The position numbers and the translations under genes are program-made. From IMG/VR virus record IMGVR_UViG_3300045988_131485: a stretch of DNA of 64,000 bases. One strand, 5' to 3'. This stretch comes from a virus. The notes below the pieces were generated by a model. The model made no database searches. It was not told the DNA's origin and saw only the letters and a program-made list of their open reading frames with translations. This document shows, in pieces, positions 1 through 64,000 of this stretch; positions within the stretch are counted from its first letter, which is position 1; each line of letters starts with the position of its first letter.

Positions 1-335
1 TACAACTTTTTGTTCTTAAAACAGGCGTTTTTCCTTGTTTTTAACCAATTTCAGAACATTTTTCAAGTATTACTCTCCGAGCGGCTTCATCGTGGGGAAC
101 AATTCACGGTATGCTCTATCTTGCCTTATCATGCTTTATTATCTCACATTTCGCATGAAATCCAAAACTTTTTTACCCATTTTGCTTTTATCTTGTTTTA
201 TCTTGTGATAGTCAAATGTGGTAAAATTTGTGGTAACACCTTAAAACCTCAGATAGGCTTCGTGGTTTGTGTACACCTTATATATTATACACACCAATAC
301 CACCCATGTCAAATAGAGACTATTAGCAAAAAAAA

Positions 336-361
336 AGAGGGGTACATTTCTGTACCCCTCT
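336..361 (-). terminator. Rho-independent terminator closing the leftward late/lysis operon
   Basis: 11-bp perfect stem AGAGGGGTACA/TGTACCCCTCT with a 4-nt loop, followed on the minus strand by a U-run (A-run about 328-335 on plus). Confidence 0.8.
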
Positions 362-365
362 TCAT

Positions 366-812
366 TCATACAAGGAACCCACCGTTTTCCTCATGGTCTT
401 GGTATACTCGCTTAATGTTAGCAATAGCCATGACCGCTCGGTTGTTCTTATATCCGGGGTGTGTTTCACAGAATCTCTCATACTCGTCGATGTCAAGGAG
501 CATATCATTAAAACACTCAAGTGTAAAGTCCTCACCCCTCATAAGCTCAATGTTGAACCGCAGAATACGCTGGCGGTGCATATTCGCATCTCGCTCATCA
601 TCATCCTGAATATGTTTTTCGAGCTTATCCTGTGTCTCACGTTGTTCCTTTTTGATGTCGGCGATCTCATTTAACACCTCACCGTTGATTGCCCTGCCAA
701 TCTTCTTTGCCAACCCCGACCAAGGATTTACCTTGATCGGGGCGACCTGAACAAAGGTCATAAGCAAAAGGAGCGTTCCGCCGCTCCATCCCAAGATCTC
801 TCCCATGTTCAT
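366..812 (-). CDS. Membrane protein of the lysis module (one N-terminal TM segment, charged coiled C-terminus), function unknown
   Basis: ORF trimmed to the ATG at 812, which has GGAGG 8 nt upstream. N-terminus MNMGEILGWSGGTLLLLMTFVQVAPI is hydrophobic. Confidence 0.6.
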   Translation of the reverse strand: MNMGEILGWSGGTLLLLMTFVQVAPIKVNPWSGLAKKIGRAINGEVLNEIADIKKEQRETQDKLEKHIQDDDERDANMHRQRILRFNIELMRGEDFTLECFNDMLLDIDEYERFCETHPGYKNNRAVMAIANIKRVYQDHEENGGFLV

Positions 813-832
813 GTCATGTCCCTCCAAAGTGC

Positions 833-1162
833 TTATCGCGCCGTATTGGAGGTACCGTTGACAATCTTGCTCATATCGCACAGACTGTCAATCAGATCGG
901 AAATCTTGTCCATATCGAGATCATAATTTACAGTATCGGCAGAAGCCTTAACCATAGCCATGACCCATTCCTTCCGATCTGCACCCTTCTCGAACATCGT
1001 CTCGGCGCGTTCCATGTAACTGGTAACGAGCTTAACAACTTCCGGCCAGTTTTTGTCCTGGATCGTTTTCCGCACATACTTCACCAGCTGGATTGCCAGC
1101 GGGATAGTTGCGGCAAGACCAGACAACACCGATACAATCAGTCGTACCCATTCAGAATCCAT
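833..1162 (-). CDS. Holin, LL-H-like family
   Basis: 109 aa with a single N-terminal TM (LIVSVLSGLAATIPLAIQLV) followed by a helical tail (KEWVMAMVK). AAGGAGG SD. Sits next to the endolysins. Confidence 0.7.
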   Translation of the reverse strand: MDSEWVRLIVSVLSGLAATIPLAIQLVKYVRKTIQDKNWPEVVKLVTSYMERAETMFEKGADRKEWVMAMVKASADTVNYDLDMDKISDLIDSLCDMSKIVNGTSNTAR

Positions 1163-1182
1163 AGCACTCTATCCTCCTTTTT

Positions 1183-1542
1183 TCATATTGCAGGGCTTTC
1201 TTTGCTGCCCTCTATGCCGTTCTCACAAAAATTGTGTGCTTTAGCAGTTGCGAATTTAATTCCTTCTCCATCAGCACCAGAGTTTTCTACCTCGCTCTTG
1301 TGTACAATTTTACTGAGCACAATACTGCAGGCAGTTCCTATCGGAGCAAAAGCTGCCGTGTAGCAAGCCAGTGCCCCAGTATACCCATATACGATACTCA
1401 GTCGAGCAAGGTAAAAGCCGCCGGCCAATCCAGCGGCAAGGAAAATCATGATACATACAGCAAGCCAGTTGGTAAATCCAAGGCGTGGCCTCTTCGATTT
1501 CGGCTTGCTTTTCTTCTTACCACGCTCGATCGAGATGGTCAT
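1183..1542 (-). CDS. Small two-TM membrane protein, possible second holin or antiholin
   Basis: Basic N-terminus (KKKSKPKSKRPR) then two hydrophobic segments. Start lies 1 nt after the amidase stop. Confidence 0.5.
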   Translation of the reverse strand: MTISIERGKKKSKPKSKRPRLGFTNWLAVCIMIFLAAGLAGGFYLARLSIVYGYTGALACYTAAFAPIGTACSIVLSKIVHKSEVENSGADGEGIKFATAKAHNFCENGIEGSKESPAI

Positions 1543-1543
1543 T

Positions 1544-2398
1544 TTACGCCTTGCCCATCATCTGAGTCCAACGATAAAGAACGGTGACGAACTGCTCGCG
1601 GGTCAAAATGTCACCCCACATACAATTCGGCTCGCCGCTGACGGTCGTACCATTACCGGCGATCAGACCATTCTTCGTTGCCCACTCGCGTGCTTCTGCG
1701 CTGTATGCGCTTGCGTCATTGTCCTGGAGTTCCTTACGCATTTCGCCCCAGAGTTCTTTGAAACGTGCTACATCCATGTCATCATCCTCCGTTTCGCCAT
1801 TGAGAATTTCCTGAACTTCCTTCCGCAGAGCATCCATGCTCTTGCCATGCTTCGGCCACCACTGCCCCACGTCGCCATGGTTAGAGCCGTAGCCGGCACG
1901 ATATGACTCTGCATGATCGCTGATCCCAGAAATCGGATATCCGAATTTCTTGACCATATAGACATTCCATGCCACGACCATTTTCCACATCCGGTCGAAA
2001 TAGCCCTGGTTTTTCGCCACGTCGTATCCGACCATCGTGCCGCCAGCATAGGTGTGGCCTGCGGGTTCGCAAATCTCCCACTGCACTTTCGTGTTATTCC
2101 ACGAACCCTTACTACCGGAACCGCATCCCCACGGGCGACCATTCCATTGCAAAGCGAGAATAATTCGTCCTTCGCCCTTATGGAAGTCACCAAGGAGAGC
2201 ATTAACACCCCAGCCCGCACTGGACTTGTTCATCGTGTTGAAAAACACATCGACAGAAGGTTGGGCGCAGCCAACAGAATGGTTTACGCAGCCAGCAGGC
2301 TTGATCGTTCTTCCGCTGGTATAAGCTCCGTTATCCGTCGCAGGGCGGATCTCCAGATGGCTTTCAACGTACTGGATACATTCTTGAACTGTCATCAC
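1544..2398 (-). CDS. Endolysin: N-acetylmuramoyl-L-alanine amidase (PGRP/amidase_2-like) with an SLH-like C-terminal wall-binding module
   Basis: The N-terminal 180 aa resemble amidase_2 lysins. The C-terminal 75 aa are paralogous to the C-terminus of the 2746-3501 lysin. The ATG at 2395 is an alternative start. Confidence 0.75.
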   Translation of the reverse strand: MMTVQECIQYVESHLEIRPATDNGAYTSGRTIKPAGCVNHSVGCAQPSVDVFFNTMNKSSAGWGVNALLGDFHKGEGRIILALQWNGRPWGCGSGSKGSWNNTKVQWEICEPAGHTYAGGTMVGYDVAKNQGYFDRMWKMVVAWNVYMVKKFGYPISGISDHAESYRAGYGSNHGDVGQWWPKHGKSMDALRKEVQEILNGETEDDDMDVARFKELWGEMRKELQDNDASAYSAEAREWATKNGLIAGNGTTVSGEPNCMWGDILTREQFVTVLYRWTQMMGKA

Positions 2399-2399
2399 T

Positions 2400-2684
2400 T
2401 CAAACCACCTCCACGTATTCTCTGCCCCAGTAAGGCTCGCCGCCGTCCTCTGATGTCTTCAGCACAGCATACCAAGCCTTACCGCCGTCTTTACGGAAAC
2501 GCGGATCGAGTGTCTTAGAGCAGAACCCGAAGCCACCCTCATCCTCTGCCCCGTCACCCCGACACATTTCACGATTACATTCCGTGTTTTTTCTGGGATC
2601 ACACTCATAGAACAGGACTTTCTCTCCTGTTGAGCCGTCCACCAGGTACCCACCACGGGATACAATGTTGTTGATATCGACCAT
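2400..2684 (-). CDS. Hypothetical small Cys-containing protein
   Basis: 94-aa ORF with AAGAGGTGA SD, tightly packed between the two lysin genes. Confidence 0.5.
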   Translation of the reverse strand: MVDINNIVSRGGYLVDGSTGEKVLFYECDPRKNTECNREMCRGDGAEDEGGFGFCSKTLDPRFRKDGGKAWYAVLKTSEDGGEPYWGREYVEVV

Positions 2685-2745
2685 TGAAGTTCACCTCTTT
2701 ATTTCCGAACGGTCAGATATTTTCGTTACTAACCGTAGATACTTT

Positions 2746-3501
2746 TCATGCCGGCGACCCCATGATTTGAGCAAGACGGTAGAGCACCGTCACGAACTGT
2801 TCACGGGTAACAAGGTCTTGCCACATATAGTTGGGTTCACCATTGATGACAGTCCCGTTGCCGGTAATCAAACCCATATCCAACGCCCACTGCCGCGCCT
2901 CAGCGCTCCACTGGCCGCAGTCGTTGTCCTGCAGTTCAGCTCTCATTTCCTGAAAGAGTTTTCTGAACTGTTCCAAATCAGAATCGGACGCAGGAGCAGT
3001 CTGTGAGGCAAACTGGTCATAGTACCGCTGCCCATACTCAGCACGCTTCTTCTGAACATCCTTACTCTGGTTTGCCGGCTTCTCAAAGTTCAGCAGCACG
3101 GCATTGGAAGCCTCCAATACAGAGGTTGCCGCCCGCAGCACCGCCAGCACGCCGGGGTAGCTCTCGAACAGCTCTTTCCAAAGAAAATCCAGCTGCATAA
3201 TGAGATCTCCGATAGATTTTCCAGACGCCTTAGCAAAATCCAGCAGGGCTTGCTTCCGAGTCCAAAACGTCCACTGAGCAAGGCCAAAACCAGCCTTGTC
3301 CTGCACGAAATTTGTGTAGGTACCGTTATCCACAGCAGCTACATAAGCATTGTCATTCATGCCAAGGACGTTTTCATAACTGTTCTGCAAATTCCGAGGA
3401 TTAAGGCCACTTTCGGCAAACAAGTTGCCCATCAACCCAGCGATCCCATACTCATTCAATCCCTTCTTTTGAAGGTAGTCATGAATTGTCAGTTCGTTCA
3501 T
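2746..3501 (-). CDS. Endolysin: phage lysozyme-like glycosidase (Phage_lysozyme2-type) with the same SLH-like C-terminal module
   Basis: The motif GIAGLMGNLFAESGLNP is typical of this lysozyme family. AAGGAGGTG SD. Confidence 0.75.
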   Translation of the reverse strand: MNELTIHDYLQKKGLNEYGIAGLMGNLFAESGLNPRNLQNSYENVLGMNDNAYVAAVDNGTYTNFVQDKAGFGLAQWTFWTRKQALLDFAKASGKSIGDLIMQLDFLWKELFESYPGVLAVLRAATSVLEASNAVLLNFEKPANQSKDVQKKRAEYGQRYYDQFASQTAPASDSDLEQFRKLFQEMRAELQDNDCGQWSAEARQWALDMGLITGNGTVINGEPNYMWQDLVTREQFVTVLYRLAQIMGSPA

Positions 3502-3512
3502 CTCGCACCTCC

Positions 3513-4538
3513 TTACAGATCAGAAAGCGCGGCTTGCTTCTGCCCGACGATTTCACCGTTCATGCAATACTTGCCGATTTCGTCCTCATCGTCGATATCC
3601 TTGTAGATATCCACCATTTCCAAGCTCTCCCATCCAATGATGGTCTTGATCACAGAATCGGGCAGGTTTGCCTTGGCAAGTGAAGTCGTAAAGAAGTGCC
3701 GGAGACTATGCCAATACACAGGGATACCCAGAATATTGGAGAAGGTCTCCGCCCAGCTGTTCAGTGTAGAGATAGGCACCGTCTTCGTAGGATCGTCCCT
3801 GTCAGGGAACAGCCACTCACTTTCGATACCCAGATCTGCCCGCTTCGCCATCCACGCATCGAAGTAGGGCTTGAAAGGCTTTGCCAGCACATAGCAGGTA
3901 AGCATTTTTCCATTGACGCCCTTGCCCTTCGTTCTGACTTTCTCAGGCGTTTTGTAAAACGTGCCATAGATGATGTTCTCGTCGTCGAAGTACGACACTT
4001 TGAATCGCGTCAGCTCAGACTTGCGCCGTCCAGAATACCGCGCCAAAGCGAAGCAGCAGGCTTTCTCGTACTGCCCGCGCTCCATCAGATAGTCCAAGAG
4101 TTGATCGGCCTGTTCGTCGGTCAGCACCGTCTTCTCTCTGGTCGGCTCATTTACCGGGTTCTCGATCTTGCGGACGATTGACCGGAAGTTGGGAAGCTCG
4201 TCATCCAAGATTGCTTCGATGTAGTTGCTCAAAGATGACAACGTACTCTTCAGCCGGCGCACACGGGCGGGAGAGTTCTCGTTGTTCCGCAACAGCCAGT
4301 TTTGGTACGAGATGATGTCACGCTTGCTAATCTCCGGGAAATACTTGTTGTCCGCATTTTGGAGTACCCACACGAAGAAAATATACAAATCGCTCGTATA
4401 TGCCTTAACGGTGGAATCCGCCTTGCCGATACTCCGCAGGTATTCCAGAAAATCGTTCATCAGCCGAATGTTCTTCGGGTTGATCTGGGCGATCAATTCC
4501 GGGCTGGTGATCTTGTTTTGTCTCGTCTTCCGTCCCAT
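3513..4538 (-). CDS. int: Tyrosine recombinase / phage integrase (XerC/D-like)
   Basis: C-terminal HSLRHFFTT...GWESLEMVDIY (R..H-R-Y region) and an N-terminal SAM-like core-binding domain. ATG at 4538 preceded by AAGGAGGTG. Confidence 0.85.
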   Translation of the reverse strand: MGRKTRQNKITSPELIAQINPKNIRLMNDFLEYLRSIGKADSTVKAYTSDLYIFFVWVLQNADNKYFPEISKRDIISYQNWLLRNNENSPARVRRLKSTLSSLSNYIEAILDDELPNFRSIVRKIENPVNEPTREKTVLTDEQADQLLDYLMERGQYEKACCFALARYSGRRKSELTRFKVSYFDDENIIYGTFYKTPEKVRTKGKGVNGKMLTCYVLAKPFKPYFDAWMAKRADLGIESEWLFPDRDDPTKTVPISTLNSWAETFSNILGIPVYWHSLRHFFTTSLAKANLPDSVIKTIIGWESLEMVDIYKDIDDEDEIGKYCMNGEIVGQKQAALSDL

Positions 4539-4566
4539 AACTCTCACCTCCTTTTTCGTATGAAGA

Positions 4567-4596
4567 AAGAGCCGCACCTTTTTAGGTACGGCTCTT
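4567..4596 (-). terminator. Hairpin terminator/attenuator immediately upstream of the integrase SD
   Basis: 12-bp stem (one mismatch) AAGAGCCGCACCT/AGGTACGGCTCTT with a TTTT loop, followed by UUCUUCAU on the minus strand. Confidence 0.6.
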
Positions 4597-4603
4597 AAAA
4601 AAT

Positions 4604-4644
4604 GGTTAGCAAATAGCTGTTTTATTCTGTTATGTGTAGCGGGG
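4604..4644 (+). promoter_or_regulatory. Promoter-like box GGTTAGCAA-N-TCTGTTATGTGTAGCGGGG, oriented antisense to the late genes
   Basis: Same architecture as the boxes at 61840, 62385, 63151 and 63692. Confidence 0.4.
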
Positions 4645-5073
4645 CTTCTCTCCACCCTCTACCGCATACCTCATCCAGTCCAGTATGACAATGCCCACAA
4701 CGGATAGGACAAGCCACAGCAAAGTAAACTGCGGGCAGATTTGTCCCAGGATATTCCCGGCCAAGTGCGAGTAATCCCACACTCCCAAACCAAGCCACAC
4801 ATTCAAAACAAGTCCGGTAACGAACTCTAACGCTGTAATCGCGGCAGCACAGATACACGCCTGCCCTACCAACGGCATTCCCCAGGGAAGCTCTGCTCCG
4901 AAGCGTTCCAGAGGGACGGCCAGAATAATCGCTAACGCAAACATCGTCCAGCTGATTGTTTCCGGCCTACCCTGAGAAGTCTTCCAGATGACCTCGCCGA
5001 AGAAATACACACCGCCAGTCCAAAACCAGAGCAAAACAGAAAGCACCCACTTTCCAATTCGTTTCCGCTCCAT
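4630..5073 (-). CDS. Polytopic membrane protein (DUF1113 / putative ABC-transporter type IV CmpB-like)
   Basis: 4-5 hydrophobic segments and a WDYSH motif. Trimmed to the ATG at 5073. Confidence 0.55.
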   Translation of the reverse strand: MERKRIGKWVLSVLLWFWTGGVYFFGEVIWKTSQGRPETISWTMFALAIILAVPLERFGAELPWGMPLVGQACICAAAITALEFVTGLVLNVWLGLGVWDYSHLAGNILGQICPQFTLLWLVLSVVGIVILDWMRYAVEGGEKPRYT

Positions 5074-5080
5074 GCTTATC

Positions 5081-5248
5081 TTACTCCCATTCCCCGGCAA
5101 TTTCTTTCAGCCGGTTTTGTTCCCGCAGCGCCTCTTCCTCTTTGACCTCAGTGCCAAACTGTACCAACATAAAGGCTTGCGCCTTAATGATCTCTGCCTG
5201 ACGAATGCAGATGTCGGTTAGTTCCGCAATCAGCTCAACGCTGCTCAT
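5081..5248 (-). CDS. Hypothetical 55-aa protein (below the ORF-track size cutoff)
   Basis: Hand translation MSSVELIAELTDICIRQAEIIKAQAFMLVQFGTEVKEEEALREQNRLKEIAGEWE. ATGA overlap with the upstream stop. Confidence 0.5.
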   Translation of the reverse strand: MSSVELIAELTDICIRQAEIIKAQAFMLVQFGTEVKEEEALREQNRLKEIAGEWE

Positions 5249-5838
5249 GCGGCACCGCCCAGCTTTTGCACGATAGCTTCCATCTGAGCCTGGGCTACTG
5301 CCATCTTCTCAGACAAAGCTGCAGCATAGGGTTCGGGCAGATCCATACCGTACTGCACAGCAGCGATCTTCTCAGCGTCTGTCATGGCATTGACATAGCT
5401 CTTGAGAGCATTGTGATATGCCGTCTGACTGGTAATCAGCGTCTGAGCCGCTACGTAAATCTGAGCGATTTCCGTAGCAGAATACACCGTGCAGGTTCCA
5501 TCATCGGCCTGATAGGGGTACTCAGTACCACCCAGCTCAACCACACGGAACAGGTTGTTGATATTGCTCTGATCCTCCAGTTTCAGATTGAAATGGTCAA
5601 GACGATCCCCGATAGGCACGTCTACGCCTGCTACGATGACCGCATTGCAAGCCTTGGAAATCTCCAAAAGTTTCGCTGCACGCACCGTTTCCAGAGCATT
5701 GTCACTGCCGAGGATTTCCACCGCGTCTTCGGTCGTAATCCAACCATTCGCAACGGCCTTCAAAAGGCCACCCGCTGAAATGGAGGGTTCGATTCCACGC
5801 AGGCCATTTTCATACATTTCTCTCAGTTTGTCCTTCAT
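5245..5838 (-). CDS. Phage tail-fibre-associated protein (XkdX-like N-terminus, DUF4376-like remainder)
   Basis: N-terminal GWITTEDAVEILG motif. GGAGGG SD. Confidence 0.45.
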   Translation of the reverse strand: MKDKLREMYENGLRGIEPSISAGGLLKAVANGWITTEDAVEILGSDNALETVRAAKLLEISKACNAVIVAGVDVPIGDRLDHFNLKLEDQSNINNLFRVVELGGTEYPYQADDGTCTVYSATEIAQIYVAAQTLITSQTAYHNALKSYVNAMTDAEKIAAVQYGMDLPEPYAAALSEKMAVAQAQMEAIVQKLGGAA

Positions 5839-5841
5839 TTC

Positions 5842-6111
5842 TCAGCCCTCCAAAATCGTCCGAATCAGACCCTCGATGGTAGTCTGATGGCTTTTGAGTT
5901 CTTGCCCACCGTCGATCTCTGAGACAACGACAGTACCGGCACCCTCAATGTCTTCGTGCCCAACCAGATTGTAGGCCACACTCTTGAATGCCACACCGAT
6001 AGCATCTTCACGGGTGGCCGGAGTAAAACATCCGTTATCGCCATAACGAATGTAGTTGACAGAATCAGTAATGCCCAATTCTGTCCCGTCAATTTTGATA
6101 ATCCGATACAT
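5842..6111 (-). CDS. Hypothetical phage protein
   Basis: 89-aa ORF with TAATG coupling to the upstream gene. Confidence 0.5.
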   Translation of the reverse strand: MYRIIKIDGTELGITDSVNYIRYGDNGCFTPATREDAIGVAFKSVAYNLVGHEDIEGAGTVVVSEIDGGQELKSHQTTIEGLIRTILEG

Positions 6112-6521
6112 TACTTGACCTCCTTTGCACCAATCAACTTGGCGATATGTTTCAGATCTTCGATTTCGGCATTATAGAAATCGTGATTCCAAAGCCAGAA
6201 ATCATCACGATCACTGCACTTGTACTGCTGGCAGCGGGGATCATCCCAAATCCTATCCCATCTATCCTGATGTGCCTCATCATGCTTTGCAAGCGTAGAC
6301 TTGATGGTTTGAATGAGTTTTCCACGCAGAAGCCCTTGTCCATCGTCGTTTTGCGCAAAGAACTCATATGCGCAATCACTGAACACGGCACATACCGGTT
6401 TCCCGTTGTGCAGCAAAACATTTCCACCTACTTCCAGCTTCGTGCCGTATGGGATATTTACTTCGCCGCTAATAGTCTTGAACTTTGCTCTTTTTACTGT
6501 GATATAGCTATTGTGGTTCAC
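6111..6521 (-). CDS. Hypothetical phage protein
   Basis: 136-aa ORF. GTG start with GGAGGT 8 nt upstream. Confidence 0.5.
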   Translation of the reverse strand: MNHNSYITVKRAKFKTISGEVNIPYGTKLEVGGNVLLHNGKPVCAVFSDCAYEFFAQNDDGQGLLRGKLIQTIKSTLAKHDEAHQDRWDRIWDDPRCQQYKCSDRDDFWLWNHDFYNAEIEDLKHIAKLIGAKEVK

Positions 6522-6546
6522 CGTGATATACCTCCAAATAAGAAAA

Positions 6547-6569
6547 CACCCGAAGATTTGCTTCGAGTG
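6547..6569 (-). terminator. Rho-independent terminator after the DGR reverse transcriptase
   Basis: 9-bp stem CACTCGAAG/CTTCGGGTG followed by UUUUCUUAUUU on the minus strand. Confidence 0.7.
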
Positions 6570-6587
6570 TAATCTGTTAGTTATTTT

Positions 6588-7751
6588 TTACGCGGACTTC
6601 TTTAGTTGTTCTTGCTCTCTATACCGACTAAACATGGCATAGTGCAGCCGTCTCAACCGTAACAACCTACCGTGATCGTCAAAATTCCTGTAGTACGCAG
6701 TCTGACATTCCATGTATTGATCTATCTCGAAAAGTGTTTTCCTACCGGCAAGATATTCCCTATGGAACATTTTCAACTTACGCCTTGCACGCTTCACACC
6801 ATCACGGCTACCGTTGATCTTGATTGCTCCGGTTTCCGTCAATGTGAAACGAGCTTTACAAAACCTAAACGGCTTTGTAAGCGGAATGATTTTACACTTT
6901 TTCTTATTCACCCTAATACCGAAAGACTCAAACTTTTTAACAATATCTCTTGCTATCTGTTTCAGTTCTTCAATATCATGGTAAATAACATAGTAGTCAT
7001 CCATGTAGTGACCTGCACAGTGAAGACCAAGTTGACACTTGATATAGTTGTCAATCGCACTTGGGAGAGACACCATCTCCTGCTGGCTTGGTTCCACACC
7101 CAAAGGCATACCTCTACCAGGCGCATTGCCATAAGGCGCATAGTCAATGATCGCGTCTGCCACTGCTCGGATCTGCGGATCAAACATTACTTGCTGATGC
7201 CGACGATAGATGATGTCTCTATTAGCATTCGGAAAGAAGCTCTTCAAGTCAAGAAGGAATATACCTCCTTCTCTTCCATAGCGTCGGTAATGCCATGCAA
7301 GCTGCTGTGTTAGCCTGCGGAAATGCCAATGTAGTCCCTTACCTCTCTGGCTTGCTCCATTGTCGCAAATCATACTCGGATGATAAAGGGGAATGAGGAC
7401 TTCATTTGTAAAAACCTTATGAATCTGCCGATCGTCGATGTGCGGGGCGTCAATCGGTCGCACTTTTCCACGCTCAGAGATGGTGAAATGTGCGCATTTC
7501 TTTTGTTTCCACTTACCGTCCAAAACTTCACGCCGTCTCTTGGCTGTTCCAGAAAATAAGTGAAGCTCAAAGTTTTGCGTACTCTGTTTCCAACGGACGC
7601 CCGTACAACATTTTCTCCCATAGAAGAACATATCGTGATAGTTGAAAACATCTTGAAGTGTACCGACTTCTTTGCTTCGTTTCAGTCTGTTTGCTTGTCG
7701 CTTTGATTTCCTGCGATGATATCTTGCCTCTCGGCGTTCTTCGCTTGTCAT
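6588..7751 (-). CDS. DGR reverse transcriptase
   Basis: YMDD catalytic box (nt 6996-7007), DGR-type LGxxxSQ motif (PLGVEPSQQ), and location directly downstream of the TR. Confidence 0.9.
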   Translation of the reverse strand: MTSEERREARYHRRKSKRQANRLKRSKEVGTLQDVFNYHDMFFYGRKCCTGVRWKQSTQNFELHLFSGTAKRRREVLDGKWKQKKCAHFTISERGKVRPIDAPHIDDRQIHKVFTNEVLIPLYHPSMICDNGASQRGKGLHWHFRRLTQQLAWHYRRYGREGGIFLLDLKSFFPNANRDIIYRRHQQVMFDPQIRAVADAIIDYAPYGNAPGRGMPLGVEPSQQEMVSLPSAIDNYIKCQLGLHCAGHYMDDYYVIYHDIEELKQIARDIVKKFESFGIRVNKKKCKIIPLTKPFRFCKARFTLTETGAIKINGSRDGVKRARRKLKMFHREYLAGRKTLFEIDQYMECQTAYYRNFDDHGRLLRLRRLHYAMFSRYREQEQLKKSA

Positions 7752-7971
7752 AAAAAGTGTTCGCCCTCCGCATAGTTGTCTTGTAGGTGCGCGTCTAAAC
7801 TACTTTGACCCGACACATGAAACGAGGATAGCGCAAGTACCCCGCCATGCAAGCAGCGTCCGTGTAAGGTCGTCAAAGGGCAGTTTTAGGGATTTTCACC
7901 CAGGGAAGTATCTCTCCTTTTGCGAGGGTCGTCTTTCACCTATCGGTTACTCCATGTGACCCCGCATCGCA

Positions 7972-8093
7972 AAATCCGGGCGCGAGCGCAGCCGCATTCC
8001 TTGCATTGTTATTGTTGGCGCTGCCATCAGTGTTCACATTGCAGAAATTGTTGTTATTGTTGTAATTAGCAGAGCGGAGCCACCACCACGCCG
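7972..8093 (-). repeat. DGR template repeat (TR)
   Basis: 122 bp aligning to 9084-9205 (offset 1112) with 113 identities. Asn(AAY)-rich when read in the VR frame. Confidence 0.9.
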
Positions 8094-8148
8094 CCAAAGG
8101 CGGCGAAAACACCAAGGACACGTTTTCAGAAATACACCCAATAAAGAT

Positions 8149-8613
8149 TCAGCTCTTTTTGATTTGCCCTAACGATTTCAGAGTCCCTTTGATCAACTCA
8201 TCTTCGTTGTCAATCATTTCCCCAAGACTTGCAGCCATTCTGTCTAACTTTTCCGTTGCCTCCTTCGGAGATACTGAATTTCCCTTAGAAGTTGTAAAAC
8301 ATCCCTCGGGGTTCTTCATTATCACGAGATAGCAATGCGTAAGTCTGACATCCAGTGCTTTTAAGGAAGCTCTTGCTTCCAGCAAATGCGCTTTGCGTAA
8401 CTCAATTCTCTGAGCGTCTGATGGGAAAATACTGTTCGCTTTCTCAGCATGATCCACTACTTCTCCAGCCAACTTAGCCACAGGTTCGGCCAAAAGTCTG
8501 GAATACCGTGCAGACATCCTTGTGAGAAAATTCAGCGTTTCTACATAGATTTGGTTAGCAGTATTGACATACTCAGCCTTACTCGTAGTCCGCCTTGCTT
8601 TCAATACAGACAT
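8149..8613 (-). CDS. avd: Avd-like DGR accessory protein (predicted helical bundle)
   Basis: 154-aa helical protein in the canonical position between the target gene and the TR. Loosely similar to the four-helix-bundle / 23S-IVS family. Confidence 0.6.
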   Translation of the reverse strand: MSVLKARRTTSKAEYVNTANQIYVETLNFLTRMSARYSRLLAEPVAKLAGEVVDHAEKANSIFPSDAQRIELRKAHLLEARASLKALDVRLTHCYLVIMKNPEGCFTTSKGNSVSPKEATEKLDRMAASLGEMIDNEDELIKGTLKSLGQIKKS

Positions 8614-8645
8614 TCTTTTACCTCTCTGGTGAATGGTCTTTTGCC

Positions 8646-8834
8646 CTATTCATCTGACTTAGTTTGATTAGCAGTAATCGCTCCCTCCGCTTTTTCGACT
8701 TCTTCCAGATGTTTCAAAAGCACAAACTCTATGTAGTTTGTCATGGAGCGATGCTGTTTTGTCGCCAGCGCACCAATCTTATCAAACACCTCATCAGATA
8801 GACGCAGCGTGAAAACACGTTTGTTTGATGCCAT
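8646..8834 (-). CDS. Ribbon-helix-helix (CopG/Arc-like) DNA-binding protein
   Basis: MASNKRVFTLRLSDEVFDKIGALA... fits the beta-strand/helix/helix pattern. ATG at 8834 with GGGAGG 6 nt upstream. Confidence 0.6.
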   Translation of the reverse strand: MASNKRVFTLRLSDEVFDKIGALATKQHRSMTNYIEFVLLKHLEEVEKAEGAITANQTKSDE

Positions 8835-8946
8835 ACTCAACCTCCCACTTACCTGCACATAAATATTTTAGTGCTATTTTCAGCTTTTGTATGCAGTATT
8901 TAGACTGTTAAGTGATAGCATTTTATAGGGTATTTTTCTAAAAATC

Positions 8947-8975
8947 GCGTCGGCGGCGCAAAGCGCCGCCGACGC
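8947..8975. terminator. Perfect 13-bp GC hairpin downstream of the VR-bearing gene (bidirectional terminator and/or DGR target-recognition hairpin)
   Basis: GCGTCGGCGGCGC-AAA-GCGCCGCCGACGC, flanked by T-runs on both strands. Confidence 0.7.
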
Positions 8976-9074
8976 TTTTGTTTTTTTGTCTCCGTATCTG
9001 TTACCTTATCTGTCCTATCGGGGAACCCGCCCATTTTCATGGGCGGGATATGGATTGGGATACTCTGCGGAGGA

Positions 9075-11168
9075 TTAGACAGCAAAGCCGGGCGCGAGCG
9101 CAGCCGCATACCTTGCAGTGTTATTGGTGGCGCTGCCATCAGTGTACACATTGCAGAAAGTGCTGTGATAGTTGTAATTAGCAGAGCGGAGCCACCACCA
9201 CGCCGTAGAGCCGGTAGCGTTGTGTCTATACATGACCCTGCTGTTACCGGAAGAGTAATAGGCGTACTGCTTCTGGTAGTTCTGCTCATACTGGTTAGCA
9301 TAATAACGAGTGCCCTGTACCTCGAACTCAGCCAGCAGGAACAGATAGTCGGTGAATGCCTTGACATTCGCAGCCACATTGGAGCTGTTGCCAACGGCAT
9401 CGGCGTATTTGGTAACGCCCTTCATAACCGCTCTCAGGTCAGCAGGAAGCGCAGCCATCAGCGTATTCGCAACAGGGTTTGTAGCACAAGTGGCACTTGC
9501 GTTATAACCAACTCTGGATGTAGTTACAGTAGAACCGTAGCCAGAAGGAGGCACATCGGTACTACCCAAAACATCGTAACGCAGGTCACAACCAGCCCAG
9601 CCACCATAGTTATAGTTGCCCCAATGGTTCATATTGAAATACTTTGTACCATTGGTATAATAGCTATTGTAGCCACTGTCAATCAGGCCAATTAACTTAC
9701 TACTGATCTTACCAATCTGGAAGTGAATCCTGTTGCTGCCCTCGACAGAGCTGTTGTGGTCAAAGCCCAAAATAAAAACATCAACAGACAGGTTGGAAAG
9801 AGAAAGCGTTCCAACTGTACCGTTGATGGTAATGGTCTTTGTTGCGCCGACTGACCAGTATGTGCTCGCCAAACCAGCTGCAGCGATCTTACTGATATCT
9901 TCCCAAGAGCAGTCGTTCAATGCAGTACCGACAGCAGGAAGGAACTCCGCAGACACCGCGACCGTCTTACTGCCAGGGGCAGTATGGTTTGTACCGGCGG
10001 CTACACTGATAGTGATTTTCGCCGTACCAGTCTTATCGTTCACACTTTGGATAGTCACCACATTCCCGCTGACAGAAACCTTAGCAACACTGGCGTCGCT
10101 GGTTTGTGCGGAAATTGCACCGTCACCGGCACGGGTAACGGTGACTGTCTTGCTTTTGGCCGAACTATTCAGAACTACGCTCGTCGCACTCAGACTCAAA
10201 GAGCCTGCTGCCTTACTGATAGCCCAGCTTACCGTCTTAGCAGATGTGCTGCCGTCAGACCAGCAATAATCGTCCTTGGGAGTGAAGGCGGCGTTGTAGC
10301 TTCCGGCATTGATGCCGCTTGTAACTCCACCCAATGTCATTTTGGAGCTATCATAGTTGCTCCATGACGGGCTTTGAGTATTGCCCGTATATGTCAGGCT
10401 ACCACTCTGTCTGGGAACCGTAGAGATTGCAAGTCGATTAGGTACGCCGGTGACACGATTGGCAGTGCTCGTGTTTACTGCTCCGTCTGTAGAAGTCGGG
10501 AAGAACGACACATAATAGGTCACTCCGTTTTGCAGACCGGTAACAATCAGCGGGCTACTGGCATACTGATTGCGAGTCGTTACCACCAGCCGATATGCAG
10601 CATCCACGTCGTCGGGATCAGTAGCATAACCGCCCGCCTTAACTACTACAGTAGTCTTCGCCCAGGTCGCCAGCGTTACGCCGTCATTCACCATGGTGGC
10701 CGAAGGATCAGTCCATTTCAGCGCCAGCTTGCCGTTACCAGCAGCAACAGCACTCATGCTGGACACATTGCCAACTGCCACGGGAGTGGGTGTCTTGTTG
10801 AACTCGTCGTCTGCGCTGTCCGTATAGGAACCTTGCGTAGTGTAGGGGAAGAACTTATAGTAGTAGGTTACGCCGTCTGTCAGGCCGGAATCGCAGAAAT
10901 ATTTATTTTGATACGCATTGCGAGTCTTGCTATCCAAGACTACCGTACCATCACGACGGCTTACGGGGGCACTACCTGCCTTACGCACCAGCAGAGTACC
11001 GCCCCATGCTGCCAGTGTGGAGCCGGCCACAACCAGATCGTCAGGGTCAGTCCACTTCACATAAACCTTGCCGGCAGCGGCCAAGGTCTGAATATCTGTC
11101 ACAGCGGCCAGGGTCAGACCGCCTGTTCCGCCTCCACCACCAGAGGGGAAATTGCCAAGAATAGGCAT
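9075..11168 (-). CDS. DGR variable protein: distal tail fibre / receptor-binding protein with FN3-like and Ig-like (Big_2) repeats and a C-type-lectin-fold-like variable C-terminus
   Basis: 697 aa. Two YYxxFFP-type FN3-like modules and a Big_2-like segment. C-terminus ...WWWLRSANYNYHSTFCNVYTDGSATNNTARYAAALAPGFAV carries the VR. Confidence 0.85.
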   Translation of the reverse strand: MPILGNFPSGGGGGTGGLTLAAVTDIQTLAAAGKVYVKWTDPDDLVVAGSTLAAWGGTLLVRKAGSAPVSRRDGTVVLDSKTRNAYQNKYFCDSGLTDGVTYYYKFFPYTTQGSYTDSADDEFNKTPTPVAVGNVSSMSAVAAGNGKLALKWTDPSATMVNDGVTLATWAKTTVVVKAGGYATDPDDVDAAYRLVVTTRNQYASSPLIVTGLQNGVTYYVSFFPTSTDGAVNTSTANRVTGVPNRLAISTVPRQSGSLTYTGNTQSPSWSNYDSSKMTLGGVTSGINAGSYNAAFTPKDDYCWSDGSTSAKTVSWAISKAAGSLSLSATSVVLNSSAKSKTVTVTRAGDGAISAQTSDASVAKVSVSGNVVTIQSVNDKTGTAKITISVAAGTNHTAPGSKTVAVSAEFLPAVGTALNDCSWEDISKIAAAGLASTYWSVGATKTITINGTVGTLSLSNLSVDVFILGFDHNSSVEGSNRIHFQIGKISSKLIGLIDSGYNSYYTNGTKYFNMNHWGNYNYGGWAGCDLRYDVLGSTDVPPSGYGSTVTTSRVGYNASATCATNPVANTLMAALPADLRAVMKGVTKYADAVGNSSNVAANVKAFTDYLFLLAEFEVQGTRYYANQYEQNYQKQYAYYSSGNSRVMYRHNATGSTAWWWLRSANYNYHSTFCNVYTDGSATNNTARYAAALAPGFAV
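9084..9205 (-). repeat. DGR variable repeat (VR)
   Basis: Differs from the TR at 9 positions, all T on the plus strand (A on the coding strand) in the TR. Ends 9 nt before the stop codon. Confidence 0.9.
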
Positions 11169-11187
11169 ATTGAATCCTCCTTTTCTT

Positions 11188-11595
11188 TTATCCCAGGAGA
11201 GTGATTACCACAGGGATATCAATATCGGGCATTTCACCGTCTGCTGAGATAATGAGCTTTCCATCAGACTGCCCGGTTACGCAGAGTTTGGCATCTCGTG
11301 CCATCTCACGTTGCTCAAAAGTTGCGCTATGAGCGACCGAGATATTACCGTTTTGCGCAGCACCAAGATTAGTGACGGCCAGTTCTTGCGTAAACGGAGC
11401 ATCTACCCCTACCCATGAGCTGGCGATCAGCGTACATTCAATACTCACGCTCTTGCCACCTTTCTCCGCCAAAATCTTATCAACCTTAATGAAGTTGGAA
11501 TTAGATGCACCGTTGATTGCTTCACGCCAGTCCTTAAATTTTGTCGAAGAATCGTCTTCCAGGATAAGCCCATAGTTCGTCGTTGTTTGGCTCAC
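11188..11595 (-). CDS. Tail-fibre-region protein, paralogous C-terminal module
   Basis: GTG start with AAGGAGGG SD. C-terminus ...GQSDGKLIISADGEMPDIDIPVVITLLG resembles that of the next gene. Confidence 0.55.
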   Translation of the reverse strand: MSQTTTNYGLILEDDSSTKFKDWREAINGASNSNFIKVDKILAEKGGKSVSIECTLIASSWVGVDAPFTQELAVTNLGAAQNGNISVAHSATFEQREMARDAKLCVTGQSDGKLIISADGEMPDIDIPVVITLLG

Positions 11596-11608
11596 AGCTC
11601 ATCCCTCC

Positions 11609-12139
11609 TTAACCGAACAGAATAACCGTGATCGGGATATCACACGTAGGTTTGTCTCCACCAATGGCGACAGTAAAGGAACCGTCCTGCTGCCCACAAA
11701 CATAAAGGCTGGCGGTTTCTGCCGCCTCTCTTTCCTCCATGGACACACTCTGAGACAAGCCCACGATGCCGTTTTGATCTGCCGTCAGTCCAGAAATCTC
11801 AATACTTTGTTTATTGTCTGACCAAGACGCAACAGACAGCACCTTGTCAACCGACATACTTCCACCACCGGAACATTTGACCCATGAGCTGTTGTTATAT
11901 CTCCAAAGAGCGCCAGATCCCTTCACGAAGTAGAACTTCTCGAACGGTGAGGTCAGCGCAAGACGTTGTGACTCTGTGTCCAGAACGATGATATCCGTCA
12001 ACTGAACACGTGTTCCGTCAGAATCGTAAAAGATGTCACCTGAATCAGTTACGATAAGGAATTGCTTGTCCTTGATCGGAACCGTAGATGTATTCCGCGC
12101 TTTACTGGCAACCGTCTGGTTTACGTTGAATAGGGACAA
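11609..12139 (-). CDS. Tail-fibre-region protein, paralogous C-terminal module
   Basis: TTG start at 12139 with AAAGGAGGTG 6 nt upstream. C-terminus ...GQQDGSFTVAIGGDKPTCDIPITVILFG. Confidence 0.55.
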   Translation of the reverse strand: MSLFNVNQTVASKARNTSTVPIKDKQFLIVTDSGDIFYDSDGTRVQLTDIIVLDTESQRLALTSPFEKFYFVKGSGALWRYNNSSWVKCSGGGSMSVDKVLSVASWSDNKQSIEISGLTADQNGIVGLSQSVSMEEREAAETASLYVCGQQDGSFTVAIGGDKPTCDIPITVILFG

Positions 12140-12165
12140 TTTGTACACCTCCTTTAATTGAAAAA

Positions 12166-12194
12166 GGAGGGGCGGCATCTAAGCCGCTCCCTCC
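12166..12194 (-). terminator. Rho-independent terminator after the fibre gene
   Basis: GGAGGGAGCGGC-loop-GCCGCCCCTCC followed by UUUUU on the minus strand. Confidence 0.7.
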
Positions 12195-12219
12195 TCGGTC
12201 AGTTTACCGGATTCCCTGA

Positions 12220-13311
12220 TCAGAACGTACCGACAGTCAGAGCTGCAACAACAGCGTCCAGATTAGCCTTGTCGCCCTCAGCGATCTTGTCCAGCTCGGT
12301 CTTGTTGGCGTGCTCGTGAGCCTTTGCAGCCGCAGCATCCCACTTAGCCTTGTCGCCCTCAACGATCTTATCCAGTTCGGTCTTGTTGGCGTGGCTGTGC
12401 TTCTTGGCAACAGCGTCCTTCAGATCCTCGTTGGTCTGATCGTAGGTGTCGAGCAGAGCCTTGTTAGCGTGGGTGTGGGTATCCTTCTCCAGAGCAGCGA
12501 TGCGGCCAATAGCAGCAGTCAGGTCAGTAGCCTTGGCATAGTCACCGATGTTCAGAGCGGCGATAGCGCCGTCAGTATACTCCTTGATGTAGGCAACCAC
12601 GGTGTCGCTGACAGCTCCCTCGGGCAGAGTGCCAACCAGGTTCTGCAGGGCGGTGATAGCCTGATTCATCGCAGAGGCGTCATCGGGGTGAGACTGAATC
12701 CAAGCGGCGATCTCGGCCAGAGTATTCAGAGACTCCTTGGCGCTCTCGGGGATCAGCTGCGCAGCCAACTCCTCATTGGCAATGGTACGGGCAGACTTAC
12801 CGGCATCAGCACCAATCAGAGTGGTCAGCTTGCCATTGGCAGCGTCCAGATCGGTCTGTTCAGCCTTGCCGTTGATCTTGGCCTTCAGGGTAGCCCCCAG
12901 CTCGGTCTCGCTCACCTCGTCCTTCTTTGCCAGAGCGCCCAGACCATCAACAATGCCGGCAACTTCTGCGACCTTCGCATCGGTATAGTCCTTCACAGCC
13001 TTGCTGGTAGGCACAGTGCTGTTATCAGCGTTCTCGCCGATAGCGGTAGCATAACCCTTGATCACAACAACCCAAGCGGAGCCATTGTAGACCTCGCCAA
13101 CACCGGTATCGGTATTGACATAGATCACGCCCTCGGCAGGAGTGGCAGGCTTACCCTCAGCGCTGGTATAGAAACGGACGCCCTCACCGTACTTCTTGTC
13201 ACCGAAATACAGCTCGCGGGTGTCGTCAGTCAGGTAGAAGCTACCAGCATCACGAACGGCAGGCAGGTTGGCCTTGTTACCATGGTACACGAGTTTGTAG
13301 TTTGCAGTCAT
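12220..13311 (-). CDS. Tail fibre protein with coiled-coil shaft and C-terminal HxH repeats
   Basis: 363 aa, Ala/Lys/Asp-rich helical region, then three HxHANK..LD units. Confidence 0.7.
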   Translation of the reverse strand: MTANYKLVYHGNKANLPAVRDAGSFYLTDDTRELYFGDKKYGEGVRFYTSAEGKPATPAEGVIYVNTDTGVGEVYNGSAWVVVIKGYATAIGENADNSTVPTSKAVKDYTDAKVAEVAGIVDGLGALAKKDEVSETELGATLKAKINGKAEQTDLDAANGKLTTLIGADAGKSARTIANEELAAQLIPESAKESLNTLAEIAAWIQSHPDDASAMNQAITALQNLVGTLPEGAVSDTVVAYIKEYTDGAIAALNIGDYAKATDLTAAIGRIAALEKDTHTHANKALLDTYDQTNEDLKDAVAKKHSHANKTELDKIVEGDKAKWDAAAAKAHEHANKTELDKIAEGDKANLDAVVAALTVGTF

Positions 13312-13400
13312 AGCATTTCATCCTTTCTTCTCACGTATTGTGGATTGGTATATTTGTAAAGAAAACATCTCTGCATCCAGATTGTTGCCCGTTTGCATGA

Positions 13401-13420
13401 AATTGATTTTCTTTGCAGCT
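13401..13420 (-). promoter_or_regulatory. Degenerate copy of the AGCAACAAAG box (AGCTGCAAAGAAAATCAATT)
   Basis: Intergenic, upstream of the fibre gene. Confidence 0.35.
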
Positions 13421-13438
13421 TTTGCGACTGGCACGAAA

Positions 13439-13822
13439 TCAGAATACTCCTACCATATCGCGTACTACTTCCTCAGTAGTAGCAATAGATCCTTCTGTAA
13501 TATCAGCAGCAGTACCGCCAACGGGGACGCCATAGGTTTTAATCTGACCAGCACTGATCCATGTCAGTTTGCTTTCCGCGCCATTGTTCATTACATAGAA
13601 CAGGTCATCAGCCAATGTTTCACGCTCAATATCATCGGGTGTAAGTTTCCACGTACCTTCGATATTGTAAACACCGGTCTCCAAAGCACTGATTACAGTT
13701 CCGGTTCCTGCAATGTTTGTTACAGGGCGGTTTTTCAACTGGTCATAGTCAGAAACACCGCCAGAAGAACCGCCGCCTCCGCCCTGATTAGTCAAGGCAG
13801 AAATCCAGCTCAAATCAGCCAT
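13439..13822 (-). CDS. Hypothetical structural protein with Gly-rich N-terminus
   Basis: 127 aa. GGAGG SD. NQGGGGGSSGG tract like the one in the DGR target N-terminus. Confidence 0.5.
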   Translation of the reverse strand: MADLSWISALTNQGGGGGSSGGVSDYDQLKNRPVTNIAGTGTVISALETGVYNIEGTWKLTPDDIERETLADDLFYVMNNGAESKLTWISAGQIKTYGVPVGGTAADITEGSIATTEEVVRDMVGVF

Positions 13823-13836
13823 AATTGTGCCTCCTC

Positions 13837-14127
13837 TCAGAACATATAGTAAATATTGACATTAACCGCCTCAGAAAATTCCAGAGACGTAATGTTAATC
13901 TGATCCATGCCCAGCTCAAAAATACCAGTGATCAGTGGGATCTCCTTCCCGTTGATTTTCACTTTCGTTCCTTCTGGGCAAATCATACTGAGCTTCCGCA
14001 GCGACATTTGACCGAAGTTCAAAATGCTATTGGGATTATCCGCACGCTCATTCTGTTTGAAGATATCCAGCATATTGACATTCGGCGTCACAGTCCCGCA
14101 AAAACAACCCAAATGTGCCTGTGACAT
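13837..14127 (-). CDS. Hypothetical phage protein
   Basis: Trimmed to the ATG at 14127 with AGGAAAGGAG upstream. Confidence 0.5.
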   Translation of the reverse strand: MSQAHLGCFCGTVTPNVNMLDIFKQNERADNPNSILNFGQMSLRKLSMICPEGTKVKINGKEIPLITGIFELGMDQINITSLEFSEAVNVNIYYMF

Positions 14128-14143
14128 TTTTCTTACTCCTTTC

Positions 14144-15067
14144 CTAAGCAAGTACAACAAAGTCCAACTCTTCCAGAGTCATATCGTCGATCTCTGCCAA
14201 GGTTTTATCGTCCAGATCTGACAACAGGCGGTAGCGCTTCATGCCCGCATTCAGTGTCATTAGAATCTCTGCATCATTTGACACAGCAAACAAGCTGATC
14301 GTCTCGACAACCAGTTCGTAGAACATTTCGATAGCATTACCAATTTGCAGTTTCTTTTCTGCAATGGTTTCTGGTTCGGAAGTCTCAATACCGATTGCAT
14401 TGCTACCGTCCCCCAGAGAATAGTGGAACTCTGTTTCTCCAATGCTTGCCGCAATCGCAAATGCGGCCTCCATTCCTGTTGTATAGCGATAAAGCAGCTC
14501 CGGGCTTGTCTGGTCAATACCGATCGCACTACTGCCTGACTCAAAATCGTGTTTCCGAAATGCAAGATCATTTGCACCAAAAACAGTCTGATTTTGAATA
14601 GTGTCAAAGACTTGCTTTTGTTCCGCAAGACTTTTTGCTACAATCGCCATTGCACTCTGCGCATCGCCAAGGGAACTCTTAGCATAAGCAATCGGCTGGC
14701 TAACTTTGATACCGATTTGACTTTCCAAGGCAAAGAAACTCTGGGCAAACAGCGTGAAAGCTGGGATATCCAGCCTCATCGCTGCCTGCTCCAGTTCGTT
14801 TCGATACTTGATAGTAAGTGCGGCGCTCGCTTCCAGACAAACTTGATCACCGATTTTCTCACTGACCGTAGCCAGCATCTCGTCGATCTCCGACAACAAA
14901 GCAGATTGATTTGCCACTGCAATTTTCTTTTGCAGGCTGAAATATGACAGCATCGCCCGCAAAACTACTCTGTTTACAGCTGATACGCCATCACGAAATG
15001 GGAGGGAGTAAACGATGATTGAACCTTCAGTCAAACGCTGTTTCAGGAAAATATCGTACTCCTTCAT
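14144..15067 (-). CDS. Hypothetical baseplate/tail-tip region protein
   Basis: 307-aa ORF. AAGGAG SD. Lies within the tail-tip gene block. Confidence 0.5.
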   Translation of the reverse strand: MKEYDIFLKQRLTEGSIIVYSLPFRDGVSAVNRVVLRAMLSYFSLQKKIAVANQSALLSEIDEMLATVSEKIGDQVCLEASAALTIKYRNELEQAAMRLDIPAFTLFAQSFFALESQIGIKVSQPIAYAKSSLGDAQSAMAIVAKSLAEQKQVFDTIQNQTVFGANDLAFRKHDFESGSSAIGIDQTSPELLYRYTTGMEAAFAIAASIGETEFHYSLGDGSNAIGIETSEPETIAEKKLQIGNAIEMFYELVVETISLFAVSNDAEILMTLNAGMKRYRLLSDLDDKTLAEIDDMTLEELDFVVLA

Positions 15068-15080
15068 CTCCTATCGCTCC

Positions 15081-15485
15081 TTATGCCGTCGGGTTCACCA
15101 CAGACAGGTTCAGAGAACCCAGCTTGATGGTCATGATGGTTGCAGCCTCAACACGACGACTTGCAGACAGCTCGCCGTACATCAGCAGGTTGCCACCAGT
15201 CAGAGCATCGTAAACAACGAAGTGGGTCATAGTGCCCCACTCGGAAGTGCTCTCCGCAAAATCAATCGCAGCATTGTTGGTCACGACGCCATTAACAGGG
15301 GCGCTCAAAGAAGTCAGCTCTACACGAGCATAGCCGGTGCCATCACCAGGCTCAACAACGCCACTGCCATCCAGAGCAGGCGCGGCGCTACTCAGACCCA
15401 GATAATACTTCTCAGGCACAGCCGGGGTTTTCTTGGAGCCAAACACATTGCCTGACACCAAATTCAGAAAATAGGTCGTATTCAT
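15081..15485 (-). CDS. Hypothetical tail-tip protein
   Basis: ATG at 15485 lies 8 nt after AAAGGA. First gene after a conserved box. Confidence 0.5.
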   Translation of the reverse strand: MNTTYFLNLVSGNVFGSKKTPAVPEKYYLGLSSAAPALDGSGVVEPGDGTGYARVELTSLSAPVNGVVTNNAAIDFAESTSEWGTMTHFVVYDALTGGNLLMYGELSASRRVEAATIMTIKLGSLNLSVVNPTA

Positions 15486-15500
15486 CGTCCTCATCCTTTC

Positions 15501-15523
15501 TCAATGATTTTCTTTGTTGCTTA
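15501..15523 (-). promoter_or_regulatory. Conserved box TAAGCAACAAAGAAAATCATTGA
   Basis: One of 8 copies of the invariant 10-mer AGCAACAAAG. Its 3' end lies 15 nt before the start codon. Confidence 0.55.
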
Positions 15524-15907
15524 ATGAGGGAAACTTTTGTTGATATTGTTCGCAATGCGAATAATACCCTGATCCGGAATCTCAATTTCCCCTGAGATAT
15601 CCTGAATAGTAATCTGATAGATAAACTTACCGACCAGATCTACCGTTTCCTCTGGCAGCAACACCACACGCAGAACATTTGTTACAGTTCCGTCGCCGTC
15701 CTCACTCTTACTAACCTCCATCGGTTTGGCAATAAGCGGTGATCCGTTTTTGTTGACAAAATTGATCAACGCAAAACTGGCCGTACAGGAGGATAGATCA
15801 AACGGCTTTTTGTTTTGTGAAAAGAACGTGTGGAACACAAGTTCCTGCGTTGATCCTCCCACAAAGTCGATGGTAGGAAGTGAGTAAGGGCTGTAATCAC
15901 AATTCAT
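15521..15907 (-). CDS. Ig-like baseplate protein (BppU N-domain-like)
   Basis: 128 aa, beta-rich, pattern resembling the BppU_N Ig-like domain. Position after Tal. Confidence 0.4.
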   Translation of the reverse strand: MNCDYSPYSLPTIDFVGGSTQELVFHTFFSQNKKPFDLSSCTASFALINFVNKNGSPLIAKPMEVSKSEDGDGTVTNVLRVVLLPEETVDLVGKFIYQITIQDISGEIEIPDQGIIRIANNINKSFPH

Positions 15908-15930
15908 ACCTATCACCGCCCTTTCAAATA

Positions 15931-16110
15931 TTATTTTTCAGCGGATTTTGAAGTAGCTTCAACAATTTCCGCATTGTTCAAAACGTCGGCAACCTCTTCG
16001 AGAATGGCGATACTACCACTCAGATTTGCCAAATTCGCCTTGCCTTTTACATAGACATTGTTCAGCGCATTCAGCACGAATCCCAGTTGCTGCATAACTT
16101 GATCCTTCAT
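15931..16110 (-). CDS. Hypothetical 59-aa protein (below the ORF-track cutoff)
   Basis: Hand translation MKDQVMQQLGFVLNALNNVYVKGKANLANLSGSIAILEEVADVLNNAEIVEATSKSAEK. AAGGAGG SD. Confidence 0.5.
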   Translation of the reverse strand: MKDQVMQQLGFVLNALNNVYVKGKANLANLSGSIAILEEVADVLNNAEIVEATSKSAEK

Positions 16111-16120
16111 ATAGTCCTCC

Positions 16121-19100
16121 TTACAAAGACTTGATTTTTTCTTCCAGTTCGGAGATGCGACGGTAAAGCGTTTGAATCATGTAGGTATTCAAAGAGATAA
16201 ACTCCCCATACCGCAGACGATAGAAAACGTCATCAATACCGTCTTTGGGATTGACTTCTTGGACAGGAGTAATTGTCAGGCCGGCAAAGTCATTCGTCGT
16301 CAAACCACTTTCCAACAATGCACGCTCAACGTCCTGCGCGATAAATCCAGTATGAAGTCTCTTAGACTTTCCAGCTTTTAGCTGATACTGAGTAGGTTTC
16401 AGCTTCATAAAGAAATTCTCGTACTTGTCCATTCTGTACTCGATCGCTTGCTTCAATCTCCTATCAGATCCGACCGAGATCTCTTCATCAGCAAACAAAC
16501 CATTGTTTGTAATGGTAAAACCATGATCCGGCGCCTGCATACGCACACCTTTGTTGGTCGCAATAAAGTAGTATTCATCATCACTTCCGTACATTTTAGC
16601 GCCGTAAGTAAAACTCACGCCGTCGCTGCCCCTCGCGCAACAGAATCCACCATACTCACTGCCAAGAGTGATCAAATCGGCGTCAATCTGACCTGCACGA
16701 ATATAGCTTGCATTGATATACAGCTTGCGCGTCGAAGAATCACTAAAAACGCCAAACTTTGTACCGCCATTTGTCAAAACATTAAAAACGTTTCGCTCAT
16801 TGACGGTCGCATCGCTTCCGTCCATACCATCCTGGCCGTCTTTACCATTCTGACCGTCTTCACCGCGAATCTTAATCGCCGAAGTCCAGGTCACTCCGCC
16901 ATCGTAGGTATAAGAAGCATAGAGATCTCCGTCATTGATAGACTTGTGCCAACTGGTACTTCCCCTGGACGGATACGAGTTGTATGACCCGGTAGGAGGT
17001 GAGGCGGCAATACTGCAATACAACACCAAGCACGGGCTGTTGCCGCTGCCCCAAGTAATGCTGCCGTCCGCCATATTGATGCTGCCCTTCATAGTGACAT
17101 TGCCGGACGGATCGACATAGAACGCGCCGTTGTTTACATCAATACCGCAGCCTTTCAGCCATCCACCAGATTGTGGATCGGCGGTCAGATTTCCGCTCAG
17201 TCTTGAGGCAGAGAGCGTACCACTAAACTCGCCATCTCTTGCGTGCAGTGTGCCGTCTCGCTTTACCCAGAATTTTGCATTCTCAGGTTTTGTAGCACCC
17301 GCCCAAATCGCATACAGCGAATTGGTATCCCTGGAAGAGTTGAGGGCAACAAAAGTAGAGTTTGATCCACAATGAAGCTCATTCTCGGCCAGTTCCCACC
17401 CGCCAATCGAACCGGAGTCGGCCTTGATTCTTCCTCTGAAATAAGCGCTGCCATCTCGAAGATCCAGATAGAAGTTTGCGTTCTCAGGCATACCGTCCGC
17501 ATCGAACTTGATATCGCCCCAATCGTCAATAAACTCCGGGGTCACGGTTGTACCGTTAGTATTGAACAGGAGCTTATTGCCGGCCACGATACCATACTTC
17601 GGATCGAAGATCATCAGGCCACCGTCGTCATGCTGCATAATGTACGAGGCGTTATACAACCACGCTCCGGTGGCGTCCACCTTGAATTGCATTACGCCGT
17701 TATCGTTGGCGTTCTCCAAGACGAGGTTGTTACCAATAATGAGACTACCCGCAAGCAGTTCTGTATTGATACCCCATGTCTCTCCAATCAGGATATCGTT
17801 ACCCTTATCATCTTTGAGACCTGTTTTCGCATCGGAGTAAAACCGACCGATACCCAGTTTAGCAGTCTTCCAACCATCATCAGTCATGGCAATCATGTTG
17901 TCCACGATACGCAGTTGATACTTACTGTCACCGCCCACTTGGATACCCGCACCATTGATCACAACGCTCTGATTACTTGCGCCAATAATGGTGTTTACTG
18001 CCGCATTCAAGGCGTTCTCCATAAACTGCGAAACCTGAGTAGTCTTATTCGCAGTTCTGTTGTAGAGGTATTTGCTGGTATCAAAACTGCGGCTGGACGC
18101 ACTGACCTTATTGACCTCACTCAGCCAATTCGCAACTACGTCACGTTTTTGGAAACGATTAGAAAAGGTCAATGTCAACTTCTCGGGGTTCTCAAAGTCC
18201 AGAGCTACCCCGATCAGCTTCGGCTCGATCACACCACCATCACCGACGTTCAGATAAATGCTCTTGCCGAACTCCAATTTATTCTTAAACGGCTCAAATT
18301 CTTTCTGGAACAAGAAATTAGCCGTATCAATGGAAAACTCGTAAACAGGCCATGCCCATTCATCCAAAAGCTCTTCGCCAAATGCGTACAGCTCTTGCGC
18401 CACAGAATATTTTTGATACTCGTTCACATTTACTGTGAAAAACAGCTTGGATGTGCCCGCCTCAAAAGAAATCTGGGTGCCTTTGTTCTCCGTTACCCCA
18501 TCCTGAGAAACAGGAGAAATATCACTGCTGAACTGAGAAAGTATGCCAGATGCAGTAACAAGTCCGCTCGGGAAGCTATGCTCATCAAACGTCGTAGATC
18601 CCATGTACACCGTCAGTACATATTCGTTTGTACTTGGGTTAACCTCCAAAGTACCACGCACAATGTCTGCCGTCAGCTTTGCGCTGGCAATTTTCAAAAC
18701 GCCGCCCGCAATAGCATACATACTTTTACCGTTAAGACTTGCCTGTGCAATATCAGCCCCGGTCAATGTAACCTCCCCCTGCAATGTGGAGATGGCACCA
18801 GAAGCCGATGTATCTACATCGGTCGCAACGAAAGTTTCTTCTGCCGCTTCGCCCTCAATCAAATAGTGGTTGAGGATTTTTTGTTCGGCTTTTGTGAAAT
18901 ACTTGGAAATAGACAGCTGCTCTACAACACCCTGAATATCAGTGGTATACCGATCAATCTCTGCCTGCAAATTCGCAATCACTGTTTCTTGCGCCTCAAT
19001 CTCAGAGTTCTTTGCAGAGATTTTCTCATTGATCTCTGTCAGCTGTTGCTGTTGACTTGTCTTTCCAGCGGCAGTGGATTCCAGAGCCATTGCCTGGATA

Positions 19101-20089
19101 ATTACGCTTTGTTGTGTAGTCAGGACTTCCAAATCGCCTTTCAGCGAAGCGAGTGTCGCTTCCTCCGCCAGCCTTTGGGCGGTTCTGGATGCCCGTGCTG
19201 CTACCAGATTGGTGTAGTGAGTTTGGTTGCTTTTAATTGCAGCATTCCAGCTCTTGACACGCTCGGCCAAAGTAACTGTGCTGCCCTCGGCGATCACATC
19301 AAAATCGCCGTTGGAAATGAAGTATGACAGGTTTACCATGTAGTCTGTGCCGATCGGGTTTACATCCCGAATACTCAGGTCGTCCGATCCGTACAGATGG
19401 AGCTTTGTCACCATATCATCGGTAAGCTCTTCCAGATCAACCGCGTCCACCAAATTCTGATAACTCAGATAGATAGGTACGGTTCCACGGCTTTTGCCCG
19501 CGTCGTAAGCACTAATTGTCCTGGCGTACACGTCAAACACAATCGTGCAGTTATACTTCTCCATAGCACTGCCATAGCAAAAACTCAAGGCGTCGCTATC
19601 GTACTCGTCAAAGGTGCGATAACATCCAATCAGCTTGGGGTCAACATACCCAATATTCCATGTCGTATCCAATTCCAGAATACGGCCCAGAATAGTATCC
19701 TCCGGCTGAACAGGATTCCAGAAGTTATACGTTCCTTCTTCCAAATAGAGTTTCTTTTTCTCAAAAAGCTGCTCAATAGAGTATCCGGTAATATGCTTTA
19801 CCTCAGATACACCGTCACCTGATGTAGCCGGCCTCTGAAGAATGTAGATACCAAGCTGTTCGGTAAACAGCATTTTGTAGCTGGTCAGCAAATGATAAAC
19901 CGGATTGATTTTCCCATCGGAATGCCGAGGGACATCGAACTCAACGCGGCTTACATCCGCATAGTTCAATTCAAAATTAAGGTTGCTGACCCAAGGGATA
20001 ACCCCAAGCTCTTTACCGGCCAGAGTCTGCAACCGCAAAGTGGGCTGCTTAATCTGGCTGGCTTCCAATTTAGAATAATCCAGATACAC
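16121..20089 (-). CDS. Tail-associated lysin/tail tip protein (Tal, prophage-tail family) with collagen-like tract and C-terminal S74 intramolecular-chaperone domain
   Basis: 1322 aa directly after Dit. (GXY)6 GEDGQNGKDGQDGMDGSD. C-terminus SDRRLKQ...GFIAQDVE...YGEFISLNTYMIQ matches the S74 autoproteolytic chaperone. Confidence 0.8.
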   Translation of the reverse strand: MYLDYSKLEASQIKQPTLRLQTLAGKELGVIPWVSNLNFELNYADVSRVEFDVPRHSDGKINPVYHLLTSYKMLFTEQLGIYILQRPATSGDGVSEVKHITGYSIEQLFEKKKLYLEEGTYNFWNPVQPEDTILGRILELDTTWNIGYVDPKLIGCYRTFDEYDSDALSFCYGSAMEKYNCTIVFDVYARTISAYDAGKSRGTVPIYLSYQNLVDAVDLEELTDDMVTKLHLYGSDDLSIRDVNPIGTDYMVNLSYFISNGDFDVIAEGSTVTLAERVKSWNAAIKSNQTHYTNLVAARASRTAQRLAEEATLASLKGDLEVLTTQQSVIIQAMALESTAAGKTSQQQQLTEINEKISAKNSEIEAQETVIANLQAEIDRYTTDIQGVVEQLSISKYFTKAEQKILNHYLIEGEAAEETFVATDVDTSASGAISTLQGEVTLTGADIAQASLNGKSMYAIAGGVLKIASAKLTADIVRGTLEVNPSTNEYVLTVYMGSTTFDEHSFPSGLVTASGILSQFSSDISPVSQDGVTENKGTQISFEAGTSKLFFTVNVNEYQKYSVAQELYAFGEELLDEWAWPVYEFSIDTANFLFQKEFEPFKNKLEFGKSIYLNVGDGGVIEPKLIGVALDFENPEKLTLTFSNRFQKRDVVANWLSEVNKVSASSRSFDTSKYLYNRTANKTTQVSQFMENALNAAVNTIIGASNQSVVINGAGIQVGGDSKYQLRIVDNMIAMTDDGWKTAKLGIGRFYSDAKTGLKDDKGNDILIGETWGINTELLAGSLIIGNNLVLENANDNGVMQFKVDATGAWLYNASYIMQHDDGGLMIFDPKYGIVAGNKLLFNTNGTTVTPEFIDDWGDIKFDADGMPENANFYLDLRDGSAYFRGRIKADSGSIGGWELAENELHCGSNSTFVALNSSRDTNSLYAIWAGATKPENAKFWVKRDGTLHARDGEFSGTLSASRLSGNLTADPQSGGWLKGCGIDVNNGAFYVDPSGNVTMKGSINMADGSITWGSGNSPCLVLYCSIAASPPTGSYNSYPSRGSTSWHKSINDGDLYASYTYDGGVTWTSAIKIRGEDGQNGKDGQDGMDGSDATVNERNVFNVLTNGGTKFGVFSDSSTRKLYINASYIRAGQIDADLITLGSEYGGFCCARGSDGVSFTYGAKMYGSDDEYYFIATNKGVRMQAPDHGFTITNNGLFADEEISVGSDRRLKQAIEYRMDKYENFFMKLKPTQYQLKAGKSKRLHTGFIAQDVERALLESGLTTNDFAGLTITPVQEVNPKDGIDDVFYRLRYGEFISLNTYMIQTLYRRISELEEKIKSL

Positions 20090-20104
20090 CTCTGGCCTCC
20101 TTTC

Positions 20105-20890
20105 TTATGCTCCGACGTTATAAAGATATCGACCGCTGATCGTTACACTCCCAGTTCCAGTGAATACCAATTCATTGTCTCCGGGTTCCAACTCCAAAAA
20201 CACAAAATTGAAGTGTTCATAAAGATCGTAGCCAGAAACTTCCTCGGTAACTACCTGGTTCTCATTGTCAACGCGGATAGACAAACTGCTTCCCGGCAAA
20301 TTATCAAACCGCATTTCTGCTCCGGTCGTCTTGTTCTTTACTGCAAAACTGGTACAGCCGGCAGCAAGAGTGACCAACATTTCTGGGCGCAACTTTTCCA
20401 TGCAGGTACTGTCGTTGTAAAACCGCACCGCTGTTCCCCCGCTGATTTGATAGGTCTTCGCAAATGGATAACTATATCCATATGGGCAGTCGCAGATGAT
20501 TTTAGCTTCAAACGCCATAGGCACCCAGCTGAGATGAATAGGCGTCAGTTCCTGAACAAGACACCGGAATTGAATATGCTCCATATCCGGCTGATCAATA
20601 CTGAGCCATTGGTACTCCTGATACCCTGTCAGCCATTTTGAAACCGCCTGCATTTCATAGCGATCCAACTTATGATCTGCTCCGAAAATCAACGTAAAGC
20701 TCAACGGACTATCGTTATATCGCACACCATAGTGGATCGGCGCAACACGATTTGCCAGCCGCGTCTCCACCAGATTTGCTTTATTGCCAAAACTATTGGC
20801 ACTATGTTTATTGCTGGACATATCCGCAATGTACATACCAAACATGGAAGCGGGCATACCAGCATAGGTAAATTCATAGCTTTTGAACAT
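20105..20890 (-). CDS. Distal tail protein (Dit, Sipho_tail-like)
   Basis: 261 aa located between the tape measure and Tal. Confidence 0.7.
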   Translation of the reverse strand: MFKSYEFTYAGMPASMFGMYIADMSSNKHSANSFGNKANLVETRLANRVAPIHYGVRYNDSPLSFTLIFGADHKLDRYEMQAVSKWLTGYQEYQWLSIDQPDMEHIQFRCLVQELTPIHLSWVPMAFEAKIICDCPYGYSYPFAKTYQISGGTAVRFYNDSTCMEKLRPEMLVTLAAGCTSFAVKNKTTGAEMRFDNLPGSSLSIRVDNENQVVTEEVSGYDLYEHFNFVFLELEPGDNELVFTGTGSVTISGRYLYNVGA

Positions 20891-20944
20891 TGTCTTCCCT
20901 TCCTTGCTATATGAAAGGGACGCCCGAAATTGGGCGTCCCAATC

Positions 20945-23900
20945 TTATCTCCCGATTCCAATGAGCCGTCCAATCTGATTGACCATATCGCGTGTAACCT
21001 TGATATGCTTATCAACCGTAGACTGGTCGGCACCATGAATGATCGTATCGCCAATCTGCACTTCAATGGGTCTGCTGTTGTTGGTGATATTATTTACCGT
21101 CTTACTGCCGCCTACCTGCTTCATCACATCAGACAAAGTAGACTTGCCAGCATAATCCGGCAGATCACTCATTGCGTCAGAGAGCATATTGATACGATCC
21201 ATCTGTGTGGTCAGATTGTCCACCATCTGTTCGCTCAATACCCACTCCTTGGTTTTCAGCAGAGAGAGTTGTTCGTTGGACTTGATATCTCCTCCGCCGA
21301 CAATGCCACCCTCATGATAGGTGTACTTTCTGTACTTATCGTACAGCAGTTGCCCACCCACGCGATCTGCGTACCAAACACCATCACTGCCGCGCACCGC
21401 AGTAATGCCATACTGTGCCAGCTGTGCGCCAAGCTCAAGATTGCGCCGGTTCAGATAGAGCTTGCCGGCAGCATCTTCATAAGCGTGCTGCTTGCTGTTT
21501 GCATACATTTCTTTGATGATCGCATGGATCATATCTTCGCCGCTGGAGCTATTGTCGTAGGTAGCATTCCCAACTTGGAAATTTGTTCCGCTGGACTGCG
21601 TGGCCTTGATGTCTCCTCCGATACTTCCCAGAGCAGACACGTAACTTCCATACCGTTGTGCAGCAGCCAAGCAGTTATCCCAAGCATTCGTAATATCACT
21701 GTTCAGCACATCACCATACTGCGTGTTCCAACTGATCAGCTCGCTATACAGCGTATCCCAGTGAGACTCGATATAAGAGATTGCCATATCATAGAGCTTC
21801 TGATGAGAAGAGATACTGTCTTCCAGAATCCCAATTTCCTTATCCTTCTCATCATGATAGGACTCTTCCATCTTATCCAGAGCGTCCTCCTGAGCCTCCA
21901 GTGTTCTGTCCGCCTGTTCGTCGGCCAAATCAGACTGAAGCTCACTCAGTTCTTTGAGCAACGCCGCTTTTTCAGCCTGAGCTTCGCGGCTGTCATCCAG
22001 AGAAAGCATATCAATACGAGCTTGCAGCTTCGCAATCTCACGCATTTTAGATGCCATGGTCTTCTGGTGATCTGCCTCGTCTTTGCTGGCCTCCAATGAC
22101 TGCTTCTTCAGGTCGATAATTTCAGAGTACGCATCCTTCATGTCCTCCAATCCGTCGATCTGATCTTGGATACGCTGTTTCAGCATATCCATTACATAAT
22201 CGAGGATGTCGTTCAATCCGTTCTGCATCTCCTCTAACTCGTCCGTCACGCCACCCACGGTTTTACCAATGCTCTGTACGGCACTGTCCGCCATAGCCCG
22301 AATTGCATTGATATTCCGCAACGCCGCTTGGTACTGATCTTCGTCCAGTCCAGCCAAAGCCAGATTTGCATAGACCAATCCCCAAGTTGCGTTAGTAGCC
22401 TGTTCGGTTGCATACAGCAAATTATTCAGAGTTGCGATATCGCCCTCAGACTTTGCCATACGAAGCGCTTCTACATAGGCCAAAGAACTCTCAATCGCCA
22501 TCTGCTGCGTCCGTGCGGCAATAACCGCTTGGATGCGCTCTTCGTTGATGACAAGCTGCCCATTCTCATCAATCAGGTACGCTACGTACTTCTGCCCAAG
22601 CCCGATAATACTCTGCAAAGTATCTACGGTAATGAACCCGCTCTGGGCATACTCGTCCGCCGCGTCATGGAGTGTGTCATAAACATTTTGGATAGTATCA
22701 ACCGCGTCGGAAGCCTCTTCAACGATACCATCCAGAAGCTCCATAATCTGCTTACGGGCTTCCTTGATATCCTGTCCAAGTTCTTTCCAACTTTCCGAAC
22801 CGTCACGATTTTCCTCGTTCAAGTCCGTCAGAGAATTGATAAGATCCTCAGTTTCCTTCCTCAAACCATTTGTGGCCTCCTGCAGAGTGTCGTATCCACC
22901 CTTACTATCGGCCACCAGCTCATTCAGGTGCTCCATGTTTGCGATCCAAAGTTCATTGGTATCGGCGTTATACTGTACCTCGAACCCCAGATCTCGCAGC
23001 GCCTTAACGTTGGAAGAGATCGTGCTTTCCCTTTGGTCATTCAGATTTTGCAGCGCCTCTTGCTCACGCTGATAGGCACCAATCAGCTGACGCTCCAAAA
23101 GGATTTTCTCTCTCAAATCGTCAGAGTTATCAATTTTGGTTTCAAGCTCCGCTCTGGCCTCTTGTGTCTTGCGCAGCCGTTCAACCGCCTCTCGATAGTC
23201 GTCAATGGTAGCGACATACTCTTCGGCATCTTTCTTAGAGCTGCTACCCGACTTCGTATCGCTCTTGAAACTCTTCAAAGGCGTATTTTTCAACGCCTGC
23301 AAAGCCGCGATTTGTCCATCAATCTGGCTGATCGCGTCTTGGTACTTGGAAACATCCAGTTCAATCTGGGAAATAAAGTCCTCCAGATTGCTTTCCTTAG
23401 CGGTGTAGGAATATTCTGTCCCCTTAAAGCTACCGCTTGTCAGGTTGAGCTTAATGCCACTACCGCCAGTACCACCACCAGACCCACCTTGTACGTCAGC
23501 CGATCCAGCTACTGTACCGCTTGCAACACCAGCAATAGCCTTAGCTGTCTGGTGTGCCTGCTTTGCGACAGAAGCAAGATCCGTCTTTACGCTGGTCAGG
23601 TTGTTGTACATCGTCTGCGCCAGATCATAGGCAGCTTGATTAAAGTTGCCATTTACATCCGTGCAGACCTCAGCCGCTACCCGGTTGAACTCTTCCGCAT
23701 TTTGAGCCATAGCAGCCGCCGCCAGCTTAAACGCAGTCGCCTCATCAACGCCAGCATCAATCAGAGCCTGAGCAACAGCATTACCGGCATTGATCCGATA
23801 CTCCGCCAGCTCTTTTGAGATATCTCCCTCACCCTCAGCAACTGCTTTGGCAAGGTCAAGCTGCGTCTGAGCTGCTTCCATCTTGGCCTGCAAGACTGCC

Positions 23901-26900
23901 TTTTCAGCTTCCAGCTGGGCAATTTGCCCATCAATCTGAGCATCCAATTCAGCCTTTTTGCCTTGAATGAAAGAGTTTACTACGCCCTCGTTAAGGATAA
24001 TCTGACCATCAGCCGCTACTTGGGCATTGTTCATGATCTCAGGATAGACCTTGGCGAACTCCAAAGCCTTATCCAATGACATGGTAAACCCGTTGGCTAC
24101 CTCAGCCTGCAAATCTGCAAGCGTCTGGAAAGAATCAGAGATAGTATCAATGGTAGTTGCAACATTCGAGAAGTTTTGCAAGGCAGAAGTATATGCGTCC
24201 AGATCACCAGTGATTGAACCGTACAAACTGCTGTAGATCGCCAACTTGCCCTGGTTTTCAGCAATCGCCTCGTTGTTTTTCTTGATTTCCTCTGTAGCGT
24301 TGCCGATCATGCCCAACCACAGACCACCATCATTGCCAAGGTTACGCTGCTCCTCGTAATACTTAATGCTCTCTTGCAGGGTGGCGTTACGCTCTTGAAG
24401 CGAGTCGATCTCCTTTTGGATCTCGTCCATCTCGCCCTGCATTTTAGCATTAGCGTTTTCTTTCCATGCCGCTGTGTTGAGCTTTACGACGCCGTTCTCC
24501 TCGTAGAGGTAGTCCAGATATTTTTCCTCAGCACCGGCAAGAGACTCAATAGTTTCAGCAGACAATCCGCCGCCACCGGCCATATCACTTTCGGCAGACG
24601 CCAAAGCATCATACGAAGACTGCAACCCCGAAATAACATCGGTCAGTTTTTCCAGCTGTGCGATATATACAGAAGTGCCACCGTTGTTTGTGGCCTGTTG
24701 CATTGCTCCGCTGAACTCCGGGAAGGTATCGTTGGCAAGCTCCAAAAGGATCTTCTTATATGCCTCAGAATACTCCGTGCTATCCTTGATCCCCTGGATA
24801 TATCCGTCGAAAGCATCCTGAGTATTGATATCAGTAGTTTTCAGCGTCTCTCCAAGGTCAATGACCGCCTCATTTTTGAGGAAGTTCTCTTGAGCGGAGT
24901 TATAATCGTCTACGAGTCCCTGATAAAACTCAATCTGCTGCTGAACGTTGTTGAGGACATCTTGGGATGAGTCCCCAAGCCAGCTATCAGCCATGCTTTG
25001 CCAACTATCGTCACTCAAAAGTACGTGCTGGAGTTCTTTGTACATTGCCAGGACTTCTTCTGCGTTCTTTCCTGCCAGTGCATAGCTAATACTGATTTGC
25101 CCGTTGACATTTTCCCACGCATCATTAACATAACCGATCTTTCGCAAAATCTGGTCAATGCCACCTGCGTCAGTAACAACGCCAAGGAAATTCGTTCCAG
25201 AACCTTCAGCGTTGATACCTTGGTTATATCGTGACATTGCATCACGGTACTTGGTATCCAAAGTATCTCTGGCGTCATACGCTGCTTGCAGTTTAATGTT
25301 GTCGAGCTTCTTGATCTCGTCATCCAGCTTGCCATTAACCAGATCAAGATTATCAGCCTGCGCCCCAACCAGATCCGTGATATCTTTCTGGATGCGCTTC
25401 GCCGTCTCTCTGGCAGAAGAGTCGAAGTCACCGGCAGTTGCCAGCTCTTTATACTCTGCAATCAGATCGGCAAGCGAATTACGCTGATCATTAGCCGCCT
25501 CCGCAGCCTCAGTCATAGACTGACGAGCTTCTTCTGCCCGTTGTTTTACGCTTTGCCATACCTGAGCCAAAGCCATGACAGCAGTAACTGCCAGGGTAAT
25601 CCATGTCATGGGGTTAGTCGCCATCGCCGCAAATGCGGCCTTGGCGTTGGCACCGAGAACCTTCAAAGAAAATGCCTGCTTCTCATTCGCTGCGGTCTGT
25701 TGCAGAGCAGCAACGATTGCTTCTTTCTGAGCAGCCGTCAGTTTCTTGGAGTTTAGGATCTCGGTCATCATTGCGGCGGTAATCTGCTCGGTCGTCCGCT
25801 TCTCGGTAGCTTTCGCCATATTCTTGGCAAGCGTAGCAGCAGTCGTTTTATCCGTAGCAGCCTTTTCCGCCAACTCTTGGATCGTATATCTCTGTGCAGA
25901 AGCAATCAGACTGGTCATTGTCATGACCTGCTTCTTCTGCTCCGCAGTCAGTCCAAGTGCGCTCATTGCTGCCGCACGCTGAGACTTATCAAGTCCCATC
26001 AGCTTAGTAGCATAATACTGTACACTTGTGGCGCTACCGTCCATAACCACGCCAGACGCTCTTATAGCCTCTGTCACCGGAAGGACAGTGCTCTGGAGCA
26101 TATTCATTTCGGCACGGAATTTATAAATCAACGCAATCGCACCAACAAGACCGATTGTACCAAACAATCCCAGCTTCTCCGTCAGCTCGTCAATCCCGTT
26201 GGAAACAAGGTTCAAAGCATCAACAACGAGCTTCATATCGTCGGTCTGGAACAGGTTCTGAGCCACACCAACCCATGTTTCTTTCAGTGCATTCAGCTTA
26301 TAATCCAACGATTGCGTAATCTTGTCCATCTCGCGTCCTGCGCTGCCGGCGCTCTCTTCCATCTTTACGATGGCACTACGCGCCTGATCAAAGTTGGACA
26401 AAATCGCGGCACCAATCTGGGCCTGCCGTTTACCGAACAGAGCCTCCAAAAGGTTAGCTCTATTCTTATCGGTCAGCTCATCCCAGATATCCGCAATATC
26501 GGACAGAATGTCATAGGTAGAACGATAAGTCTCGGGATCGTCCGCCTCAAACAAACTGATACCCCGGTTATTATTGCTTGCGACCTTAGTGAGATCGGCA
26601 ATCGTACCGGTCAATTCGGACACGTCTGCGGAGTATTCCTCCGTCTCCTCATCATAGCCACGGATACGCATTGACAAGGTTTTCAGACCGTTACCAACCG
26701 TCGCCGCGTCTCTTGTGATTTCGATAGCGGCGGTCGCCAGAGCTACCGTTTCCTCAAATGTATTGTTTGCAGCAGCCATAGCAGCAGAGCTACGGGTCAT
26801 AGCCTCCACAATATCACCGTTGGACACGGCGAACTTATTACCCACTTCGTTGACCTTGGAGATAATACCATCCAAAGAGTCTTCAACATCGAGGTCGTAA

Positions 26901-29113
26901 GCCTTGATGATACTTACCAAGCCGTCTGTCGCCTGGGTAATATCCATGTCGGGAGAAATAGCTTCAAAGATAGCAGAGTTTTCTGCCAGCTTTGCGGCAT
27001 CTTGCATAGCATAGCCCAGTCGTGCCCATTCCGCCGTCTGAGAAATAACTTCCTCAGTGGTTACACCCAGCGCTTTGGCTGTGCCATTGGCACTATGATA
27101 GAAACGGTCATACTCCTCTCTGGTCGCGGTCGTGACTTTTTGCAGGTCAATCATGGCCGTATCCAGATCAACGATCGTAGTAAGTGCAGATCTCAGCAGC
27201 CGGAACGCACGGAAGAGAAGCGTAGTAGCAGATACCCACTGGAGTACCTTACCTACGTTGTTCTTCAAAATGTCGCCCAAAGACTGCATATTCTTTCCAG
27301 CAGCTTTGACCTCAGATTTGAACGTGCTAAATTGCGCCGTCCATTTTCTCAAATCCATCTGATTGTCAACGCGCTTGAGGTTTTCACTCAGCTGTTGGAA
27401 TTGCGCATTAAGACCGGGATCTTGCTTCAATGCACTCCACGTTCTTCCAACTGTTTCCAAATCCGCCTTTGCTTTCTCCAAGTTTTGAGTAAACTTGAAG
27501 TCGTTGATATCACCACGCTGGACGCGGAGAAGTTCAGACATTTCCTTACTGCAAGCACCAATCAGAGATTGCAGCCGCTCATATGTCGTAACCTTCTCCC
27601 TATCCCCCATATCAGCGCCATACTGTGCCGCTGTCTCCCGGAGCAGTCTCATATTCTGCACGAGATTTTCTGTGGGGGCCACCACCTGGCTAAACTTCGT
27701 TTGCAAATCAGCAATGGTAGACGGGATACTCTGCATTGCGACATCGTAATCTCGCGCTTTGTCAGCCAGCTCCATCTGGGTATAAACCAGTTGGGTACCA
27801 TTCAAAAGACGGCTCTGTTCAAGAGCCGTCGCCTGCTTCGCATATTGAATAATATCAGCATAGGGAACCAGCTGTGCCTCCAGAGCCGCCCGCTGATTAT
27901 TCAGCACAGACAGTTGACCTTGCAAAGCCAGCAACTTGTTTTTGTCGTCGCTGGTATTCAGCTTTGTCATAGAAGACTGAACAGAGGTAATCTGCTTGTC
28001 CAGAGAGATCAACTGAGTATAGATCTTGTTCGCACCACGCAGCCGCTCCTGGAAGACAGCCACATCATTGTTCAGCTGGTCAAAACTGTTGAGGAAAGCT
28101 ACCAACTGATCTTTGGTGCCGACGCCTTGCAAAGTTTTCTTCAATCCGTCGATCTTACTCTTGAACGTGTCGGTCAGTGTTCCGGCAGATTCCAGTCGTT
28201 TCTCCAAGGCTTCCAGCCCGGAAAGCTGATCGGCCTTGATAGAACCGATGTCCTTTGTTCTCAGCTTGGTTGCTACATACTCGGCATTCTGGTACTCTTT
28301 GACCAAACGCTGCAAGCCGGAAATCTGAGCTTCCAGATTAGAGCGTTGAACATTATCCAGCCGCCCTTCGGCGGCAATCATGGTCTCAATCCGGGCATTG
28401 ACTGCGGCGTAAGTATCATTCAGCGCTGTCAAATGAGCGCTATCCGTAATCGGCTTTACAGAAGTTTGACCGACATAAGCGGCTTGAATATCAGCCAAAA
28501 GAGCCTTTTGGCGATTCAAGTATGAAACCCTTGATTCATTGTCCTTCTTGGCCTGAGCCGCTACCTGCTCCTGCTCTCTGCGCTGACGCTCCAGATTTGC
28601 AGTCACATTGGTCAAATGGGTATTGATTTCGCCAGTCTCCGCATTATAGGTTTGCAGATACGTGACGGTTCTCTGCATCTGATCCGTACCCTGAATGGTC
28701 AGATTCAGCATACGTTCCTCTTCGCCGTTCACCGCTTCCCAGCGGCCAGTGATTCGGTCAATCTGGATACCCATTTGATCCAGTTGATCAGTCATGGCAC
28801 GAGAGATGTCGGGGCTGACCTTCAAATTATTAAGCTCAGTCTTAATCTTGTTGACAGAGCTTTGATTCAAGCTCAAAGAAACACCAACGCTTTGGGATTT
28901 TGTTGCTCTGGCGATTTGCTGAGTAATCCGCTGAGTTTGAGACTGAATACCAGCTTCGTCCAGAGTTACACCAACCTTGATGCTGCTTTTGGAATTGATC
29001 AGCTTTGCAATGTTGGGAAGTTGCGCAGAAATACGTTGTGCGGAAGCCTCTTCATCAGCCTCCAGCTCACTGGTCAATACAATTTTCAGATCTTCGTCCA
29101 CATCTCTCACCAC
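20945..29113 (-). CDS. Tape measure protein (2722 aa)
   Basis: Giant helical ORF with a TP901-type TMP core (AKALGVTTEEVISQTAEWARLGY...GLKTLSMRIRG) and TM-like segments. Confidence 0.9.
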   Translation of the reverse strand: MVRDVDEDLKIVLTSELEADEEASAQRISAQLPNIAKLINSKSSIKVGVTLDEAGIQSQTQRITQQIARATKSQSVGVSLSLNQSSVNKIKTELNNLKVSPDISRAMTDQLDQMGIQIDRITGRWEAVNGEEERMLNLTIQGTDQMQRTVTYLQTYNAETGEINTHLTNVTANLERQRREQEQVAAQAKKDNESRVSYLNRQKALLADIQAAYVGQTSVKPITDSAHLTALNDTYAAVNARIETMIAAEGRLDNVQRSNLEAQISGLQRLVKEYQNAEYVATKLRTKDIGSIKADQLSGLEALEKRLESAGTLTDTFKSKIDGLKKTLQGVGTKDQLVAFLNSFDQLNNDVAVFQERLRGANKIYTQLISLDKQITSVQSSMTKLNTSDDKNKLLALQGQLSVLNNQRAALEAQLVPYADIIQYAKQATALEQSRLLNGTQLVYTQMELADKARDYDVAMQSIPSTIADLQTKFSQVVAPTENLVQNMRLLRETAAQYGADMGDREKVTTYERLQSLIGACSKEMSELLRVQRGDINDFKFTQNLEKAKADLETVGRTWSALKQDPGLNAQFQQLSENLKRVDNQMDLRKWTAQFSTFKSEVKAAGKNMQSLGDILKNNVGKVLQWVSATTLLFRAFRLLRSALTTIVDLDTAMIDLQKVTTATREEYDRFYHSANGTAKALGVTTEEVISQTAEWARLGYAMQDAAKLAENSAIFEAISPDMDITQATDGLVSIIKAYDLDVEDSLDGIISKVNEVGNKFAVSNGDIVEAMTRSSAAMAAANNTFEETVALATAAIEITRDAATVGNGLKTLSMRIRGYDEETEEYSADVSELTGTIADLTKVASNNNRGISLFEADDPETYRSTYDILSDIADIWDELTDKNRANLLEALFGKRQAQIGAAILSNFDQARSAIVKMEESAGSAGREMDKITQSLDYKLNALKETWVGVAQNLFQTDDMKLVVDALNLVSNGIDELTEKLGLFGTIGLVGAIALIYKFRAEMNMLQSTVLPVTEAIRASGVVMDGSATSVQYYATKLMGLDKSQRAAAMSALGLTAEQKKQVMTMTSLIASAQRYTIQELAEKAATDKTTAATLAKNMAKATEKRTTEQITAAMMTEILNSKKLTAAQKEAIVAALQQTAANEKQAFSLKVLGANAKAAFAAMATNPMTWITLAVTAVMALAQVWQSVKQRAEEARQSMTEAAEAANDQRNSLADLIAEYKELATAGDFDSSARETAKRIQKDITDLVGAQADNLDLVNGKLDDEIKKLDNIKLQAAYDARDTLDTKYRDAMSRYNQGINAEGSGTNFLGVVTDAGGIDQILRKIGYVNDAWENVNGQISISYALAGKNAEEVLAMYKELQHVLLSDDSWQSMADSWLGDSSQDVLNNVQQQIEFYQGLVDDYNSAQENFLKNEAVIDLGETLKTTDINTQDAFDGYIQGIKDSTEYSEAYKKILLELANDTFPEFSGAMQQATNNGGTSVYIAQLEKLTDVISGLQSSYDALASAESDMAGGGGLSAETIESLAGAEEKYLDYLYEENGVVKLNTAAWKENANAKMQGEMDEIQKEIDSLQERNATLQESIKYYEEQRNLGNDGGLWLGMIGNATEEIKKNNEAIAENQGKLAIYSSLYGSITGDLDAYTSALQNFSNVATTIDTISDSFQTLADLQAEVANGFTMSLDKALEFAKVYPEIMNNAQVAADGQIILNEGVVNSFIQGKKAELDAQIDGQIAQLEAEKAVLQAKMEAAQTQLDLAKAVAEGEGDISKELAEYRINAGNAVAQALIDAGVDEATAFKLAAAAMAQNAEEFNRVAAEVCTDVNGNFNQAAYDLAQTMYNNLTSVKTDLASVAKQAHQTAKAIAGVASGTVAGSADVQGGSGGGTGGSGIKLNLTSGSFKGTEYSYTAKESNLEDFISQIELDVSKYQDAISQIDGQIAALQALKNTPLKSFKSDTKSGSSSKKDAEEYVATIDDYREAVERLRKTQEARAELETKIDNSDDLREKILLERQLIGAYQREQEALQNLNDQRESTISSNVKALRDLGFEVQYNADTNELWIANMEHLNELVADSKGGYDTLQEATNGLRKETEDLINSLTDLNEENRDGSESWKELGQDIKEARKQIMELLDGIVEEASDAVDTIQNVYDTLHDAADEYAQSGFITVDTLQSIIGLGQKYVAYLIDENGQLVINEERIQAVIAARTQQMAIESSLAYVEALRMAKSEGDIATLNNLLYATEQATNATWGLVYANLALAGLDEDQYQAALRNINAIRAMADSAVQSIGKTVGGVTDELEEMQNGLNDILDYVMDMLKQRIQDQIDGLEDMKDAYSEIIDLKKQSLEASKDEADHQKTMASKMREIAKLQARIDMLSLDDSREAQAEKAALLKELSELQSDLADEQADRTLEAQEDALDKMEESYHDEKDKEIGILEDSISSHQKLYDMAISYIESHWDTLYSELISWNTQYGDVLNSDITNAWDNCLAAAQRYGSYVSALGSIGGDIKATQSSGTNFQVGNATYDNSSSGEDMIHAIIKEMYANSKQHAYEDAAGKLYLNRRNLELGAQLAQYGITAVRGSDGVWYADRVGGQLLYDKYRKYTYHEGGIVGGGDIKSNEQLSLLKTKEWVLSEQMVDNLTTQMDRINMLSDAMSDLPDYAGKSTLSDVMKQVGGSKTVNNITNNSRPIEVQIGDTIIHGADQSTVDKHIKVTRDMVNQIGRLIGIGR

Positions 29114-29129
29114 CTTTTTCTGTTAAATT

Positions 29130-29618
29130 TCATTTCACATTGATCCCCTGTCGTCTCAGTCCAGCTTTCAAAGCATTTACATGAGCGCGGCTTTCTTTCA
29201 GGTGCTCAATGGTTTTTGCAGTAAAAGGACGAGGCTCCATATAGCGCCTACGGCTGGGAAAATCATAGTGATAGAATTTATAACCGTCTCCAAATTCCAC
29301 CAGCTCGGGTAGATTTTTACCAGTCGTTACCTGATCGTCGTTCATACAGCCACCCGGATTCGGTTCAGTCATATTGACCACGACCATCACGCCGCCCTTT
29401 GCTGCTCCGCCTCGGATTTCAATGTTGTAGGGATCTCCCAATCCACCGTATTCTCCACGGCGACGGTACATCCGAGGGGTATAGACCTTGTACACCTCAG
29501 AGTAGATGGTGGCAGCTTCTTCATCCTGGACTTCCTCAAAGACTTCTTTTGTCATTGCGTCGTCGATTTTTGCCATAAGCTGCTTGTTTGCCTTTTCAAG
29601 CGCTTCCCGAACGTTCAT
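29130..29618 (-). CDS. Hypothetical tail-module protein
   Basis: 162-aa ORF. GGGAGGTGG SD. First gene after a conserved box. Confidence 0.5.
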   Translation of the reverse strand: MNVREALEKANKQLMAKIDDAMTKEVFEEVQDEEAATIYSEVYKVYTPRMYRRRGEYGGLGDPYNIEIRGGAAKGGVMVVVNMTEPNPGGCMNDDQVTTGKNLPELVEFGDGYKFYHYDFPSRRRYMEPRPFTAKTIEHLKESRAHVNALKAGLRRQGINVK

Positions 29619-29633
29619 GCCGCCACCTCCCGC

Positions 29634-29656
29634 TCAATAATTTTCTTTGTTGCTTA
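29634..29656 (-). promoter_or_regulatory. Conserved box TAAGCAACAAAGAAAATTATTGA
   Basis: Contains the invariant AGCAACAAAG. Its 3' end lies 15 nt before the start codon at 29618. Confidence 0.55.
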
Positions 29657-30265
29657 CGCCTTTCTTGAGTTCAGCAGACCTTGCAGGATTCCACCTTCAC
29701 CCAGTCCTTTGGTACCTTCGGAAAGGATACCGGCATACTGCATGAGCGACTCCGTGTCGATATCCTTCACCTTATCGGCCAATCCCTCCAACAGATCGCG
29801 GAGAGCTGTATCCGTACCATGATCGGCAAGAATACTGCTCTTTTTCCAGTCGATAGCCTGCCCGCACAGGGGAACCATCTCATTCAGCATATCCTGATAT
29901 CCGGCGTTCTGAACGTGATCCAAGTCCATAGCCAGATACAGTTCATTCATGGCATCCACATCCAAAGCGGAAGCTCCCGCTTCATCTGTCTCGTTTTTGA
30001 GCGTCATGGCCGGGATATTGGTACACATCTGGAGAATGGTAGCTCGCAGCATAGGCGAGACATACTCAGGGCGGAACTTGCCCGTCGCATCGAAACATCC
30101 AGAAACCACACGATTCAGAAAGGTGCTCTTCTCTGCGATAGTCAGAGCTGTATGGAATGACACCTCAAAAGAGCTGTCCCCCACAGTAAACGCCTGGGTG
30201 TAAGCATCTTCCTTCTTGTTCTCTTTCAGAAAGGCTTTCACCGTATTTACAGCGATTTTCTTCAT
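29654..30265 (-). CDS. Putative tail assembly chaperone
   Basis: Acidic 203-aa protein upstream of the tape measure. ATG at 30265 with GGAGGA 8 nt upstream. Confidence 0.4.
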   Translation of the reverse strand: MKKIAVNTVKAFLKENKKEDAYTQAFTVGDSSFEVSFHTALTIAEKSTFLNRVVSGCFDATGKFRPEYVSPMLRATILQMCTNIPAMTLKNETDEAGASALDVDAMNELYLAMDLDHVQNAGYQDMLNEMVPLCGQAIDWKKSSILADHGTDTALRDLLEGLADKVKDIDTESLMQYAGILSEGTKGLGEGGILQGLLNSRKA

Positions 30266-30266
30266 T

Positions 30267-31001
30267 TTATTGATCCTCCACAAGATTCATTGCCGCACGG
30301 AACGTCAGTTCGTCGGCGTGTTGACTGATCCAGCCGCGATGATTTTCTACCAGTCGGCATACCGCCGTCCGATCATCACCTGCAAACCAGTTCAGATAGG
30401 GGACAAAACCGGAGCGCTCCGGGTGGTCGAACAAATCATTCTGCCCCTCATGACCGATTACGATGATTTTGCAACTGTCATGTAAACGAGTCAGAACCTT
30501 CTTCAACTCGTCAAAGTAATAGTTCTGCGCCTCGTCGATGATTACCACTTTGTTCTCAAAGTTGGTACCACGCAGAAACGTGTGCGTAGCGCACTGGATA
30601 TATGCGGTTTGATACTTCTCGTTGACTGCACCATCGTAAAATGCAGTATTGCGATTTACACCGATTTTTTCCAATGCTTCATAAAATGGCTCAAAATACG
30701 GCTCGGATTTTTCCTCGATCGTGCCCTTCAAATATCCCTGCTTCTGCTCCTGAGTAGGAGAGGCAATATAGACGATGCCATTACACCGTCCGTATTGATA
30801 AAGCAAATTGGCTGTGGCTGTAGCAATCAGTGTCTTGCCGGTACCAGCTTTAGCATTGCAAAACACGATCAGCTTCTCCGTGTCCCAAATAGCATCCCGA
30901 AAAACTTTCTGGTATTCATCCAGTCTCAGTCCATAAAAAGGATGCTCCTGCAGGGTAGCGGGGACATCATAGATTTCCATGCTGGTATTTTTCTTTGCCA
31001 T
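30267..31001 (-). CDS. phoH: PhoH-like ATPase
   Basis: Walker A AKAGTGKT, Walker B VVIIDEAQN, and the GHEGQ.D motif typical of PhoH. Confidence 0.8.
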   Translation of the reverse strand: MAKKNTSMEIYDVPATLQEHPFYGLRLDEYQKVFRDAIWDTEKLIVFCNAKAGTGKTLIATATANLLYQYGRCNGIVYIASPTQEQKQGYLKGTIEEKSEPYFEPFYEALEKIGVNRNTAFYDGAVNEKYQTAYIQCATHTFLRGTNFENKVVIIDEAQNYYFDELKKVLTRLHDSCKIIVIGHEGQNDLFDHPERSGFVPYLNWFAGDDRTAVCRLVENHRGWISQHADELTFRAAMNLVEDQ

Positions 31002-31017
31002 ATCTTCTTCACTCCTA

Positions 31018-31668
31018 TCAAAGAATGGTATCAATGTCAGTTACGATCTCGTCGGCAATACCCAACACGATCATTTCTTCACTGAACAAGAACCAATCAC
31101 GGCGATAGTTCTGGTCGTAGACTTCCTCCGTGATTCGGGTGCTGGACAAGATGTACTCCTTCATGCGTTTTTCCAATTCCTTGGTAAACTCCAAGTTGTC
31201 CAACATTTTGCCGATGCTTCCGATCGCACCGGAAGATCCATCATGAATGAGACAACTGGTATGAGGAAAGACATAGCGCTTATGGCCGGCCATCAGCAGA
31301 AGTCCGCCAGCGCTGTACACTCGGCCCATACCGATCGTGTAAATCGGTGTCTTGGACAGGTGGATCATGTCGATGATGTGGAGCACCGTGTCCACGCTGC
31401 CACCATCCGAATTGATGAAGATTTTGATGGGCTTACGCTCTTCCGGCGCAATTCCCTTATCCTCGGCGTTCCACTTTTTGATATACAAAGCGATATCAAT
31501 AGTGGCGTCGCTGATATCGTCATTCCAAAGAATCTCGCGCTTTTTCAACCGGCGATAATATTCCACCATAGTGGGATCAGGCAACGTGGTGTCTAATACC
31601 CCCCCCACGTCGATAAAATCCTCGTTAAACTCCTCCATGAGCTTCTTGGTCATCTCGTTCTTTTTCAT
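31018..31668 (-). CDS. clpP: ClpP-family serine protease
   Basis: Colinear with the ClpP consensus: IKIFINSDGGSV, GRVYSAGGLLLMAG (Ser), CLIHDG (His), YRRDWFLFSEEMIVLGIADEI. Confidence 0.8.
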   Translation of the reverse strand: MKKNEMTKKLMEEFNEDFIDVGGVLDTTLPDPTMVEYYRRLKKREILWNDDISDATIDIALYIKKWNAEDKGIAPEERKPIKIFINSDGGSVDTVLHIIDMIHLSKTPIYTIGMGRVYSAGGLLLMAGHKRYVFPHTSCLIHDGSSGAIGSIGKMLDNLEFTKELEKRMKEYILSSTRITEEVYDQNYRRDWFLFSEEMIVLGIADEIVTDIDTIL

Positions 31669-32212
31669 TGAAGTCGTCCTCGCTTCCGATTTTGATATTG
31701 TTTACGACGTAATGCCCAATCATCGTGGCGTCCGCCAAGTTGTCGTTTTCAGTAACGATCCCATAAATATCCCTTGCAGCTTGCAGCGATAGGATTTTTG
31801 ATGTCTTTTTGCCCGTAGGTTCGACAGATGTGATCTTTGACTTGATCTCCTTTGTCGTCCTACCTCTTGCTTTGCAGTAATTTTGCCATTGTGTGGGTGC
31901 TACCAAATTGTACAAAATATTCGTTTTTTCACACATATTCACGAGTACGCCCTGTAGTTGAGCCAGTTTTTTGAAAGATTGAACATTCTTTCTAAGCTGA
32001 ATGTCTTCCAAAAACACCGCATCAATGTCGTGCGTTCGGATCACCTCACTAAGCAAAGCCTCAATGTGCAAAATTGCCTGCTCGAATGTATAGTTCTTGC
32101 TATCAAAGCCCCACGTCCCATAGTCCAGCAGCTTCTTTCCCTCATAGTCATAAACCGCCCATGCGCCGTGTCTGGCTTGGTCAACGGCCAAGATTTTCAC
32201 CCGTCTCACCAC
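31625..32212 (-). CDS. ruvC: RuvC-like Holliday junction resolvase
   Basis: ILAVDQA...GWAV, VFLEDIQ and LADATMIG acidic-motif pattern of phage RuvC-type resolvases. 44-nt overlap with clpP. Confidence 0.7.
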   Translation of the reverse strand: MVRRVKILAVDQARHGAWAVYDYEGKKLLDYGTWGFDSKNYTFEQAILHIEALLSEVIRTHDIDAVFLEDIQLRKNVQSFKKLAQLQGVLVNMCEKTNILYNLVAPTQWQNYCKARGRTTKEIKSKITSVEPTGKKTSKILSLQAARDIYGIVTENDNLADATMIGHYVVNNIKIGSEDDFNEKERDDQEAHGGV

Positions 32213-32257
32213 CTTTCTTTATGAGTCTGAAAAGGAGGGCCGAAGCCCTCCTTCCCA

Positions 32258-32605
32258 TTACTCCTGCTGCGACTCAGCCTCGTTATTCACCTGTTCTTCG
32301 GCCTTGGTTTCCTCCGCTTCGACTACTGCTTTCTTTGCCCTACTGTTTTCGTGCGCCAAAGCATAGATTTCCGCCAGCAGTGCTTGCACACTCGGCGTAT
32401 ATTCTGCCGTATTACGAAGGTCGATGCCGCGTTTCCGAAGAGCGCTATATGCCTGTTTCGCATCGTGGTTAGCCTGATACCCCATGAGCACCGTCCAAAT
32501 GTAGTAGTGCTCAGGGGTGTCAGTATGAAGCCTCCAGCTCCGCTCTTTCTCACAGGAATAGCAGGTTTTGTACGAAGCGCCGCACACCTTGCAATTCCGA
32601 ATCAT
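32258..32605 (-). CDS. Hypothetical zinc-ribbon protein
   Basis: CKVCG...CYSC motif followed by a helical acidic tail. Confidence 0.45.
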   Translation of the reverse strand: MIRNCKVCGASYKTCYSCEKERSWRLHTDTPEHYYIWTVLMGYQANHDAKQAYSALRKRGIDLRNTAEYTPSVQALLAEIYALAHENSRAKKAVVEAEETKAEEQVNNEAESQQE

Positions 32606-32616
32606 GGTAAACCGCC

Positions 32617-33402
32617 TCACTCCTCAAAGAGGATGTAGCACAGCTCCGCGTCGTCGGCGCAGTAATCCTTCAGAGCAGTGAAGGAGAAGGGGTGCGTACC
32701 TTCCGTGGTCAGGTTGACCGTGAAGTTGTTGTCGATCTTGGCCTTGGGGAAAACAATCTTACCGGCACGCTTGACAGACGGGTTGCACACGTCAGCAGCC
32801 AGAATGTCCACGACATACATCGCGGCCTCGGCAAAGCTCTCGGCGCTGTCCACCAGCTTGACGGCAGAATCCGTCTCGTACTCATAGAACACACCAACAG
32901 TGGTTCCGACGAAGGAAGCGGGCAGAGTGATAACCTTGCCCTCGATCTTGGCGTTACCCTCATCAACGCCGACCTCGATCATGCCGCTGATGTTCTTGTC
33001 CTCGCTCATGGTGTACACGGCAGCGGGAGCAGAAGTGGGCACGTGCTTCAGCGTAGCGGTCTTGGTGCCCTTGTCGTCCGTCACGGTGAGGATAGCAAAG
33101 TCGGCACCCTTGACCTTCTTGGAGCTATCGGCCACCTGTACCTCAGATCCGAGCTGTGCGCCCATCAGGTTCAGGTTCAGCAGAGACAGCTCACCAGAGA
33201 AGTTCACACCCTTAGCGGTGTCGAAACGGGCGAGCAGGACGCCCTGAGCGTCAGTCTTGTCGGTAGACTCGCCGGTGAACTCGATCTGGGGACTCTCCAC
33301 GCTCGTACCGGTGAAGTCCACCAAACCCGTTGCCAGGTTGATCTGAGTGATCCGACGTACCTTGTCGATGACAAATTGAGTTGCGTTAAACATGGTATTC
33401 AT
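32617..33402 (-). CDS. Major tail protein
   Basis: 261-aa beta-rich protein in the major-tail position, after the head-tail joining genes. Confidence 0.6.
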   Translation of the reverse strand: MNTMFNATQFVIDKVRRITQINLATGLVDFTGTSVESPQIEFTGESTDKTDAQGVLLARFDTAKGVNFSGELSLLNLNLMGAQLGSEVQVADSSKKVKGADFAILTVTDDKGTKTATLKHVPTSAPAAVYTMSEDKNISGMIEVGVDEGNAKIEGKVITLPASFVGTTVGVFYEYETDSAVKLVDSAESFAEAAMYVVDILAADVCNPSVKRAGKIVFPKAKIDNNFTVNLTTEGTHPFSFTALKDYCADDAELCYILFEE

Positions 33403-33426
33403 CGTCCTTTCTGTATTTTTTCGGGA

Positions 33427-34158
33427 TCATTTCAGATCCCCCATCCAATGCAGTTCCTTTTTGTCGAGCTTCTTCATATCCACACAACCGCTGTAAATGC
33501 CTTGCATTACGAAGTTGTAGCTCTTATGCTTCTGAACACGCTCTACGCTGTCCATAAAAACACCGATGGGCAACGTCCATACGTCATCCCATCGGTACTT
33601 AAATTCTGGGCAGTTTGTCAAAGAAGAGATAAGAGGTAGCAGTAATGATTGAAAAGGCTTCTGCATTTGCAGTGCCATTTCATCCCTGTCATCCTCAATC
33701 ATAATTTTTCTCGTGGCGTCATTAAATCCCGTATCCACATTCTTTTTCAGCTTATGGATTTGACGGAGATAGTCAGTCATGAGCTTATGAATAGCTCGGT
33801 CGATCACCACTCGATCTTTATTCTTCAGTACAAGGTCTGGGAGACCTGTTTGTGTACCGAGCTTAAAGGTCGTGAAATCCATATCCCCAAAAAGGATAGA
33901 CACCTCAGATTTTTGAAGCGTCTGAAAAAGGGATATGAAAAGGTCGTATTCGTCTATCTTCTCCCAGAAGACATGAAGTTTATCCCAGATTTCGACTTTT
34001 CGATCAGCGGGTGTCGAACAGATAGTACGTACCAGTCCGAAATACCGCTGCTCGCCAAAATCTACGATTTCCTCCAAGGTGGGCTGCCTGATCAAGATTT
34101 TATCGTTGATCTTGTATCCCTCTCCACGAAATAATTTCAGCTGATCAATCAATGACAC
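33427..34158 (-). CDS. Hypothetical head-tail/tail-completion region protein
   Basis: 243-aa ORF with a 14-nt overlap with the upstream gene. Confidence 0.45.
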   Translation of the reverse strand: MSLIDQLKLFRGEGYKINDKILIRQPTLEEIVDFGEQRYFGLVRTICSTPADRKVEIWDKLHVFWEKIDEYDLFISLFQTLQKSEVSILFGDMDFTTFKLGTQTGLPDLVLKNKDRVVIDRAIHKLMTDYLRQIHKLKKNVDTGFNDATRKIMIEDDRDEMALQMQKPFQSLLLPLISSLTNCPEFKYRWDDVWTLPIGVFMDSVERVQKHKSYNFVMQGIYSGCVDMKKLDKKELHWMGDLK

Positions 34159-34654
34159 CAGCCTCCCTATTCATCTCGTGGGTAACGTACGGGATCGACC
34201 ACCCGGAGTATCCTTCGTTAAACTGAACCTCATCCGCCGTACTGAGCTTGATCCCACCCAGTCCGAACAGGGGCTTGTCCCCGTTGTTCAAAATGCGATC
34301 CACCTCATCTGCCAGCAGATCCGCTCTGGAACCCTGCAGCAAGTCAATCTGGTGCTCGTTACAGATGATATAGACAGTAATCCCTGTCTCCTTAATCACA
34401 TTCGAGTCGGTATAGACCACGCGACTACGCATCGTGATAAAGTTTTTGTCATCTGTTTGTGTACCAGGGACATAAAAGTGGGTTTTGATGAGGGGTTCCG
34501 CAGGGCTTTTACTACCCGTTTTGAAATCCTCAAACTCCGCCACGTTGTTCCCTACGTTACAGAGCAAATTGACCACCGCCTGATTTTGCAGCAGCTTTCG
34601 TTTCAGCAAGATCTTCTGTTGAATCATCGAATCAAAATGCGGCACCCTCATCAC
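34145..34654 (-). CDS. Putative tail terminator / head-tail joining protein
   Basis: 169-aa ORF, assigned by position. Confidence 0.4.
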   Translation of the reverse strand: MMRVPHFDSMIQQKILLKRKLLQNQAVVNLLCNVGNNVAEFEDFKTGSKSPAEPLIKTHFYVPGTQTDDKNFITMRSRVVYTDSNVIKETGITVYIICNEHQIDLLQGSRADLLADEVDRILNNGDKPLFGLGGIKLSTADEVQFNEGYSGWSIPYVTHEMNREAGVID

Positions 34655-34658
34655 CTCC

Positions 34659-35711
34659 TTACCAGTTCACAATTTGGATTTTCATAACGGCCTCACTGCC
34701 GGAGGCGTCGTGGATTGCTTTGATCTCAATTTGTGTTCCCACAAATACGGGATCATCCGACGCCCGCAGCGTGATAACGCCGTTCATCTCATCGACAATG
34801 CTGGCCGCACCAGCAAAGTCATACTCCAAACGATATTGGAGTGGATCAATAGGAACGCCGCTCTCATCCAAGACTTGGACACAGATTTGCTTTGTCTCTC
34901 CGCCAGCGATCTTGAAATCGCCGTCCAGATCTGTCAATGTGATATGGACGCTCGCTCCCAAGGTTTCCTCCGTCCCACCGGGGACAGAAGTATAGTAATC
35001 TGCCACCATCAACTCGGCGTTATCGGTAGCGGCATTGAATTGGTCTTCCAGTACGGCCCATTGGATCAAGCCATCCTCTGCACGTTCGTCGCCCACTGCA
35101 TACGAGATCGGATCAACTCTGGTGATACGATAGGCTGTTGGATCGACCTTGTTCTTGTCCATCAAGAACCGGGTCTGAGTATCCAACATAATCGTTTCCT
35201 CATTGTACGGCAGATAAATCAGGTGCTGGTCTTCGCCAACCGTCATCTGCGTTTTACCCGCCTCACCCGTGCCATACTGTGTGCTGTTTGTGCTATATAC
35301 GGGGTATTCTACAATCTCACCTGTCAAAGGGGAGACGAATCGGATGGAGTATTTGCACTTCCAGAGTACCGCCTTTTCATAAATGCGGTTGTTATCCGGC
35401 AGCGAACTCACCAGCCAAAACGCCCCGTCGTGTTTCACGTACTGCCCACATCTCAAGATACCGATATTGCAAAGAATCTGTCTAACCGTTGTGCTGTTAT
35501 ACACATCGCTGGTTTTCTGTTGGACAATAGCTCTTACCTGCTGCGGCTCAGTTCCAATCGCCTTATCGTAGATCAAAACATCAGACCCGATAAAGGAATC
35601 GAGCACTTCCTGAAAACCATCTTGGCCGTATGCCCAAAACTCATCATCCTCAAACCCGCTGTTGAAAAGAGGGCGTGTCATTCGATACCAGCTTTTGGAT
35701 TCTTCTGACAT
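34659..35711 (-). CDS. Head-tail region protein with C-terminal Ig-like domain
   Basis: 350 aa. AAGGGGGT SD. The last 90 aa or so are beta-rich and Big-like. Confidence 0.45.
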   Translation of the reverse strand: MSEESKSWYRMTRPLFNSGFEDDEFWAYGQDGFQEVLDSFIGSDVLIYDKAIGTEPQQVRAIVQQKTSDVYNSTTVRQILCNIGILRCGQYVKHDGAFWLVSSLPDNNRIYEKAVLWKCKYSIRFVSPLTGEIVEYPVYSTNSTQYGTGEAGKTQMTVGEDQHLIYLPYNEETIMLDTQTRFLMDKNKVDPTAYRITRVDPISYAVGDERAEDGLIQWAVLEDQFNAATDNAELMVADYYTSVPGGTEETLGASVHITLTDLDGDFKIAGGETKQICVQVLDESGVPIDPLQYRLEYDFAGAASIVDEMNGVITLRASDDPVFVGTQIEIKAIHDASGSEAVMKIQIVNW

Positions 35712-35723
35712 ATTGCTACCCCC

Positions 35724-36128
35724 TTATCCATACGCAGGATCTTTCTGACGATGAAGCAAAACTTCAACCTTGGCGATCTGGTCGTCAAGTTCCTGTTTTG
35801 TTACACGTTTGGTCGCATCTTGGCCGGTTAGCTGAACATCCTTTCCATAGATCCCGTTCAGCGCCATTACCCTGCTCAGTTCCCTTTGCAGGTAAGACAC
35901 ATACATCATCTGGGCGAGAGTACGAACGGCAATACTTTTCAACTTGCCAGAAAACTCGCGTGTCTCCTCGTTATACCCGAGGTCACAGCCCAAATTCAGT
36001 TCAAAATCTGCTACCGCTGTGGATAGCCATTCTGCTTCCAATGCCTCCGGGATCTCATATTTAGTCAAAGGCATGGAGTGGAATTTTTGCTCAACGTCCG
36101 CAAAGGTCGTTTTCTTTTCGTCCGCCAT
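35724..36128 (-). CDS. Putative head-tail connector (gp6-like)
   Basis: 134-aa helical protein, assigned by position. ATG at 36128 with an AAAGGTG SD. Confidence 0.45.
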   Translation of the reverse strand: MADEKKTTFADVEQKFHSMPLTKYEIPEALEAEWLSTAVADFELNLGCDLGYNEETREFSGKLKSIAVRTLAQMMYVSYLQRELSRVMALNGIYGKDVQLTGQDATKRVTKQELDDQIAKVEVLLHRQKDPAYG

Positions 36129-36153
36129 AATCCACACCTTTTCCTTTCATCGG

Positions 36154-36621
36154 TTAGACCTTGGCAGTCTCAGCCAGCTTGCGCAGAGCGTCCACTTTCC
36201 AGGACTCCGCGTCCTCAGCGCCCACACTAAACGCCAGCTCCACAAGCATTCTCTTTTCGGCGTCGGTTTTCACCATAGCTTCCAGCTGCTCGTTGAACTT
36301 GGCTTTGGAGCGAATAGCCAACAGTTCCTTAACACTTTCCTCATTCAAGAGGATAGGCGCGGAAACTTCGGTGTCACCCAGGCCGAACAGCTCCTTACGC
36401 TTTGCCTCGTCCACGATCTGAATACGGGCATGATTGCCCATACCATCAGTGCCGGTAAACATCACGTTGCCGGTTTGGATCTGAGCCAGAACCTCCTCTT
36501 CGGAGAGGAGGGGAAAATTCCGAGCTTTGCCCGGAATTGCGATATCGCCCTGCCCCGCCAGACGCCGGAAGCCCAGAGGCCAGGAGCAAAGGTTGTTTAC
36601 CAGAACATTATTCGTTTTCAT
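36154..36621 (-). CDS. Hypothetical head-region protein
   Basis: Trimmed to the ATG at 36621 with AAAGGGGA upstream. Confidence 0.45.
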   Translation of the reverse strand: MKTNNVLVNNLCSWPLGFRRLAGQGDIAIPGKARNFPLLSEEEVLAQIQTGNVMFTGTDGMGNHARIQIVDEAKRKELFGLGDTEVSAPILLNEESVKELLAIRSKAKFNEQLEAMVKTDAEKRMLVELAFSVGAEDAESWKVDALRKLAETAKV

Positions 36622-36646
36622 AACGATTCCCCTTTGATTGAAATTA

Positions 36647-36670
36647 GGGGAGGGGTTTGTGCCCCTCCCC
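36647..36670 (-). terminator. Hairpin after the major capsid gene
   Basis: GGGGAGGGG-loop-CCCCTCCCC perfect 9-bp stem with a weak U-tract. Confidence 0.55.
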
Positions 36671-36710
36671 GTTTGCGCCGTCATTCAGGCATAAAAAAAA
36701 GACCTCTCAC

Positions 36711-37817
36711 TTAAAAAGTGGGAGCATCAAAGTTCGTATCGGAGATCAGACCGATCTGATCTTCCATGCCCTCGGCAACGCCTGCGCCGAACTCCATATC
36801 GAAGCGGGTCAGGTGCTGACGGGTTACGATGTCGTCGCCAGTCATGGTGGTCAGTCCGCCACGCAGGAAGACCTGCAGAGGAGACACAGAACCACGAGGC
36901 AGGAAGAACAGCAGACCCTGGGGCATATACAGGTCATAATCGGTACCGTCCTTGTTCAACTGAGTCCAGTTGATCGCGTTGGGCAGCTCGGTTACGAAAG
37001 CACCGTTGTACATACTTACCAGACCAGTCTGGCGGATTTCCTCGGCAACAATGTTGTTGGCGTAGCGGATCTCATCGGCGGAGAACTGCTTGAAGCCAGC
37101 GAAGTCGTTGAACTGAGACACTACGCTGTAATCGCCGGCAATGTTGACCTTACCATAGCGACGCATGGACTTGAGCATATTGTCAACGGCGGTCTTGGTG
37201 ATGCCGTTGTCCTCAGCGAAATGCTTCACACCCTTGGCGTTTTTCAGGGCGTTGTACAGAACGGTCATGACGTAGTAGGTCATCTTGTTCTGCATATCAA
37301 TCTGCACTTGGTTCATACCCTCACGGATATTGCCGTCGAAGTTACCGTTCTGAAGCTCGCGGTAGTCAACAGCAAAACCGGCAGAGATGGTCTGGGTGCC
37401 GATCGGATACTCACGCCAATTCACAGCGGCGAAGGGTACGTCGCTGCTGGATGCCTGGAATCGAGAATCGATGCTCTCGTATCCGTAGGTCTTCATCATG
37501 GGAGCCTCGTTGTAACCGATCCGGCGATATGTGCCCATGAAGTCGAACAGGCGAACAACCTCCAACAGCTTCGGCTCAATAGAGAACCGGATGATGGAGT
37601 TGATTTCGCTACGGGCGGCATTATCGCCGTCGATAGCCTTGCTGGACAGCTCTTTGATGGTTGCCACGCTCTTGTCCAGACTCTTGTCGTCAACCTCGGG
37701 GCGCTTACCGGCGCTCAGAGCAGAAAATACCTCCACGATCTTGGAGTTCTGCTTGACACGACCAGTATTCACATCAGCCTGAGCGTTGCTCATGTTGATT
37801 TCATAAATCGTGCTCAT
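36711..37817 (-). CDS. Major capsid protein (lambda E-like position)
   Basis: 368 aa, follows the scaffold and decoration-like genes and is followed by a strong hairpin. GAGAGGGA SD. Confidence 0.7.
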   Translation of the reverse strand: MSTIYEINMSNAQADVNTGRVKQNSKIVEVFSALSAGKRPEVDDKSLDKSVATIKELSSKAIDGDNAARSEINSIIRFSIEPKLLEVVRLFDFMGTYRRIGYNEAPMMKTYGYESIDSRFQASSSDVPFAAVNWREYPIGTQTISAGFAVDYRELQNGNFDGNIREGMNQVQIDMQNKMTYYVMTVLYNALKNAKGVKHFAEDNGITKTAVDNMLKSMRRYGKVNIAGDYSVVSQFNDFAGFKQFSADEIRYANNIVAEEIRQTGLVSMYNGAFVTELPNAINWTQLNKDGTDYDLYMPQGLLFFLPRGSVSPLQVFLRGGLTTMTGDDIVTRQHLTRFDMEFGAGVAEGMEDQIGLISDTNFDAPTF

Positions 37818-37840
37818 CGTTTATCCCTCTCTTTCTCTTC

Positions 37841-38302
37841 TTACTGCACGCGGACAACGACGAGGACGCCCTTGCCCATGTATGCGGTCTTCTTCGTAAC
37901 CTCGAAGTACACCTTGTAACCGGTTACGTTGGCGCTCTTAGCGAGCAGGCCATCCGTACCAAAGACCAGCTTATCGCCAACAGAGATGCCGGCATAGTCG
38001 GTGCTGATCTCATAGCTGGCAAACTCCATCTCCAGATTTGCCACAGTGGTCAGGTCGTCGGCGCGTACCTTCTCGCCGGCCTTGACCGTCAACGTCTCCT
38101 CGAAATTACGCATTTCGGGCTTGTCGTTGATATTGCTCACGATGCGGAAGCAAGCCTTAGCCTCCTCCTCAGAGGCGGGCAGGTTGGCAGTACGAGCGGC
38201 GCGATTCAGCACCACACCCATGCCGACCTTCAGATCGACGGCGGCATTAACGTCGCCAACGTTCTGCACGTTCTTGTAGTAACCAATCGTCTTAGCCTTC
38301 AT
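37841..38302 (-). CDS. Putative head decoration protein
   Basis: 153-aa beta-rich protein directly upstream of the capsid gene (lambda D/E-like order). Confidence 0.4.
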   Translation of the reverse strand: MKAKTIGYYKNVQNVGDVNAAVDLKVGMGVVLNRAARTANLPASEEEAKACFRIVSNINDKPEMRNFEETLTVKAGEKVRADDLTTVANLEMEFASYEISTDYAGISVGDKLVFGTDGLLAKSANVTGYKVYFEVTKKTAYMGKGVLVVVRVQ

Positions 38303-38319
38303 TGTTTTTCATCCCTTTC

Positions 38320-39519
38320 TTAAAATACGTCCACGTCGGCGGGGTCGGTGTTCTCCTTCTTGCCGGCGTCATCCGTCATGCCAAATACGTCAATCTGGCT
38401 GGCGGCATTGGTTTCTGCGATTTGACTCTCACGAGCCGCCTGCACCATAGCGGTGCAGATCTTGCCAACGATACTGTTGATCTCTACGCTGCCGGGATTG
38501 GAATTGAAAGCGTCGATATCTTCCTTGGCAACTGCACGTTGCTCCTCGGTGTAGGGGGCCAGTGCAGCATTCAGTTCTGCCACAGCAGCGGCGTTCTGCA
38601 TTTCGGTGATTTTGGCATTAGCCTCAACGAGGCTGGCCTCTGCCGCTTCCTTCGCGGCGTTAGCCTCAGTCAGTCCGGCCTCTGCCGCTTCCTTCGCGGC
38701 GGCTTCCTTGTCGTAATCCGCCTGAAGCTGCTTGATATCAGCCTCCTTCTGTGCGATGTCAGCTTTCAGCTGGCTAATCTCAGCCAGAAGCGTGTCAACT
38801 TTGGCCCAATACTCCTCCCACTTGGAGTTGACCTCAGAGACAGCACCAGTCACAGCCGCCATCAACTCGTTCTTGGTCTTCTCGTCCATTGTTCCATCCT
38901 CCTTGTCCAGTTTTTTATTATTTAGCTCCATTACGATGGCGGCTTCATCAGCCGGCTTAACACTGAGAATCGCATATCCGCTGTAATCGTAATACTGCGG
39001 AACACGACCTTCCTCTTTCCAACCGCCGGAGTAAATAATGTATCCATCGTGCTCGGGCTTACCCACAATTTCCACGGAACCCTTAACAACAGAGTCCGCC
39101 ATATTTTCGCGGAGCCAAGCAACAAACTTGGGATAACGCATTTCATCCAGCGTTCCTTCTGCTACCAAGCAGCGTTTAGTAACGCCTCCGATTTCTACGT
39201 CATCCACATACGCCTTGTCGAAGTGTCCAACCATAGTGGCGTCTTCAAACAAAGGCAGCTTATCCTCCTCCCGTACATCCGTCATACCGTGGTTGTATGG
39301 AACGTCCCGATCTTCGGTCAAAAATTCCGCTACAATCGACATTCCGACAACGGAGTGGAGGTTAGCTTGAACATATTCCTCTTTCCACGAGATTCCGTTT
39401 TCCTGCCAACGAGTGTTATCAGGGAAGATCTCATGCAATACAACCTTGATAGGTCGTCTGCCGGCAATCTTATTTTCACTGGAGATCTCATAGATAGGGG
39501 CAAAAGCTCTCTCAGACAT
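38320..39519 (-). CDS. Scaffolding protein (possibly protease-scaffold fusion)
   Basis: The C-terminal half is an Ala/Glu/Lys coiled coil (AEISQLKADIAQKEADIKQLQADYDKEAAAKEAAEA...). Located between portal and capsid. Confidence 0.6.
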   Translation of the reverse strand: MSERAFAPIYEISSENKIAGRRPIKVVLHEIFPDNTRWQENGISWKEEYVQANLHSVVGMSIVAEFLTEDRDVPYNHGMTDVREEDKLPLFEDATMVGHFDKAYVDDVEIGGVTKRCLVAEGTLDEMRYPKFVAWLRENMADSVVKGSVEIVGKPEHDGYIIYSGGWKEEGRVPQYYDYSGYAILSVKPADEAAIVMELNNKKLDKEDGTMDEKTKNELMAAVTGAVSEVNSKWEEYWAKVDTLLAEISQLKADIAQKEADIKQLQADYDKEAAAKEAAEAGLTEANAAKEAAEASLVEANAKITEMQNAAAVAELNAALAPYTEEQRAVAKEDIDAFNSNPGSVEINSIVGKICTAMVQAARESQIAETNAASQIDVFGMTDDAGKKENTDPADVDVF

Positions 39520-39531
39520 ACTCTCACCTCC

Positions 39532-41202
39532 TTATCCTGACGGAGAGGGGCTTGCGTTAGCATTATTAGCCTTTGTAGACTCTGTGCTTGAATTGACCGG
39601 AGGATCGCCACCGGTGCTCTTGTCCACATCACCGTCAGGCGCATCCTTACCGGTAACAGTGAACGAGGTCTTATGCACAGGGTACTTGTTCTCAAAGTCT
39701 TCATCCAACTCAAGATCCATAAGAGAGAGGTAGTCATCCACGTCAAACCCTGTAGATGCAATCCATGCCATCAAGCTGCCCTTTCCACGGGCATACAGGT
39801 CAGAGAAAAACTTCACCTGTTTTTCTCGATTGACAAAAGTAATGGGAAGCACCCGGAACTCCACCCGGTAGCTGCCGTCCCTGATTACGTTGTAATTCAA
39901 GCACTTGTTCAGCTCTTCCACCAAAGCCTCAATCCACGTGAATACGTTATTCGCAACGATTTCCATATTCAGTGTGGCCGTGGCATAGTTACCCGTAGAA
40001 CTGCCACTCAGAGCAGCAGCGGCCACGCCGATGTCCTCATTCACATCCTCTTTGATGGCATTTTCGTTTTCCTCATTCAAAAGGGAGAGATCAACCGGAA
40101 GCCGATCCATCTTTGTGCCAGAAGCCAAAGAGAAGAATGATACACCGTTTGTGTTGCTGCGTTGCGTCAGCGCTTGCTTGACTGTGTTATGCTGGTTTTC
40201 TTGCTGTGACTGAGACAGAGCAGATGTACCCTTGTCCTTTCCCTCGGGGAAAGTCTCATAGTAAATCTGGTTATTGACCGTATCCAACACACGCCGCTTC
40301 GTATTGATGAAGTATTTGGCGTAGTCGATATCGTCCAACGCGGCTACTGCAAAAGGCACACCGTACGGATCGTTCTGTCCGCTCTTGATCTTGGTTACAA
40401 TCGTCTTGCGCCAGTCCAGTCTCTGCCAGCACGCACCATCCGGGAACTCTCCATTGGAATATCTGCGCCATCCTTCTTGAATCTGACGAGGGAAGCCTTG
40501 CAGCTTACGCTTACGATCTCCCTCTGTCATGGCGCTAAAATACCGCAGGTCAAACGCTACTTCGTAACAGTTGTTCCTGCGGCCAATGATTCTTGTATAT
40601 TCTACCGGCAAAGAAATAACAACACAGTTGACGCCGGCTGAGTTAATCTCGGTGATGCCTTGGATATCAAGATCAGTCAGCGCAAGCCGATCGTCTACTG
40701 GTACTGTTCTCGTCTCCATGTACCCCACGTACATACCCTCATTGGCATCGTGGAATAGACCGTCACGAATAACCTCCTTGTAGCGCATCGACCGGAGCAC
40801 GCTGGTCATCTTGTCCATGCTGGCACGATACCCTTTACGGGAGCCTCCCGCTTTCTTGGGCTTAACAACTACCACATAATCAAGGGAGTGAAGACTAACC
40901 AGGCTATCAATAGCTGTCGTCACCGTGCCGTTTGAGTAATACGCCCACTTCGCCCATTGACGCAATTCAGAGATGTACTGCATAGGATCTCTCGCCATTC
41001 GCGTGATTTCTTCCATGGAATACGGTGCCGTACATTTCGTACCGTAGTTGACCACGTTCAAATAAGACGAACCCAAACGCGTGTTGAACTCATAGGTCTT
41101 GTCGTCCTGCGGCGCACTGTTTACTTGCGACATAGGTACTGCGGCCTGCGTTTCAGATTGATTCCGGCCCATAATCCGACCAAAGAATGATTTTCCTGCC
41201 AC
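39532..41202 (-). CDS. Portal protein
   Basis: 556 aa immediately downstream of the large terminase. GTG start with AAAGGAGGTG SD. Confidence 0.75.
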   Translation of the reverse strand: MAGKSFFGRIMGRNQSETQAAVPMSQVNSAPQDDKTYEFNTRLGSSYLNVVNYGTKCTAPYSMEEITRMARDPMQYISELRQWAKWAYYSNGTVTTAIDSLVSLHSLDYVVVVKPKKAGGSRKGYRASMDKMTSVLRSMRYKEVIRDGLFHDANEGMYVGYMETRTVPVDDRLALTDLDIQGITEINSAGVNCVVISLPVEYTRIIGRRNNCYEVAFDLRYFSAMTEGDRKRKLQGFPRQIQEGWRRYSNGEFPDGACWQRLDWRKTIVTKIKSGQNDPYGVPFAVAALDDIDYAKYFINTKRRVLDTVNNQIYYETFPEGKDKGTSALSQSQQENQHNTVKQALTQRSNTNGVSFFSLASGTKMDRLPVDLSLLNEENENAIKEDVNEDIGVAAAALSGSSTGNYATATLNMEIVANNVFTWIEALVEELNKCLNYNVIRDGSYRVEFRVLPITFVNREKQVKFFSDLYARGKGSLMAWIASTGFDVDDYLSLMDLELDEDFENKYPVHKTSFTVTGKDAPDGDVDKSTGGDPPVNSSTESTKANNANASPSPSG

Positions 41203-41217
41203 TTGTCTTCACCTCCT

Positions 41218-43023
41218 TTAATTACAAAGTGTTACGTATTCATACCCGGAGCTATCCGAGAAAAGATCCGCCTCCAAAAGTGAAACGAAATAGTTGCCAT
41301 AAGATACTGATGTATACCGGTCTTTCCGCGCACCTGGGCGTTCCTCAATCTTAATGAGGTTGGTCTGGTTCTGCACAGTATACTCCAACCCAATCATCTC
41401 ATTGATCAACGCCACTGTCTCAAGGAAAGGACGCTCATAGAAAAGTTGGGTATCTACATCGGCAGAGACATACTCAGGATACAAGCGCTGCAATTCTTCA
41501 ACGCCCTCTTGGTTGCTTACCATGAGTTCGATCATCCGGTTATTCAAACTATCCCGCATAGAGACAGCAATTTTGCTGTTCAGCTCCAAGGACGCCTTAA
41601 CCGAGAATACCGCCTCTTTCTGGCCTGCAATTACGATACGAGCTTTCAGCTTATCATCGTTCATACACGTCCAAGGTTCGTATTCTACGTTCCGATCTAC
41701 GTCATAAAGCACTTTAGCCAAAGCGTCGTAAATAGCGACACCCGCGTTTCGTGTATCCAAAACGCAATAATCCGCCTCAAAGTCAGCGAACAGCTGCTTA
41801 ATGCGAATGGCTTGTTTTGTCGTTTCAAATTCTGCCTGCGGCTCCATATAGACTACCTGCCGACGATATCCCTGCTTGACCTCAATATGATCTCCGCTGG
41901 TATCTGAGACCTTATACTCCTTGCTCTCAGGGAGAGCACGAATGCAAGTAAATACCGAGTTATCGTTGCCGGTACCGCCCTCCGGGGCAATATCGCACGC
42001 GATAATACGGATTTCTCCTGCCTGTTTGGGAATTGTGTGCTTTGCCTTGACCTTTGACAGTACGTCCTCGTTCTTCCTTGGATAAAACGGACGTTTCAAC
42101 ACGCGGTTCTTGTTCAGCATATCGTAGGTGAAGTAAGCATGAGCATTCTCGGCCACCATCTGATTTTCATACTCAATCGTCCAGGCAACCCTATCCAGCT
42201 TCTTTCGCTCCTTCACCAAGAAGTCACGGGTTTTAATCTCGTGCTTCAAAGCGATGCTGTAATCCATACCAATCAGAACAGATTTGCCCTTGCCCAACAT
42301 ATCGCGGGTCACGAGCTTCATGTAGTCCCACATCCAGTGAGATTTGTACCATGCAGAGCTGATATAGATTTCTTTCGGTTCCTCTTTCAGTTCTTTGTAC
42401 TCGTCGGGGTACTTGATTCTGAACGGAATCTGCCGCTGGAACAGCGTAGGAGAAAGAACCGTGTCGATAATGCTTTTCACAATCATACGGAACTCTTCAT
42501 AAATGAAGACTGTAGCACGGTATCCACGCACATTCTCATTGGCAACCAATACAACAATAGAGCTTCCGTTATTAAACTTCACTTCGATATCGTTCTGGTT
42601 GTCCTTGATGGTCTTAATCTCCTGTTGAAGCAACGGAGATCTTGGCAAAATCTCTTTGGCGATTTTTTCTGATACGATCAATCTCGCCTGCTTTTTTGTC
42701 GCCGAAGCTACGACGATCAATGATCCAGGCCGCAAAATTGCTTCTTTACAGGCATAGACCGCAATGATAAATGACTTTGCCGCACTACGAGCGGCCACAA
42801 TGCAGATACTCGGAAAAATATCCATCAGATACAAAATGATGTGCTGATAGAGATACAGTGTGATTCCGAAATACCGCTGCACAAAGCGGCTGGGATTCCT
42901 TCGCCAAAACGTTATCCAATCCAATAGCTTTTTGACAAACTCAGGGTCGTTCAATTTGCTATTGGGTGAGAAATGTTCATGAACGTGTTTTTGCCGCCCA
43001 TCCATCAACGCTTCGTAATCCAT
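41218..43023 (-). CDS. terL: Terminase large subunit
   Basis: 601 aa. Walker-A-like VAARSAAKS, Walker-B-like VFIYEEF, and a C-terminal nuclease-like half. Confidence 0.8.
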   Translation of the reverse strand: MDYEALMDGRQKHVHEHFSPNSKLNDPEFVKKLLDWITFWRRNPSRFVQRYFGITLYLYQHIILYLMDIFPSICIVAARSAAKSFIIAVYACKEAILRPGSLIVVASATKKQARLIVSEKIAKEILPRSPLLQQEIKTIKDNQNDIEVKFNNGSSIVVLVANENVRGYRATVFIYEEFRMIVKSIIDTVLSPTLFQRQIPFRIKYPDEYKELKEEPKEIYISSAWYKSHWMWDYMKLVTRDMLGKGKSVLIGMDYSIALKHEIKTRDFLVKERKKLDRVAWTIEYENQMVAENAHAYFTYDMLNKNRVLKRPFYPRKNEDVLSKVKAKHTIPKQAGEIRIIACDIAPEGGTGNDNSVFTCIRALPESKEYKVSDTSGDHIEVKQGYRRQVVYMEPQAEFETTKQAIRIKQLFADFEADYCVLDTRNAGVAIYDALAKVLYDVDRNVEYEPWTCMNDDKLKARIVIAGQKEAVFSVKASLELNSKIAVSMRDSLNNRMIELMVSNQEGVEELQRLYPEYVSADVDTQLFYERPFLETVALINEMIGLEYTVQNQTNLIKIEERPGARKDRYTSVSYGNYFVSLLEADLFSDSSGYEYVTLCN

Positions 43024-43026
43024 AAC

Positions 43027-44022
43027 TCACTCCTCCGAATCAGACAGGCTAAATTCCTTGTCCAGTTCCTTAGAGCCGGTCAATAGATTGCGAAGAGGTC
43101 TGGTCATGAACCGCTCAATATACTCCTTCAAATGATCGAAGTCCGCATACAGCTTCTTGTCCTTGTAATATTCAGCCGGACAAAACTCCTCGATATCTCG
43201 AATCATTTCTCCCAAAGGACTCAGCTGCTTTTCAGCCTCAGCCTTTTTCTTCCGGTCTTCGATCTCAGTAGTAGCTGCGTCAATCTGCGACTTGTAGCTA
43301 TTCGCAGCCGTACCAATGTTGGAATCCCCCTTCTGAAGCAGCTTCCGCAGGTTGAGCTTCATAAAGCAGATCGAAACGTACAGCTCCTCCTGCCGCTTAT
43401 CCATCGGCTCGCCGTATCGCTTTACCCAATCCTGATACTCGTACTGCATAGAATCGTAGTCGCCAGCATCAAAACCGACACCAAACCGGCGCACAACCTC
43501 CTCGGGCGTCTGGATGTCGTCATTTTTTGCCACATCCTCCACCGTAGGTGCGTTTTCCACATTGGCTTCCCAGCGCCGCACCAATGTATCAGAGTAGGTC
43601 GTTGCTCCGTCTACCTGGCTCAAATTCAGTCTGGAAATATAGGTACTGATCCGATTGCGACTCTTTCCATTGCGGCTCTCACTGATCTTTCGTGACGACG
43701 CCCAGATATCCAAATCAAAGTACATATCCGTGATCTGGCAAATCCGCTCTGCCGCCGCATCTTCGTCTCCGTCATAGAACTTTACGTACTGTTCGTAAAG
43801 CTCTGCAACGCAGTTCTTACAGATAGAGACAAAGCCGTTGTTGCCCTTATAAATAGGGGACTTTGAACGGCCAAAATTAGTCTCCTGTTTTTTGTACTTG
43901 TGGCCGCAGCAGGTACAGCGATATTCTTCATCGCTGATTACACGCGGCTCAACTTCGGTAGGCTTCGCATCTTTCACTACCTTTTGCGTAGCCGGTTTCA
44001 TCAGCTGTTTCTTTGCCGCCAT
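43027..44022 (-). CDS. Putative terminase small subunit / DNA-binding packaging protein
   Basis: Upstream of terL, with a CxxC...CxxC zinc motif. ATG at 44022 with AAAGGAGG 8 nt upstream. Confidence 0.4.
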   Translation of the reverse strand: MAAKKQLMKPATQKVVKDAKPTEVEPRVISDEEYRCTCCGHKYKKQETNFGRSKSPIYKGNNGFVSICKNCVAELYEQYVKFYDGDEDAAAERICQITDMYFDLDIWASSRKISESRNGKSRNRISTYISRLNLSQVDGATTYSDTLVRRWEANVENAPTVEDVAKNDDIQTPEEVVRRFGVGFDAGDYDSMQYEYQDWVKRYGEPMDKRQEELYVSICFMKLNLRKLLQKGDSNIGTAANSYKSQIDAATTEIEDRKKKAEAEKQLSPLGEMIRDIEEFCPAEYYKDKKLYADFDHLKEYIERFMTRPLRNLLTGSKELDKEFSLSDSEE

Positions 44023-44047
44023 GTCCGCGACCTCCTTTCTATATGAC

Positions 44048-44080
44048 AAAACCTCGGAGTCTTTGGACTTCCGAGGTTTT
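44048..44080 (-). terminator. Hairpin between the tRNA island and the packaging genes
   Basis: 11-bp perfect stem AAAACCTCGGA/TCCGAGGTTTT ending in U residues. Confidence 0.5.
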
Positions 44081-44101
44081 GTCAATCGTTATTATTTCTT
44101 C

Positions 44102-44177
44102 TGGTGCGCCTGAAGGGATTTGAACCCCCGACCCACGCATTAAAAGTGCGCTGCTCTCCCAACTGAGCTACAGGCGC
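44102..44177 (-). tRNA. tRNA-Lys(UUU)
   Basis: Cloverleaf folded by hand. Anticodon loop CUUUUAA. CCA encoded. Confidence 0.9.
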
Positions 44178-44564
44178 ATATGTTGTATGAAGTGACTCCA
44201 CTCCCGGCCTCACCACACACCTTTACCTTGGATTCCGACCGCCACTCACAGCCGTGATATGTTATCTCAATCAGGCAATAATTCCGATTTGCACGGTTAC
44301 TACACTTATTTATCCTCCATTGCTGACTACCATTAGAGGGGCATACTTTCCCAGGCTCACGAAGTCCCGTTGGGGTATGCCAGCCCGCCGCACTCCTGAT
44401 CGGCTTGCCGCTTTGCTTACAGCGTTTAGGTTGGTCTATCGCGTTTTGCCTGCGCCGGACTTTCACCGGAGGGAGCGACCCCAATCTACCTGCACACGGC
44501 CAATTTTTATTTTACCGACGTGTCAGAGCCGTCACACGTCATCATAGGTAGTATCCTTACGGAC

Positions 44565-44640
44565 TGGTGGGATGAGAAGGAATCGAACCTCCGACGCGCA
44601 GGGCTTCAACCTGCCGCTCTTCCAACTGAGCTATCATCCC
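44565..44640 (-). tRNA. tRNA-Phe(GAA)
   Basis: Anticodon loop UUGAAGC, GGTTCGATTCC T-arm, CCA encoded. Confidence 0.9.
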
Positions 44641-44780
44641 ATAGCGCTACGCATTTTTGTTTATCGGCATTGCACAGGACAGCGTAGCAAAGTCCACCGT
44701 CCCCTATCGCTGGAACCGCGCCGCTTTCGTACCGTTTGTCTTGGGGTCGTTAGAAAGCAGTAAATATCAACACATCCCGT

Positions 44781-44873
44781 TGGCGGCGGAAGTAGGACTC
44801 GAACCCACAAGCCGCTCATCACGACCAACAGTTTTCAAGACTGCTCCCCGCACCTACTGGGGTCAATTCCGCC
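44781..44873 (-). tRNA. tRNA-Ser(UGA), type II
   Basis: Perfect acceptor stem, loop CUUGAAA, long variable arm, CCA encoded. Confidence 0.8.
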
Positions 44874-44884
44874 ACTTGTAAAAT

Positions 44885-45055
44885 TTAGGCACACATTATT
44901 TTTTCAAGCTGATCGTACCCAACCCGAGCTGCCCATTCTGCGTGCTCAAAGAACACAACAGCCTTTCCATGATCGTCTCGAATGTATAGGCAAAGTGTTT
45001 TTGCTCCATTCACCGGGGACACATAATACATTAAAGATCCAAACGGGAACTTCAT
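44885..45055 (-). CDS. Hypothetical small protein inside the tRNA island
   Basis: 56-aa ORF from the ATG at 45055. Weak SD. Confidence 0.3.
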   Translation of the reverse strand: MKFPFGSLMYYVSPVNGAKTLCLYIRDDHGKAVVFFEHAEWAARVGYDQLEKIMCA

Positions 45056-45126
45056 TGAATCACCCACTCGTCAATTTGAACCCGACCTTATTTCAGTTGC
45101 ATATCGGGTAGCAACAAATATTTGTA

Positions 45127-45213
45127 TGGTAGGGGAGGTGGGAGTCGAACCCACTCAGCTCGAAAGCAACGGTTTTACAGACCGCCCCAGCTCTCCAACT
45201 CTGGCGCTCCCCT
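45127..45213 (-). tRNA. tRNA-Tyr(GUA), type II
   Basis: Loop CUGUAAA, long variable arm, CCA encoded. Confidence 0.85.
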
Positions 45214-45232
45214 ATATTTACTATTCTTATAT

Positions 45233-45308
45233 TGGTGCGGGTAGAGGGGGTTGAACCCACGACCTTCTGATTAAGAGTCAGCTGCTCTACCAACTGAGCT
45301 ATACCCGC
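45233..45308 (-). tRNA. tRNA-Lys(CUU)
   Basis: Loop CUCUUAA, CCA encoded. Confidence 0.85.
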
Positions 45309-45311
45309 ATA

Positions 45312-45387
45312 TGGAGCTGGTGGACGGACTTGAACCCCCGACCTACTGATTACAAATCAGCCACTCTACCGACTGAGCTACACCAGC
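45312..45387 (-). tRNA. tRNA-Thr(UGU)
   Basis: Loop UUUGUAA, CCA encoded. Confidence 0.9.
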
Positions 45388-45390
45388 ATA

Positions 45391-45466
45391 TGGAGCTGAC
45401 ACAGAGACTCGAACTCTGAACCTATTGCTTACGAAGCAACCGCTCTACCATTAGAGCTATGTCAGC
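45391..45466 (-). tRNA. tRNA-Thr(CGU)
   Basis: Loop UUCGUAA, CCA encoded. Confidence 0.9.
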
Positions 45467-45467
45467 A

Positions 45468-45545
45468 TGGCAGGGGTTGAAGGACTTGAACCCTCACCTA
45501 CATCGGTTTTGGAGACCGGAGTGCTACCAATTACACCAAACCCCT
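45468..45545 (-). tRNA. tRNA-Trp(CCA)
   Basis: Loop CUCCAAA, CCA encoded. Confidence 0.85.
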
Positions 45546-45552
45546 ATAAAAA

Positions 45553-45629
45553 TGGCGACGTGTACGGGACTTGAACCCGTGACCTCCGACGTGACAGGCC
45601 GGCACTCTACTCTTCTGAGCTAACACGCC
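45553..45629 (-). tRNA. tRNA-Asp(GUC)
   Basis: Loop CUGUCAC, CCA encoded. Confidence 0.9.
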
Positions 45630-45683
45630 ATATACAGCAACCTTATGGTTGCATTTTTATTTTGCAACCAATTTAGGTTGCTT

Positions 45684-45760
45684 TGGTGATGCGTCCGGGG
45701 ATCGAACCCGGAAATTCCACCTTGAAAGGGTGGTGACTCTACCAATTCGTCCAACGCACC
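45684..45760 (-). tRNA. tRNA-Glu(UUC)
   Basis: Stem CCACC/GGUGG, loop CUUUCAA, CCA encoded. Confidence 0.85.
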
Positions 45761-45764
45761 ATGT

Positions 45765-45851
45765 TGGTACTGCTAATGGGACTCGAACCCATACGGGATT
45801 TCTCCCACCAGCACCTGAAGCTGGCGTGTCTGCCTATTCCACCATAGCAGC
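45765..45851 (-). tRNA. tRNA-Leu(CAG), type II
   Basis: Loop UUCAGGU, long variable arm, CCA encoded. Confidence 0.85.
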
Positions 45852-45861
45852 ATATTTGGAT

Positions 45862-46104
45862 TTATTTGTCCCAATCAATTAAAGGGTATAGATCATAGGG
45901 CGAATCCCCAGTCGCAATTTTCTCATATCCGCCATCCACAATACGCCATAGCGTATGCTTCTTCTTTTCTGGATTTTGGCTGATCTGGTACTGCTTGCCC
46001 GACCTCGTTGTACACAGCACACCGGTACCGCACTCAGAGGCGGAAATCTTTTTAACGATTTTTGATGTTTTTTCTTTCGTTACGCCCGAATCTTTCTTCG
46101 GCAT
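45862..46104 (-). CDS. Hypothetical 80-aa basic protein inside the tRNA island
   Basis: ORF with AGGTG 5 nt upstream of the ATG. Lys-rich N-terminus. Confidence 0.45.
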   Translation of the reverse strand: MPKKDSGVTKEKTSKIVKKISASECGTGVLCTTRSGKQYQISQNPEKKKHTLWRIVDGGYEKIATGDSPYDLYPLIDWDK

Positions 46105-46233
46105 GATTGCACCTGCTTTATAAATTATGGCAAGGCGCTTCCAGTTGGAAGCCTTATTGCGGCAAGCAGTTCATGAGACTACTCTTTCTGTTATAACAAC
46201 TTGTGCGCACAAGCCCCTTCACAGATCCACCTC

Positions 46234-46310
46234 TGGTACTCCCAACGAGACTCGAACTCGTATTGCCGACTTGAGAGGCCGGCCTCCTATTCCAGTTAGA
46301 GGATGGGAGC
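46234..46310 (-). tRNA. tRNA-Glu(CUC)
   Basis: Loop CUCUCAA, CCA encoded. Confidence 0.8.
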
Positions 46311-46437
46311 ATATATAAAAATGCGGGCAAGGATTTACACCTTGCATGATAGCACCCCTTGCAGAGCAAGATACTTCCACGTCTACCTTCCCAATCGCCC
46401 ACAACGTCTACTTATTCCGCCACCGCATTTATTTTAT

Positions 46438-46527
46438 TGGCTGGGGTAGCAGGACTCGAACCTGCGGTCGAGGGTAAACCTCTTGTCGGAGTCAAAGTCC
46501 GATGCCTTACCAGCTTGGCGATACCCC
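46438..46527 (-). tRNA. tRNA-Gln(UUG) with an atypical 20-nt variable arm
   Basis: Acceptor and D arm (GGGGUAUCGCCAAGC.GGUAAGGCA) are Gln-like, and the loop is CUUUGAC. The gene is 90 nt because of the extra arm CAAGAGGUUUACCCUCGACC. Confidence 0.7.
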
Positions 46528-46531
46528 AATA

Positions 46532-46605
46532 TGGAGATACCGATAGGATTTGAACCTATGATCCTGGGGTTGCAGCCCAGAGCCTTACCACTTGGCTACG
46601 GTATC
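46532..46605 (-). tRNA. tRNA-Cys(GCA)
   Basis: Loop CUGCAAC, CCA encoded. Confidence 0.9.
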
Positions 46606-46709
46606 ATAAGCTGACTTCAGCGGTAATGGATGTCAGCCCCATTGATTAACGCCCCACTCATAAGGCCACCGCTATTTATAATATCGTTTCGCCCAAAATG
46701 GGAGAGCTG

Positions 46710-46786
46710 TGGTGGCAGTAGCAGGACTCGAACCTGCGTCTTACGACGTATGAGGTCGTGCTGGAGCCACCTCCAGTCATACTGCC
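46710..46786 (-). tRNA. tRNA-Met/Ile2(CAU), elongator-type
   Basis: Loop CUCAUAC. G1-C72 pair, so not an initiator. Unusual long D-stem. Confidence 0.75.
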
Positions 46787-46919
46787 ATATACGGTTTGCG
46801 TGGCTCACATCACTTGTACTTCGTGATTGCAACCCTCTCATCCCAGTGCTGGCACTGGGTCGAGTGACCATCAAAACCGAAAAAATGGTGCGGGGCTGTG
46901 ATTTAATGCAGATACGCCT

Positions 46920-47006
46920 TGGTGCCGAAGGTGGGACTTGAACCCACACGGTATCGCTACCAGAGGATTTTGAGTCCTCCGCGTCTGCCGATTCCACCAC
47001 TCCGGC
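46920..47006 (-). tRNA. tRNA-Leu(CAA), type II
   Basis: Loop CUCAAAA, long variable arm, CCA encoded. Confidence 0.85.
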
Positions 47007-47009
47007 ATA

Positions 47010-47084
47010 TGGAGCGAGTGACGGGGATCGAACCCGCATCCCCGGCTTGGAAGGCCGGTGCCCTGGCCGTTGTGCTACACCCGC
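47010..47084 (-). tRNA. tRNA-Gly(UCC)
   Basis: Loop CUUCCAA, CCA encoded. Confidence 0.9.
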
Positions 47085-47087
47085 ATA

Positions 47088-47163
47088 TGGTGTCCAGTGA
47101 CGGGATCGAACCGCCGACCCTTTGCTTGTAGGGCAAATGCTCTCCCAGCTGAGCTAACCGGAC
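47088..47163 (-). tRNA. tRNA-Val(UAC)
   Basis: Loop CCUACAA, CCA encoded. Confidence 0.85.
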
Positions 47164-47326
47164 AGATCGGCTTACTCACACCGTAAGCCATGGTGCCGGC
47201 TCGTACTTCGCCTGCCGGATTGCGCCGGTTTTACTCCCAAAACCTTGTAAAAGTCATCACTGCCAGATGTGAAGGTTTCTATTTCCCATTCGGTTTACAG
47301 TCTCCGCTCTGTTCGTGGGACGGGCA

Positions 47327-47400
47327 TGGTTGCGGGGGCAGGACTCGAACCTGCGACCACCAGCTTATGAGGCTGGTAAGCTACCACTGCTACACCCCGC
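47327..47400 (-). tRNA. tRNA-Met/Ile2(CAU), elongator-type
   Basis: Loop CUCAUAA, CCA encoded. Confidence 0.85.
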
Positions 47401-47404
47401 AATA

Positions 47405-47480
47405 TGGCTGACCCGGCAGGACTCGAACCTGCGACCATCTGATTAACAGTCAGACGCTCTACCATCTGAGCTACGGGCCA
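47405..47480 (-). tRNA. tRNA-Asn(GUU)
   Basis: Loop CUGUUAA, CCA encoded. Confidence 0.9.
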
Positions 47481-47667
47481 ATATAGATCTACGAGACGCA
47501 TTCTTAACGACACCACATTTGTTCGGCATATGCTTAGTTAAAGGCGATGATTTTTCTATTTCAAGTAGAATTGTTTTCAAAATTGCTGTTAGCGTCTCAA
47601 AATACGGAACACGGTTGTTCTTTTTCCCATAAAAAGTTTTTGAAAGTTGCTGTACGTGCCCCAAAAA

Positions 47668-47742
47668 TGGTAGAAGATGCCGGACTCGAACCGTTCTTCC
47701 TGCTCCCTGGGCAGGCGTGCTACCGTTATCACTACATCCTCT
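47668..47742 (-). tRNA. Non-canonical tRNA, Pro-like anticodon loop CCAGGGA (AGG)
   Basis: Good acceptor and anticodon stems and CCA encoded. However, it has C33 instead of U33, A34, and a weak T-stem (3 bp plus a wobble pair). Confidence 0.5.
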
Positions 47743-47747
47743 ATATA

Positions 47748-48176
47748 TGGTGGAGCCGAGGGGAATCGAACCCCTGTCCGAAATCCCTACATGAATAAAA
47801 CAGTCTTACGCAATAGACAACACTTTATCAATTCGCCTCAAACTGAGACGGGCGGATCAGCAGTTGTCACTCCGCGCCCAGGGCACACCGGTTAGATGCA
47901 CCTCCACCACCTTGTTTCTTTTCACAGTGACAAGGAAAACTGCAATACTCTGACCGAATCTTCGACCTCAGATGTTTACCCGGTCAGTGGGTACATCGTT
48001 TTGGAATCCAGCCGTCATCAGGCGGCAATTCCCTTTGCTGCAAGAGCAGCGGAAAAAGCGGGATGGATCATTACAACAGTCGTATCGTTGTCATTTCATT
48101 TTTGTTTAAGCCTTGAGGCGGTCTTCTACCTGCGAGTCTTACTCTCTCAGAACCCCGTCGAACCCATTACGGCCCC
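47748..48176 (-). ncRNA. ssrA: tmRNA (SsrA), phage-encoded
   Basis: 5' GGGGCCGUAAUGGGUUCGACGGGG and 3' GGACAGGGGUUCGAUUCCCCUCGGCUCCACCA, with G3:U70. Internal open frame ends ...AALAAKGIAA UGA UGA, with the stops in a hairpin loop. Confidence 0.85.
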
Positions 48177-48380
48177 ATATGAAATTGTCAAGGTGTATCG
48201 GTTCGGGCGTAGGCGCTGCCCGACCACGTTCCCCAATCCCTGCATATTCCAGACGGCGAATCTTATCGGCGTGCGGAAGGGGAAGTCTTGCAGTTCATAG
48301 AGAAAGATATGTGCCACAGCCGTATCTCCCGCCTTGTCATCGGCATTCGGTCAAAATACCATTCCTGTGGCGAATGGGAC

Positions 48381-48456
48381 TGGTCGGGACAAAAAGGATC
48401 GAACTTTTGACCTCACGATTATCAATCGTGTGCTCTACCAACTGAGCTATATCCCG
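48381..48456 (-). tRNA. tRNA-Ile(GAU)
   Basis: Loop UUGAUAA, CCA encoded. Confidence 0.9.
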
Positions 48457-48593
48457 ATATTACGGCAGACGCATCTGCCGTAATAGCTGTACGTCCGAAA
48501 AACCTCGTCTGCAGCCGATAGGCTTTTGGCTGAGATAGCAGTAAAAGTAATGAGCTGAACCGCACAAACGCCAACTTAGCCAATACAGCATAG

Positions 48594-48669
48594 TGGTGGA
48601 ACCAGGGAGGATCGAACTCCCGACCCCCTGCTTGCAAGGCAGGCGCTCTCCCAGCTGAGCTATGGCCCC
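48594..48669 (-). tRNA. tRNA-Ala(UGC)
   Basis: Loop CUUGCAA, G3:U70 identity pair, CCA encoded. Confidence 0.9.
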
Positions 48670-48704
48670 ATATGTCCGCCCCCTAATAAGGGGCGGCGCT
48701 GTTT

Positions 48705-48726
48705 TCATTGATTTTCTTTGTTGCTA
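48705..48726 (-). promoter_or_regulatory. Conserved box TAGCAACAAAGAAAATCAATGA at the head of the tRNA island
   Basis: Contains the invariant AGCAACAAAG. Followed by the 7-bp inverted repeat CTATGGT..ACCATAG. Confidence 0.55.
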
Positions 48727-48762
48727 TGGTCATATGATACCATAGGCATTTCTGGATGTCAA

Positions 48763-48780
48763 TAGCTACAAAGAAAATTA
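48763..48780 (+). promoter_or_regulatory. Near-copy of the box in opposite orientation (TAGCTACAAAGAAAATTA)
   Basis: One mismatch in the 10-nt core. Lies 37 nt from the previous copy. Confidence 0.35.
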
Positions 48781-48796
48781 TTTTATATTTTTTGTG

Positions 48797-49087
48797 TCAC
48801 TGCTGCGAGTCTGTACCGGCGCGAACATCCTCTTTCAGGCTGTTACTGGCTCGGAACGTGGGTACCTTGCTATCGCTCGATACCCGCATCTCCCCGGTGG
48901 AGATGTTTTTGCTATTGCGGCCTTTTCTGGTTTTCACCTCAAAGGTTCCGAAACCTCTGAGCTGTACCTGTTCCCCACGAACCAGCGCGTCTCTGATGAT
49001 TTGGAGCACTTCGTCCACCACATCATTGGCCTGATTCTTGTAGTAGCCTTTCTCGCACAGAGCGGACACGATATCGGCCTTAACCAT
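48797..49087 (-). CDS. HU/IHF-family DNA-binding protein
   Basis: Motif GFGTFEVKTRKGRNSKNISTGE...FRAS..LK. AAGGAGTGG SD. Confidence 0.85.
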   Translation of the reverse strand: MVKADIVSALCEKGYYKNQANDVVDEVLQIIRDALVRGEQVQLRGFGTFEVKTRKGRNSKNISTGEMRVSSDSKVPTFRASNSLKEDVRAGTDSQQ

Positions 49088-49098
49088 TGTCCCACTCC

Positions 49099-50343
49099 TT
49101 AATTCAATTTGATCTGATAGCAGGCATCCGCACCTACTCCGGGGCGGAAAACCATCATCAGCTGTGCCGGAGTCGAATAGAGCCGTTTTCCGTTAGCATA
49201 ATCATCCGTACCGCACAAGCAGGGTGCGATCATACTCTCGATTCCCAGCTCTTCAAACTCCTCTTTATGGTGTTTATCGGCCAACACCACATAGTCAATA
49301 TCGCTGGAATACTTCTTGGCGAACAGCGTGTGCAGCGTCTTTCCGGCGTTTTTCACGTTGTCCAAGTCACCATGGGCGGCACAAATGTTATACCCGCATA
49401 CGGAGAAGTACAAGAACTCGTAATACTCCGACTCCGGGAAAACGATATCACTGCGATCACGAAGCCGCTGTTCAAGCCACCAAGGGATCAGCCGCTCCAT
49501 GTTATCTGCATGAATGCTGTCGTTTTTATTTTGAACGGTTCTCAAATGATTTCCGTAGGTCGCGTGAACTACTGTCTGCTCAACCTCATCGGCCAAAACA
49601 CTGATCGCCTGTGCCATAATTTCTGACACCTGCATGATCTGGTCGCACGTCAGCTCCTCAGAGGCAACACGCGCACTGGTGTGTATTGAACCATGAGCCG
49701 CGTCGCCCAACAACACGACATGAAGTCTATGGCATTTATTCAGCCTGATACGCTCAACTGCTCGCTCAACCAGCCGTTCCACACGATAACGGCATACCTG
49801 AGTATCATACCGCTCCCAGATATTGTCCGTTACCATACCGTAATGCCAGTCGGCAAACACAAGAACAGCCTCAGCATCGCCAAGGAACATACAAAAGTCG
49901 TCCGGCTTATTAACCGATAGCGGCAAAGACTTATTCAGATCCTGAGCAGCCTTAACGAGCCGATCTTCCAGATTTTCCTCACGACCCATCCGATCGACCA
50001 TCTTATTGAACTCGCGGCGCTGGTCATAGAAGCGTTTGGCCTCTTTACGCATCTCCGCAATTTTGCAGTTTAGCTCGCCCATATAATCATCCTGGCCGGG
50101 ATTACCCTGAGCGGCATACTTTTTCTTGAAATACTGCGCAACAGCATAGCCGGAGTATGGCGTTACAGATGCCGCCTTTCTCAAACTATCCCGATGGCAT
50201 TCGATGCCAGTTGCTTCAACGATGTCTTCCCAGTCCAGATCGTCGGGCTTCTGTTCGACTTTGATTTCGATTAGGCGAAGACCATATTCATATGCATCCT
50301 CACCTTCTCTGCGTTCATACTTTGGATTCACGAATGTCTTCAC
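49099..50343 (-). CDS. Metallophosphoesterase (calcineurin-like) with an N-terminal helical domain
   Basis: Ordered motifs FADWHYG, LLGDAAHG, TYGNH, AAHGD, LADKHH. Confidence 0.7.
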   Translation of the reverse strand: MKTFVNPKYERREGEDAYEYGLRLIEIKVEQKPDDLDWEDIVEATGIECHRDSLRKAASVTPYSGYAVAQYFKKKYAAQGNPGQDDYMGELNCKIAEMRKEAKRFYDQRREFNKMVDRMGREENLEDRLVKAAQDLNKSLPLSVNKPDDFCMFLGDAEAVLVFADWHYGMVTDNIWERYDTQVCRYRVERLVERAVERIRLNKCHRLHVVLLGDAAHGSIHTSARVASEELTCDQIMQVSEIMAQAISVLADEVEQTVVHATYGNHLRTVQNKNDSIHADNMERLIPWWLEQRLRDRSDIVFPESEYYEFLYFSVCGYNICAAHGDLDNVKNAGKTLHTLFAKKYSSDIDYVVLADKHHKEEFEELGIESMIAPCLCGTDDYANGKRLYSTPAQLMMVFRPGVGADACYQIKLN

Positions 50344-50531
50344 CCCTCTTCTGCTGGCAGAAGCGTGCTCTGCCTGATTTCAATTTCAATGTTTGGTACG
50401 CCGGCCCAACGCTCCAAGATCTCCTTGATATCGTAAGTCCGAGCACCATTCACGTCATACTCCGTCAGCGTCATATCGGAGCAGTCGATCGTCGCGTGAG
50501 AATATACCTCACGCTGCTCCCGCACTGCCAT
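50340..50531 (-). CDS. Hypothetical early protein
   Basis: 63-aa ORF adjacent to the neighbouring genes (TAAATG, GTGA). Confidence 0.45.
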   Translation of the reverse strand: MAVREQREVYSHATIDCSDMTLTEYDVNGARTYDIKEILERWAGVPNIEIEIRQSTLLPAEEG

Positions 50532-50738
50532 TTACTTGTGCTCCTCGATCACGTTCATACGACGAATTTCGTTCAGCTTTGCAAGCAGCTCAGGGGATTC
50601 GACGCAGAAATAATGACCCCTCTTCGAGTCCTGCTTCATCGTCCGAGGATAACAGTAGTAGTGGGGATACTTATGCGGAGGGAACGCTTTGACCAGCAGA
50701 TCTTTCTCTGTCTTGTTAATAGGAACCACGAGAACCAT
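50532..50738 (-). CDS. Hypothetical early protein
   Basis: 68-aa ORF. Start uncertain (ATG at 50738 or the GTG 9 nt downstream). Confidence 0.4.
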   Translation of the reverse strand: MVLVVPINKTEKDLLVKAFPPHKYPHYYCYPRTMKQDSKRGHYFCVESPELLAKLNEIRRMNVIEEHK

Positions 50739-50750
50739 CCTTTTCTAATA

Positions 50751-50825
50751 AATTTGAGGGTGCTCCCTCAAATTTACACCAAATTTAGGACTTGGGAACT
50801 CCCGACAACAAATGGGAGTTCCCAG
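50751..50825 (-). terminator. Two tandem strong stem-loops downstream of the RNAP-like gene
   Basis: 12-bp stem CTGGGAACTCCC/GGGAGTTCCCAG (50791-50825, 1-nt bulge) and 10-bp stem AATTTGAGGG/CCCTCAAATT (50751-50774). No clear U-tract. Confidence 0.45.
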
Positions 50826-50883
50826 CGTGGTTTTAGAATTATTCGACCAACAAACCCGAAAATCTGTATAAAATTGTGAAAAT

Positions 50884-53706
50884 TCAACAGTTATCGGACA
50901 TTGTTTTTGGGCATATCGCCGTTTCTCTACGGAAATGGAACCCATAAATTTCCACGTCCCACAGGCCGTCAGAAACCTCAGTCAACGTTGAAATGGGTGT
51001 CCGACTCTGCTCAATCAAGTCCAAAAAGCACTGATTAGGTGCCGAAAACAACGTATAAAACAAGGTGCGTGAGATATCTTTATTCTGAGGCTCCTCAATG
51101 GCGAGCATCAACCGATATGCAGTATGAGGACTGATCCGCAGTGACTTAATATAGTTGATATACTCCTGCCGAATCTCATGTACCAGGATTGCCTTACCGT
51201 AGTTATCCAGGTTTTCATCTGTTCCATCCCAAACTGCCCGGATCTTAGATCTCATATCTCTGACAAACTCCAAGATCCGCTCGACCTGTGAATAGCTCAC
51301 AGATTTTTGCAGATAGGCGTCGTTTACCAACAGTTCAGAAAACGGGATGAACGACGTATAAGCATAGCTTGTACGGTAAGAGTTCAGGCTGTGCTGCAAA
51401 AAGTCCATCGTCGTATTGTGGAAGCGATAGTTTTTGCCCACACTGTCATAATAGCCCTTCATGCGGGCGATCTTCCCGAAAAAGTTGGGCTTTACTTGCC
51501 GGCCATCATCGTCGCGTATCTCATATTTTTTTCTCAACCGTTTGATTTCCGCAACACTGTCTACGGCATATTCTCGCTTCGCCTTATCAATCTCGATGTT
51601 GCTCAAAACGTCCAGCTGGGCAATCTCGCAGTAAAGCTCCTCATACTCGGAAAAATCTGCTCCGCTGTTCAGCGCGTCCCACAGCTTCGTATTCAGCTCT
51701 TGGGAGAGGTTTACGATCTCACCGATCTTATTGACCGATGTTTTGATATCCAGATCAGACTGATCTGATTTGGTATAATGACGCACGATTTTCTTAGCGT
51801 CTACCATGCTGGTCGGGACGAGGAACTTGTGATAGTTCCGTTCTGCGGCCCGAATAAGGATGGCGTTGTTCGTCAGCAACATAGTATCAGAGTCAAAGTC
51901 TGCACCGGATAGCCGGAAAAGAATATTCTCGCCGATACTGTTGGTACACACGATCTCTCGCGTGGTATTGACGTACTGCCGGATCTCCTCGTTATCCGTA
52001 TTCCTCGCCAGGAGAACATTTCCCATCGTCACATGGGGACTGCGCGATCCGAGAATAGTCTGATCAAAAGCAAACTGTTGGCAAAAAATATTGCCTACTC
52101 CGATTTTACTCTCACCATCAAATTGCCCAATCGCAGAGTAGAGCATTTCGATGGGGTTTCCCAGCAGAGTTGAATAGTTCCCTTCTACAAGAATGTGTCC
52201 ACGGGCCAGCTCTTTTTTGAACGACTTCGATACGTCGGTTTTGAAGTTGTGGTACAGCCTCGTTTGAGAAAACTTATCTGTAACGCCCAACATCTGATAT
52301 ACCACATCGTTCGTCGTCGTAATTCCGTCGCTGTCGATCTCCTCATTCCCGCCCATATATTTGATATGGTACCGCAGCACCGCAGGATCTGTCTGAATCA
52401 TGCGCAGATAATCCAACGACGGTTTTACCAACTGGTCAACATCATCTTGCGAAAGCTGAAGAGTATTCAAAAGCTGGTAATGGATCTGCACCATGCGGCC
52501 ATCAAAGAAATGCGTCGGCTTCTCATGCTTCACGACACCAAAGTTACCGTCTTCGTCCAGCAATCTCAGCCACTGTTCCAGAGTGCCAAACTTCACGTAC
52601 TTAATACTACTGGGCGTAGTAATAACCTTGATATCGCTGATATCCTGCGCCAGCGTGAAACCGGAAAGCTGAGACACATCAGTAATGCCGCGATCGGCGA
52701 AGAACTTCTGGATATTGGTATTAAAGCAGGCTGATTTGAAAAAACGGTTCCGCAGAAGGATCATACCGTAATCCTGCCATTCGCCCATAGCACTTTTGTC
52801 AATGAGAGACTGTCCGTCCCAAATGCTATTCTCGATCTCAACCTCTTCCGGCTTTGAAGTAAGCCAGTTATCGCTGCCAATCCTTGTCGCCACAACGCGA
52901 TCTTTGAACACGCTCTTATAGTCGTCGATTACCAAGAAGTTCTCGGGCCGCAGCGGAATAGTACCGACGATGCTGCTCAGAGTAAGGGCGATATAGGCTT
53001 CCAGAGCGGCCAGATCAATCTCCTGACCCTCTTTTACTTTCAGCCCACAAAGCTCCCACTTGTGCATTCTTGGATACAACTGCTCATCAATGAACAGGCA
53101 CTTTCCAATTCGGCTGCTTCCGCTTGAACGCTTGAACCTACGGAACACAATACCATCACACGTGAATCCGTCTTGATAAAGACGATTCCGAAGCTGGGCT
53201 ACGGTAAGAAGTACCTTCATGGTTTTCCCGAGCCGATACATTCCGTTATCAAAAACGAACAGATCTCCCAGCTCTTGGGGAGAGGCCGGATTTTCGACGG
53301 GAGATCCTACCCGTACAGCAATCAGTTCCCCATCCTTGATACAAATGTTGTCGGTAAGATGCACATCCTGCGGCAGATAACCATACTTGATGTAGGTGTT
53401 GTCAAAGAAGCGATTAAACTCCTTGACGCTATACTTGAACGTGACATTGATCACGCGCCGGCAGTATTCTTTACCCCGCTTACTGAATGTGAAGTCCATG
53501 CGGCGGTATACCTTCTCATAAACTTCCCTCAGCTTTATCAGGTCGAGGCTATAATCCAAAGTGTTGACAAAACGTCTTGTATTGAACTGGTCGTTGTGGT
53601 CTGATCCAGCCAACTTCACAGAATATTCCTTGCTGTTCGGGCTTGAATAGTTCGCCAAAAACAAATCCTTGGCATCCACAGACACGATATAGACCGAATT
53701 ACCCAT
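50884..53706 (-). CDS. YonO-like single-subunit two-barrel RNA polymerase homologue (RdRP/beta-prime DPBB superfamily)
   Basis: 940 aa. SGADFDSD (nt 51886-51903), reminiscent of NADFDGD/DbDGD, preceded about 45 aa upstream by SRSPHVTMGNV, reminiscent of RxPxxHxxG. Confidence 0.6.
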   Translation of the reverse strand: MGNSVYIVSVDAKDLFLANYSSPNSKEYSVKLAGSDHNDQFNTRRFVNTLDYSLDLIKLREVYEKVYRRMDFTFSKRGKEYCRRVINVTFKYSVKEFNRFFDNTYIKYGYLPQDVHLTDNICIKDGELIAVRVGSPVENPASPQELGDLFVFDNGMYRLGKTMKVLLTVAQLRNRLYQDGFTCDGIVFRRFKRSSGSSRIGKCLFIDEQLYPRMHKWELCGLKVKEGQEIDLAALEAYIALTLSSIVGTIPLRPENFLVIDDYKSVFKDRVVATRIGSDNWLTSKPEEVEIENSIWDGQSLIDKSAMGEWQDYGMILLRNRFFKSACFNTNIQKFFADRGITDVSQLSGFTLAQDISDIKVITTPSSIKYVKFGTLEQWLRLLDEDGNFGVVKHEKPTHFFDGRMVQIHYQLLNTLQLSQDDVDQLVKPSLDYLRMIQTDPAVLRYHIKYMGGNEEIDSDGITTTNDVVYQMLGVTDKFSQTRLYHNFKTDVSKSFKKELARGHILVEGNYSTLLGNPIEMLYSAIGQFDGESKIGVGNIFCQQFAFDQTILGSRSPHVTMGNVLLARNTDNEEIRQYVNTTREIVCTNSIGENILFRLSGADFDSDTMLLTNNAILIRAAERNYHKFLVPTSMVDAKKIVRHYTKSDQSDLDIKTSVNKIGEIVNLSQELNTKLWDALNSGADFSEYEELYCEIAQLDVLSNIEIDKAKREYAVDSVAEIKRLRKKYEIRDDDGRQVKPNFFGKIARMKGYYDSVGKNYRFHNTTMDFLQHSLNSYRTSYAYTSFIPFSELLVNDAYLQKSVSYSQVERILEFVRDMRSKIRAVWDGTDENLDNYGKAILVHEIRQEYINYIKSLRISPHTAYRLMLAIEEPQNKDISRTLFYTLFSAPNQCFLDLIEQSRTPISTLTEVSDGLWDVEIYGFHFRRETAICPKTMSDNC

Positions 53707-53709
53707 GGT

Positions 53710-54072
53710 CTATTCACCTTCCTCAGTTTGAATATTTTCGACTTGAATCAGATCCCCATACCAGAACAACCAGGTCTCTACGCCCTCCAGCTCGATCAGA
53801 GCAGAGAACCCATCGGGTCGTTCACGATGCGGATGCGCAACAAATACCTTATTACGGCTGGACTCCACGAATTGACGGTACTCTCCCTGCATACGTGGAT
53901 AATCCTTCCGAGCTATGATTTGATCCACATTCAGAATGACCAAATCCCCATCACGAATCTTTTTGTCAATCTCGTTTCCGAGGCTTTCCAGGACATCCGC
54001 AGCAAGTGTGCGTGAGCCTTTGTCCCTGAGCTTCTTTTTCAAAGCTCTGCGATTTTCACGGTTCAAACACAT
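53710..54072 (-). CDS. Hypothetical early protein
   Basis: 120-aa ORF with TAATG coupling upstream. Confidence 0.45.
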   Translation of the reverse strand: MCLNRENRRALKKKLRDKGSRTLAADVLESLGNEIDKKIRDGDLVILNVDQIIARKDYPRMQGEYRQFVESSRNKVFVAHPHRERPDGFSALIELEGVETWLFWYGDLIQVENIQTEEGE

Positions 54073-54257
54073 TACCCCCTGTCTGAATATTCCTGAATTA
54101 CCTTTTCGTACTCCCGAGCGTTCTCTTTCAAAACGCCCTGATAGAACAGCACTTCGTTTTCCCCTGCGTCGTCAGCCGGAGAATAGTCATCACACTTCCC
54201 CTGGCACTCCGAGCCACATTGGTCATACCAAATACAATTTTTTCGTGCGGTGTTCAT
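54072..54257 (-). CDS. Hypothetical small Cys-rich protein
   Basis: ATG at 54257 with GGAAGGAGG 6 nt upstream. C..C....C...C pattern. Confidence 0.45.
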   Translation of the reverse strand: MNTARKNCIWYDQCGSECQGKCDDYSPADDAGENEVLFYQGVLKENAREYEKVIQEYSDRG

Positions 54258-54344
54258 TGTAAGCCTCCTTCCGCTACACACCGCCGCGTCAGCTCTCTTA
54301 AATTTCAAGTTCCCTATATGATCAAATGAATCGTTGACGCCGCA

Positions 54345-55565
54345 TTAGTCTGTCGTGTTTCCATGAGAGATGCCGTTTAACCAATTCCGAAACAGTTCCC
54401 TCATCCGCCTGCTTGGAATGTAGATCCAGATTTCTTTGCCATCACGAATAGCTGACCGCCATACCCACTGGATCATCTCACTCAACGCATAATCATCCTC
54501 GCGCACCTCAACTCCTTGCTCCTGAAAATAGTTTTTCAGCAAAGGGTTGTAGTACACGTTGACGCAATAGGCCAAGCAGTCCCTGTTCCGATATGCGTTA
54601 GTAGCCCGGACATTGCAGGAAAGGAAACCCTTGGTATATCCTTTGCCTTTCAGGAGGGCTTGGTAATCCTTAAAAACCGTCCACAAGTTACGGTCTGATG
54701 AAGAATTGAGCATATTCTTGAACAAGTTCGTCAAATTGTTTCTCAGCTGTTTGATAAGCGGCTGTCCTTTGGTATCACGCGCTTTCTTATACCAAGAAAC
54801 AGATAGGCTCGACCTCATTTCGCCGATCTTATTCAGTTTCTCATCCTCGATGATATGAATTTTCTTTGGGAGTTCTGCTACGTAATCCGGTATGTGAGGT
54901 GTATCGCTGAAATGATATACCCCGTTCTCACAAACCGTTCCGATCCGCTGGACTTCGATATTATGAATGTCGAAGTAATATTTCTGCACCTGAGCATCGA
55001 ACATATAGGTGAGAATGATCACCTCATCGAAGGACTGAAATACCTCAATCGGGAATTTCCATAGCAAGAGGCAGTCATTATACAAAATGACGTTGCCAGT
55101 CATGCACATATCCCGCAAGTCTTCAAATCTGCCCTCGTAGTCATCATTTACCCACCGCACACGGTACTCAGAGTCAACCTCGATCATATCCCGCTTGAGC
55201 ATTTGCAAATCCTTTGGAGAAATCGGGATTGTCTGAACGGCTTGGAAAACCTCATCCAAAATGAGCTTATAGCCGCCGTCTTGGATCAGCGAAATCGTTT
55301 CATCGTTATACGACTCAAACAGCGCATGAGTGCTGGCAATGTTATCCCTCATAGACAGAAGGTAATGCAGGTTTTCCAACTTACCCTTACCTTTACTTTG
55401 CGGATCTTTGAATTTTCGCCCACTGCAACTCCGTTTGATTCGTTCTACTTCGTCCAGGTATGGCGTGATAAATACGTAGCGGCTTTCCTTATCTTGATTC
55501 ATCAAAGTGATCGCAGACTCGGTTTTACCTGCTCCCATAATCGTGTCACATACCTTAACGATCAC
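54345..55565 (-). CDS. P-loop ATPase, SF2 helicase-like
   Basis: Walker A GAGKTE, DExx-like LILDEVF, and late QWVWRSAIRDG (motif VI-like). GTGA overlap with the upstream gene. Confidence 0.6.
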   Translation of the reverse strand: MIVKVCDTIMGAGKTESAITLMNQDKESRYVFITPYLDEVERIKRSCSGRKFKDPQSKGKGKLENLHYLLSMRDNIASTHALFESYNDETISLIQDGGYKLILDEVFQAVQTIPISPKDLQMLKRDMIEVDSEYRVRWVNDDYEGRFEDLRDMCMTGNVILYNDCLLLWKFPIEVFQSFDEVIILTYMFDAQVQKYYFDIHNIEVQRIGTVCENGVYHFSDTPHIPDYVAELPKKIHIIEDEKLNKIGEMRSSLSVSWYKKARDTKGQPLIKQLRNNLTNLFKNMLNSSSDRNLWTVFKDYQALLKGKGYTKGFLSCNVRATNAYRNRDCLAYCVNVYYNPLLKNYFQEQGVEVREDDYALSEMIQWVWRSAIRDGKEIWIYIPSRRMRELFRNWLNGISHGNTTD

Positions 55566-56413
55566 ACGCTTTCCTCCTTCGCCGTCTTACGGTAATAGAA
55601 GAATTGGAGCTGCTGAACATAGCCGGCAAATCCGGCGTACTGAGAAGGATCGAAATTGCCATGGTAGACATCATCAATCATGCGGTTGATCCACACATCC
55701 CTGGGGTAACTGTCCATACGGTGAAGCCCAAACAGCATCACGCAGTTCGCAACCTTCTCGCCAATGCCCCGCAGAGCAATCAGCGTCTTCCGGGCCGTAT
55801 CGTCATCCTGCTTCTGGAGCTGCACCCAGAAATCTTCGTCATACTCGGCCATCTCTTTCACATAGCTTTCACGATAGCCCAGCGATGCCGGTGACAGATC
55901 CTGACCTCTCAGCTGCGCCGGCGTCGGGAAGGAATAGAACTGCTGGTCGTCGATCTCCCCCAGTGGCGTACCGAATGTCTGGCAGAGAACATCTACCGCT
56001 TTGCGAATGCGCGGGATGTTGTTACGCTGGGAGATAATAAAGGTCACTACCATCTCCCACAAATCCTGTCTCAGGATGCGGATACCGCCACCTGCCGCGA
56101 TCGCCTCCCGCAAAAACGGGTCTCCGGCCATCTTCTGCTGATATGCTTCATAGTCGGCAGACAGGTCAAAATAGGGCATCCATACATCCCGGAACTCATC
56201 ATAGGGGCAGTGAAAAACATACCCGCCATTGGTACTCGGTGTGATTTTCACCAGCTTCATACCGGTGATCGCCACATATCCCCTATCTTGCAGTGCGGTC
56301 AGCCGGAAGCACTGGCCGGAATCTGCAATCTGCTTCAAATCAAACGTATGGGGAATGTTAATGAGCACGCCATCAGAAACCCTCCGGCAAATTACCTTTT
56401 CGCCACTCATCAT
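55562..56413 (-). CDS. 8-oxoguanine DNA glycosylase-like HhH-GPD enzyme (Ogg/AlkA family)
   Basis: N-terminal DSGQCFR motif, and HhH-GPD LRGIGEKVANCVMLFGL....YPRDVW. Confidence 0.7.
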   Translation of the reverse strand: MMSGEKVICRRVSDGVLINIPHTFDLKQIADSGQCFRLTALQDRGYVAITGMKLVKITPSTNGGYVFHCPYDEFRDVWMPYFDLSADYEAYQQKMAGDPFLREAIAAGGGIRILRQDLWEMVVTFIISQRNNIPRIRKAVDVLCQTFGTPLGEIDDQQFYSFPTPAQLRGQDLSPASLGYRESYVKEMAEYDEDFWVQLQKQDDDTARKTLIALRGIGEKVANCVMLFGLHRMDSYPRDVWINRMIDDVYHGNFDPSQYAGFAGYVQQLQFFYYRKTAKEESV

Positions 56414-56786
56414 ACTCGCTCCTTTTCTTCAAATATTTGCGGATTATGCTCAGTCCGCAGTACACCAGATCGCAATACGGCTTGGAGCCGTCGCCATCGT
56501 ATTGGGTAATTGCTGATACAACCTCCTGCTCCGTCAGATTCTCCGGCACATACCGGAACAGCTCAAATACCTCCTGCATTTTCTCAATGAGGCGGATATT
56601 ATCGGCGCAGGTTTTGACTTGACTCTTAGCCAGTGTCAGCATTGTCGCCGGGTCAATTCCATAGAGTCTTGCGGCATTTCTATACGCTTGCACCTCTTCA
56701 AACAGAGCGGCACGCTCCTGATTCATACGCAGGATCGTCGCTTCAGACTCGTTCAGTCTGCGCGTCAACTCTTTAAGATCGTCCAC
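56373..56786 (-). CDS. Hypothetical early protein
   Basis: 137-aa helical ORF. GTG start with AGGAG 8 nt upstream. First gene after a conserved box. Confidence 0.45.
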   Translation of the reverse strand: MDDLKELTRRLNESEATILRMNQERAALFEEVQAYRNAARLYGIDPATMLTLAKSQVKTCADNIRLIEKMQEVFELFRYVPENLTEQEVVSAITQYDGDGSKPYCDLVYCGLSIIRKYLKKRSEYDEWRKGNLPEGF

Positions 56787-56800
56787 TGCACGTGCTCCTT

Positions 56801-56824
56801 TCTGATTGATTTACTTTGTTGCTA
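56801..56824 (-). promoter_or_regulatory. Conserved box TAGCAACAAAGTAAATCAATCAGA
   Basis: Contains the invariant AGCAACAAAG. Its 3' end lies 14 nt before the start at 56786. Confidence 0.55.
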
Positions 56825-56832
56825 TTTGAAGG

Positions 56833-57048
56833 TCAAACTTTCTTCACTATGCAGCCATAGCCTCTGCACGTCCGGCCATATCCCATCTTATCTCCGAATA
56901 GGCCGTCGTCGTCCAGATTGCGAATAGTTGCCTGCTTTTCATTGAGTTTTAAGATCTCACCGTTCCGAAGCTCTTGGTACTTGGAGTCAATGTAGGCCAC
57001 ACGGTCGCCGACCATAAGCTCCCGACCGAAAAAATCATAATGCTTCAT
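56833..57048 (-). CDS. Hypothetical early protein
   Basis: 71-aa ORF. Confidence 0.4.
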   Translation of the reverse strand: MKHYDFFGRELMVGDRVAYIDSKYQELRNGEILKLNEKQATIRNLDDDGLFGDKMGYGRTCRGYGCIVKKV

Positions 57049-57060
57049 ATATCCACCGCC

Positions 57061-57609
57061 TTATCCAAACTCCACACAACCGCATTCGGGCGCTTCTTTG
57101 TGGGAGCTTTGTTCCTTCTCGCCGTCCCACTTCCAGGCGGGAACGAGCTTACGAAGATCAGACACGGCGGCGTCGCGCTCTGCCCGCAGCGTTTTCACTT
57201 TCTCCGCACACTTATACCAGTTTGAGCGCAGCCCGTCGCATTCCACTCTGAGCTTTTTAAGCTCCTCCAACCAGTGGGCGAGCTGTTCATGCTTGGCAGC
57301 GCAGGTATCACAAGGGTTGCTTTTTCTCAGTCTTTCCGCTGTCTCATAGCAATGTTGAATTGCTTCATCCAAAGTAAACATGGTGCTACTTTCCCTGTTT
57401 TCTTCGTAAATCTCTTTGCCGTCTTCGTCGTACAGATCATTTACTTTTTGCACTCTTTTGGCGCGGAGGGCGGAGATCGCCTTATCATACACTGCTAAAA
57501 TAACGGCATCGTCCATGAGCAAATCACAGTGGGCGCAGTCAGAGCAGTTGATTGCCGTCTTCCTCTGTACGCACTGTTTTTCCCGTTCCAAAACTTCAAT
57601 GTCGGTCAT
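57061..57609 (-). CDS. Hypothetical Cys-rich early protein
   Basis: 182-aa ORF with several CxxC pairs, abutting the HNH gene. Confidence 0.45.
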   Translation of the reverse strand: MTDIEVLEREKQCVQRKTAINCSDCAHCDLLMDDAVILAVYDKAISALRAKRVQKVNDLYDEDGKEIYEENRESSTMFTLDEAIQHCYETAERLRKSNPCDTCAAKHEQLAHWLEELKKLRVECDGLRSNWYKCAEKVKTLRAERDAAVSDLRKLVPAWKWDGEKEQSSHKEAPECGCVEFG

Positions 57610-57960
57610 TCAGATGCACCGCCTTTCAAAGTAGAATGTAATTTTCTTTGGCGTTGGCTTAACCATACCAAACCGTACAGCCTGACGGTAAGTATAGCAG
57701 TCACGCTCCAAGGTGGCCGGCATAGCTTCCAGTATTCGCCGCCAGCCCTCCAATGAGTTGCCGCGCTTGTAGTGATTACAGCTCCGACAGGCCGGCAGCA
57801 TATTTGCCAGATCGTCTTCACCCTTACTCCTCAGCGCAACAACGTGATCGACTTGCATATCCTCATAGTTCAGCTGCTCGCCGCAGTATGCACACCGCCC
57901 ACCCATCTTGTCATAAACGGCACGGCGCTCTGCCGGCGTCAGCCTGCGTCTCTTTTCCAT
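57610..57960 (-). CDS. HNH endonuclease
   Basis: CAYCG...DHVVAL...N..PACRSCNHYK. Confidence 0.85.
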   Translation of the reverse strand: MEKRRRLTPAERRAVYDKMGGRCAYCGEQLNYEDMQVDHVVALRSKGEDDLANMLPACRSCNHYKRGNSLEGWRRILEAMPATLERDCYTYRQAVRFGMVKPTPKKITFYFERRCI

Positions 57961-57984
57961 GTAGCTTCTTCACTCCGAGCGTAA

Positions 57985-58299
57985 TTACCAGCAGGCGTAT
58001 TCCACATTGTCTTCAGATGGGGCCAATTTTTCATATTCCTCTTGAACTGCCTTATCAATTTGTTCCTGAGTGCAGTATTCCAAGAATACATTTTTTACGT
58101 ACTCTTTGCGCCCATCTAAATCGAGCACGCGATAATCATAACGATCTCTTATGCTGGCTGCAATGCTAATTTCCTTACGTTTTCTGTACGGCTTTACCAT
58201 GATATCACAGACGCGAAATCTAATAGATTCGTCGCGACCATAGTTATTCACTCGCACAACGATTCTGATTTGATCTTTGTTTTCGTTTATAAATGTCAT
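57985..58299 (-). CDS. Hypothetical early protein
   Basis: 104-aa ORF. Confidence 0.4.
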   Translation of the reverse strand: MTFINENKDQIRIVVRVNNYGRDESIRFRVCDIMVKPYRKRKEISIAASIRDRYDYRVLDLDGRKEYVKNVFLEYCTQEQIDKAVQEEYEKLAPSEDNVEYACW

Positions 58300-58314
58300 A
58301 TCATCTCACCACCA

Positions 58315-58683
58315 TTATTTGAAGAAATCGCGGTAGACCTTTTCGATGATGGTATGGCTGGAAATGTTGACACTCGGGACTGCCCATCGAGCCGTAGCCT
58401 CGAAGTCCTTCTCGTGCGCCGCAATGTAAGACCTCATGTCATTTCGCAGCCCATCCACCGTACCGATCGCACAGAGCAGAGAGTGTTGCACCGCCTCAAA
58501 GTCCTTGATGGCACGATCTTTGTCGGGGCCGTCCGGGTAAAGGTCAATGACGCCCTTGCGCACAATCGCTACCTTAGCTTTCTCTTCCAGATTTGTTTCG
58601 GCGGCAAAGTAGTCCAACAGCAGCCGTTCTCTTTGCCGGTCAGCCGGCGTCCATTCCGGCTGGGAGTGCTTCTTCAGGAACAT
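58315..58683 (-). CDS. Hypothetical early protein
   Basis: Trimmed to the ATG at 58683 with GGAGG 7 nt upstream. Confidence 0.45.
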   Translation of the reverse strand: MFLKKHSQPEWTPADRQRERLLLDYFAAETNLEEKAKVAIVRKGVIDLYPDGPDKDRAIKDFEAVQHSLLCAIGTVDGLRNDMRSYIAAHEKDFEATARWAVPSVNISSHTIIEKVYRDFFK

Positions 58684-59049
58684 AGTAAAACCTCCAAAAA
58701 TGTTCAAAAGTTCAGAACCCCAAAATCGAATTATCACTTTTGAGGTGATAAATTCTAAATTTCGATGCTCAAACGCTCGTCAACAAACGGGGTATTTGAA
58801 AATCGTCCCTTAGAAGGGGAAGGGGTAATATCGCTACGCTCAAAGTAGTCTAAAAAGTTGCAAAAATAGCCAATTTGCAAAGGGGAAGTTTTTGCAGTTA
58901 GGCCGCTCGCTTCGCTCGCGGATATACGGAGAGTTGGTAGCGGCCTAACCCAAAAGGTAGGTGCGGGGTAGACACTTTCGATTTAGTCATCTACCCATCC
59001 CCAGTATCTTGAGTCTTCTGCCAGCTGGCAGCGTGAACACCAGAGAAAA

Positions 59050-59820
59050 TTAAATATCCCCTAACAGGTCGATTGAAACATCGTGGTAGGCTTTCTTCTC
59101 TTCCTCGTCAGCGATACCGATATAACGCATGGTGATGAGAGCGCTGGAATGACCGAAAAGACGCTGGAGGAACACAATGTCGTGGTTACTCTGGTAGTGG
59201 AAGTATCCGAAAGTCTTCCGCAGGGTATGGGTACCGATGTTCTGCTTGATCCCGCAAGCCTTAGCCGCATCCTTCAACTTCTTGCGCAGGGTGTCCACTT
59301 CAATGTGACCACCTTCACGGGAAGCGAAGATATATCCATCAGAGTAGTGGCCGGCATCGTTACCATAGTACCACTGAATAGCGTGGACACAGGATTCATT
59401 CAGATAGAGTCCACGTCGCTTGTCTACCTTCTCCTGAAAGACTGAGATTTTGTCGGTGGTATCGGTGTAGTCTCCAACAATGTAGCGGATCTTGCCGTCA
59501 GGGAAGAAAATATCAGAACACTTCAGTTCCAGAAGCTCGTTGGCTCTGAGGCCGAGGTTGATACCCAAGATGAATGCCAGCAGGTATTTGGGATCAGCAT
59601 TGGCCCGTAGCCAAGAGGCCATAGCGTCAAGCTGCTCACGAGACTTGATCGGGAAAACCGTCTGCTCTTCTCCTTTGCGGTAGTTGACCTTCTTGGGAGG
59701 CTCGACAGCAGAGGTACCGGGGAACTGAATGATTTTACAGCTGGTCGGCGGTACGGTATTGATCTGAGGAGCCGTAGGCTGATCAAAGAGGGTAAGTTGC
59801 GTGTCCATAGTCCACCTCAT
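59050..59820 (-). CDS. Small tyrosine recombinase (integrase family)
   Basis: LRANELLELK (Arg I), HTLRKTFG (H-x-x-R), GHSSALITMRYIG (His...Tyr). The ATG at 59808 is an alternative start. Confidence 0.8.
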   Translation of the reverse strand: MRWTMDTQLTLFDQPTAPQINTVPPTSCKIIQFPGTSAVEPPKKVNYRKGEEQTVFPIKSREQLDAMASWLRANADPKYLLAFILGINLGLRANELLELKCSDIFFPDGKIRYIVGDYTDTTDKISVFQEKVDKRRGLYLNESCVHAIQWYYGNDAGHYSDGYIFASREGGHIEVDTLRKKLKDAAKACGIKQNIGTHTLRKTFGYFHYQSNHDIVFLQRLFGHSSALITMRYIGIADEEEKKAYHDVSIDLLGDI

Positions 59821-59867
59821 TTTCTTTGTCGCAAAAGACCGTCAGTTGTTGTCTCTTATCTTAATAT

Positions 59868-59896
59868 ATTCTACCATATCTGTGGTCTAAAGTCAA
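59868..59896 (-). promoter_or_regulatory. Sigma-70-type promoter for the leftward early operon
   Basis: TTGACT-17 nt-TAGAAT with an upstream TG. Confidence 0.65.
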
Positions 59897-59902
59897 TCAG
59901 AA

Positions 59903-59923
59903 TATTAGTTTTCTTTGTTGCTA
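59903..59923 (-). promoter_or_regulatory. Conserved box TAGCAACAAAGAAAACTAATA just upstream of the -35
   Basis: Contains the invariant AGCAACAAAG. Confidence 0.5.
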
Positions 59924-60099
59924 TCGAAGAAGAATACGACTGTAAACGGGGTGAATTATAGAGGGTTGACAGAAAAACCGAGGTTGTAAGGCTAAAAATG
60001 TGATTTTGGAGGTACGGGTTTAATTCATTTACTGTTGGGGAATCGTCGAGATTGTTCCCGAGTGAAAAATGGGGATATGGGGTGTACGTGATAGAGTAG

Positions 60100-60720
60100 A
60101 GGTACTGAGTCGTTTCGTGAGAAACGGGGCGGGCGCGAAAATGTGAAGGCTCCCCCGGTGCCGGTGGCGTCCAGGCAGGCGGGCGGGGTGCCGTTGTTCG
60201 TCTGCTGACGGGCAAAAATAGGCCGGGGTTCTGCAAACTCTCCAAAAGCAGAATTGACAGAGATAGAGACGGGCGGGAGTACGTCGGGAGACTGGGAGCT
60301 TCAGCCGGTGCGGGCTGGGGTGCCTGCTGGCCTGGGGCGGTGCTGGGCTGGCCGTTTTGGGGCGGGGTTCGGTCTATATATGACTTTGACGGCAAAACGG
60401 CAGGCAAGCGGGCGCAAGTCCTCATCTTTTCGCCCTTTCTCCCTTCGTGCTCTTCTTCTCCCTCTTCGGATGTCCTCGCGTTCTCCGGCTGGCTCTGTCT
60501 GTTTGATCTGGGCGGGCAAGCTGGCGGCATAGGGGCGGCGGGCGGCGTGTCCGTCTGGCCGTGGTGCTGGGCGTGTCGTGCGTCTCCTGCGGCAGGCGGC
60601 AGGGCTGGCCGCTCTCGTGCCGTGTCTGCTGGCCGTCTCCCCTGCTGGCCGTGCTGGGGTAGTCTGTGCGGGCGCTGGGGCTGGCGCTGGGCATGGGCGG
60701 TGATCTCAGGCCAAGCGGCT
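60100..60720. other. GC-rich, strand-asymmetric non-coding island (polypyrimidine tract followed by a G-rich, A-depleted tract)
   Basis: No plausible CDS or SD. About 14 A in 290 nt at 60421-60710 (manual count). Several G3+ run clusters. Confidence 0.6.
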
Positions 60721-60859
60721 TGCTAATCAGCAAAATGCACAAAGATTCAATAAGAAATGCAGCATAATGACGAAAACAATGCCTTGTATTTTGTGCTTTT
60801 TACGCTGTAAATATGCCTGTTTTTGTGTAAAATAGGCTGTTTTTCTAACTTTTTGGATA

Positions 60860-60881
60860 TAGCAACAAAGTTAATGATTGA
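60860..60881 (+). promoter_or_regulatory. Conserved box TAGCAACAAAGTTAATGATTGA overlapping the -35 of the rightward promoter
   Basis: Contains the invariant AGCAACAAAG. Confidence 0.5.
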
Positions 60882-60906
60882 CGGATGGGATCTTTTATGA
60901 TAAGAT
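60878..60906 (+). promoter_or_regulatory. Sigma-70-type promoter for the rightward arm
   Basis: TTGACG-17 nt-TAAGAT. Confidence 0.6.
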
Positions 60907-60986
60907 ATAGACAGTTAAAGAGGGCGGGCGCTGGGGCCGTTGGCCGGGGGTATCCTCTCCGGGCGGCAGGCTCCACCGCTTCCCGA

Positions 60987-61007
60987 TAGCAACAAAGTAA
61001 ATCAACG
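60987..61007 (+). promoter_or_regulatory. Conserved box TAGCAACAAAGTAAATCAACG
   Basis: Contains the invariant AGCAACAAAG. Its 3' end lies 16 nt before the ATG at 61024. Confidence 0.55.
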
Positions 61008-61023
61008 TAAAGGAGAATGAACA

Positions 61024-61821
61024 ATGAAAAAGACTTACAACATGAGCGAGACCATGACGCGGGCATGGGCCATCCGCAAAGCGGCAGCGGCTGACATGGG
61101 GTGCAAGGTGTCTGAAGTCCTGATGGGCGAATGTCTGAAGATCGCCTGGGCTGAAGCTGAAGGCGCAAACGCTGAGACCAACGCCGCCGCCATCGTGGGT
61201 GAGTGGGCGAACATGGCCGACGCTGACAAAGTGCGCATGATGACCGCTTGCATCCGCAAGGCGGCAAAGAATGAAATCGGCTATTCCACCGAAGACCATT
61301 ACCTGCAGTTCTCTGAAGTGCCCGCGTTCGGTTGCTTCCGCACTCATGACTTTGACGAGTTCGTGTCCGAGACCTGCATCCGGGTTCTTGACAAGCTGGC
61401 CGACCTTGACAAGCTGGCCGCAACAAATGAACGGCGGGCCGCTCAGGGTAAGCGCCCGATGCGCCTGGTGTCCGTTGTCTACAATGCGGCGCGGGCTTCC
61501 ATTGCGGCGGTGTACTACGCCGACAGCAAACACGGCGCGGCGTATGACTGGGAGATCAATGACGGCGAGGGCAACGCGGCGAGCTTCCTTGAAACCTGCT
61601 GCGGAGATGCTACGGTGAACACCGAAACAAGCGCCATCATCCGGGCAGACCTGGACGCGTTCCGGGATGGGCTGGACGAGATCGGGCGGCAGATTTTGGA
61701 AATGGTAGCCGCGCACAAGACAGAGCGCGAGATCGGGAAAGCCGTGGGCATCTCTAATGTTGCCGTACACAAGCGCATTGTGAAAATGCGGGCGGCGCTG
61801 GAAAGCCTGCGGGTTGCCTGA
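61024..61821 (+). CDS. Sigma-70 region-4-like / HTH transcription regulator
   Basis: C-terminal LEMVAAHKTEREIGKAVGISNVAVHKRIVKMRAAL resembles a region 4.2 HTH. AAAGGAG SD. Confidence 0.55.
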   Translation: MKKTYNMSETMTRAWAIRKAAAADMGCKVSEVLMGECLKIAWAEAEGANAETNAAAIVGEWANMADADKVRMMTACIRKAAKNEIGYSTEDHYLQFSEVPAFGCFRTHDFDEFVSETCIRVLDKLADLDKLAATNERRAAQGKRPMRLVSVVYNAARASIAAVYYADSKHGAAYDWEINDGEGNAASFLETCCGDATVNTETSAIIRADLDAFRDGLDEIGRQILEMVAAHKTEREIGKAVGISNVAVHKRIVKMRAALESLRVA

Positions 61822-61839
61822 AAAGAAATTTTTCCGAAC

Positions 61840-61880
61840 GGTTAGCAACAAAGAAAATCAATCTGTAAATAATAGCGGGG
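61840..61880 (+). promoter_or_regulatory. Promoter-like box GGTTAGCAACAAAGAAAATCAATCTGTAAATAATAGCGGGG (combines both motif families)
   Basis: TTAGCA/TGTAAAT spacing is sigma-70-like. Precedes the gene at 61934. Confidence 0.5.
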
Positions 61881-61933
61881 CCGGTAAAACGGAACGCCGG
61901 CCCCCAATAAAAAACGTAAAGGGGAACACAAAA

Positions 61934-62293
61934 ATGACTATCAATAACGCGGTTCTGAAAAATTGCTTGAAACTCTCCAGCAAGATCACGGTTTACGTGC
62001 CCGCCACAAACGGCATTGACCAGGCGGCGGACAATACGGAACAGGTCAAGAAAACGGCGGCGCTCCTCTCCGAGCTTTTCGGCGGCGCGACTTCCACCCC
62101 GGCGCTGGGCTACTGGATGTCTCCGGCGGCTGGCCTGGTGGCAGAGGCTACAACGGTGGTTTTCGCCTACGCTGCGGATGCGGCGCTCCAGGAGCACGTC
62201 GGGCGCGTGGTGGAGCTGTGCGAGGAGCTGAAGCGGGAGATGGGACAAGAGGCCATCGCCCTGGAAATCAACGGTGAGATGTATTTCATCTAA
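61934..62293 (+). CDS. Hypothetical protein
   Basis: 119 aa from the ATG with an AAAGGGGAA SD. Followed by terminators. Confidence 0.5.
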   Translation: MTINNAVLKNCLKLSSKITVYVPATNGIDQAADNTEQVKKTAALLSELFGGATSTPALGYWMSPAAGLVAEATTVVFAYAADAALQEHVGRVVELCEELKREMGQEAIALEINGEMYFI

Positions 62294-62347
62294 CAGCAGG
62301 ACGGCGGGCGAGGGCTACGGCTCCCGTCCGCTTTTCTGTAAAAGAGA

Positions 62348-62377
62348 ACGGCGGGAAAACTCCCGCCGTTTTTTTTA
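62348..62377 (+). terminator. Rho-independent terminator
   Basis: ACGGCGGGA-AAAC-TCCCGCCGT followed by T8. Confidence 0.85.
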
Positions 62378-62384
62378 TGGACTT

Positions 62385-62418
62385 GGTTAGCAATCGCTAT
62401 TTTCTTTCTGTAATATAA
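62385..62418 (+). promoter_or_regulatory. Promoter-like box GGTTAGCAA...TTTCTTTCTGTAATATAAG, pointing into a convergent gene
   Basis: Same family as the boxes at 4604, 63151 and 63692. Confidence 0.4.
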
Positions 62419-62428
62419 GTAGAACGGG

Positions 62429-62971
62429 TTAAGCTGCGAAGTAAGCCTTCAGCATTTTGGCAGCTATCAACTTTTGTTCTTCGGTCAATTCTGCGGTGAC
62501 TGATTCAAGTGTCAGCGGATGCGCCCATTCCTGGAAGCTGTTAAGGTAGAGTGCGGCGTCTTTCTCACTGTTCACATTTTCAAGCTCTACAAGGAACGGT
62601 TTTACAAGTTGGATAATTTCGGATTTGTCCGCCTCGATCAGAAAAACTCTTTCCTTTTCGATGATGGAACGGCGCTTTAATTCGCCGGACTTCCTGCGCT
62701 CCATTTTTTCTACCTGATAACGGAAAACGAATTGCAAAACGGTTTCCTGGCGCTTGACGGCGGCGCGGATGTAGGATTTCATAAATTTTACGGTTCCATC
62801 TTCATGACCTGCAACAGCCTTTGTCATTTCCTTATATGGGAAACGGAATATCTGAAAATACAGACAATTCTTTTCCGCATGGGAATAACGGAGGTTGTGC
62901 GCGTCGGTAATGAGGGGAAGAAATTCCTGCGTCGGTGTTCCTTTCTGGAATGTAGCAATTTTGATCTCCAT
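62429..62971 (-). CDS. Hypothetical protein
   Basis: 180 aa from the ATG at 62971 with a GGAGAAAACGTT spacer. Normal amino-acid composition. Confidence 0.5.
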   Translation of the reverse strand: MEIKIATFQKGTPTQEFLPLITDAHNLRYSHAEKNCLYFQIFRFPYKEMTKAVAGHEDGTVKFMKSYIRAAVKRQETVLQFVFRYQVEKMERRKSGELKRRSIIEKERVFLIEADKSEIIQLVKPFLVELENVNSEKDAALYLNSFQEWAHPLTLESVTAELTEEQKLIAAKMLKAYFAA

Positions 62972-63150
62972 AACGTTTTCTCCTTGTTTTTGGCCTGCGT
63001 CCGTGGTAGAATAGGCAAAGGCGGGTTGATCCCGTGCTTGCCGGTTCATCCTTGGCCGTCAGGCGGGGCGGATGCTGGTATCATCCGCCCTCTTTCTAAT
63101 TCATATTATACACGGTATACCGTGAAAAATCAACTGAAAATTTGTTTTTT

Positions 63151-63186
63151 GGTTAGCATTCACAGAATTTTTTCTGTAATAGTAAT
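63151..63186 (+). promoter_or_regulatory. Promoter-like box GGTTAGCATT...TTTTCTGTAATAGTAATGGGG
   Basis: Immediately upstream of the gene at 63198. Confidence 0.5.
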
Positions 63187-63197
63187 GGGGTGATAAT

Positions 63198-63422
63198 ATG
63201 GCGGTTTCTGATGCTCATAGGCGTGGAAATGCAAAGTGGGATAAAGAAAATATGCGGGTTGTCTCCTGCAAAATTAGATCAGAGGAACACGCTGCGTTCA
63301 AGGCGTATGCAGAGGCCAGGGGTAAGACTATTTCCAGTCTGCTACTGGAATATGTGCGCAGTTGCATTGCGGAGGATATGGAACAGAAGAAAAATATAGA
63401 ACAGAATTGCCCGCCGGACTAA
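63198..63422 (+). CDS. Small RHH/MobC-like DNA-binding protein
   Basis: 74 aa. The KWDKENMRVVSCKIRSEEHAAFKAYAEARGKTISSLLLEYV pattern fits a beta-strand plus two helices. Confidence 0.5.
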   Translation: MAVSDAHRRGNAKWDKENMRVVSCKIRSEEHAAFKAYAEARGKTISSLLLEYVRSCIAEDMEQKKNIEQNCPPD

Positions 63423-63440
63423 CCGGCGGGCGTTTTTTTT
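63409..63440. terminator. Bidirectional rho-independent terminator between convergent genes
   Basis: GCCCGCCGG-ACTAA-CCGGCGGGC followed by T8. The stop codon lies in the loop. Confidence 0.85.
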
Positions 63441-63675
63441 ATAATTGTCTATTTTTTCGTTCTTCGTATTTTTTGAGCGTATCATCTAATCTTTCAAGTT
63501 CTTCTTCCAAAGTACCAACGGTACGGGATGGATATGGAGATTCACCCGGTTTATAGTAGTGGACGGCCTGAGCTGCATATTTGTCCGCTTTTCGTTTCTG
63601 GACTGACTCACGGAGAAGGCTACTAACTAAATATGTGATTGCAAAAGGGGTTGGAACACGGCGAAACAGTCTCAT
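63439..63675 (-). CDS. Hypothetical protein
   Basis: 78-aa ORF with an AGGAGAG SD. Confidence 0.5.
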   Translation of the reverse strand: MRLFRRVPTPFAITYLVSSLLRESVQKRKADKYAAQAVHYYKPGESPYPSRTVGTLEEELERLDDTLKKYEERKNRQL

Positions 63676-63691
63676 AAAAATCTCTCCTATT

Positions 63692-63730
63692 GGTTAGCAA
63701 AACTTGTTTTCTTTCTGTAATTATATCAAG
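63692..63730 (+). promoter_or_regulatory. Promoter-like box GGTTAGCAAAACTTGTTTTCTTTCTGTAATTATATC
   Basis: About 40 nt upstream of the ATG at 63770. Confidence 0.5.
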
Positions 63731-63769
63731 AGTTAATAAATTTTCAATCATTGGAACGGAGGAAAGCAA

Positions 63770-64000
63770 ATGGATATTCAGGAAATCAACCAGAGTTCGC
63801 CGGAGTTCCTGTATCAGATGCTGGGACGGCTGGAAGCGGATTGTCTGTATTATCTGGGGAACGGTGGGCGCTTTGCGGGCCATCTCTGGGTGGGCAACGA
63901 GCGCAAGCAGATCAAACTGATGCGGATGATTTACCGCCGCTTGTGTGAGATTGGAGCCGCGCCGGAATGGATGAGCGAGCAGCAGATCAACGACTTTGCG
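63770..64000 (+). CDS. Hypothetical protein, 5' part only (runs off the window)
   Basis: ATG with GGAACGGAGGAAAG upstream. Hand translation MDIQEINQSSPEFLYQMLGRLEADCLYYLGNGGRFAGHLWVGNERKQIKLMRMIYRRL... stays open to the end of the window. Confidence 0.5.
   Translation, partial: MDIQEINQSSPEFLYQMLGRLEADCLYYLGNGGRFAGHLWVGNERKQIKLMRMIYRRLCEIGAAPEWMSEQQINDFA

Follow-up and report, generated by a model that had tools for sequence, protein, structure and literature searches.

The question raised by this locus is whether a run of minus-strand genes in a viral genome amounts to a complete and working diversity-generating retroelement (DGR), and if so, which protein it rewrites. Apart from DGRs, no natural system of targeted protein hypermutation is known in prokaryotes or their viruses. 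The window, by which we mean the whole 64,000-nt stretch of DNA that was analyzed (IMG/VR record IMGVR_UViG_3300045988_131485), had been read from its letters and open reading frames as carrying a complete DGR at positions 6,588–11,168 that diversifies the C-terminus of a distal tail-fiber protein. With high confidence, we assign the locus to a functional DGR of the FP_Taranis type in a temperate, siphovirus-like prophage of Oscillospiraceae. This is a well-documented kind of system and leaves existing knowledge of DGRs unchanged; what it adds is a clean, complete DGR in a prophage found in two gut Oscillospiraceae that have been cultured, Dysosmobacter segnis BX15 and Hominicoprocola fusiformis CLA-AA-H269. 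Since the prophage is carried by cultured isolates, the element is open to experimental study. All features described below lie on the minus strand.

The repeat pair and its 3′ boundary

A repeat search and direct base comparison placed the non-coding template repeat (TR) at 7972–8093, 220 nt upstream of the reverse transcriptase (RT) gene, and the variable repeat (VR) at 9084–9205, where it encodes the C-terminal ~40 residues of the target protein (aa ~656–695 of 697). At this offset of 1112, the two repeats are identical at 113 of 122 positions; the similarity stops abruptly at either end, and a search of the whole 64,000-nt stretch found no third copy. The nine mismatches (TR positions 7975, 7998, 8006, 8015, 8034, 8048, 8051, 8055 and 8058) all fall on a plus-strand T of the TR, that is, an A on the coding minus strand, and the realignment found no mismatch at a non-adenine template position in the window. 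Adenines make up 33 of the 122 TR bases; in a hypergeometric test, nine out of nine mismatches would hit an adenine by chance with a probability of 3.2e-6. Our comparison thus reproduced every coordinate, count and mismatch position of the sequence-only reading, whose translations of the TR and the VR were exact as well. Read in the VR frame, the TR contains 13 AAY codons and offers no stop codon that could be reached by adenine mutation, and the VR differs from it by eight amino-acid changes and one silent change, as had been counted.

The silent change requires a different interpretation from the other eight. It is the A/C difference at 7975 in the TR and 9087 in the VR (GGA in the TR, GGC in the VR), and the same TR/VR difference is common to 40 of 41 related cassettes; therefore, we consider it a fixed boundary marker and not a product of mutagenesis, so that eight of the nine adenine substitutions claimed earlier stand as genuine. 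It is located at the IMH-like 3′ end of the VR (9085–9107; IMH as defined in PMC3240598), where the GC-rich block GCGGCTGCGCTCGCGCCCGG, noted earlier at the 3′ end of both repeats, is identical in the TR and the VR. The order there is the shared 20-nt GC-rich block, the fixed A (TR) or C (VR), and loss of homology. This single fixed difference marks the TR/VR 3′ boundary clade-wide, and tools that count A mismatches should allow for it. Further downstream, 36 nt from the VR, lies a hairpin/cruciform element (9026–9047) with a 9-bp GC-rich stem and a GAAA loop on the sense strand; its stem and loop fit the consensus for phage DGR hairpins, a 7–10 bp stem with a 4-nt 5′-GRNA loop, for which the published distance from the VR is 4–34 bp (PMC3240598). 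Of 28 distinct relatives, 27 likewise have a stem and a 4-nt loop downstream of the VR, with compensatory changes in the stem.

This arrangement resembles the prototype DGR of BPP-1 (mtd-avd-TR-brt) in its gene order and polarity, in a tail-module gene that ends in the VR, in its adenine-specific TR-to-VR differences and AAY-rich TR, and in having a GC-rich IMH followed by TR/VR mismatches and, beyond the VR, a GC-stem hairpin with a GAAA loop. The IMH/IMH* distinction differs in form, as BPP-1 has five mismatches in 21 bp and the window a single fixed base and then loss of homology.

The reverse transcriptase, its RNA and the accessory genes

The RT (387 aa; 6588–7751) matches RVT_1 (E 5.5e-14) and phrog_1423 (E 1.4e-63). 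Its translation contains the YMDD and LGxxxSQ motifs that had been noted, the latter as LGVEPSQ, which fits the DGR RT signature [I/V/L]GxxxSQ (PMC7826257), and an Arg aligned to R74 of the BPP-1 RT (bRT). The best PDB sequence match is bRT itself (8ub7_A; E 8.5e-7, pairwise E 3e-12); both RTs have the signature motif and the R74 equivalent, yet they are only 23% identical. [quoted passage not shown] An RT-2 RNA occupies the equivalent position in 11 of 11 relatives tested. [quoted passage not shown] RT motifs have been described before (PMC5737381), and the orphan Rfam family RT-2 can now be given a place, as the TR–RT spacer in the Taranis-type DGR clade. Neither the RT-2 RNA nor the GAAA hairpin, both of them cis elements, had been part of the sequence-only reading. 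A terminator-like hairpin (6546–6570) closes the DGR operon.

An ordinary duplication of a gene fragment, with chance or compositional mismatches, beside an unrelated retron, group II or defense RT, would draw its support from the weak, sub-threshold matches of the RT to other models: 42 bits against the group II RT/maturase model (cut-off 300), 16–21 bits against Drt3a, Drt4 and Drt3b (cut-offs 200–450), and only generic RT matches of at most 47 bits in PADLOC. All of these scores are far under the cut-offs, however, the RT carries the DGR-specific LGxxxSQ motif, the spacer RNA is RT-2 with no intron RNA, and the adenine-only pattern (p=3e-6) recurs in 41 loci. We regard the duplication as refuted by these adenine-only mismatches, the motif and the RT-2 RNA, and its probability as negligible.

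Two small genes lie between the VR and the TR. The first encodes the core accessory protein of 154 aa (8149–8613; phrog_30516, E 7e-83), which occupies the Avd position and is present between the VR and the TR in 41 of 41 cassettes. It had been called Avd-like, a name that draws on its position, its size, its basic pI (9.25 versus 9.55 for bAvd) and an AF2 model with four long helices (pLDDT 84.7), a predicted four-helix bundle. The predicted bundle appears to match the Avd-family fold only weakly: the only recurrent Foldseek matches were chains of 2gsc, the PF05635 representative (PMC10053308), with probabilities of 0.95–0.99 but non-significant E values of 0.17–0.8, and 4dwl and 8ub7_B were outside the top 50. 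The part of the claim that implies sequence homology found no support. Neither the protein nor 37 diverse family members had a Pfam match (E<=1 for the family members), a profile of the family had no match in the PDB, and hhalign gave a probability of 0.3% for bAvd and 0.17% for the bAvd-family profile; for PF22296, bAvd itself reaches 123 bits, whereas homology of the accessory protein to this family, or to bAvd, could not be detected. In Taranis-type DGRs, the 'missing Avd' that has long been noted is a basic, predicted helical protein of 154 aa, conserved throughout, that cannot be linked to Avd by sequence.

The second gene encodes a small DNA-binding protein of the Arc/RHH family (62 aa; 8646–8834; Pfam Arc, E 2.7e-4; PHROG Arc-like repressor, E 8e-7), which starts at an ATG with a GGGAGG RBS (the ORF list extended it to a GTG at 8858). 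The gene is extra relative to BPP-1 and facultative, being present in 28 of the 41 related cassettes and absent in 13. The order target-VR, RHH, Avd-position gene, TR, spacer and RT is otherwise as the earlier reading had it. Upstream of the DGR operon, the transcript of the target gene ends at a bidirectional, 13-bp intrinsic terminator-like hairpin (8947–8975).

The accessory protein, the RNA and the RHH gene also permit a more radical reading, which we hold to be possible but rather doubtful: Taranis-type DGRs, including that of the window, would be a mechanistically distinct subclass in which the obligatory phrog_30516 protein is not an Avd homolog but a helical protein that was independently recruited. 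Together with the RT-2 RNA, whose fold family is not that of the BPP-1 Sp RNA (RF03022), it would give RT, cofactor and RNA a different architecture for priming and for the mutagenesis of adenines. In such a subclass, the facultative Arc-like repressor might in addition govern, at the level of transcription, when diversification takes place.

Whatever its mechanism, the locus has close published counterparts. The closest known systems are the DGR of Faecalibacterium phage FP_Taranis, published by Cornuault et al. 2018 (PMC5883640) and in a 2024 study of Faecalibacterium prophages (PMC11792537), and also those of phages Pioen and Roos. FP_Taranis and the window have a common order, consisting of a DUF6273 target with a C-terminal VR, an Arc-like gene, a hypothetical protein of ~152–154 aa, the TR, the RT-2 RNA and the RT, and a common fixed CGGATTT/CGGCTTT boundary and hairpin position. 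Their RTs are 68% identical, their accessory proteins 71% and their RHH proteins 75% (the FP_Taranis counterpart, gp69, is annotated as 'Arc-like repressor'). The window target is 47% identical to gp68, annotated as 'DGR target', over aa 202–697, whereas the N-terminal ~200 aa are unrelated. The phages differ as well: FP_Taranis is a P2-like myovirus of Faecalibacterium with a baseplate (gp25/J/I), in contrast to the siphovirus-like genome of the window with its Dit, Tal-like protein and 2,722-aa tape measure, for which the hosts are Oscillospiraceae (Dysosmobacter and Hominicoprocola).

Diversification among related prophages

Across the 41 related cassettes, 594 of 615 TR/VR mismatches fall on adenines, and changes to G, T and C are all common. 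In relatives whose RT is at least 98% identical to that of the window, the TRs are at most 3 nt from the window TR, but the VRs differ from their own TRs at 7–17 adenine positions, in different patterns. Prophages that are otherwise 97–98.5% identical carry different VRs, with a local divergence of 8–15% confined to A sites; the H. fusiformis and D. segnis prophages, for instance, are 98.4% identical over 11 kb and differ by 8–14% in the VR. The 90%-identity cluster of the target protein has 5,962 members: in 15 aligned members, the variation is concentrated in aa 651–697 at A-templated codons, while F-C, V, TDGSA and AAALAPGF are constant. Seven IMG/VR contigs break inside the VR. At the population level, VR heterogeneity beside a stable TR shows ongoing diversification. 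With all defining parts present and adenine-specific VR diversification in the population data, the original interpretation as a DGR is upheld.

The DGR is complete and almost certainly active; for the window's own copy, activity is judged from its relatives and from the intactness of all its parts. Were this copy instead an inert relic of a once-active DGR, its VR differences would be vertically inherited fossil substitutions. One relative (L077) has 15 non-A mismatches, suggesting decay in some cassettes, and the minus strand ahead of the DGR operon yielded no sigma-70-like promoter, which would also suit a relic. Nevertheless, near-identical prophages each have a different VR with the divergence confined to A sites, and this requires repeated recent homing in the lineage. 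The window itself has zero non-A mismatches and an RT of which two cultured isolates carry 100% identical copies, and the 5,962 distinct sequences of the target cluster likewise speak against a relic. We consequently rate a relic as very improbable.

How an active DGR would work here can be proposed by analogy with BPP-1. The DGR operon (the optional RHH gene, the 154-aa accessory gene, the TR, the RT-2 RNA and the RT gene) would be transcribed. The TR and the RT-2 RNA would then form a self-contained unit, both template and scaffold, for the RT and the accessory protein, which we assume to cooperate in a complex, with the spacer RNA providing the priming. Copying of the TR into cDNA would be faithful except opposite adenines, where any nucleotide could be inserted. 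At the 3′ end of the target gene, the VR would be replaced by the cDNA; the GC-rich IMH-like block, the GAAA hairpin farther downstream and the fixed A/C difference at the boundary would together determine the direction of homing. In this way, ~19 codons (13 of them AAY) would be randomized on the surface of a C-terminal, putatively C-type-lectin-like DUF6273 domain sitting on an FN3/Ig-like stalk, giving ~10^18 possible peptides and no stop codons.

The target protein and its probable role

The target gene (9075–11168 in the ORF list; 697 aa) encodes about four N-terminal FN3/Ig-like β-sandwich domains and a C-terminal DUF6273 domain bearing the VR, without sequence similarity to BPP-1 Mtd. 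This layout derives from matches to Pfam DUF6273 (aa 573–690, E 2.7e-11) and phrog_37900 (E 4e-160) and from an AF2 model (pLDDT 90), for which Foldseek returned FN3 arrays in the PDB and 'tail-collar fiber'/DUF6273 proteins in BFVD. The VR is modeled in the β-strands 658–663, 670–674, 680–684 and 694–696. A comparable combination of a VR-bearing DUF6273 with FN3/Ig-like domains is known from the tentaclins, which are DGR targets in the gut phages nd4 and nd12 and in which DUF6273 is reported to be C-type-lectin-like, with the VR forming a surface β-hairpin (PMC10743442); the model of the window target likewise puts the VR in β-strands. The RTs of nd12 and the window are only ~27% identical.

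The target is a tail-module adhesin protein with a DGR-rewritten tip. Its gene follows those of Dit and a 1,322-aa minor tail protein, adjoins fiber-like genes and precedes a gene with a phrog 'tail fiber protein' assignment. From this neighborhood and by analogy, the protein may be the distal tail fiber, and its diversification may serve tropism switching, as the sequence-only reading had put it; most likely, diversification changes the ligand or receptor that the virion binds. A less probable reading, to which we nonetheless give some weight, retains the active DGR but makes the target a Hoc-like or 'tentaclin'-like adhesin of the virion surface whose ligands are mucus glycans or others from the environment; diversification would then tune adherence instead of host range. 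FN3/Ig-like domains form a chain over the N-terminal two-thirds of the target, and arrays of Ig-like domains typically occur in proteins for decoration or adhesion. Cornuault et al. left the Taranis target without a function and proposed mucus binding for Ig-rich targets of other phages (PMC5883640), DUF6273 proteins with Ig-like domains have already been named 'tentaclins' (PMC10743442), and the N-terminal 200 aa of the window target do not align to the Taranis or Pioen target. The receptor-binding tail fiber is favored over the surface adhesin by the position of the gene inside the tail-tip module, among Dit, minor tail and fiber-like genes, by best viral structural matches that are named (in automatic annotations) tail-fiber, minor-tail or J-protein, and by the N-terminus of the Pioen target, which resembles the A511 tail fiber protein gp105.

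Cassette layout and the repeat pair

All genes of the cassette lie on the minus strand, and their layout matches the gene order proposed by the sequence-only reading. The 697-aa target gene (11168-9075, Pfam DUF6273 at aa 573-690) carries the variable repeat (VR, 9084-9205) at its 3' end and is followed by a terminator-like hairpin (8975-8947), an Arc/RHH-like gene with weak Arc/RelB-like matches (8834-8646), a gene for a 154-aa accessory protein (8613-8149), the template repeat (TR, 7972-8093), a 220-nt spacer, the reverse transcriptase gene (RT, 7751-6588; RVT_1 and phrog_1423) and a second terminator-like hairpin (6570-6546). Scanning for sigma-70 promoters revealed none on the minus strand that could serve the DGR operon.

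The top solved-structure sequence match to the RT was 8ub7_A, which we identified as bRT of the prototype DGR phage BPP-1 since its alignment is identical to that with the brt gene of NC_005357; a literature search by PDB code 8UB7 returned no match. The RT shares 23% identity with the brt product (E 3e-12), and both motifs reported earlier, YMDD and LGxxxSQ, are present and aligned to bRT: the catalytic YMDD with YMDD, LGVEPSQ with IGSLTSQ (Leu opposite I181), and in addition KVRPID with KPRLIS (Arg opposite R74). The signature motif of DGR RTs is [I/V/L]GxxxSQ, and R74 and I181 of bRT favour adenine mutagenesis (PMC7826257). A retron, group II or defence RT was rejected, as scores against the group II, retron and DRT models were far below thresholds. 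With the RT as query we retrieved 80 IMG/VR loci and 74 genome loci, and computed mismatch statistics over 41 loci with a full TR/VR pair.

A repeat search of the window returned a 122-nt direct repeat of 93% identity, at 7972-8093 and 9084-9205. Base-by-base comparison reproduced exactly the coordinates, the 113/122 identities and the nine mismatches noted before (TR positions 7975, 7998, 8006, 8015, 8034, 8048, 8051, 8055 and 8058), each of which is a plus-strand T and hence an A on the coding minus strand, with no other base affected. For nine random mismatches to fall all on A in a TR with 33 A in 122 nt, p = 3.2e-6; the homology ends sharply at either flank, and a chance duplication was rejected. 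No second VR or further repeat copy was found in the whole 64-kb window. In the target frame the TR reads ...ANYNNNNNFCNVNTDGSANNNNARNAAALAPGF and the VR ...ANYNYHSTFCNVYTDGSATNNTARYAAALAPGF, giving the same eight replacements and one silent change as counted originally. The TR holds 13 AAY codons and has 31 of its 33 adenines at the first or second codon position; stop codons are out of reach of adenine substitution, and the computed repertoire amounts to about 10^19 sequences at the DNA level and about 10^18 at the peptide level. The 61-aa ORF that reads across the TR (7936-8121 (-)) arises only because the TR copies coding sequence; nothing else supports it as a gene.

The 3'-most difference, at 7975/9087 (TR ...CCCGGATTT, VR ...CCCGGCTTT), stands apart. 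The A in the TR and C in the VR recur at the equivalent site in 40 of 41 loci, although the adjoining upstream GC-rich block varies between subclades. The difference is silent (GGA/GGC, Gly), so that protein-level selection does not explain its fixity, and C is the rarest replacement at the other adenines. On these three grounds the difference is a fixed marker that tells TR from VR where homing ends, like the IMH/IMH* mismatches that give BPP-1 homing its direction. The earlier count of nine adenine substitutions thus holds as to the base, but with 7975 as a fixed marker the window has eight mutagenic substitutions among 32 mutable adenines. The sole exception is L042, whose VR 3' end (about 3950-3957) reads CGGATTT as in the TR; the other 40 loci have CGGCTTT.

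Diversification among relatives

Over the 41 loci, mismatches fell on template A 594 times, on T 10, on C 7 and on G 4 times, and replacement of the adenines gave G 222 times, T 196 and C 176 times. L077 alone (TR 4630-4757, VR 3817-3944) accounts for 15 of the 21 non-A mismatches; it has 14 adenine mismatches besides, unlike all other loci, and may be a decaying cassette or one with a recombined VR. Loci with an RT at least 98% identical have TRs within 3 nt of the window TR, while each VR differs from its own TR at 7-17 adenines in a pattern of its own. The RT is 100% identical in prophages of two cultured isolates, Hominicoprocola fusiformis CLA-AA-H269 and Dysosmobacter segnis BX15, which share 98.4% identity with the window across 11 kb; their VRs diverge from that of the window by 14.4% and 8.1%, respectively, against about 1.5% elsewhere. 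The adenine tally and the differing VRs of near-identical prophages support a DGR with adenine-directed VR variation, and the cultured lysogens open the element to experiment. The occurrence of these ~98.4% identical prophages (L084 and L085) in isolates of separate genera points to a wide host range or else to inconsistent taxonomy, and bears on a receptor-diversifying phage.

The 90%-identity cluster of the target protein comprises 5,962 distinct sequences; its member listing also places the window's target sequence on a 185-kb contig. In an alignment of 15 members, 26 variable columns with 138 minor-residue counts fall within the last ~47 residues, compared with at most 16 such counts in any other 25-residue bin. 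The variable columns correspond to AAY, AGG and TAC codons of the TR, and F-C, V, TDGSA and AAALAPGF are constant. The ACT, GAT and AGC codons within 'TDGS' are nearly invariant despite their adenines, implying selection against those variants. Metagenome assemblies break at the VR, a usual signature of a hypervariable repeat: seven IMG/VR contigs (L021, L036, L038, L039, L041, L049 and L054) start inside it, at position 1-4 of the locus.

Accessory protein and cis elements

All 41 cassettes have the 154-aa gene between VR and TR, at 70-100% identity, which makes it a core component, whereas the RHH gene is present in 28 and missing from the 13 with a ~800-nt TR–VR offset, and is thus dispensable for the mechanism; its place at the operon head suggests that it may exert transcriptional control. 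The 'Avd-like' label given to the 154-aa protein is the weakest part of the sequence-only reading. The protein has a full-length phrog_30516 match and no Pfam or NCBIfam family; as a single sequence it matched nothing in PDB, Pfam, NCBIfam or PADLOC. None of 37 diverse family members matched an Avd-type Pfam at E<=1 (bAvd itself scores 123 bits on PF22296), the family profile had no match in PDB, and hhalign probabilities were 0.3% for bAvd and 0.17% for a profile of 26 bAvd-family members. Cornuault et al., too, reported Avd homologs from Mushu and Lagaffe only, and for the DGRs of Taranis type they suggested a role of 'another small protein'. The AF2 model (pLDDT 84.7) has four long helices (14-30, 35-60, 67-99 and 116-153), and the pI is 9.25 (bAvd, 9.55). 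Foldseek of this model against PDB gave no significant match; the only recurrent ones were five chains of 2gsc (probability 0.95-0.99, target-normalised TM 0.59-0.69, E 0.17-0.8). This entry represents the structure of PF05635, and among Avd-like families PF05635 is the one most frequently tied to DGRs (PMC10053308). What stands of the label is the position, the size, the basic pI and the four predicted helices; sequence homology to Avd is undetectable and the fold match non-significant. In our reading the protein takes the functional place of Avd and may be a very distant homolog of it, at most a putative member of the Avd family.

Two cis elements were absent from the earlier reading. First, the TR–RT spacer is a full-length Rfam RT-2 RNA (RF03077, model positions 1-222 of 222) at 7964-7743 (-), scoring 182 bits where the threshold is 40. 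The motifs RT-1 to RT-19 were reported as orphans found close to RT genes; the same work saw RT-10 between TR and RT in BPP-1 and speculated that further motifs of the set are parts of DGRs (PMC5737381). RT-2 occupied the same spacer position in 11 of 11 relatives scanned, down to ~54% RT identity, and the BPP-1 control spacer matched another family, RF03022 'Phage_DGR'. Second, a coding-strand hairpin, CCCGCCCAT-GAAA-ATGGGCGGG, lies at 9047-9026, 36 nt downstream of the VR. At the equivalent site 27 of 28 distinct relatives have a GC-rich stem of 6-11 bp with a 4-nt loop (GAAA, GCAA, GGAA, GTCA or GACA), with compensatory changes in the stems. The window hairpin matches the hairpin/cruciform that BPP-1 homing needs and that is conserved in phage DGRs, where a GC stem of 7-10 bp bears a 5'-GRNA loop and the distance from the VR is 4-34 bp (PMC3240598).

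Target protein, known relatives and phage context

At the nucleotide level the cassette had no megablast match among INPHARED phages, and a protein-level search was needed to reach its relatives there. The published DGR of Faecalibacterium phage FP_Taranis matches the cassette part for part (RT 68%, accessory protein 71%, RHH 75% and target 47% identity) and shares the boundary marker, the hairpin and the RT-2 RNA. The find is robust but unsurprising, a DGR of a kind already known from FP_Taranis. The window is siphovirus-like, whereas FP_Taranis is a P2-like myovirus, which means that the module has moved between phage types of Oscillospiraceae and Ruminococcaceae hosts. That the clade forms a mechanistically separate DGR subclass, with a non-Avd cofactor and a distinct spacer-RNA fold, seems to us rather doubtful.

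On the minus strand, TerL, portal, a 2,722-aa tape measure, Dit, a 1,322-aa minor tail protein and several small genes are followed by a 363-aa repeat-containing fibre-like protein, the target, the DGR and a phrog 'tail fiber protein', and then by holin-like, integrase and endolysin genes. In the AF2 model of the target (pLDDT 90), residues 24-407 form about four beta-sandwich domains and the C-terminal region is alpha/beta, with VR strands at 658-663, 670-674, 680-684 and 694-696. Foldseek of the full-length model returned FN3 arrays in PDB and auto-named tail-collar fibre, DUF6273, minor tail and J proteins in BFVD; FN3 domains dominate these lists, which are uninformative on a lectin fold. 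The C-terminal profile had no match in PDB, and hhalign against Mtd, the BPP-1 target, was negative. A role as a tail-module adhesin is well supported; the 'distal tail fibre' and 'tropism switching' proposed previously are plausible by analogy with Mtd, and a mucus or glycan adhesin is a live alternative.

Two tandem 81-nt repeats, 80% identical, at 12244-12405 (-) in ORF 12220-13311 encode '...HANKTELDKI.EGDKA...' in the fibre-like protein, two genes upstream of the target. The tape measure (20945-29113 (-); phrog_4211, E 2e-83) is exceptionally long, implying a very long non-contractile tail, and a tyrosine integrase (3513-4655 (-)) between the holin-like gene and the endolysin (2746-3501) indicates a temperate phage. 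A dense array of 22 tRNA genes at 44102-48669 (-), upstream of the terminase region, includes a full-length Rfam tmRNA at 47748-48176 (88.6 bits, E 4.7e-33) not called by ARAGORN, and a borderline Rfam 'tRNA-Sec' at 44785-44873 that is tRNA-Ser(UGA) by ARAGORN. In an Acutalibacter prophage (L103), a type II hammerhead ribozyme match scoring 40.9 bits (threshold 37) was found at 9564-9652 (-), some 3.4 kb downstream from the DGR RT.

Follow-up and report, generated by a model that had tools for sequence, protein, structure and literature searches.

Dispersed sequence elements in related phages

The closest described counterpart of the repeated box analyzed here is the SPBRE element of Bacillus phage SPbeta, for which binding of the master repressor MrpR (YopR) has been demonstrated by ChAP-seq and EMSA (PMC10516654). 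In the SPbeta sequence, SPBRE lies just 5' of the -35 element at aimR, after the -10 element and before the Shine-Dalgarno sequence (SD) at yonX and yopV, and directly before the SD at yopM and yonP, co-oriented with the genes. The box is found in the same classes of context (5' of -35, after -10, 5' of the SD) and is likewise gene-co-oriented. Both elements are asymmetric, A/T-rich and 15-20 bp long, and both are present in about ten copies in a temperate siphophage. In addition, the two phages share a YonO-type polymerase, an HU-like gene and an exonuclease in one neighborhood, and the common synteny runs from the polymerase via the HU-like gene and the exonuclease to a gap and the late genes. 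However, the sequences of SPBRE and the box are unrelated, and no MrpR homolog is detectable here. Unlike SPBRE, the box is also present within the late structural operon and in the spacer of a phage-sigma-type promoter; late-operon copies have not been reported for SPbeta, which argues against an operator function of the box.

The stoperators of cluster A mycobacteriophages (L5 gp71) are numerous asymmetric repressor sites in short intergenic gaps, which are oriented with transcription and in part lie within operons, without a promoter. This description fits the four boxes with the upper coordinates 13424, 15525, 29658, and 56827. Stoperators differ from the box in host phylum, sequence, and repressor family, the box has a lower copy number, and no HTH immunity repressor was identified in this phage. 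The single-motif promoters of T7-like polymerases and of the two-barrel polymerases of P23-45 resemble the box in being conserved, gene-co-oriented motifs of about 20 bp in phages that encode a polymerase. In contrast to these promoters, the box keeps a register to host-type promoters, has an antisense copy and a copy within another promoter, and is present at the earliest promoters. The start-associated sequences (SAS) of cluster K mycobacteriophages are also repeats near start codons, but the ribosome-binding site is part of them and the start codon is 3-8 bp away, whereas the SD is outside the box, and boxes are also found at promoters and before tRNA genes.

Copies of the box and their positions

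The window, i.e., the whole stretch of 64,000 nucleotides of viral DNA that was analyzed, contains the features listed in Table 1. A preliminary description had reported eight exact, exclusively intergenic copies of the 10-mer AGCAACAAAG, and both the number and the intergenic location hold. The copies are at 15512, 29645, 48716, 56814, and 59913 on the minus strand and at 60861, 60988, and 61844 on the plus strand, whereas shuffled sequences contain 0.21 on average and never more than 2; with one mismatch allowed, 20 matches were seen and 5.3 were expected. A 24-nt matrix was derived from the eight exact copies, so that their own scores of 31-37 bits are circular. Shuffled sequence reached at most 17 bits. 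Two of three weaker copies proposed earlier exceed this value and are therefore retained (those at 13401 and in the 48760 region), while the third, 45109-45126, scores below 10 bits and is unsupported. The partial box GCGACAAAGAAAAT is near background. The consensus is TAGCAACAAAG-W-AAATCAWT, an asymmetric element of about 20 bp. Close relatives have two extra boxes in the right arm, just past the end of the window, and the total is about 12 copies per genome of about 72 kb.

Table 1. Boxes, associated promoters, and genes of the polymerase and of candidate box binders.
Feature	Position	Strand	Remarks
Degenerate box AGCTGCAAAGAAAATCAAT	13401..13424	-	21 bits; gap before gene 12220-13311
Box TAAGCAACAAAGAAAATCATTG	15502..15525	-	34 bits; starts with upstream stop codon; followed by SD and start of Gp80-like fiber gene
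Box	29635..29658	-	starts with upstream stop codon; followed by SD and start of gene 29130-29618
Box	48706..48729	-	7 nt past -10 of tRNA/late-operon promoter, at about +1; followed by hairpin and tRNA-Ala
Sigma-70-like promoter TTGACA-17-TATCAT, extended TG	48734..48762	-	11/12 matches; flanked by two boxes
Degenerate inverted box AGCTACAAAG	48760..48783	+	25 bits; abuts -35 of tRNA promoter
HU/IHF-family DNA-binding protein	48797..49087	-	second candidate binder
YonO/QDE-1-like two-barrel single-chain RNA polymerase, GADFDSD	50884..53706	-	940 aa; would read the box if the box were its promoter
Box	56804..56827	-	directly 5' of SD of gene 56373-56786
Short tyrosine-recombinase-family protein, catalytic domain only	59050..59808	-	candidate box binder
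Partial box GCGACAAAGAAAAT	59814..59837	-	11 bits; immediately 5' of SD of gene 59050-59808
Sigma-70-like promoter TTGACT-17-TAGAAT with TG	59868..59896	-	drives gene 59050-59808
Box	59903..59926	-	upstream of short tyrosine-recombinase promoter; 16 nt from 10-mer to -35
Box	60857..60880	+	3' end overlaps -35 of rightward early promoter
Sigma-70-like promoter TTGACG-17-TAAGAT with TG	60878..60906	+	drives gene 61024-61821
Box	60984..61007	+	past GC-rich leader; adjoins SD and start of gene 61024-61821
Box	61840..61863	+	fills spacer of phage-specific promoter GGTTAGCAAC-box-CTGTAAATA, upstream of gene 61934-62293

The strand of the box equals the direction of the gene at every copy except 48760(+). 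The first box bases, TAA, double as the stop codon of the preceding gene at 15512 and 29645. Counted from the end of the 10-mer, the start codon is 26 nt away at 15512, 29645, and 60988 and 27 nt away at 56814, in agreement with the 14-16 nt between box end and start codon given before. The gene at 56373-56786 heads a block that includes the polymerase gene, and gene 29130-29618 precedes the tape measure gene. The absence of a sigma-70 -10 element from most copies had also been noted. This is only partly right: the three sigma-70-like promoters with the best match in the region each have an associated box (48716, 59913, and 60861), and the box at 61844 lies in a phage-specific promoter. No promoter is near the late-operon boxes (13424, 15525, and 29658).

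Conservation of site and register across lineages

The preliminary description had proposed to search for the box in relatives, and related lineages indeed bear their own box sequence at homologous sites. These sites abut a sigma-70-like -35 element, extend from +1 of the tRNA/late promoter, occupy the spacer of the phage-specific promoter, or lie directly 5' of an SD. The box is TAGCAACAAAGWAAAT in type A, ..GAAYAAAATC/T.. in types B, C, and D, AGTTATCCGAAATGCATAA in type E, GAGYCAAAAATACATA in type F, TAAGCAAAACATTTAAT in type G, and AACTATAAAAATAATA in L161. Because the box changes in concert at homologous sites, lineage by lineage, a cognate trans-acting factor is indicated.

The register to the host-type promoters is also kept. 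The tRNA promoter is conserved in lineages A-G, and the distance from its -10 element to the start of the box is 7 nt in types A-D, F, and G, and 9 nt in type E. Across lineages, 1-4 nt separate the end of the box core from the -35 element at the rightward early promoter, and 9-12 nt at the recombinase promoter. The inverted box at the tRNA promoter, which points antisense, has a perfect counterpart in the relative L143 and a near-perfect one (GAACAAAATT) in L156. Such an orientation fits an operator well but a promoter poorly.

Candidate binding proteins and alternative functions

The short tyrosine recombinase is a candidate for the box-binding protein by virtue of its position and by analogy to MrpR. 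Its gene is apparently a single-gene unit, divergent from the early rightward promoter. The HU/IHF-family gene, located beside the exonuclease and polymerase genes, is conserved in the lineages examined. Several observations count against an operator function: similarity to MrpR is undetectable in both tyrosine recombinases of the window, and no gene for a CI-like repressor was found in either the window or the right arm. In addition, the short recombinase retains all catalytic residues in orthologs down to 25-30% identity and thus looks catalytic, unlike MrpR, and its catalytic domain is near-invariant among box types A, F, and G and does not track the box type.

A phage RNAP-like enzyme had been postulated, and this was borne out, as the product of 50884-53706 models as a QDE-1/RDR2-like two-barrel polymerase and is collinear with YonO of SPbeta. 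The box could be its promoter of about 20 bp, with initiation at or just after the 3' end; leaders would then be very short and begin at the ribosome-binding site, and boxes beside host-type promoters would form tandem early/late promoters. We regard this as unlikely, though as the most probable of the alternatives. A polymerase encoded by the phage must have a promoter, and no other repeated motif that would suit it was found. It also counts for this alternative that phage two-barrel polymerases use conserved motifs 5' of their start sites (P23-45 preprint), and that the YonO promoter is still undefined (PMC5467207). The co-orientation with genes, the near-constant 26-27 nt to the start of four genes, the three late-operon boxes without another promoter nearby, and one box whose position, between the HU-like and the late genes, corresponds by synteny to the YonO start region of SPbeta, all agree with a promoter, and the box sequence shifts between lineages as the identity of the polymerase drops. 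However, the polymerases of types D and E are both at 71% to this one, and the D box is A-like while the E box is not. The anatomy of the box makes a promoter less likely than an operator: an independent promoter needs no fixed register to -35 and -10 elements, yet the register is conserved across lineages; one box occupies the spacer of a promoter of another class; a conserved box is directed, in antisense, towards the genes for HU, the exonuclease, and the polymerase; and boxes flank the earliest promoters, at which transcription has to begin while the polymerase does not yet exist. Furthermore, the analogous SPbeta repeat is a mapped repressor operator, and no SPBRE was seen in the SPbeta interval with the mapped YonO start. 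The least probable of the alternatives, with hardly any likelihood left, is that the box is a promoter or operator recognized by the sigma-like HTH protein of 61024-61821. The C-terminus of this protein resembles sigma region 4, its gene is preceded by two boxes, and the 5' TAGCA in box types A-D resembles the TTAGCA of a second motif, but the protein co-occurs with this different, bipartite motif, GGTTAGCA-N15-CTGTAA, of which L128 has 16 copies in its right arm and the window has 5, versus about 0 expected. The motif is absent in lineages that lack the 61024 protein. Of the 16 L128 promoters with this motif, 14 have unrelated spacers, while at the 61934 promoter the spacer is filled by the lineage's own box. 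The phyletic pattern contradicts recognition of the box by this protein, since type E and L161 have boxes without it, and type F combines a different box with the same HTH helix and the same motif. The earlier suggestion is thus unsupported.

The box might also act in RNA, as a single-stranded A-rich site in the 5' leader for a phage protein or a small RNA, and binding would govern translation, processing, or antitermination of the downstream gene. This seems improbable. It would fit that all strong copies are sense, that four boxes adjoin the SD on its 5' side with constant spacing, that the tRNA transcript would start with the box, and that predictions leave the box unpaired at five of six sites, with only weak pairing at 15512; the inverted 48760 box would place an anti-box in read-through RNA. 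However, the boxes at 59913 and 60861 (including the homologs of both in the other lineages examined) and at 61844 lie outside the transcript of the accompanying promoter, so that the 5'-UTR element proposed before is possible for SD-adjacent copies and fails for those 5' of -35 or in a spacer. Moreover, translational control is needless for tRNA genes, and binding to the equivalent SPBRE is to double-stranded DNA. Neither an RNA-binding protein for the box nor a small RNA complementary to it was found, no Rfam family matches it, and no RNA structure is predicted at the box. Still less probable is that the boxes are "arm-type" accessory sites of the short tyrosine recombinase, which would serve recombination or DNA processing and not transcription. 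The recombinase has all catalytic residues, lacks a core-binding domain, and has a variable N-terminal segment, and its gene has boxes on its flanks. Yet the boxes have no dyad symmetry and occur genome-wide in both orientations, and any recombination among boxes would cause essential regions to be lost or inverted, which disfavors this possibility. In addition, the register to promoter elements and SD suggests a role in gene expression, and phi18-2 and Javan374, which have homologous short recombinases, show no such repeats.

The box as a probable dispersed operator

We lean, with slightly more confidence than doubt, towards the box being a dispersed operator for a phage-encoded regulator, like SPBRE of SPbeta. 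Part of the roles listed in the preliminary description is supported, but an operator was not on its list. We infer that the box acts as DNA and that the bound factor represses; a repressor is the most likely type of regulator. The three late-operon boxes would be explained more simply by an internal promoter, and the co-orientation with genes suits a promoter equally.

The phage, a temperate siphophage of gut bacteria, is found integrated in Oscillospiraceae, among them cultured strains of Dysosmobacter and Hominicoprocola. The prophage sits within contigs of 164 kb and 388 kb of cultured isolates, with host flanks at the left end. A temperate lifestyle requires a repressor for its maintenance. 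At the three strong host-type promoters, a protein on the box (abutting or just 5' of -35, or at +1) would block RNA polymerase, and at the 61934 promoter, which is of the phage-sigma type, it would occupy the spacer that separates the -35 from the -10 element. Within the long operons, where a stop codon precedes the box and a ribosome-binding site comes next after it, the bound protein could be a stoperator-like roadblock. A sequence-specific DNA-binding regulator encoded by the phage would thus control many transcription units together.

The box and its copies

The preliminary description reported eight exact copies of the box core, and all of them were recovered at their positions: AGCAACAAAG occurs exactly eight times in the window, versus 0.21 occurrences on average and two at most in shuffled sequences. 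One-mismatch matches to AGCAACAAAG number 20, versus 5.3 expected. Alignment of the copies on the gene strand gave an element of about 20-24 nt with the consensus (T/A)(A/T)AGCAACAAAG-W-AAAT-C-A-W-T. A matrix built from the eight copies (shuffle maximum 17 bits) added two further boxes (see the table of features), and a partial copy precedes the SD of the short recombinase gene, while a weaker copy suspected earlier at 45109 fell below the matrix threshold. In total, this temperate phage has eight strong and two degenerate copies, plus two in the right arm, the rightward region beyond the window in relatives, of an element that is intergenic and asymmetric. The constant spacing to start codons noted before was also found: at 15512, 29645, 56814 and 60988 the 10-mer is followed at a distance of 26-27 nt by the start codon, with the SD alone in between. 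All strong copies are co-oriented with their neighboring genes.

RNA structure prediction at the box regions found no structure, and an Rfam search at the boxes and in the GC-rich spacer gave no family match. An IHF-like reading of the AATCAA in the box is a weak lead: it covers the first half of the IHF consensus only and is absent from other lineages.

Features of the window and of related loci (positions refer to the window unless another sequence is named)
Feature	Position	Strand	Remarks
Strong box copies	15512, 29645, 48716, 56814, 59913	-	exact core
Strong box copies	60861, 60988, 61844	+	exact core
Box from matrix scan	48760-48783	+	25 bits
Box from matrix scan	13401-13424	-	21 bits
Second motif	61840-61875, 62385-62420, 63151-63190, 63692-63730	+	
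Second motif	4604-4640	+	one mismatch, antisense to late genes
Tyrosine integrase	3513-4538	-	full-length, SAM-like and catalytic domain
Reverse transcriptase gene	6588-7751	-	
RT-2 RNA motif	7743-7964	-	RF03077, 182 bits, full-length
DUF6273 protein	9075-11168		697 aa
tmRNA	47748-48176	-	RF00023, 89 bits
HU-like protein	48797-49087		
Polymerase	50884-53706	-	940 aa
Gene behind palindrome	58315-58737		
Perfect palindrome	58731-58752	-	TTATCAC-N7-GTGATAA
Short recombinase	59050-59808		
GC-rich stretch	59950-60750		800 bp, ~65% G+C
Sigma-like protein	61024-61821		
Variable cassette	62340-63750		
Ribbon-helix-helix/ParD-like gene	63198-63422		74 aa
Right arm of L128	10817-20523		10 kb
Repeat array, L435	13388-13760		36-nt repeats
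Repeat array, L437	14258-14700		36-nt repeats
Recombinase, Javan374 (L217)	15988-16530		Streptococcus phage
Recombinase, phi18-2 (L216)	985-1536		Bacillus phage

A temperate siphophage

No close phage relatives were found in GenBank, where only the tRNAs gave matches. The genes present, among them those for the large terminase, portal, tail fibre and a tape measure protein of 2722 aa, are those of a long-tailed siphophage. The window contains 22 tRNA genes, and within their array lies a phage tmRNA that is not listed by ARAGORN. The same phage (polymerase 99% identical) is present, collinear with the window, in large contigs of Hominicoprocola fusiformis (164 kb) and Dysosmobacter segnis (388 kb). 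At its left end (about positions 1-366), the element adjoins different host genes in different samples, and in some samples another integrase-bearing element, and an integrase gene is located near the left prophage boundary. The copies in isolate contigs, the variable host flanks and the nearby integrase indicate that the phage is temperate. As the same prophage resides in the cultured strains D. segnis BX15 and H. fusiformis CLA-AA-H269, experiments are feasible.

Several further features were observed. In the tail region, an RT-2 motif directly upstream of the reverse transcriptase gene and a DUF6273 protein gene nearby look like a diversity-generating retroelement. A perfect palindrome overlaps a promoter-like site upstream of the gene at 58315 and has the appearance of an operator for another, dimeric regulator. 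The variable cassette, in place of which close relatives have other genes, encodes a ribbon-helix-helix/ParD-like protein and, on the minus strand, a 206-aa protein whose gene has its own strong promoter and terminators; the cassette possibly represents a moron or a toxin-antitoxin module.

The box family in related prophages

Loci around polymerase homologs were retrieved, 80 of them viral and 80 genomic. Each of the examined relatives with both the polymerase and the short recombinase has its own over-represented box at homologous sites (see the table of box types). Judged from these sequences, the box is a family-wide system and not peculiar to the genome of the window. The copies change together within a genome, while the sequence differs between genomes, and this concerted change calls for a cognate trans-acting reader. 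The phages phi18-2 and Javan374, which encode a homologous short recombinase and no polymerase, contain no repeated boxes. In the L430 group, an A-rich repeat is linked to the SD, and its surroundings look partly host-like.

Lineage-specific box types and the loci that contain them
Box type	Sequence	Loci
A	TAGCAACAAAGWAAAT	window, L143
B	..GCAAYAAAATCTCT	L146, L153
C	..CGAAYAAAATCA	L147, L156
D	CGAATAAAATTAAT	L177
E	AGTTATCCGAAATGCATAA	L158, L179-L189
F	GAGYCAAAAATACATA	L132, L220, L342
G	TAAGCAAAACATTTAAT	L341
L155-type	TAGCACGCCAAAAAT	L155
L161-type	AACTATAAAAATAATA	L161

Position of the box relative to promoters and genes

At the tRNA/late promoter (TTGACA-17-TATCAT with TG), the box starts 7 nt past the -10 element, i.e., at about +1, in types A-D, F and G, and the gap is 9 nt in type E. 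A second box abuts the -35 element of this promoter, in inverted orientation in types A, C and G and in direct orientation in type E; the antisense copy at 48760 has counterparts in L143 and L156. The rightward early promoter has a box whose core stops 1-4 nt short of the -35 element in types A, B, C and F, and a second box follows a GC-rich leader, directly 5' of the SD. At the promoter of the short recombinase gene, the distance between core end and -35 element is 9-12 nt in the same four types. Boxes inside operons occupy the gap from the stop codon to the next SD, and neither a promoter nor a terminator is found near the copies 13424, 15525, 29658 and 56827. The GC-rich stretch between the divergent promoters has no convincing ORF and no Rfam match; it is rich in short repeats of the GGCGGG/GCTGGG type, and parts of it are kept in L132 and L155.

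A second motif and the sigma-like protein

Nearly all rightward early genes that follow the gene for the sigma-like protein have a bipartite second motif, GGTTAGCA-N15-CTGTAAWTATAGT, in front of them. The right arm of the related locus L128 contains 16 copies versus 0 expected, and the window contains five versus 0.03 expected. The motif is restricted to lineages encoding the sigma-like protein and is missing from type E, L161 and others without it. In the type F lineage, the motif consensus and the HTH helix SNVAVHKRI of the protein are both unchanged, but the box is different, as exemplified by L132 with its identical helix. Furthermore, boxes persist in lineages that lack the protein. The earlier proposal that the sigma-like protein binds the box was therefore rejected on phyletic grounds. 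The protein tracks the second motif, and the restriction of this motif together with the unchanged motif and helix in type F argues that it is probably the sigma factor of a second promoter class.

Box copy 61844 fills exactly the spacer of one second-motif promoter, and one further copy in the right arm does likewise. Types B and C have their own box in the same spacer; the other 14 second-motif promoters of L128 have unrelated spacers. A regulator site between the -35 and -10 elements is a classic repressor arrangement.

A YonO-like polymerase

The 940-aa protein has no sequence match in Pfam or PDB, and PF05183 was found in some of its homologs. It contains a GADFDSD motif, which includes DFDSD, and it aligns collinearly with YonO of phage SPbeta, including the metal-binding motif. 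Its AlphaFold model (pLDDT 84) matched QDE-1/RDR2 two-barrel polymerases in a Foldseek search (E ~1e-14). From sequence and predicted structure, we identify it as a putative QDE-1/RDR2-like two-barrel phage polymerase that is distantly related to YonO. Among cultured phages, those of Enterocloster come closest, with a related polymerase at 23-24% identity. In type E relatives and some relatives of type D, the match extends over 3.8 kb rather than 2.8 kb, pointing to an insertion in the gene.

Candidate box-binding proteins

The short recombinase gene lies in the interior of the element, a long way from the left end, and is divergent from the early rightward promoter. Downstream of the gene come a structured gap of 312 nt and then a promoter-like site that is separate from it, so that the gene has the look of a single-gene unit. 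Such a position would be apt for a maintenance repressor and makes the protein a candidate binder. The protein is devoid of a core-binding domain and belongs to the same fold family as MrpR, the SPbeta repressor. However, homology to MrpR was rejected, because sequence similarity is absent and the catalytic residues are conserved; R, K, HxxR, H and Y are kept in orthologs down to 25-30% identity. Across box types A, F and G the catalytic domain is nearly identical, and about 40 N-terminal residues alone vary. The HU-like protein, which is conserved in the lineages examined, is another candidate and could act like TF1 of phage SPO1. An invariant 10-mer is unusual for the HU-like family.

Identity matrices of the polymerase, the short recombinase, the sigma-like protein and g61934 revealed that all proteins diverge together, and a comparison of types A, F and G found no sharp tracker of the box type among the polymerase, the short recombinase, the sigma-like and the HU-like protein. 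Therefore, the binder stays a matter of candidates.

Two viral contigs with a short-recombinase homolog (40-42%), L435 and L437, contain arrays of 36-nt repeats (GTTTTAGAAGAATGTAAATTTATAGGTATCTAAAAC) with spacers of about 30 nt, which look like CRISPR. The homologous recombinases of Javan374 and phi18-2 consist of the catalytic domain only and are encoded just upstream of packaging genes, separate from the true integrase. Late-gene regulators often sit just upstream of packaging genes.

Comparison with known systems

The SPBRE is a 15-bp motif at about ten promoter regions of SPbeta, and MrpR, which has a tyrosine-recombinase fold, binds to it in ChAP-seq and EMSA (PMC10516654). SPBRE contexts were read here from the SPbeta sequence NC_001884. 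The motif lies 6 nt upstream of the -35 element of aimR, right after the -10 element and directly 5' of the SD at yonX and yopV, and directly 5' of the SD at yopM and at yonP, which immediately precedes yonO; it is always co-oriented with the gene. The box shares these context classes, i.e., copies within or beside host-type promoters and immediately 5' of an SD, in gene orientation. In addition, both are asymmetric intergenic elements of 15-20 bp that occur about ten times in a temperate phage. However, the SPBRE consensus CAAATACAAATAATATGTATA (as read here) is unlike the box, with general A-richness alone in common, and neither recombinase of the window is similar to YopR (MrpR) in BLASTP. 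The gene neighborhood corresponds to that of SPbeta: the order is polymerase, exonuclease, HU-like protein, gap and late genes in the window, and yonO, yonN, gap, yonK, yonJ and late genes in SPbeta.

The copies 13424, 15525, 29658 and 56827 resemble the stoperators of cluster A mycobacteriophages, which are asymmetric, follow the direction of transcription and occupy short gaps between the genes of an operon. Stoperators have a phage-encoded HTH immunity repressor as their partner; a CI-like repressor was not recognized in the window or the right arm, where many small ORFs are without assignment. A start-associated sequence (SAS) lies 3-8 bp from the start codon and takes in the ribosome-binding site. 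In contrast, the SD lies outside the box, 3-7 nt after it, and boxes are also found at promoters and before tRNA-Ala. The box system may be functionally analogous to SPBRE/MrpR and, in part, to stoperators, although homology was not supported in these comparisons.

Operator, polymerase promoter or RNA site

On balance, we lean towards the view that the box is a dispersed operator of a phage regulator. This is favored by the conserved register to host-type -35 and -10 elements, the box embedded in the spacer of another promoter, the copy that points antisense, the presence of boxes at the earliest promoters, the precedent of SPBRE and the temperate lifestyle. Some of these observations bear directly on a different explanation, namely, that the box is the promoter of the phage's own single-chain two-barrel polymerase of the YonO family. 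The phage is predicted to encode such an enzyme, for which no other candidate motif was found, boxes are co-oriented with genes at a constant, minimal distance to the start codon, and the three late-operon copies 13424, 15525 and 29658 have no other promoter nearby. However, the box position is not independent of host promoter elements, the copies at 48760 and in L143 and L156 point antisense, and one copy lies within the spacer of another promoter, so that we regard this explanation as rather unlikely. Still more doubtful is a site that acts at the RNA level: it would account for the copies next to an SD, for which an unpaired state is predicted, but not for the copies outside the transcript of the accompanying promoter.

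The literature searched on YonO-type polymerase promoters and on SPBRE yielded no description of the box or of this phage group. Promoter recognition by YonO was still open in 2017 (PMC5467207), and no later paper was found that settles how YonO-type polymerases find promoters. In the interval of SPbeta with the YonO-dependent start, which is bracketed by published primers only, neither an SPBRE nor a box-like sequence was seen.

Implications for the prophage family

If the box were a polymerase promoter after all, it would be the means by which YonO-type polymerases find their promoters, readable from sequence in many gut prophages, and types A-G would be a natural specificity series with cultured lysogens at hand. 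The sigma-like protein, with about 20 cognate promoters, would represent a separate, putative second regulatory layer. If the box is an operator, the layout of SPbeta, in which a single repeated element governs a whole set of promoters, would also apply to a large, uncultured prophage family of Oscillospiraceae/Lachnospiraceae, and the box variants of the single lineages look like a ready-made set of immunity-like specificities.
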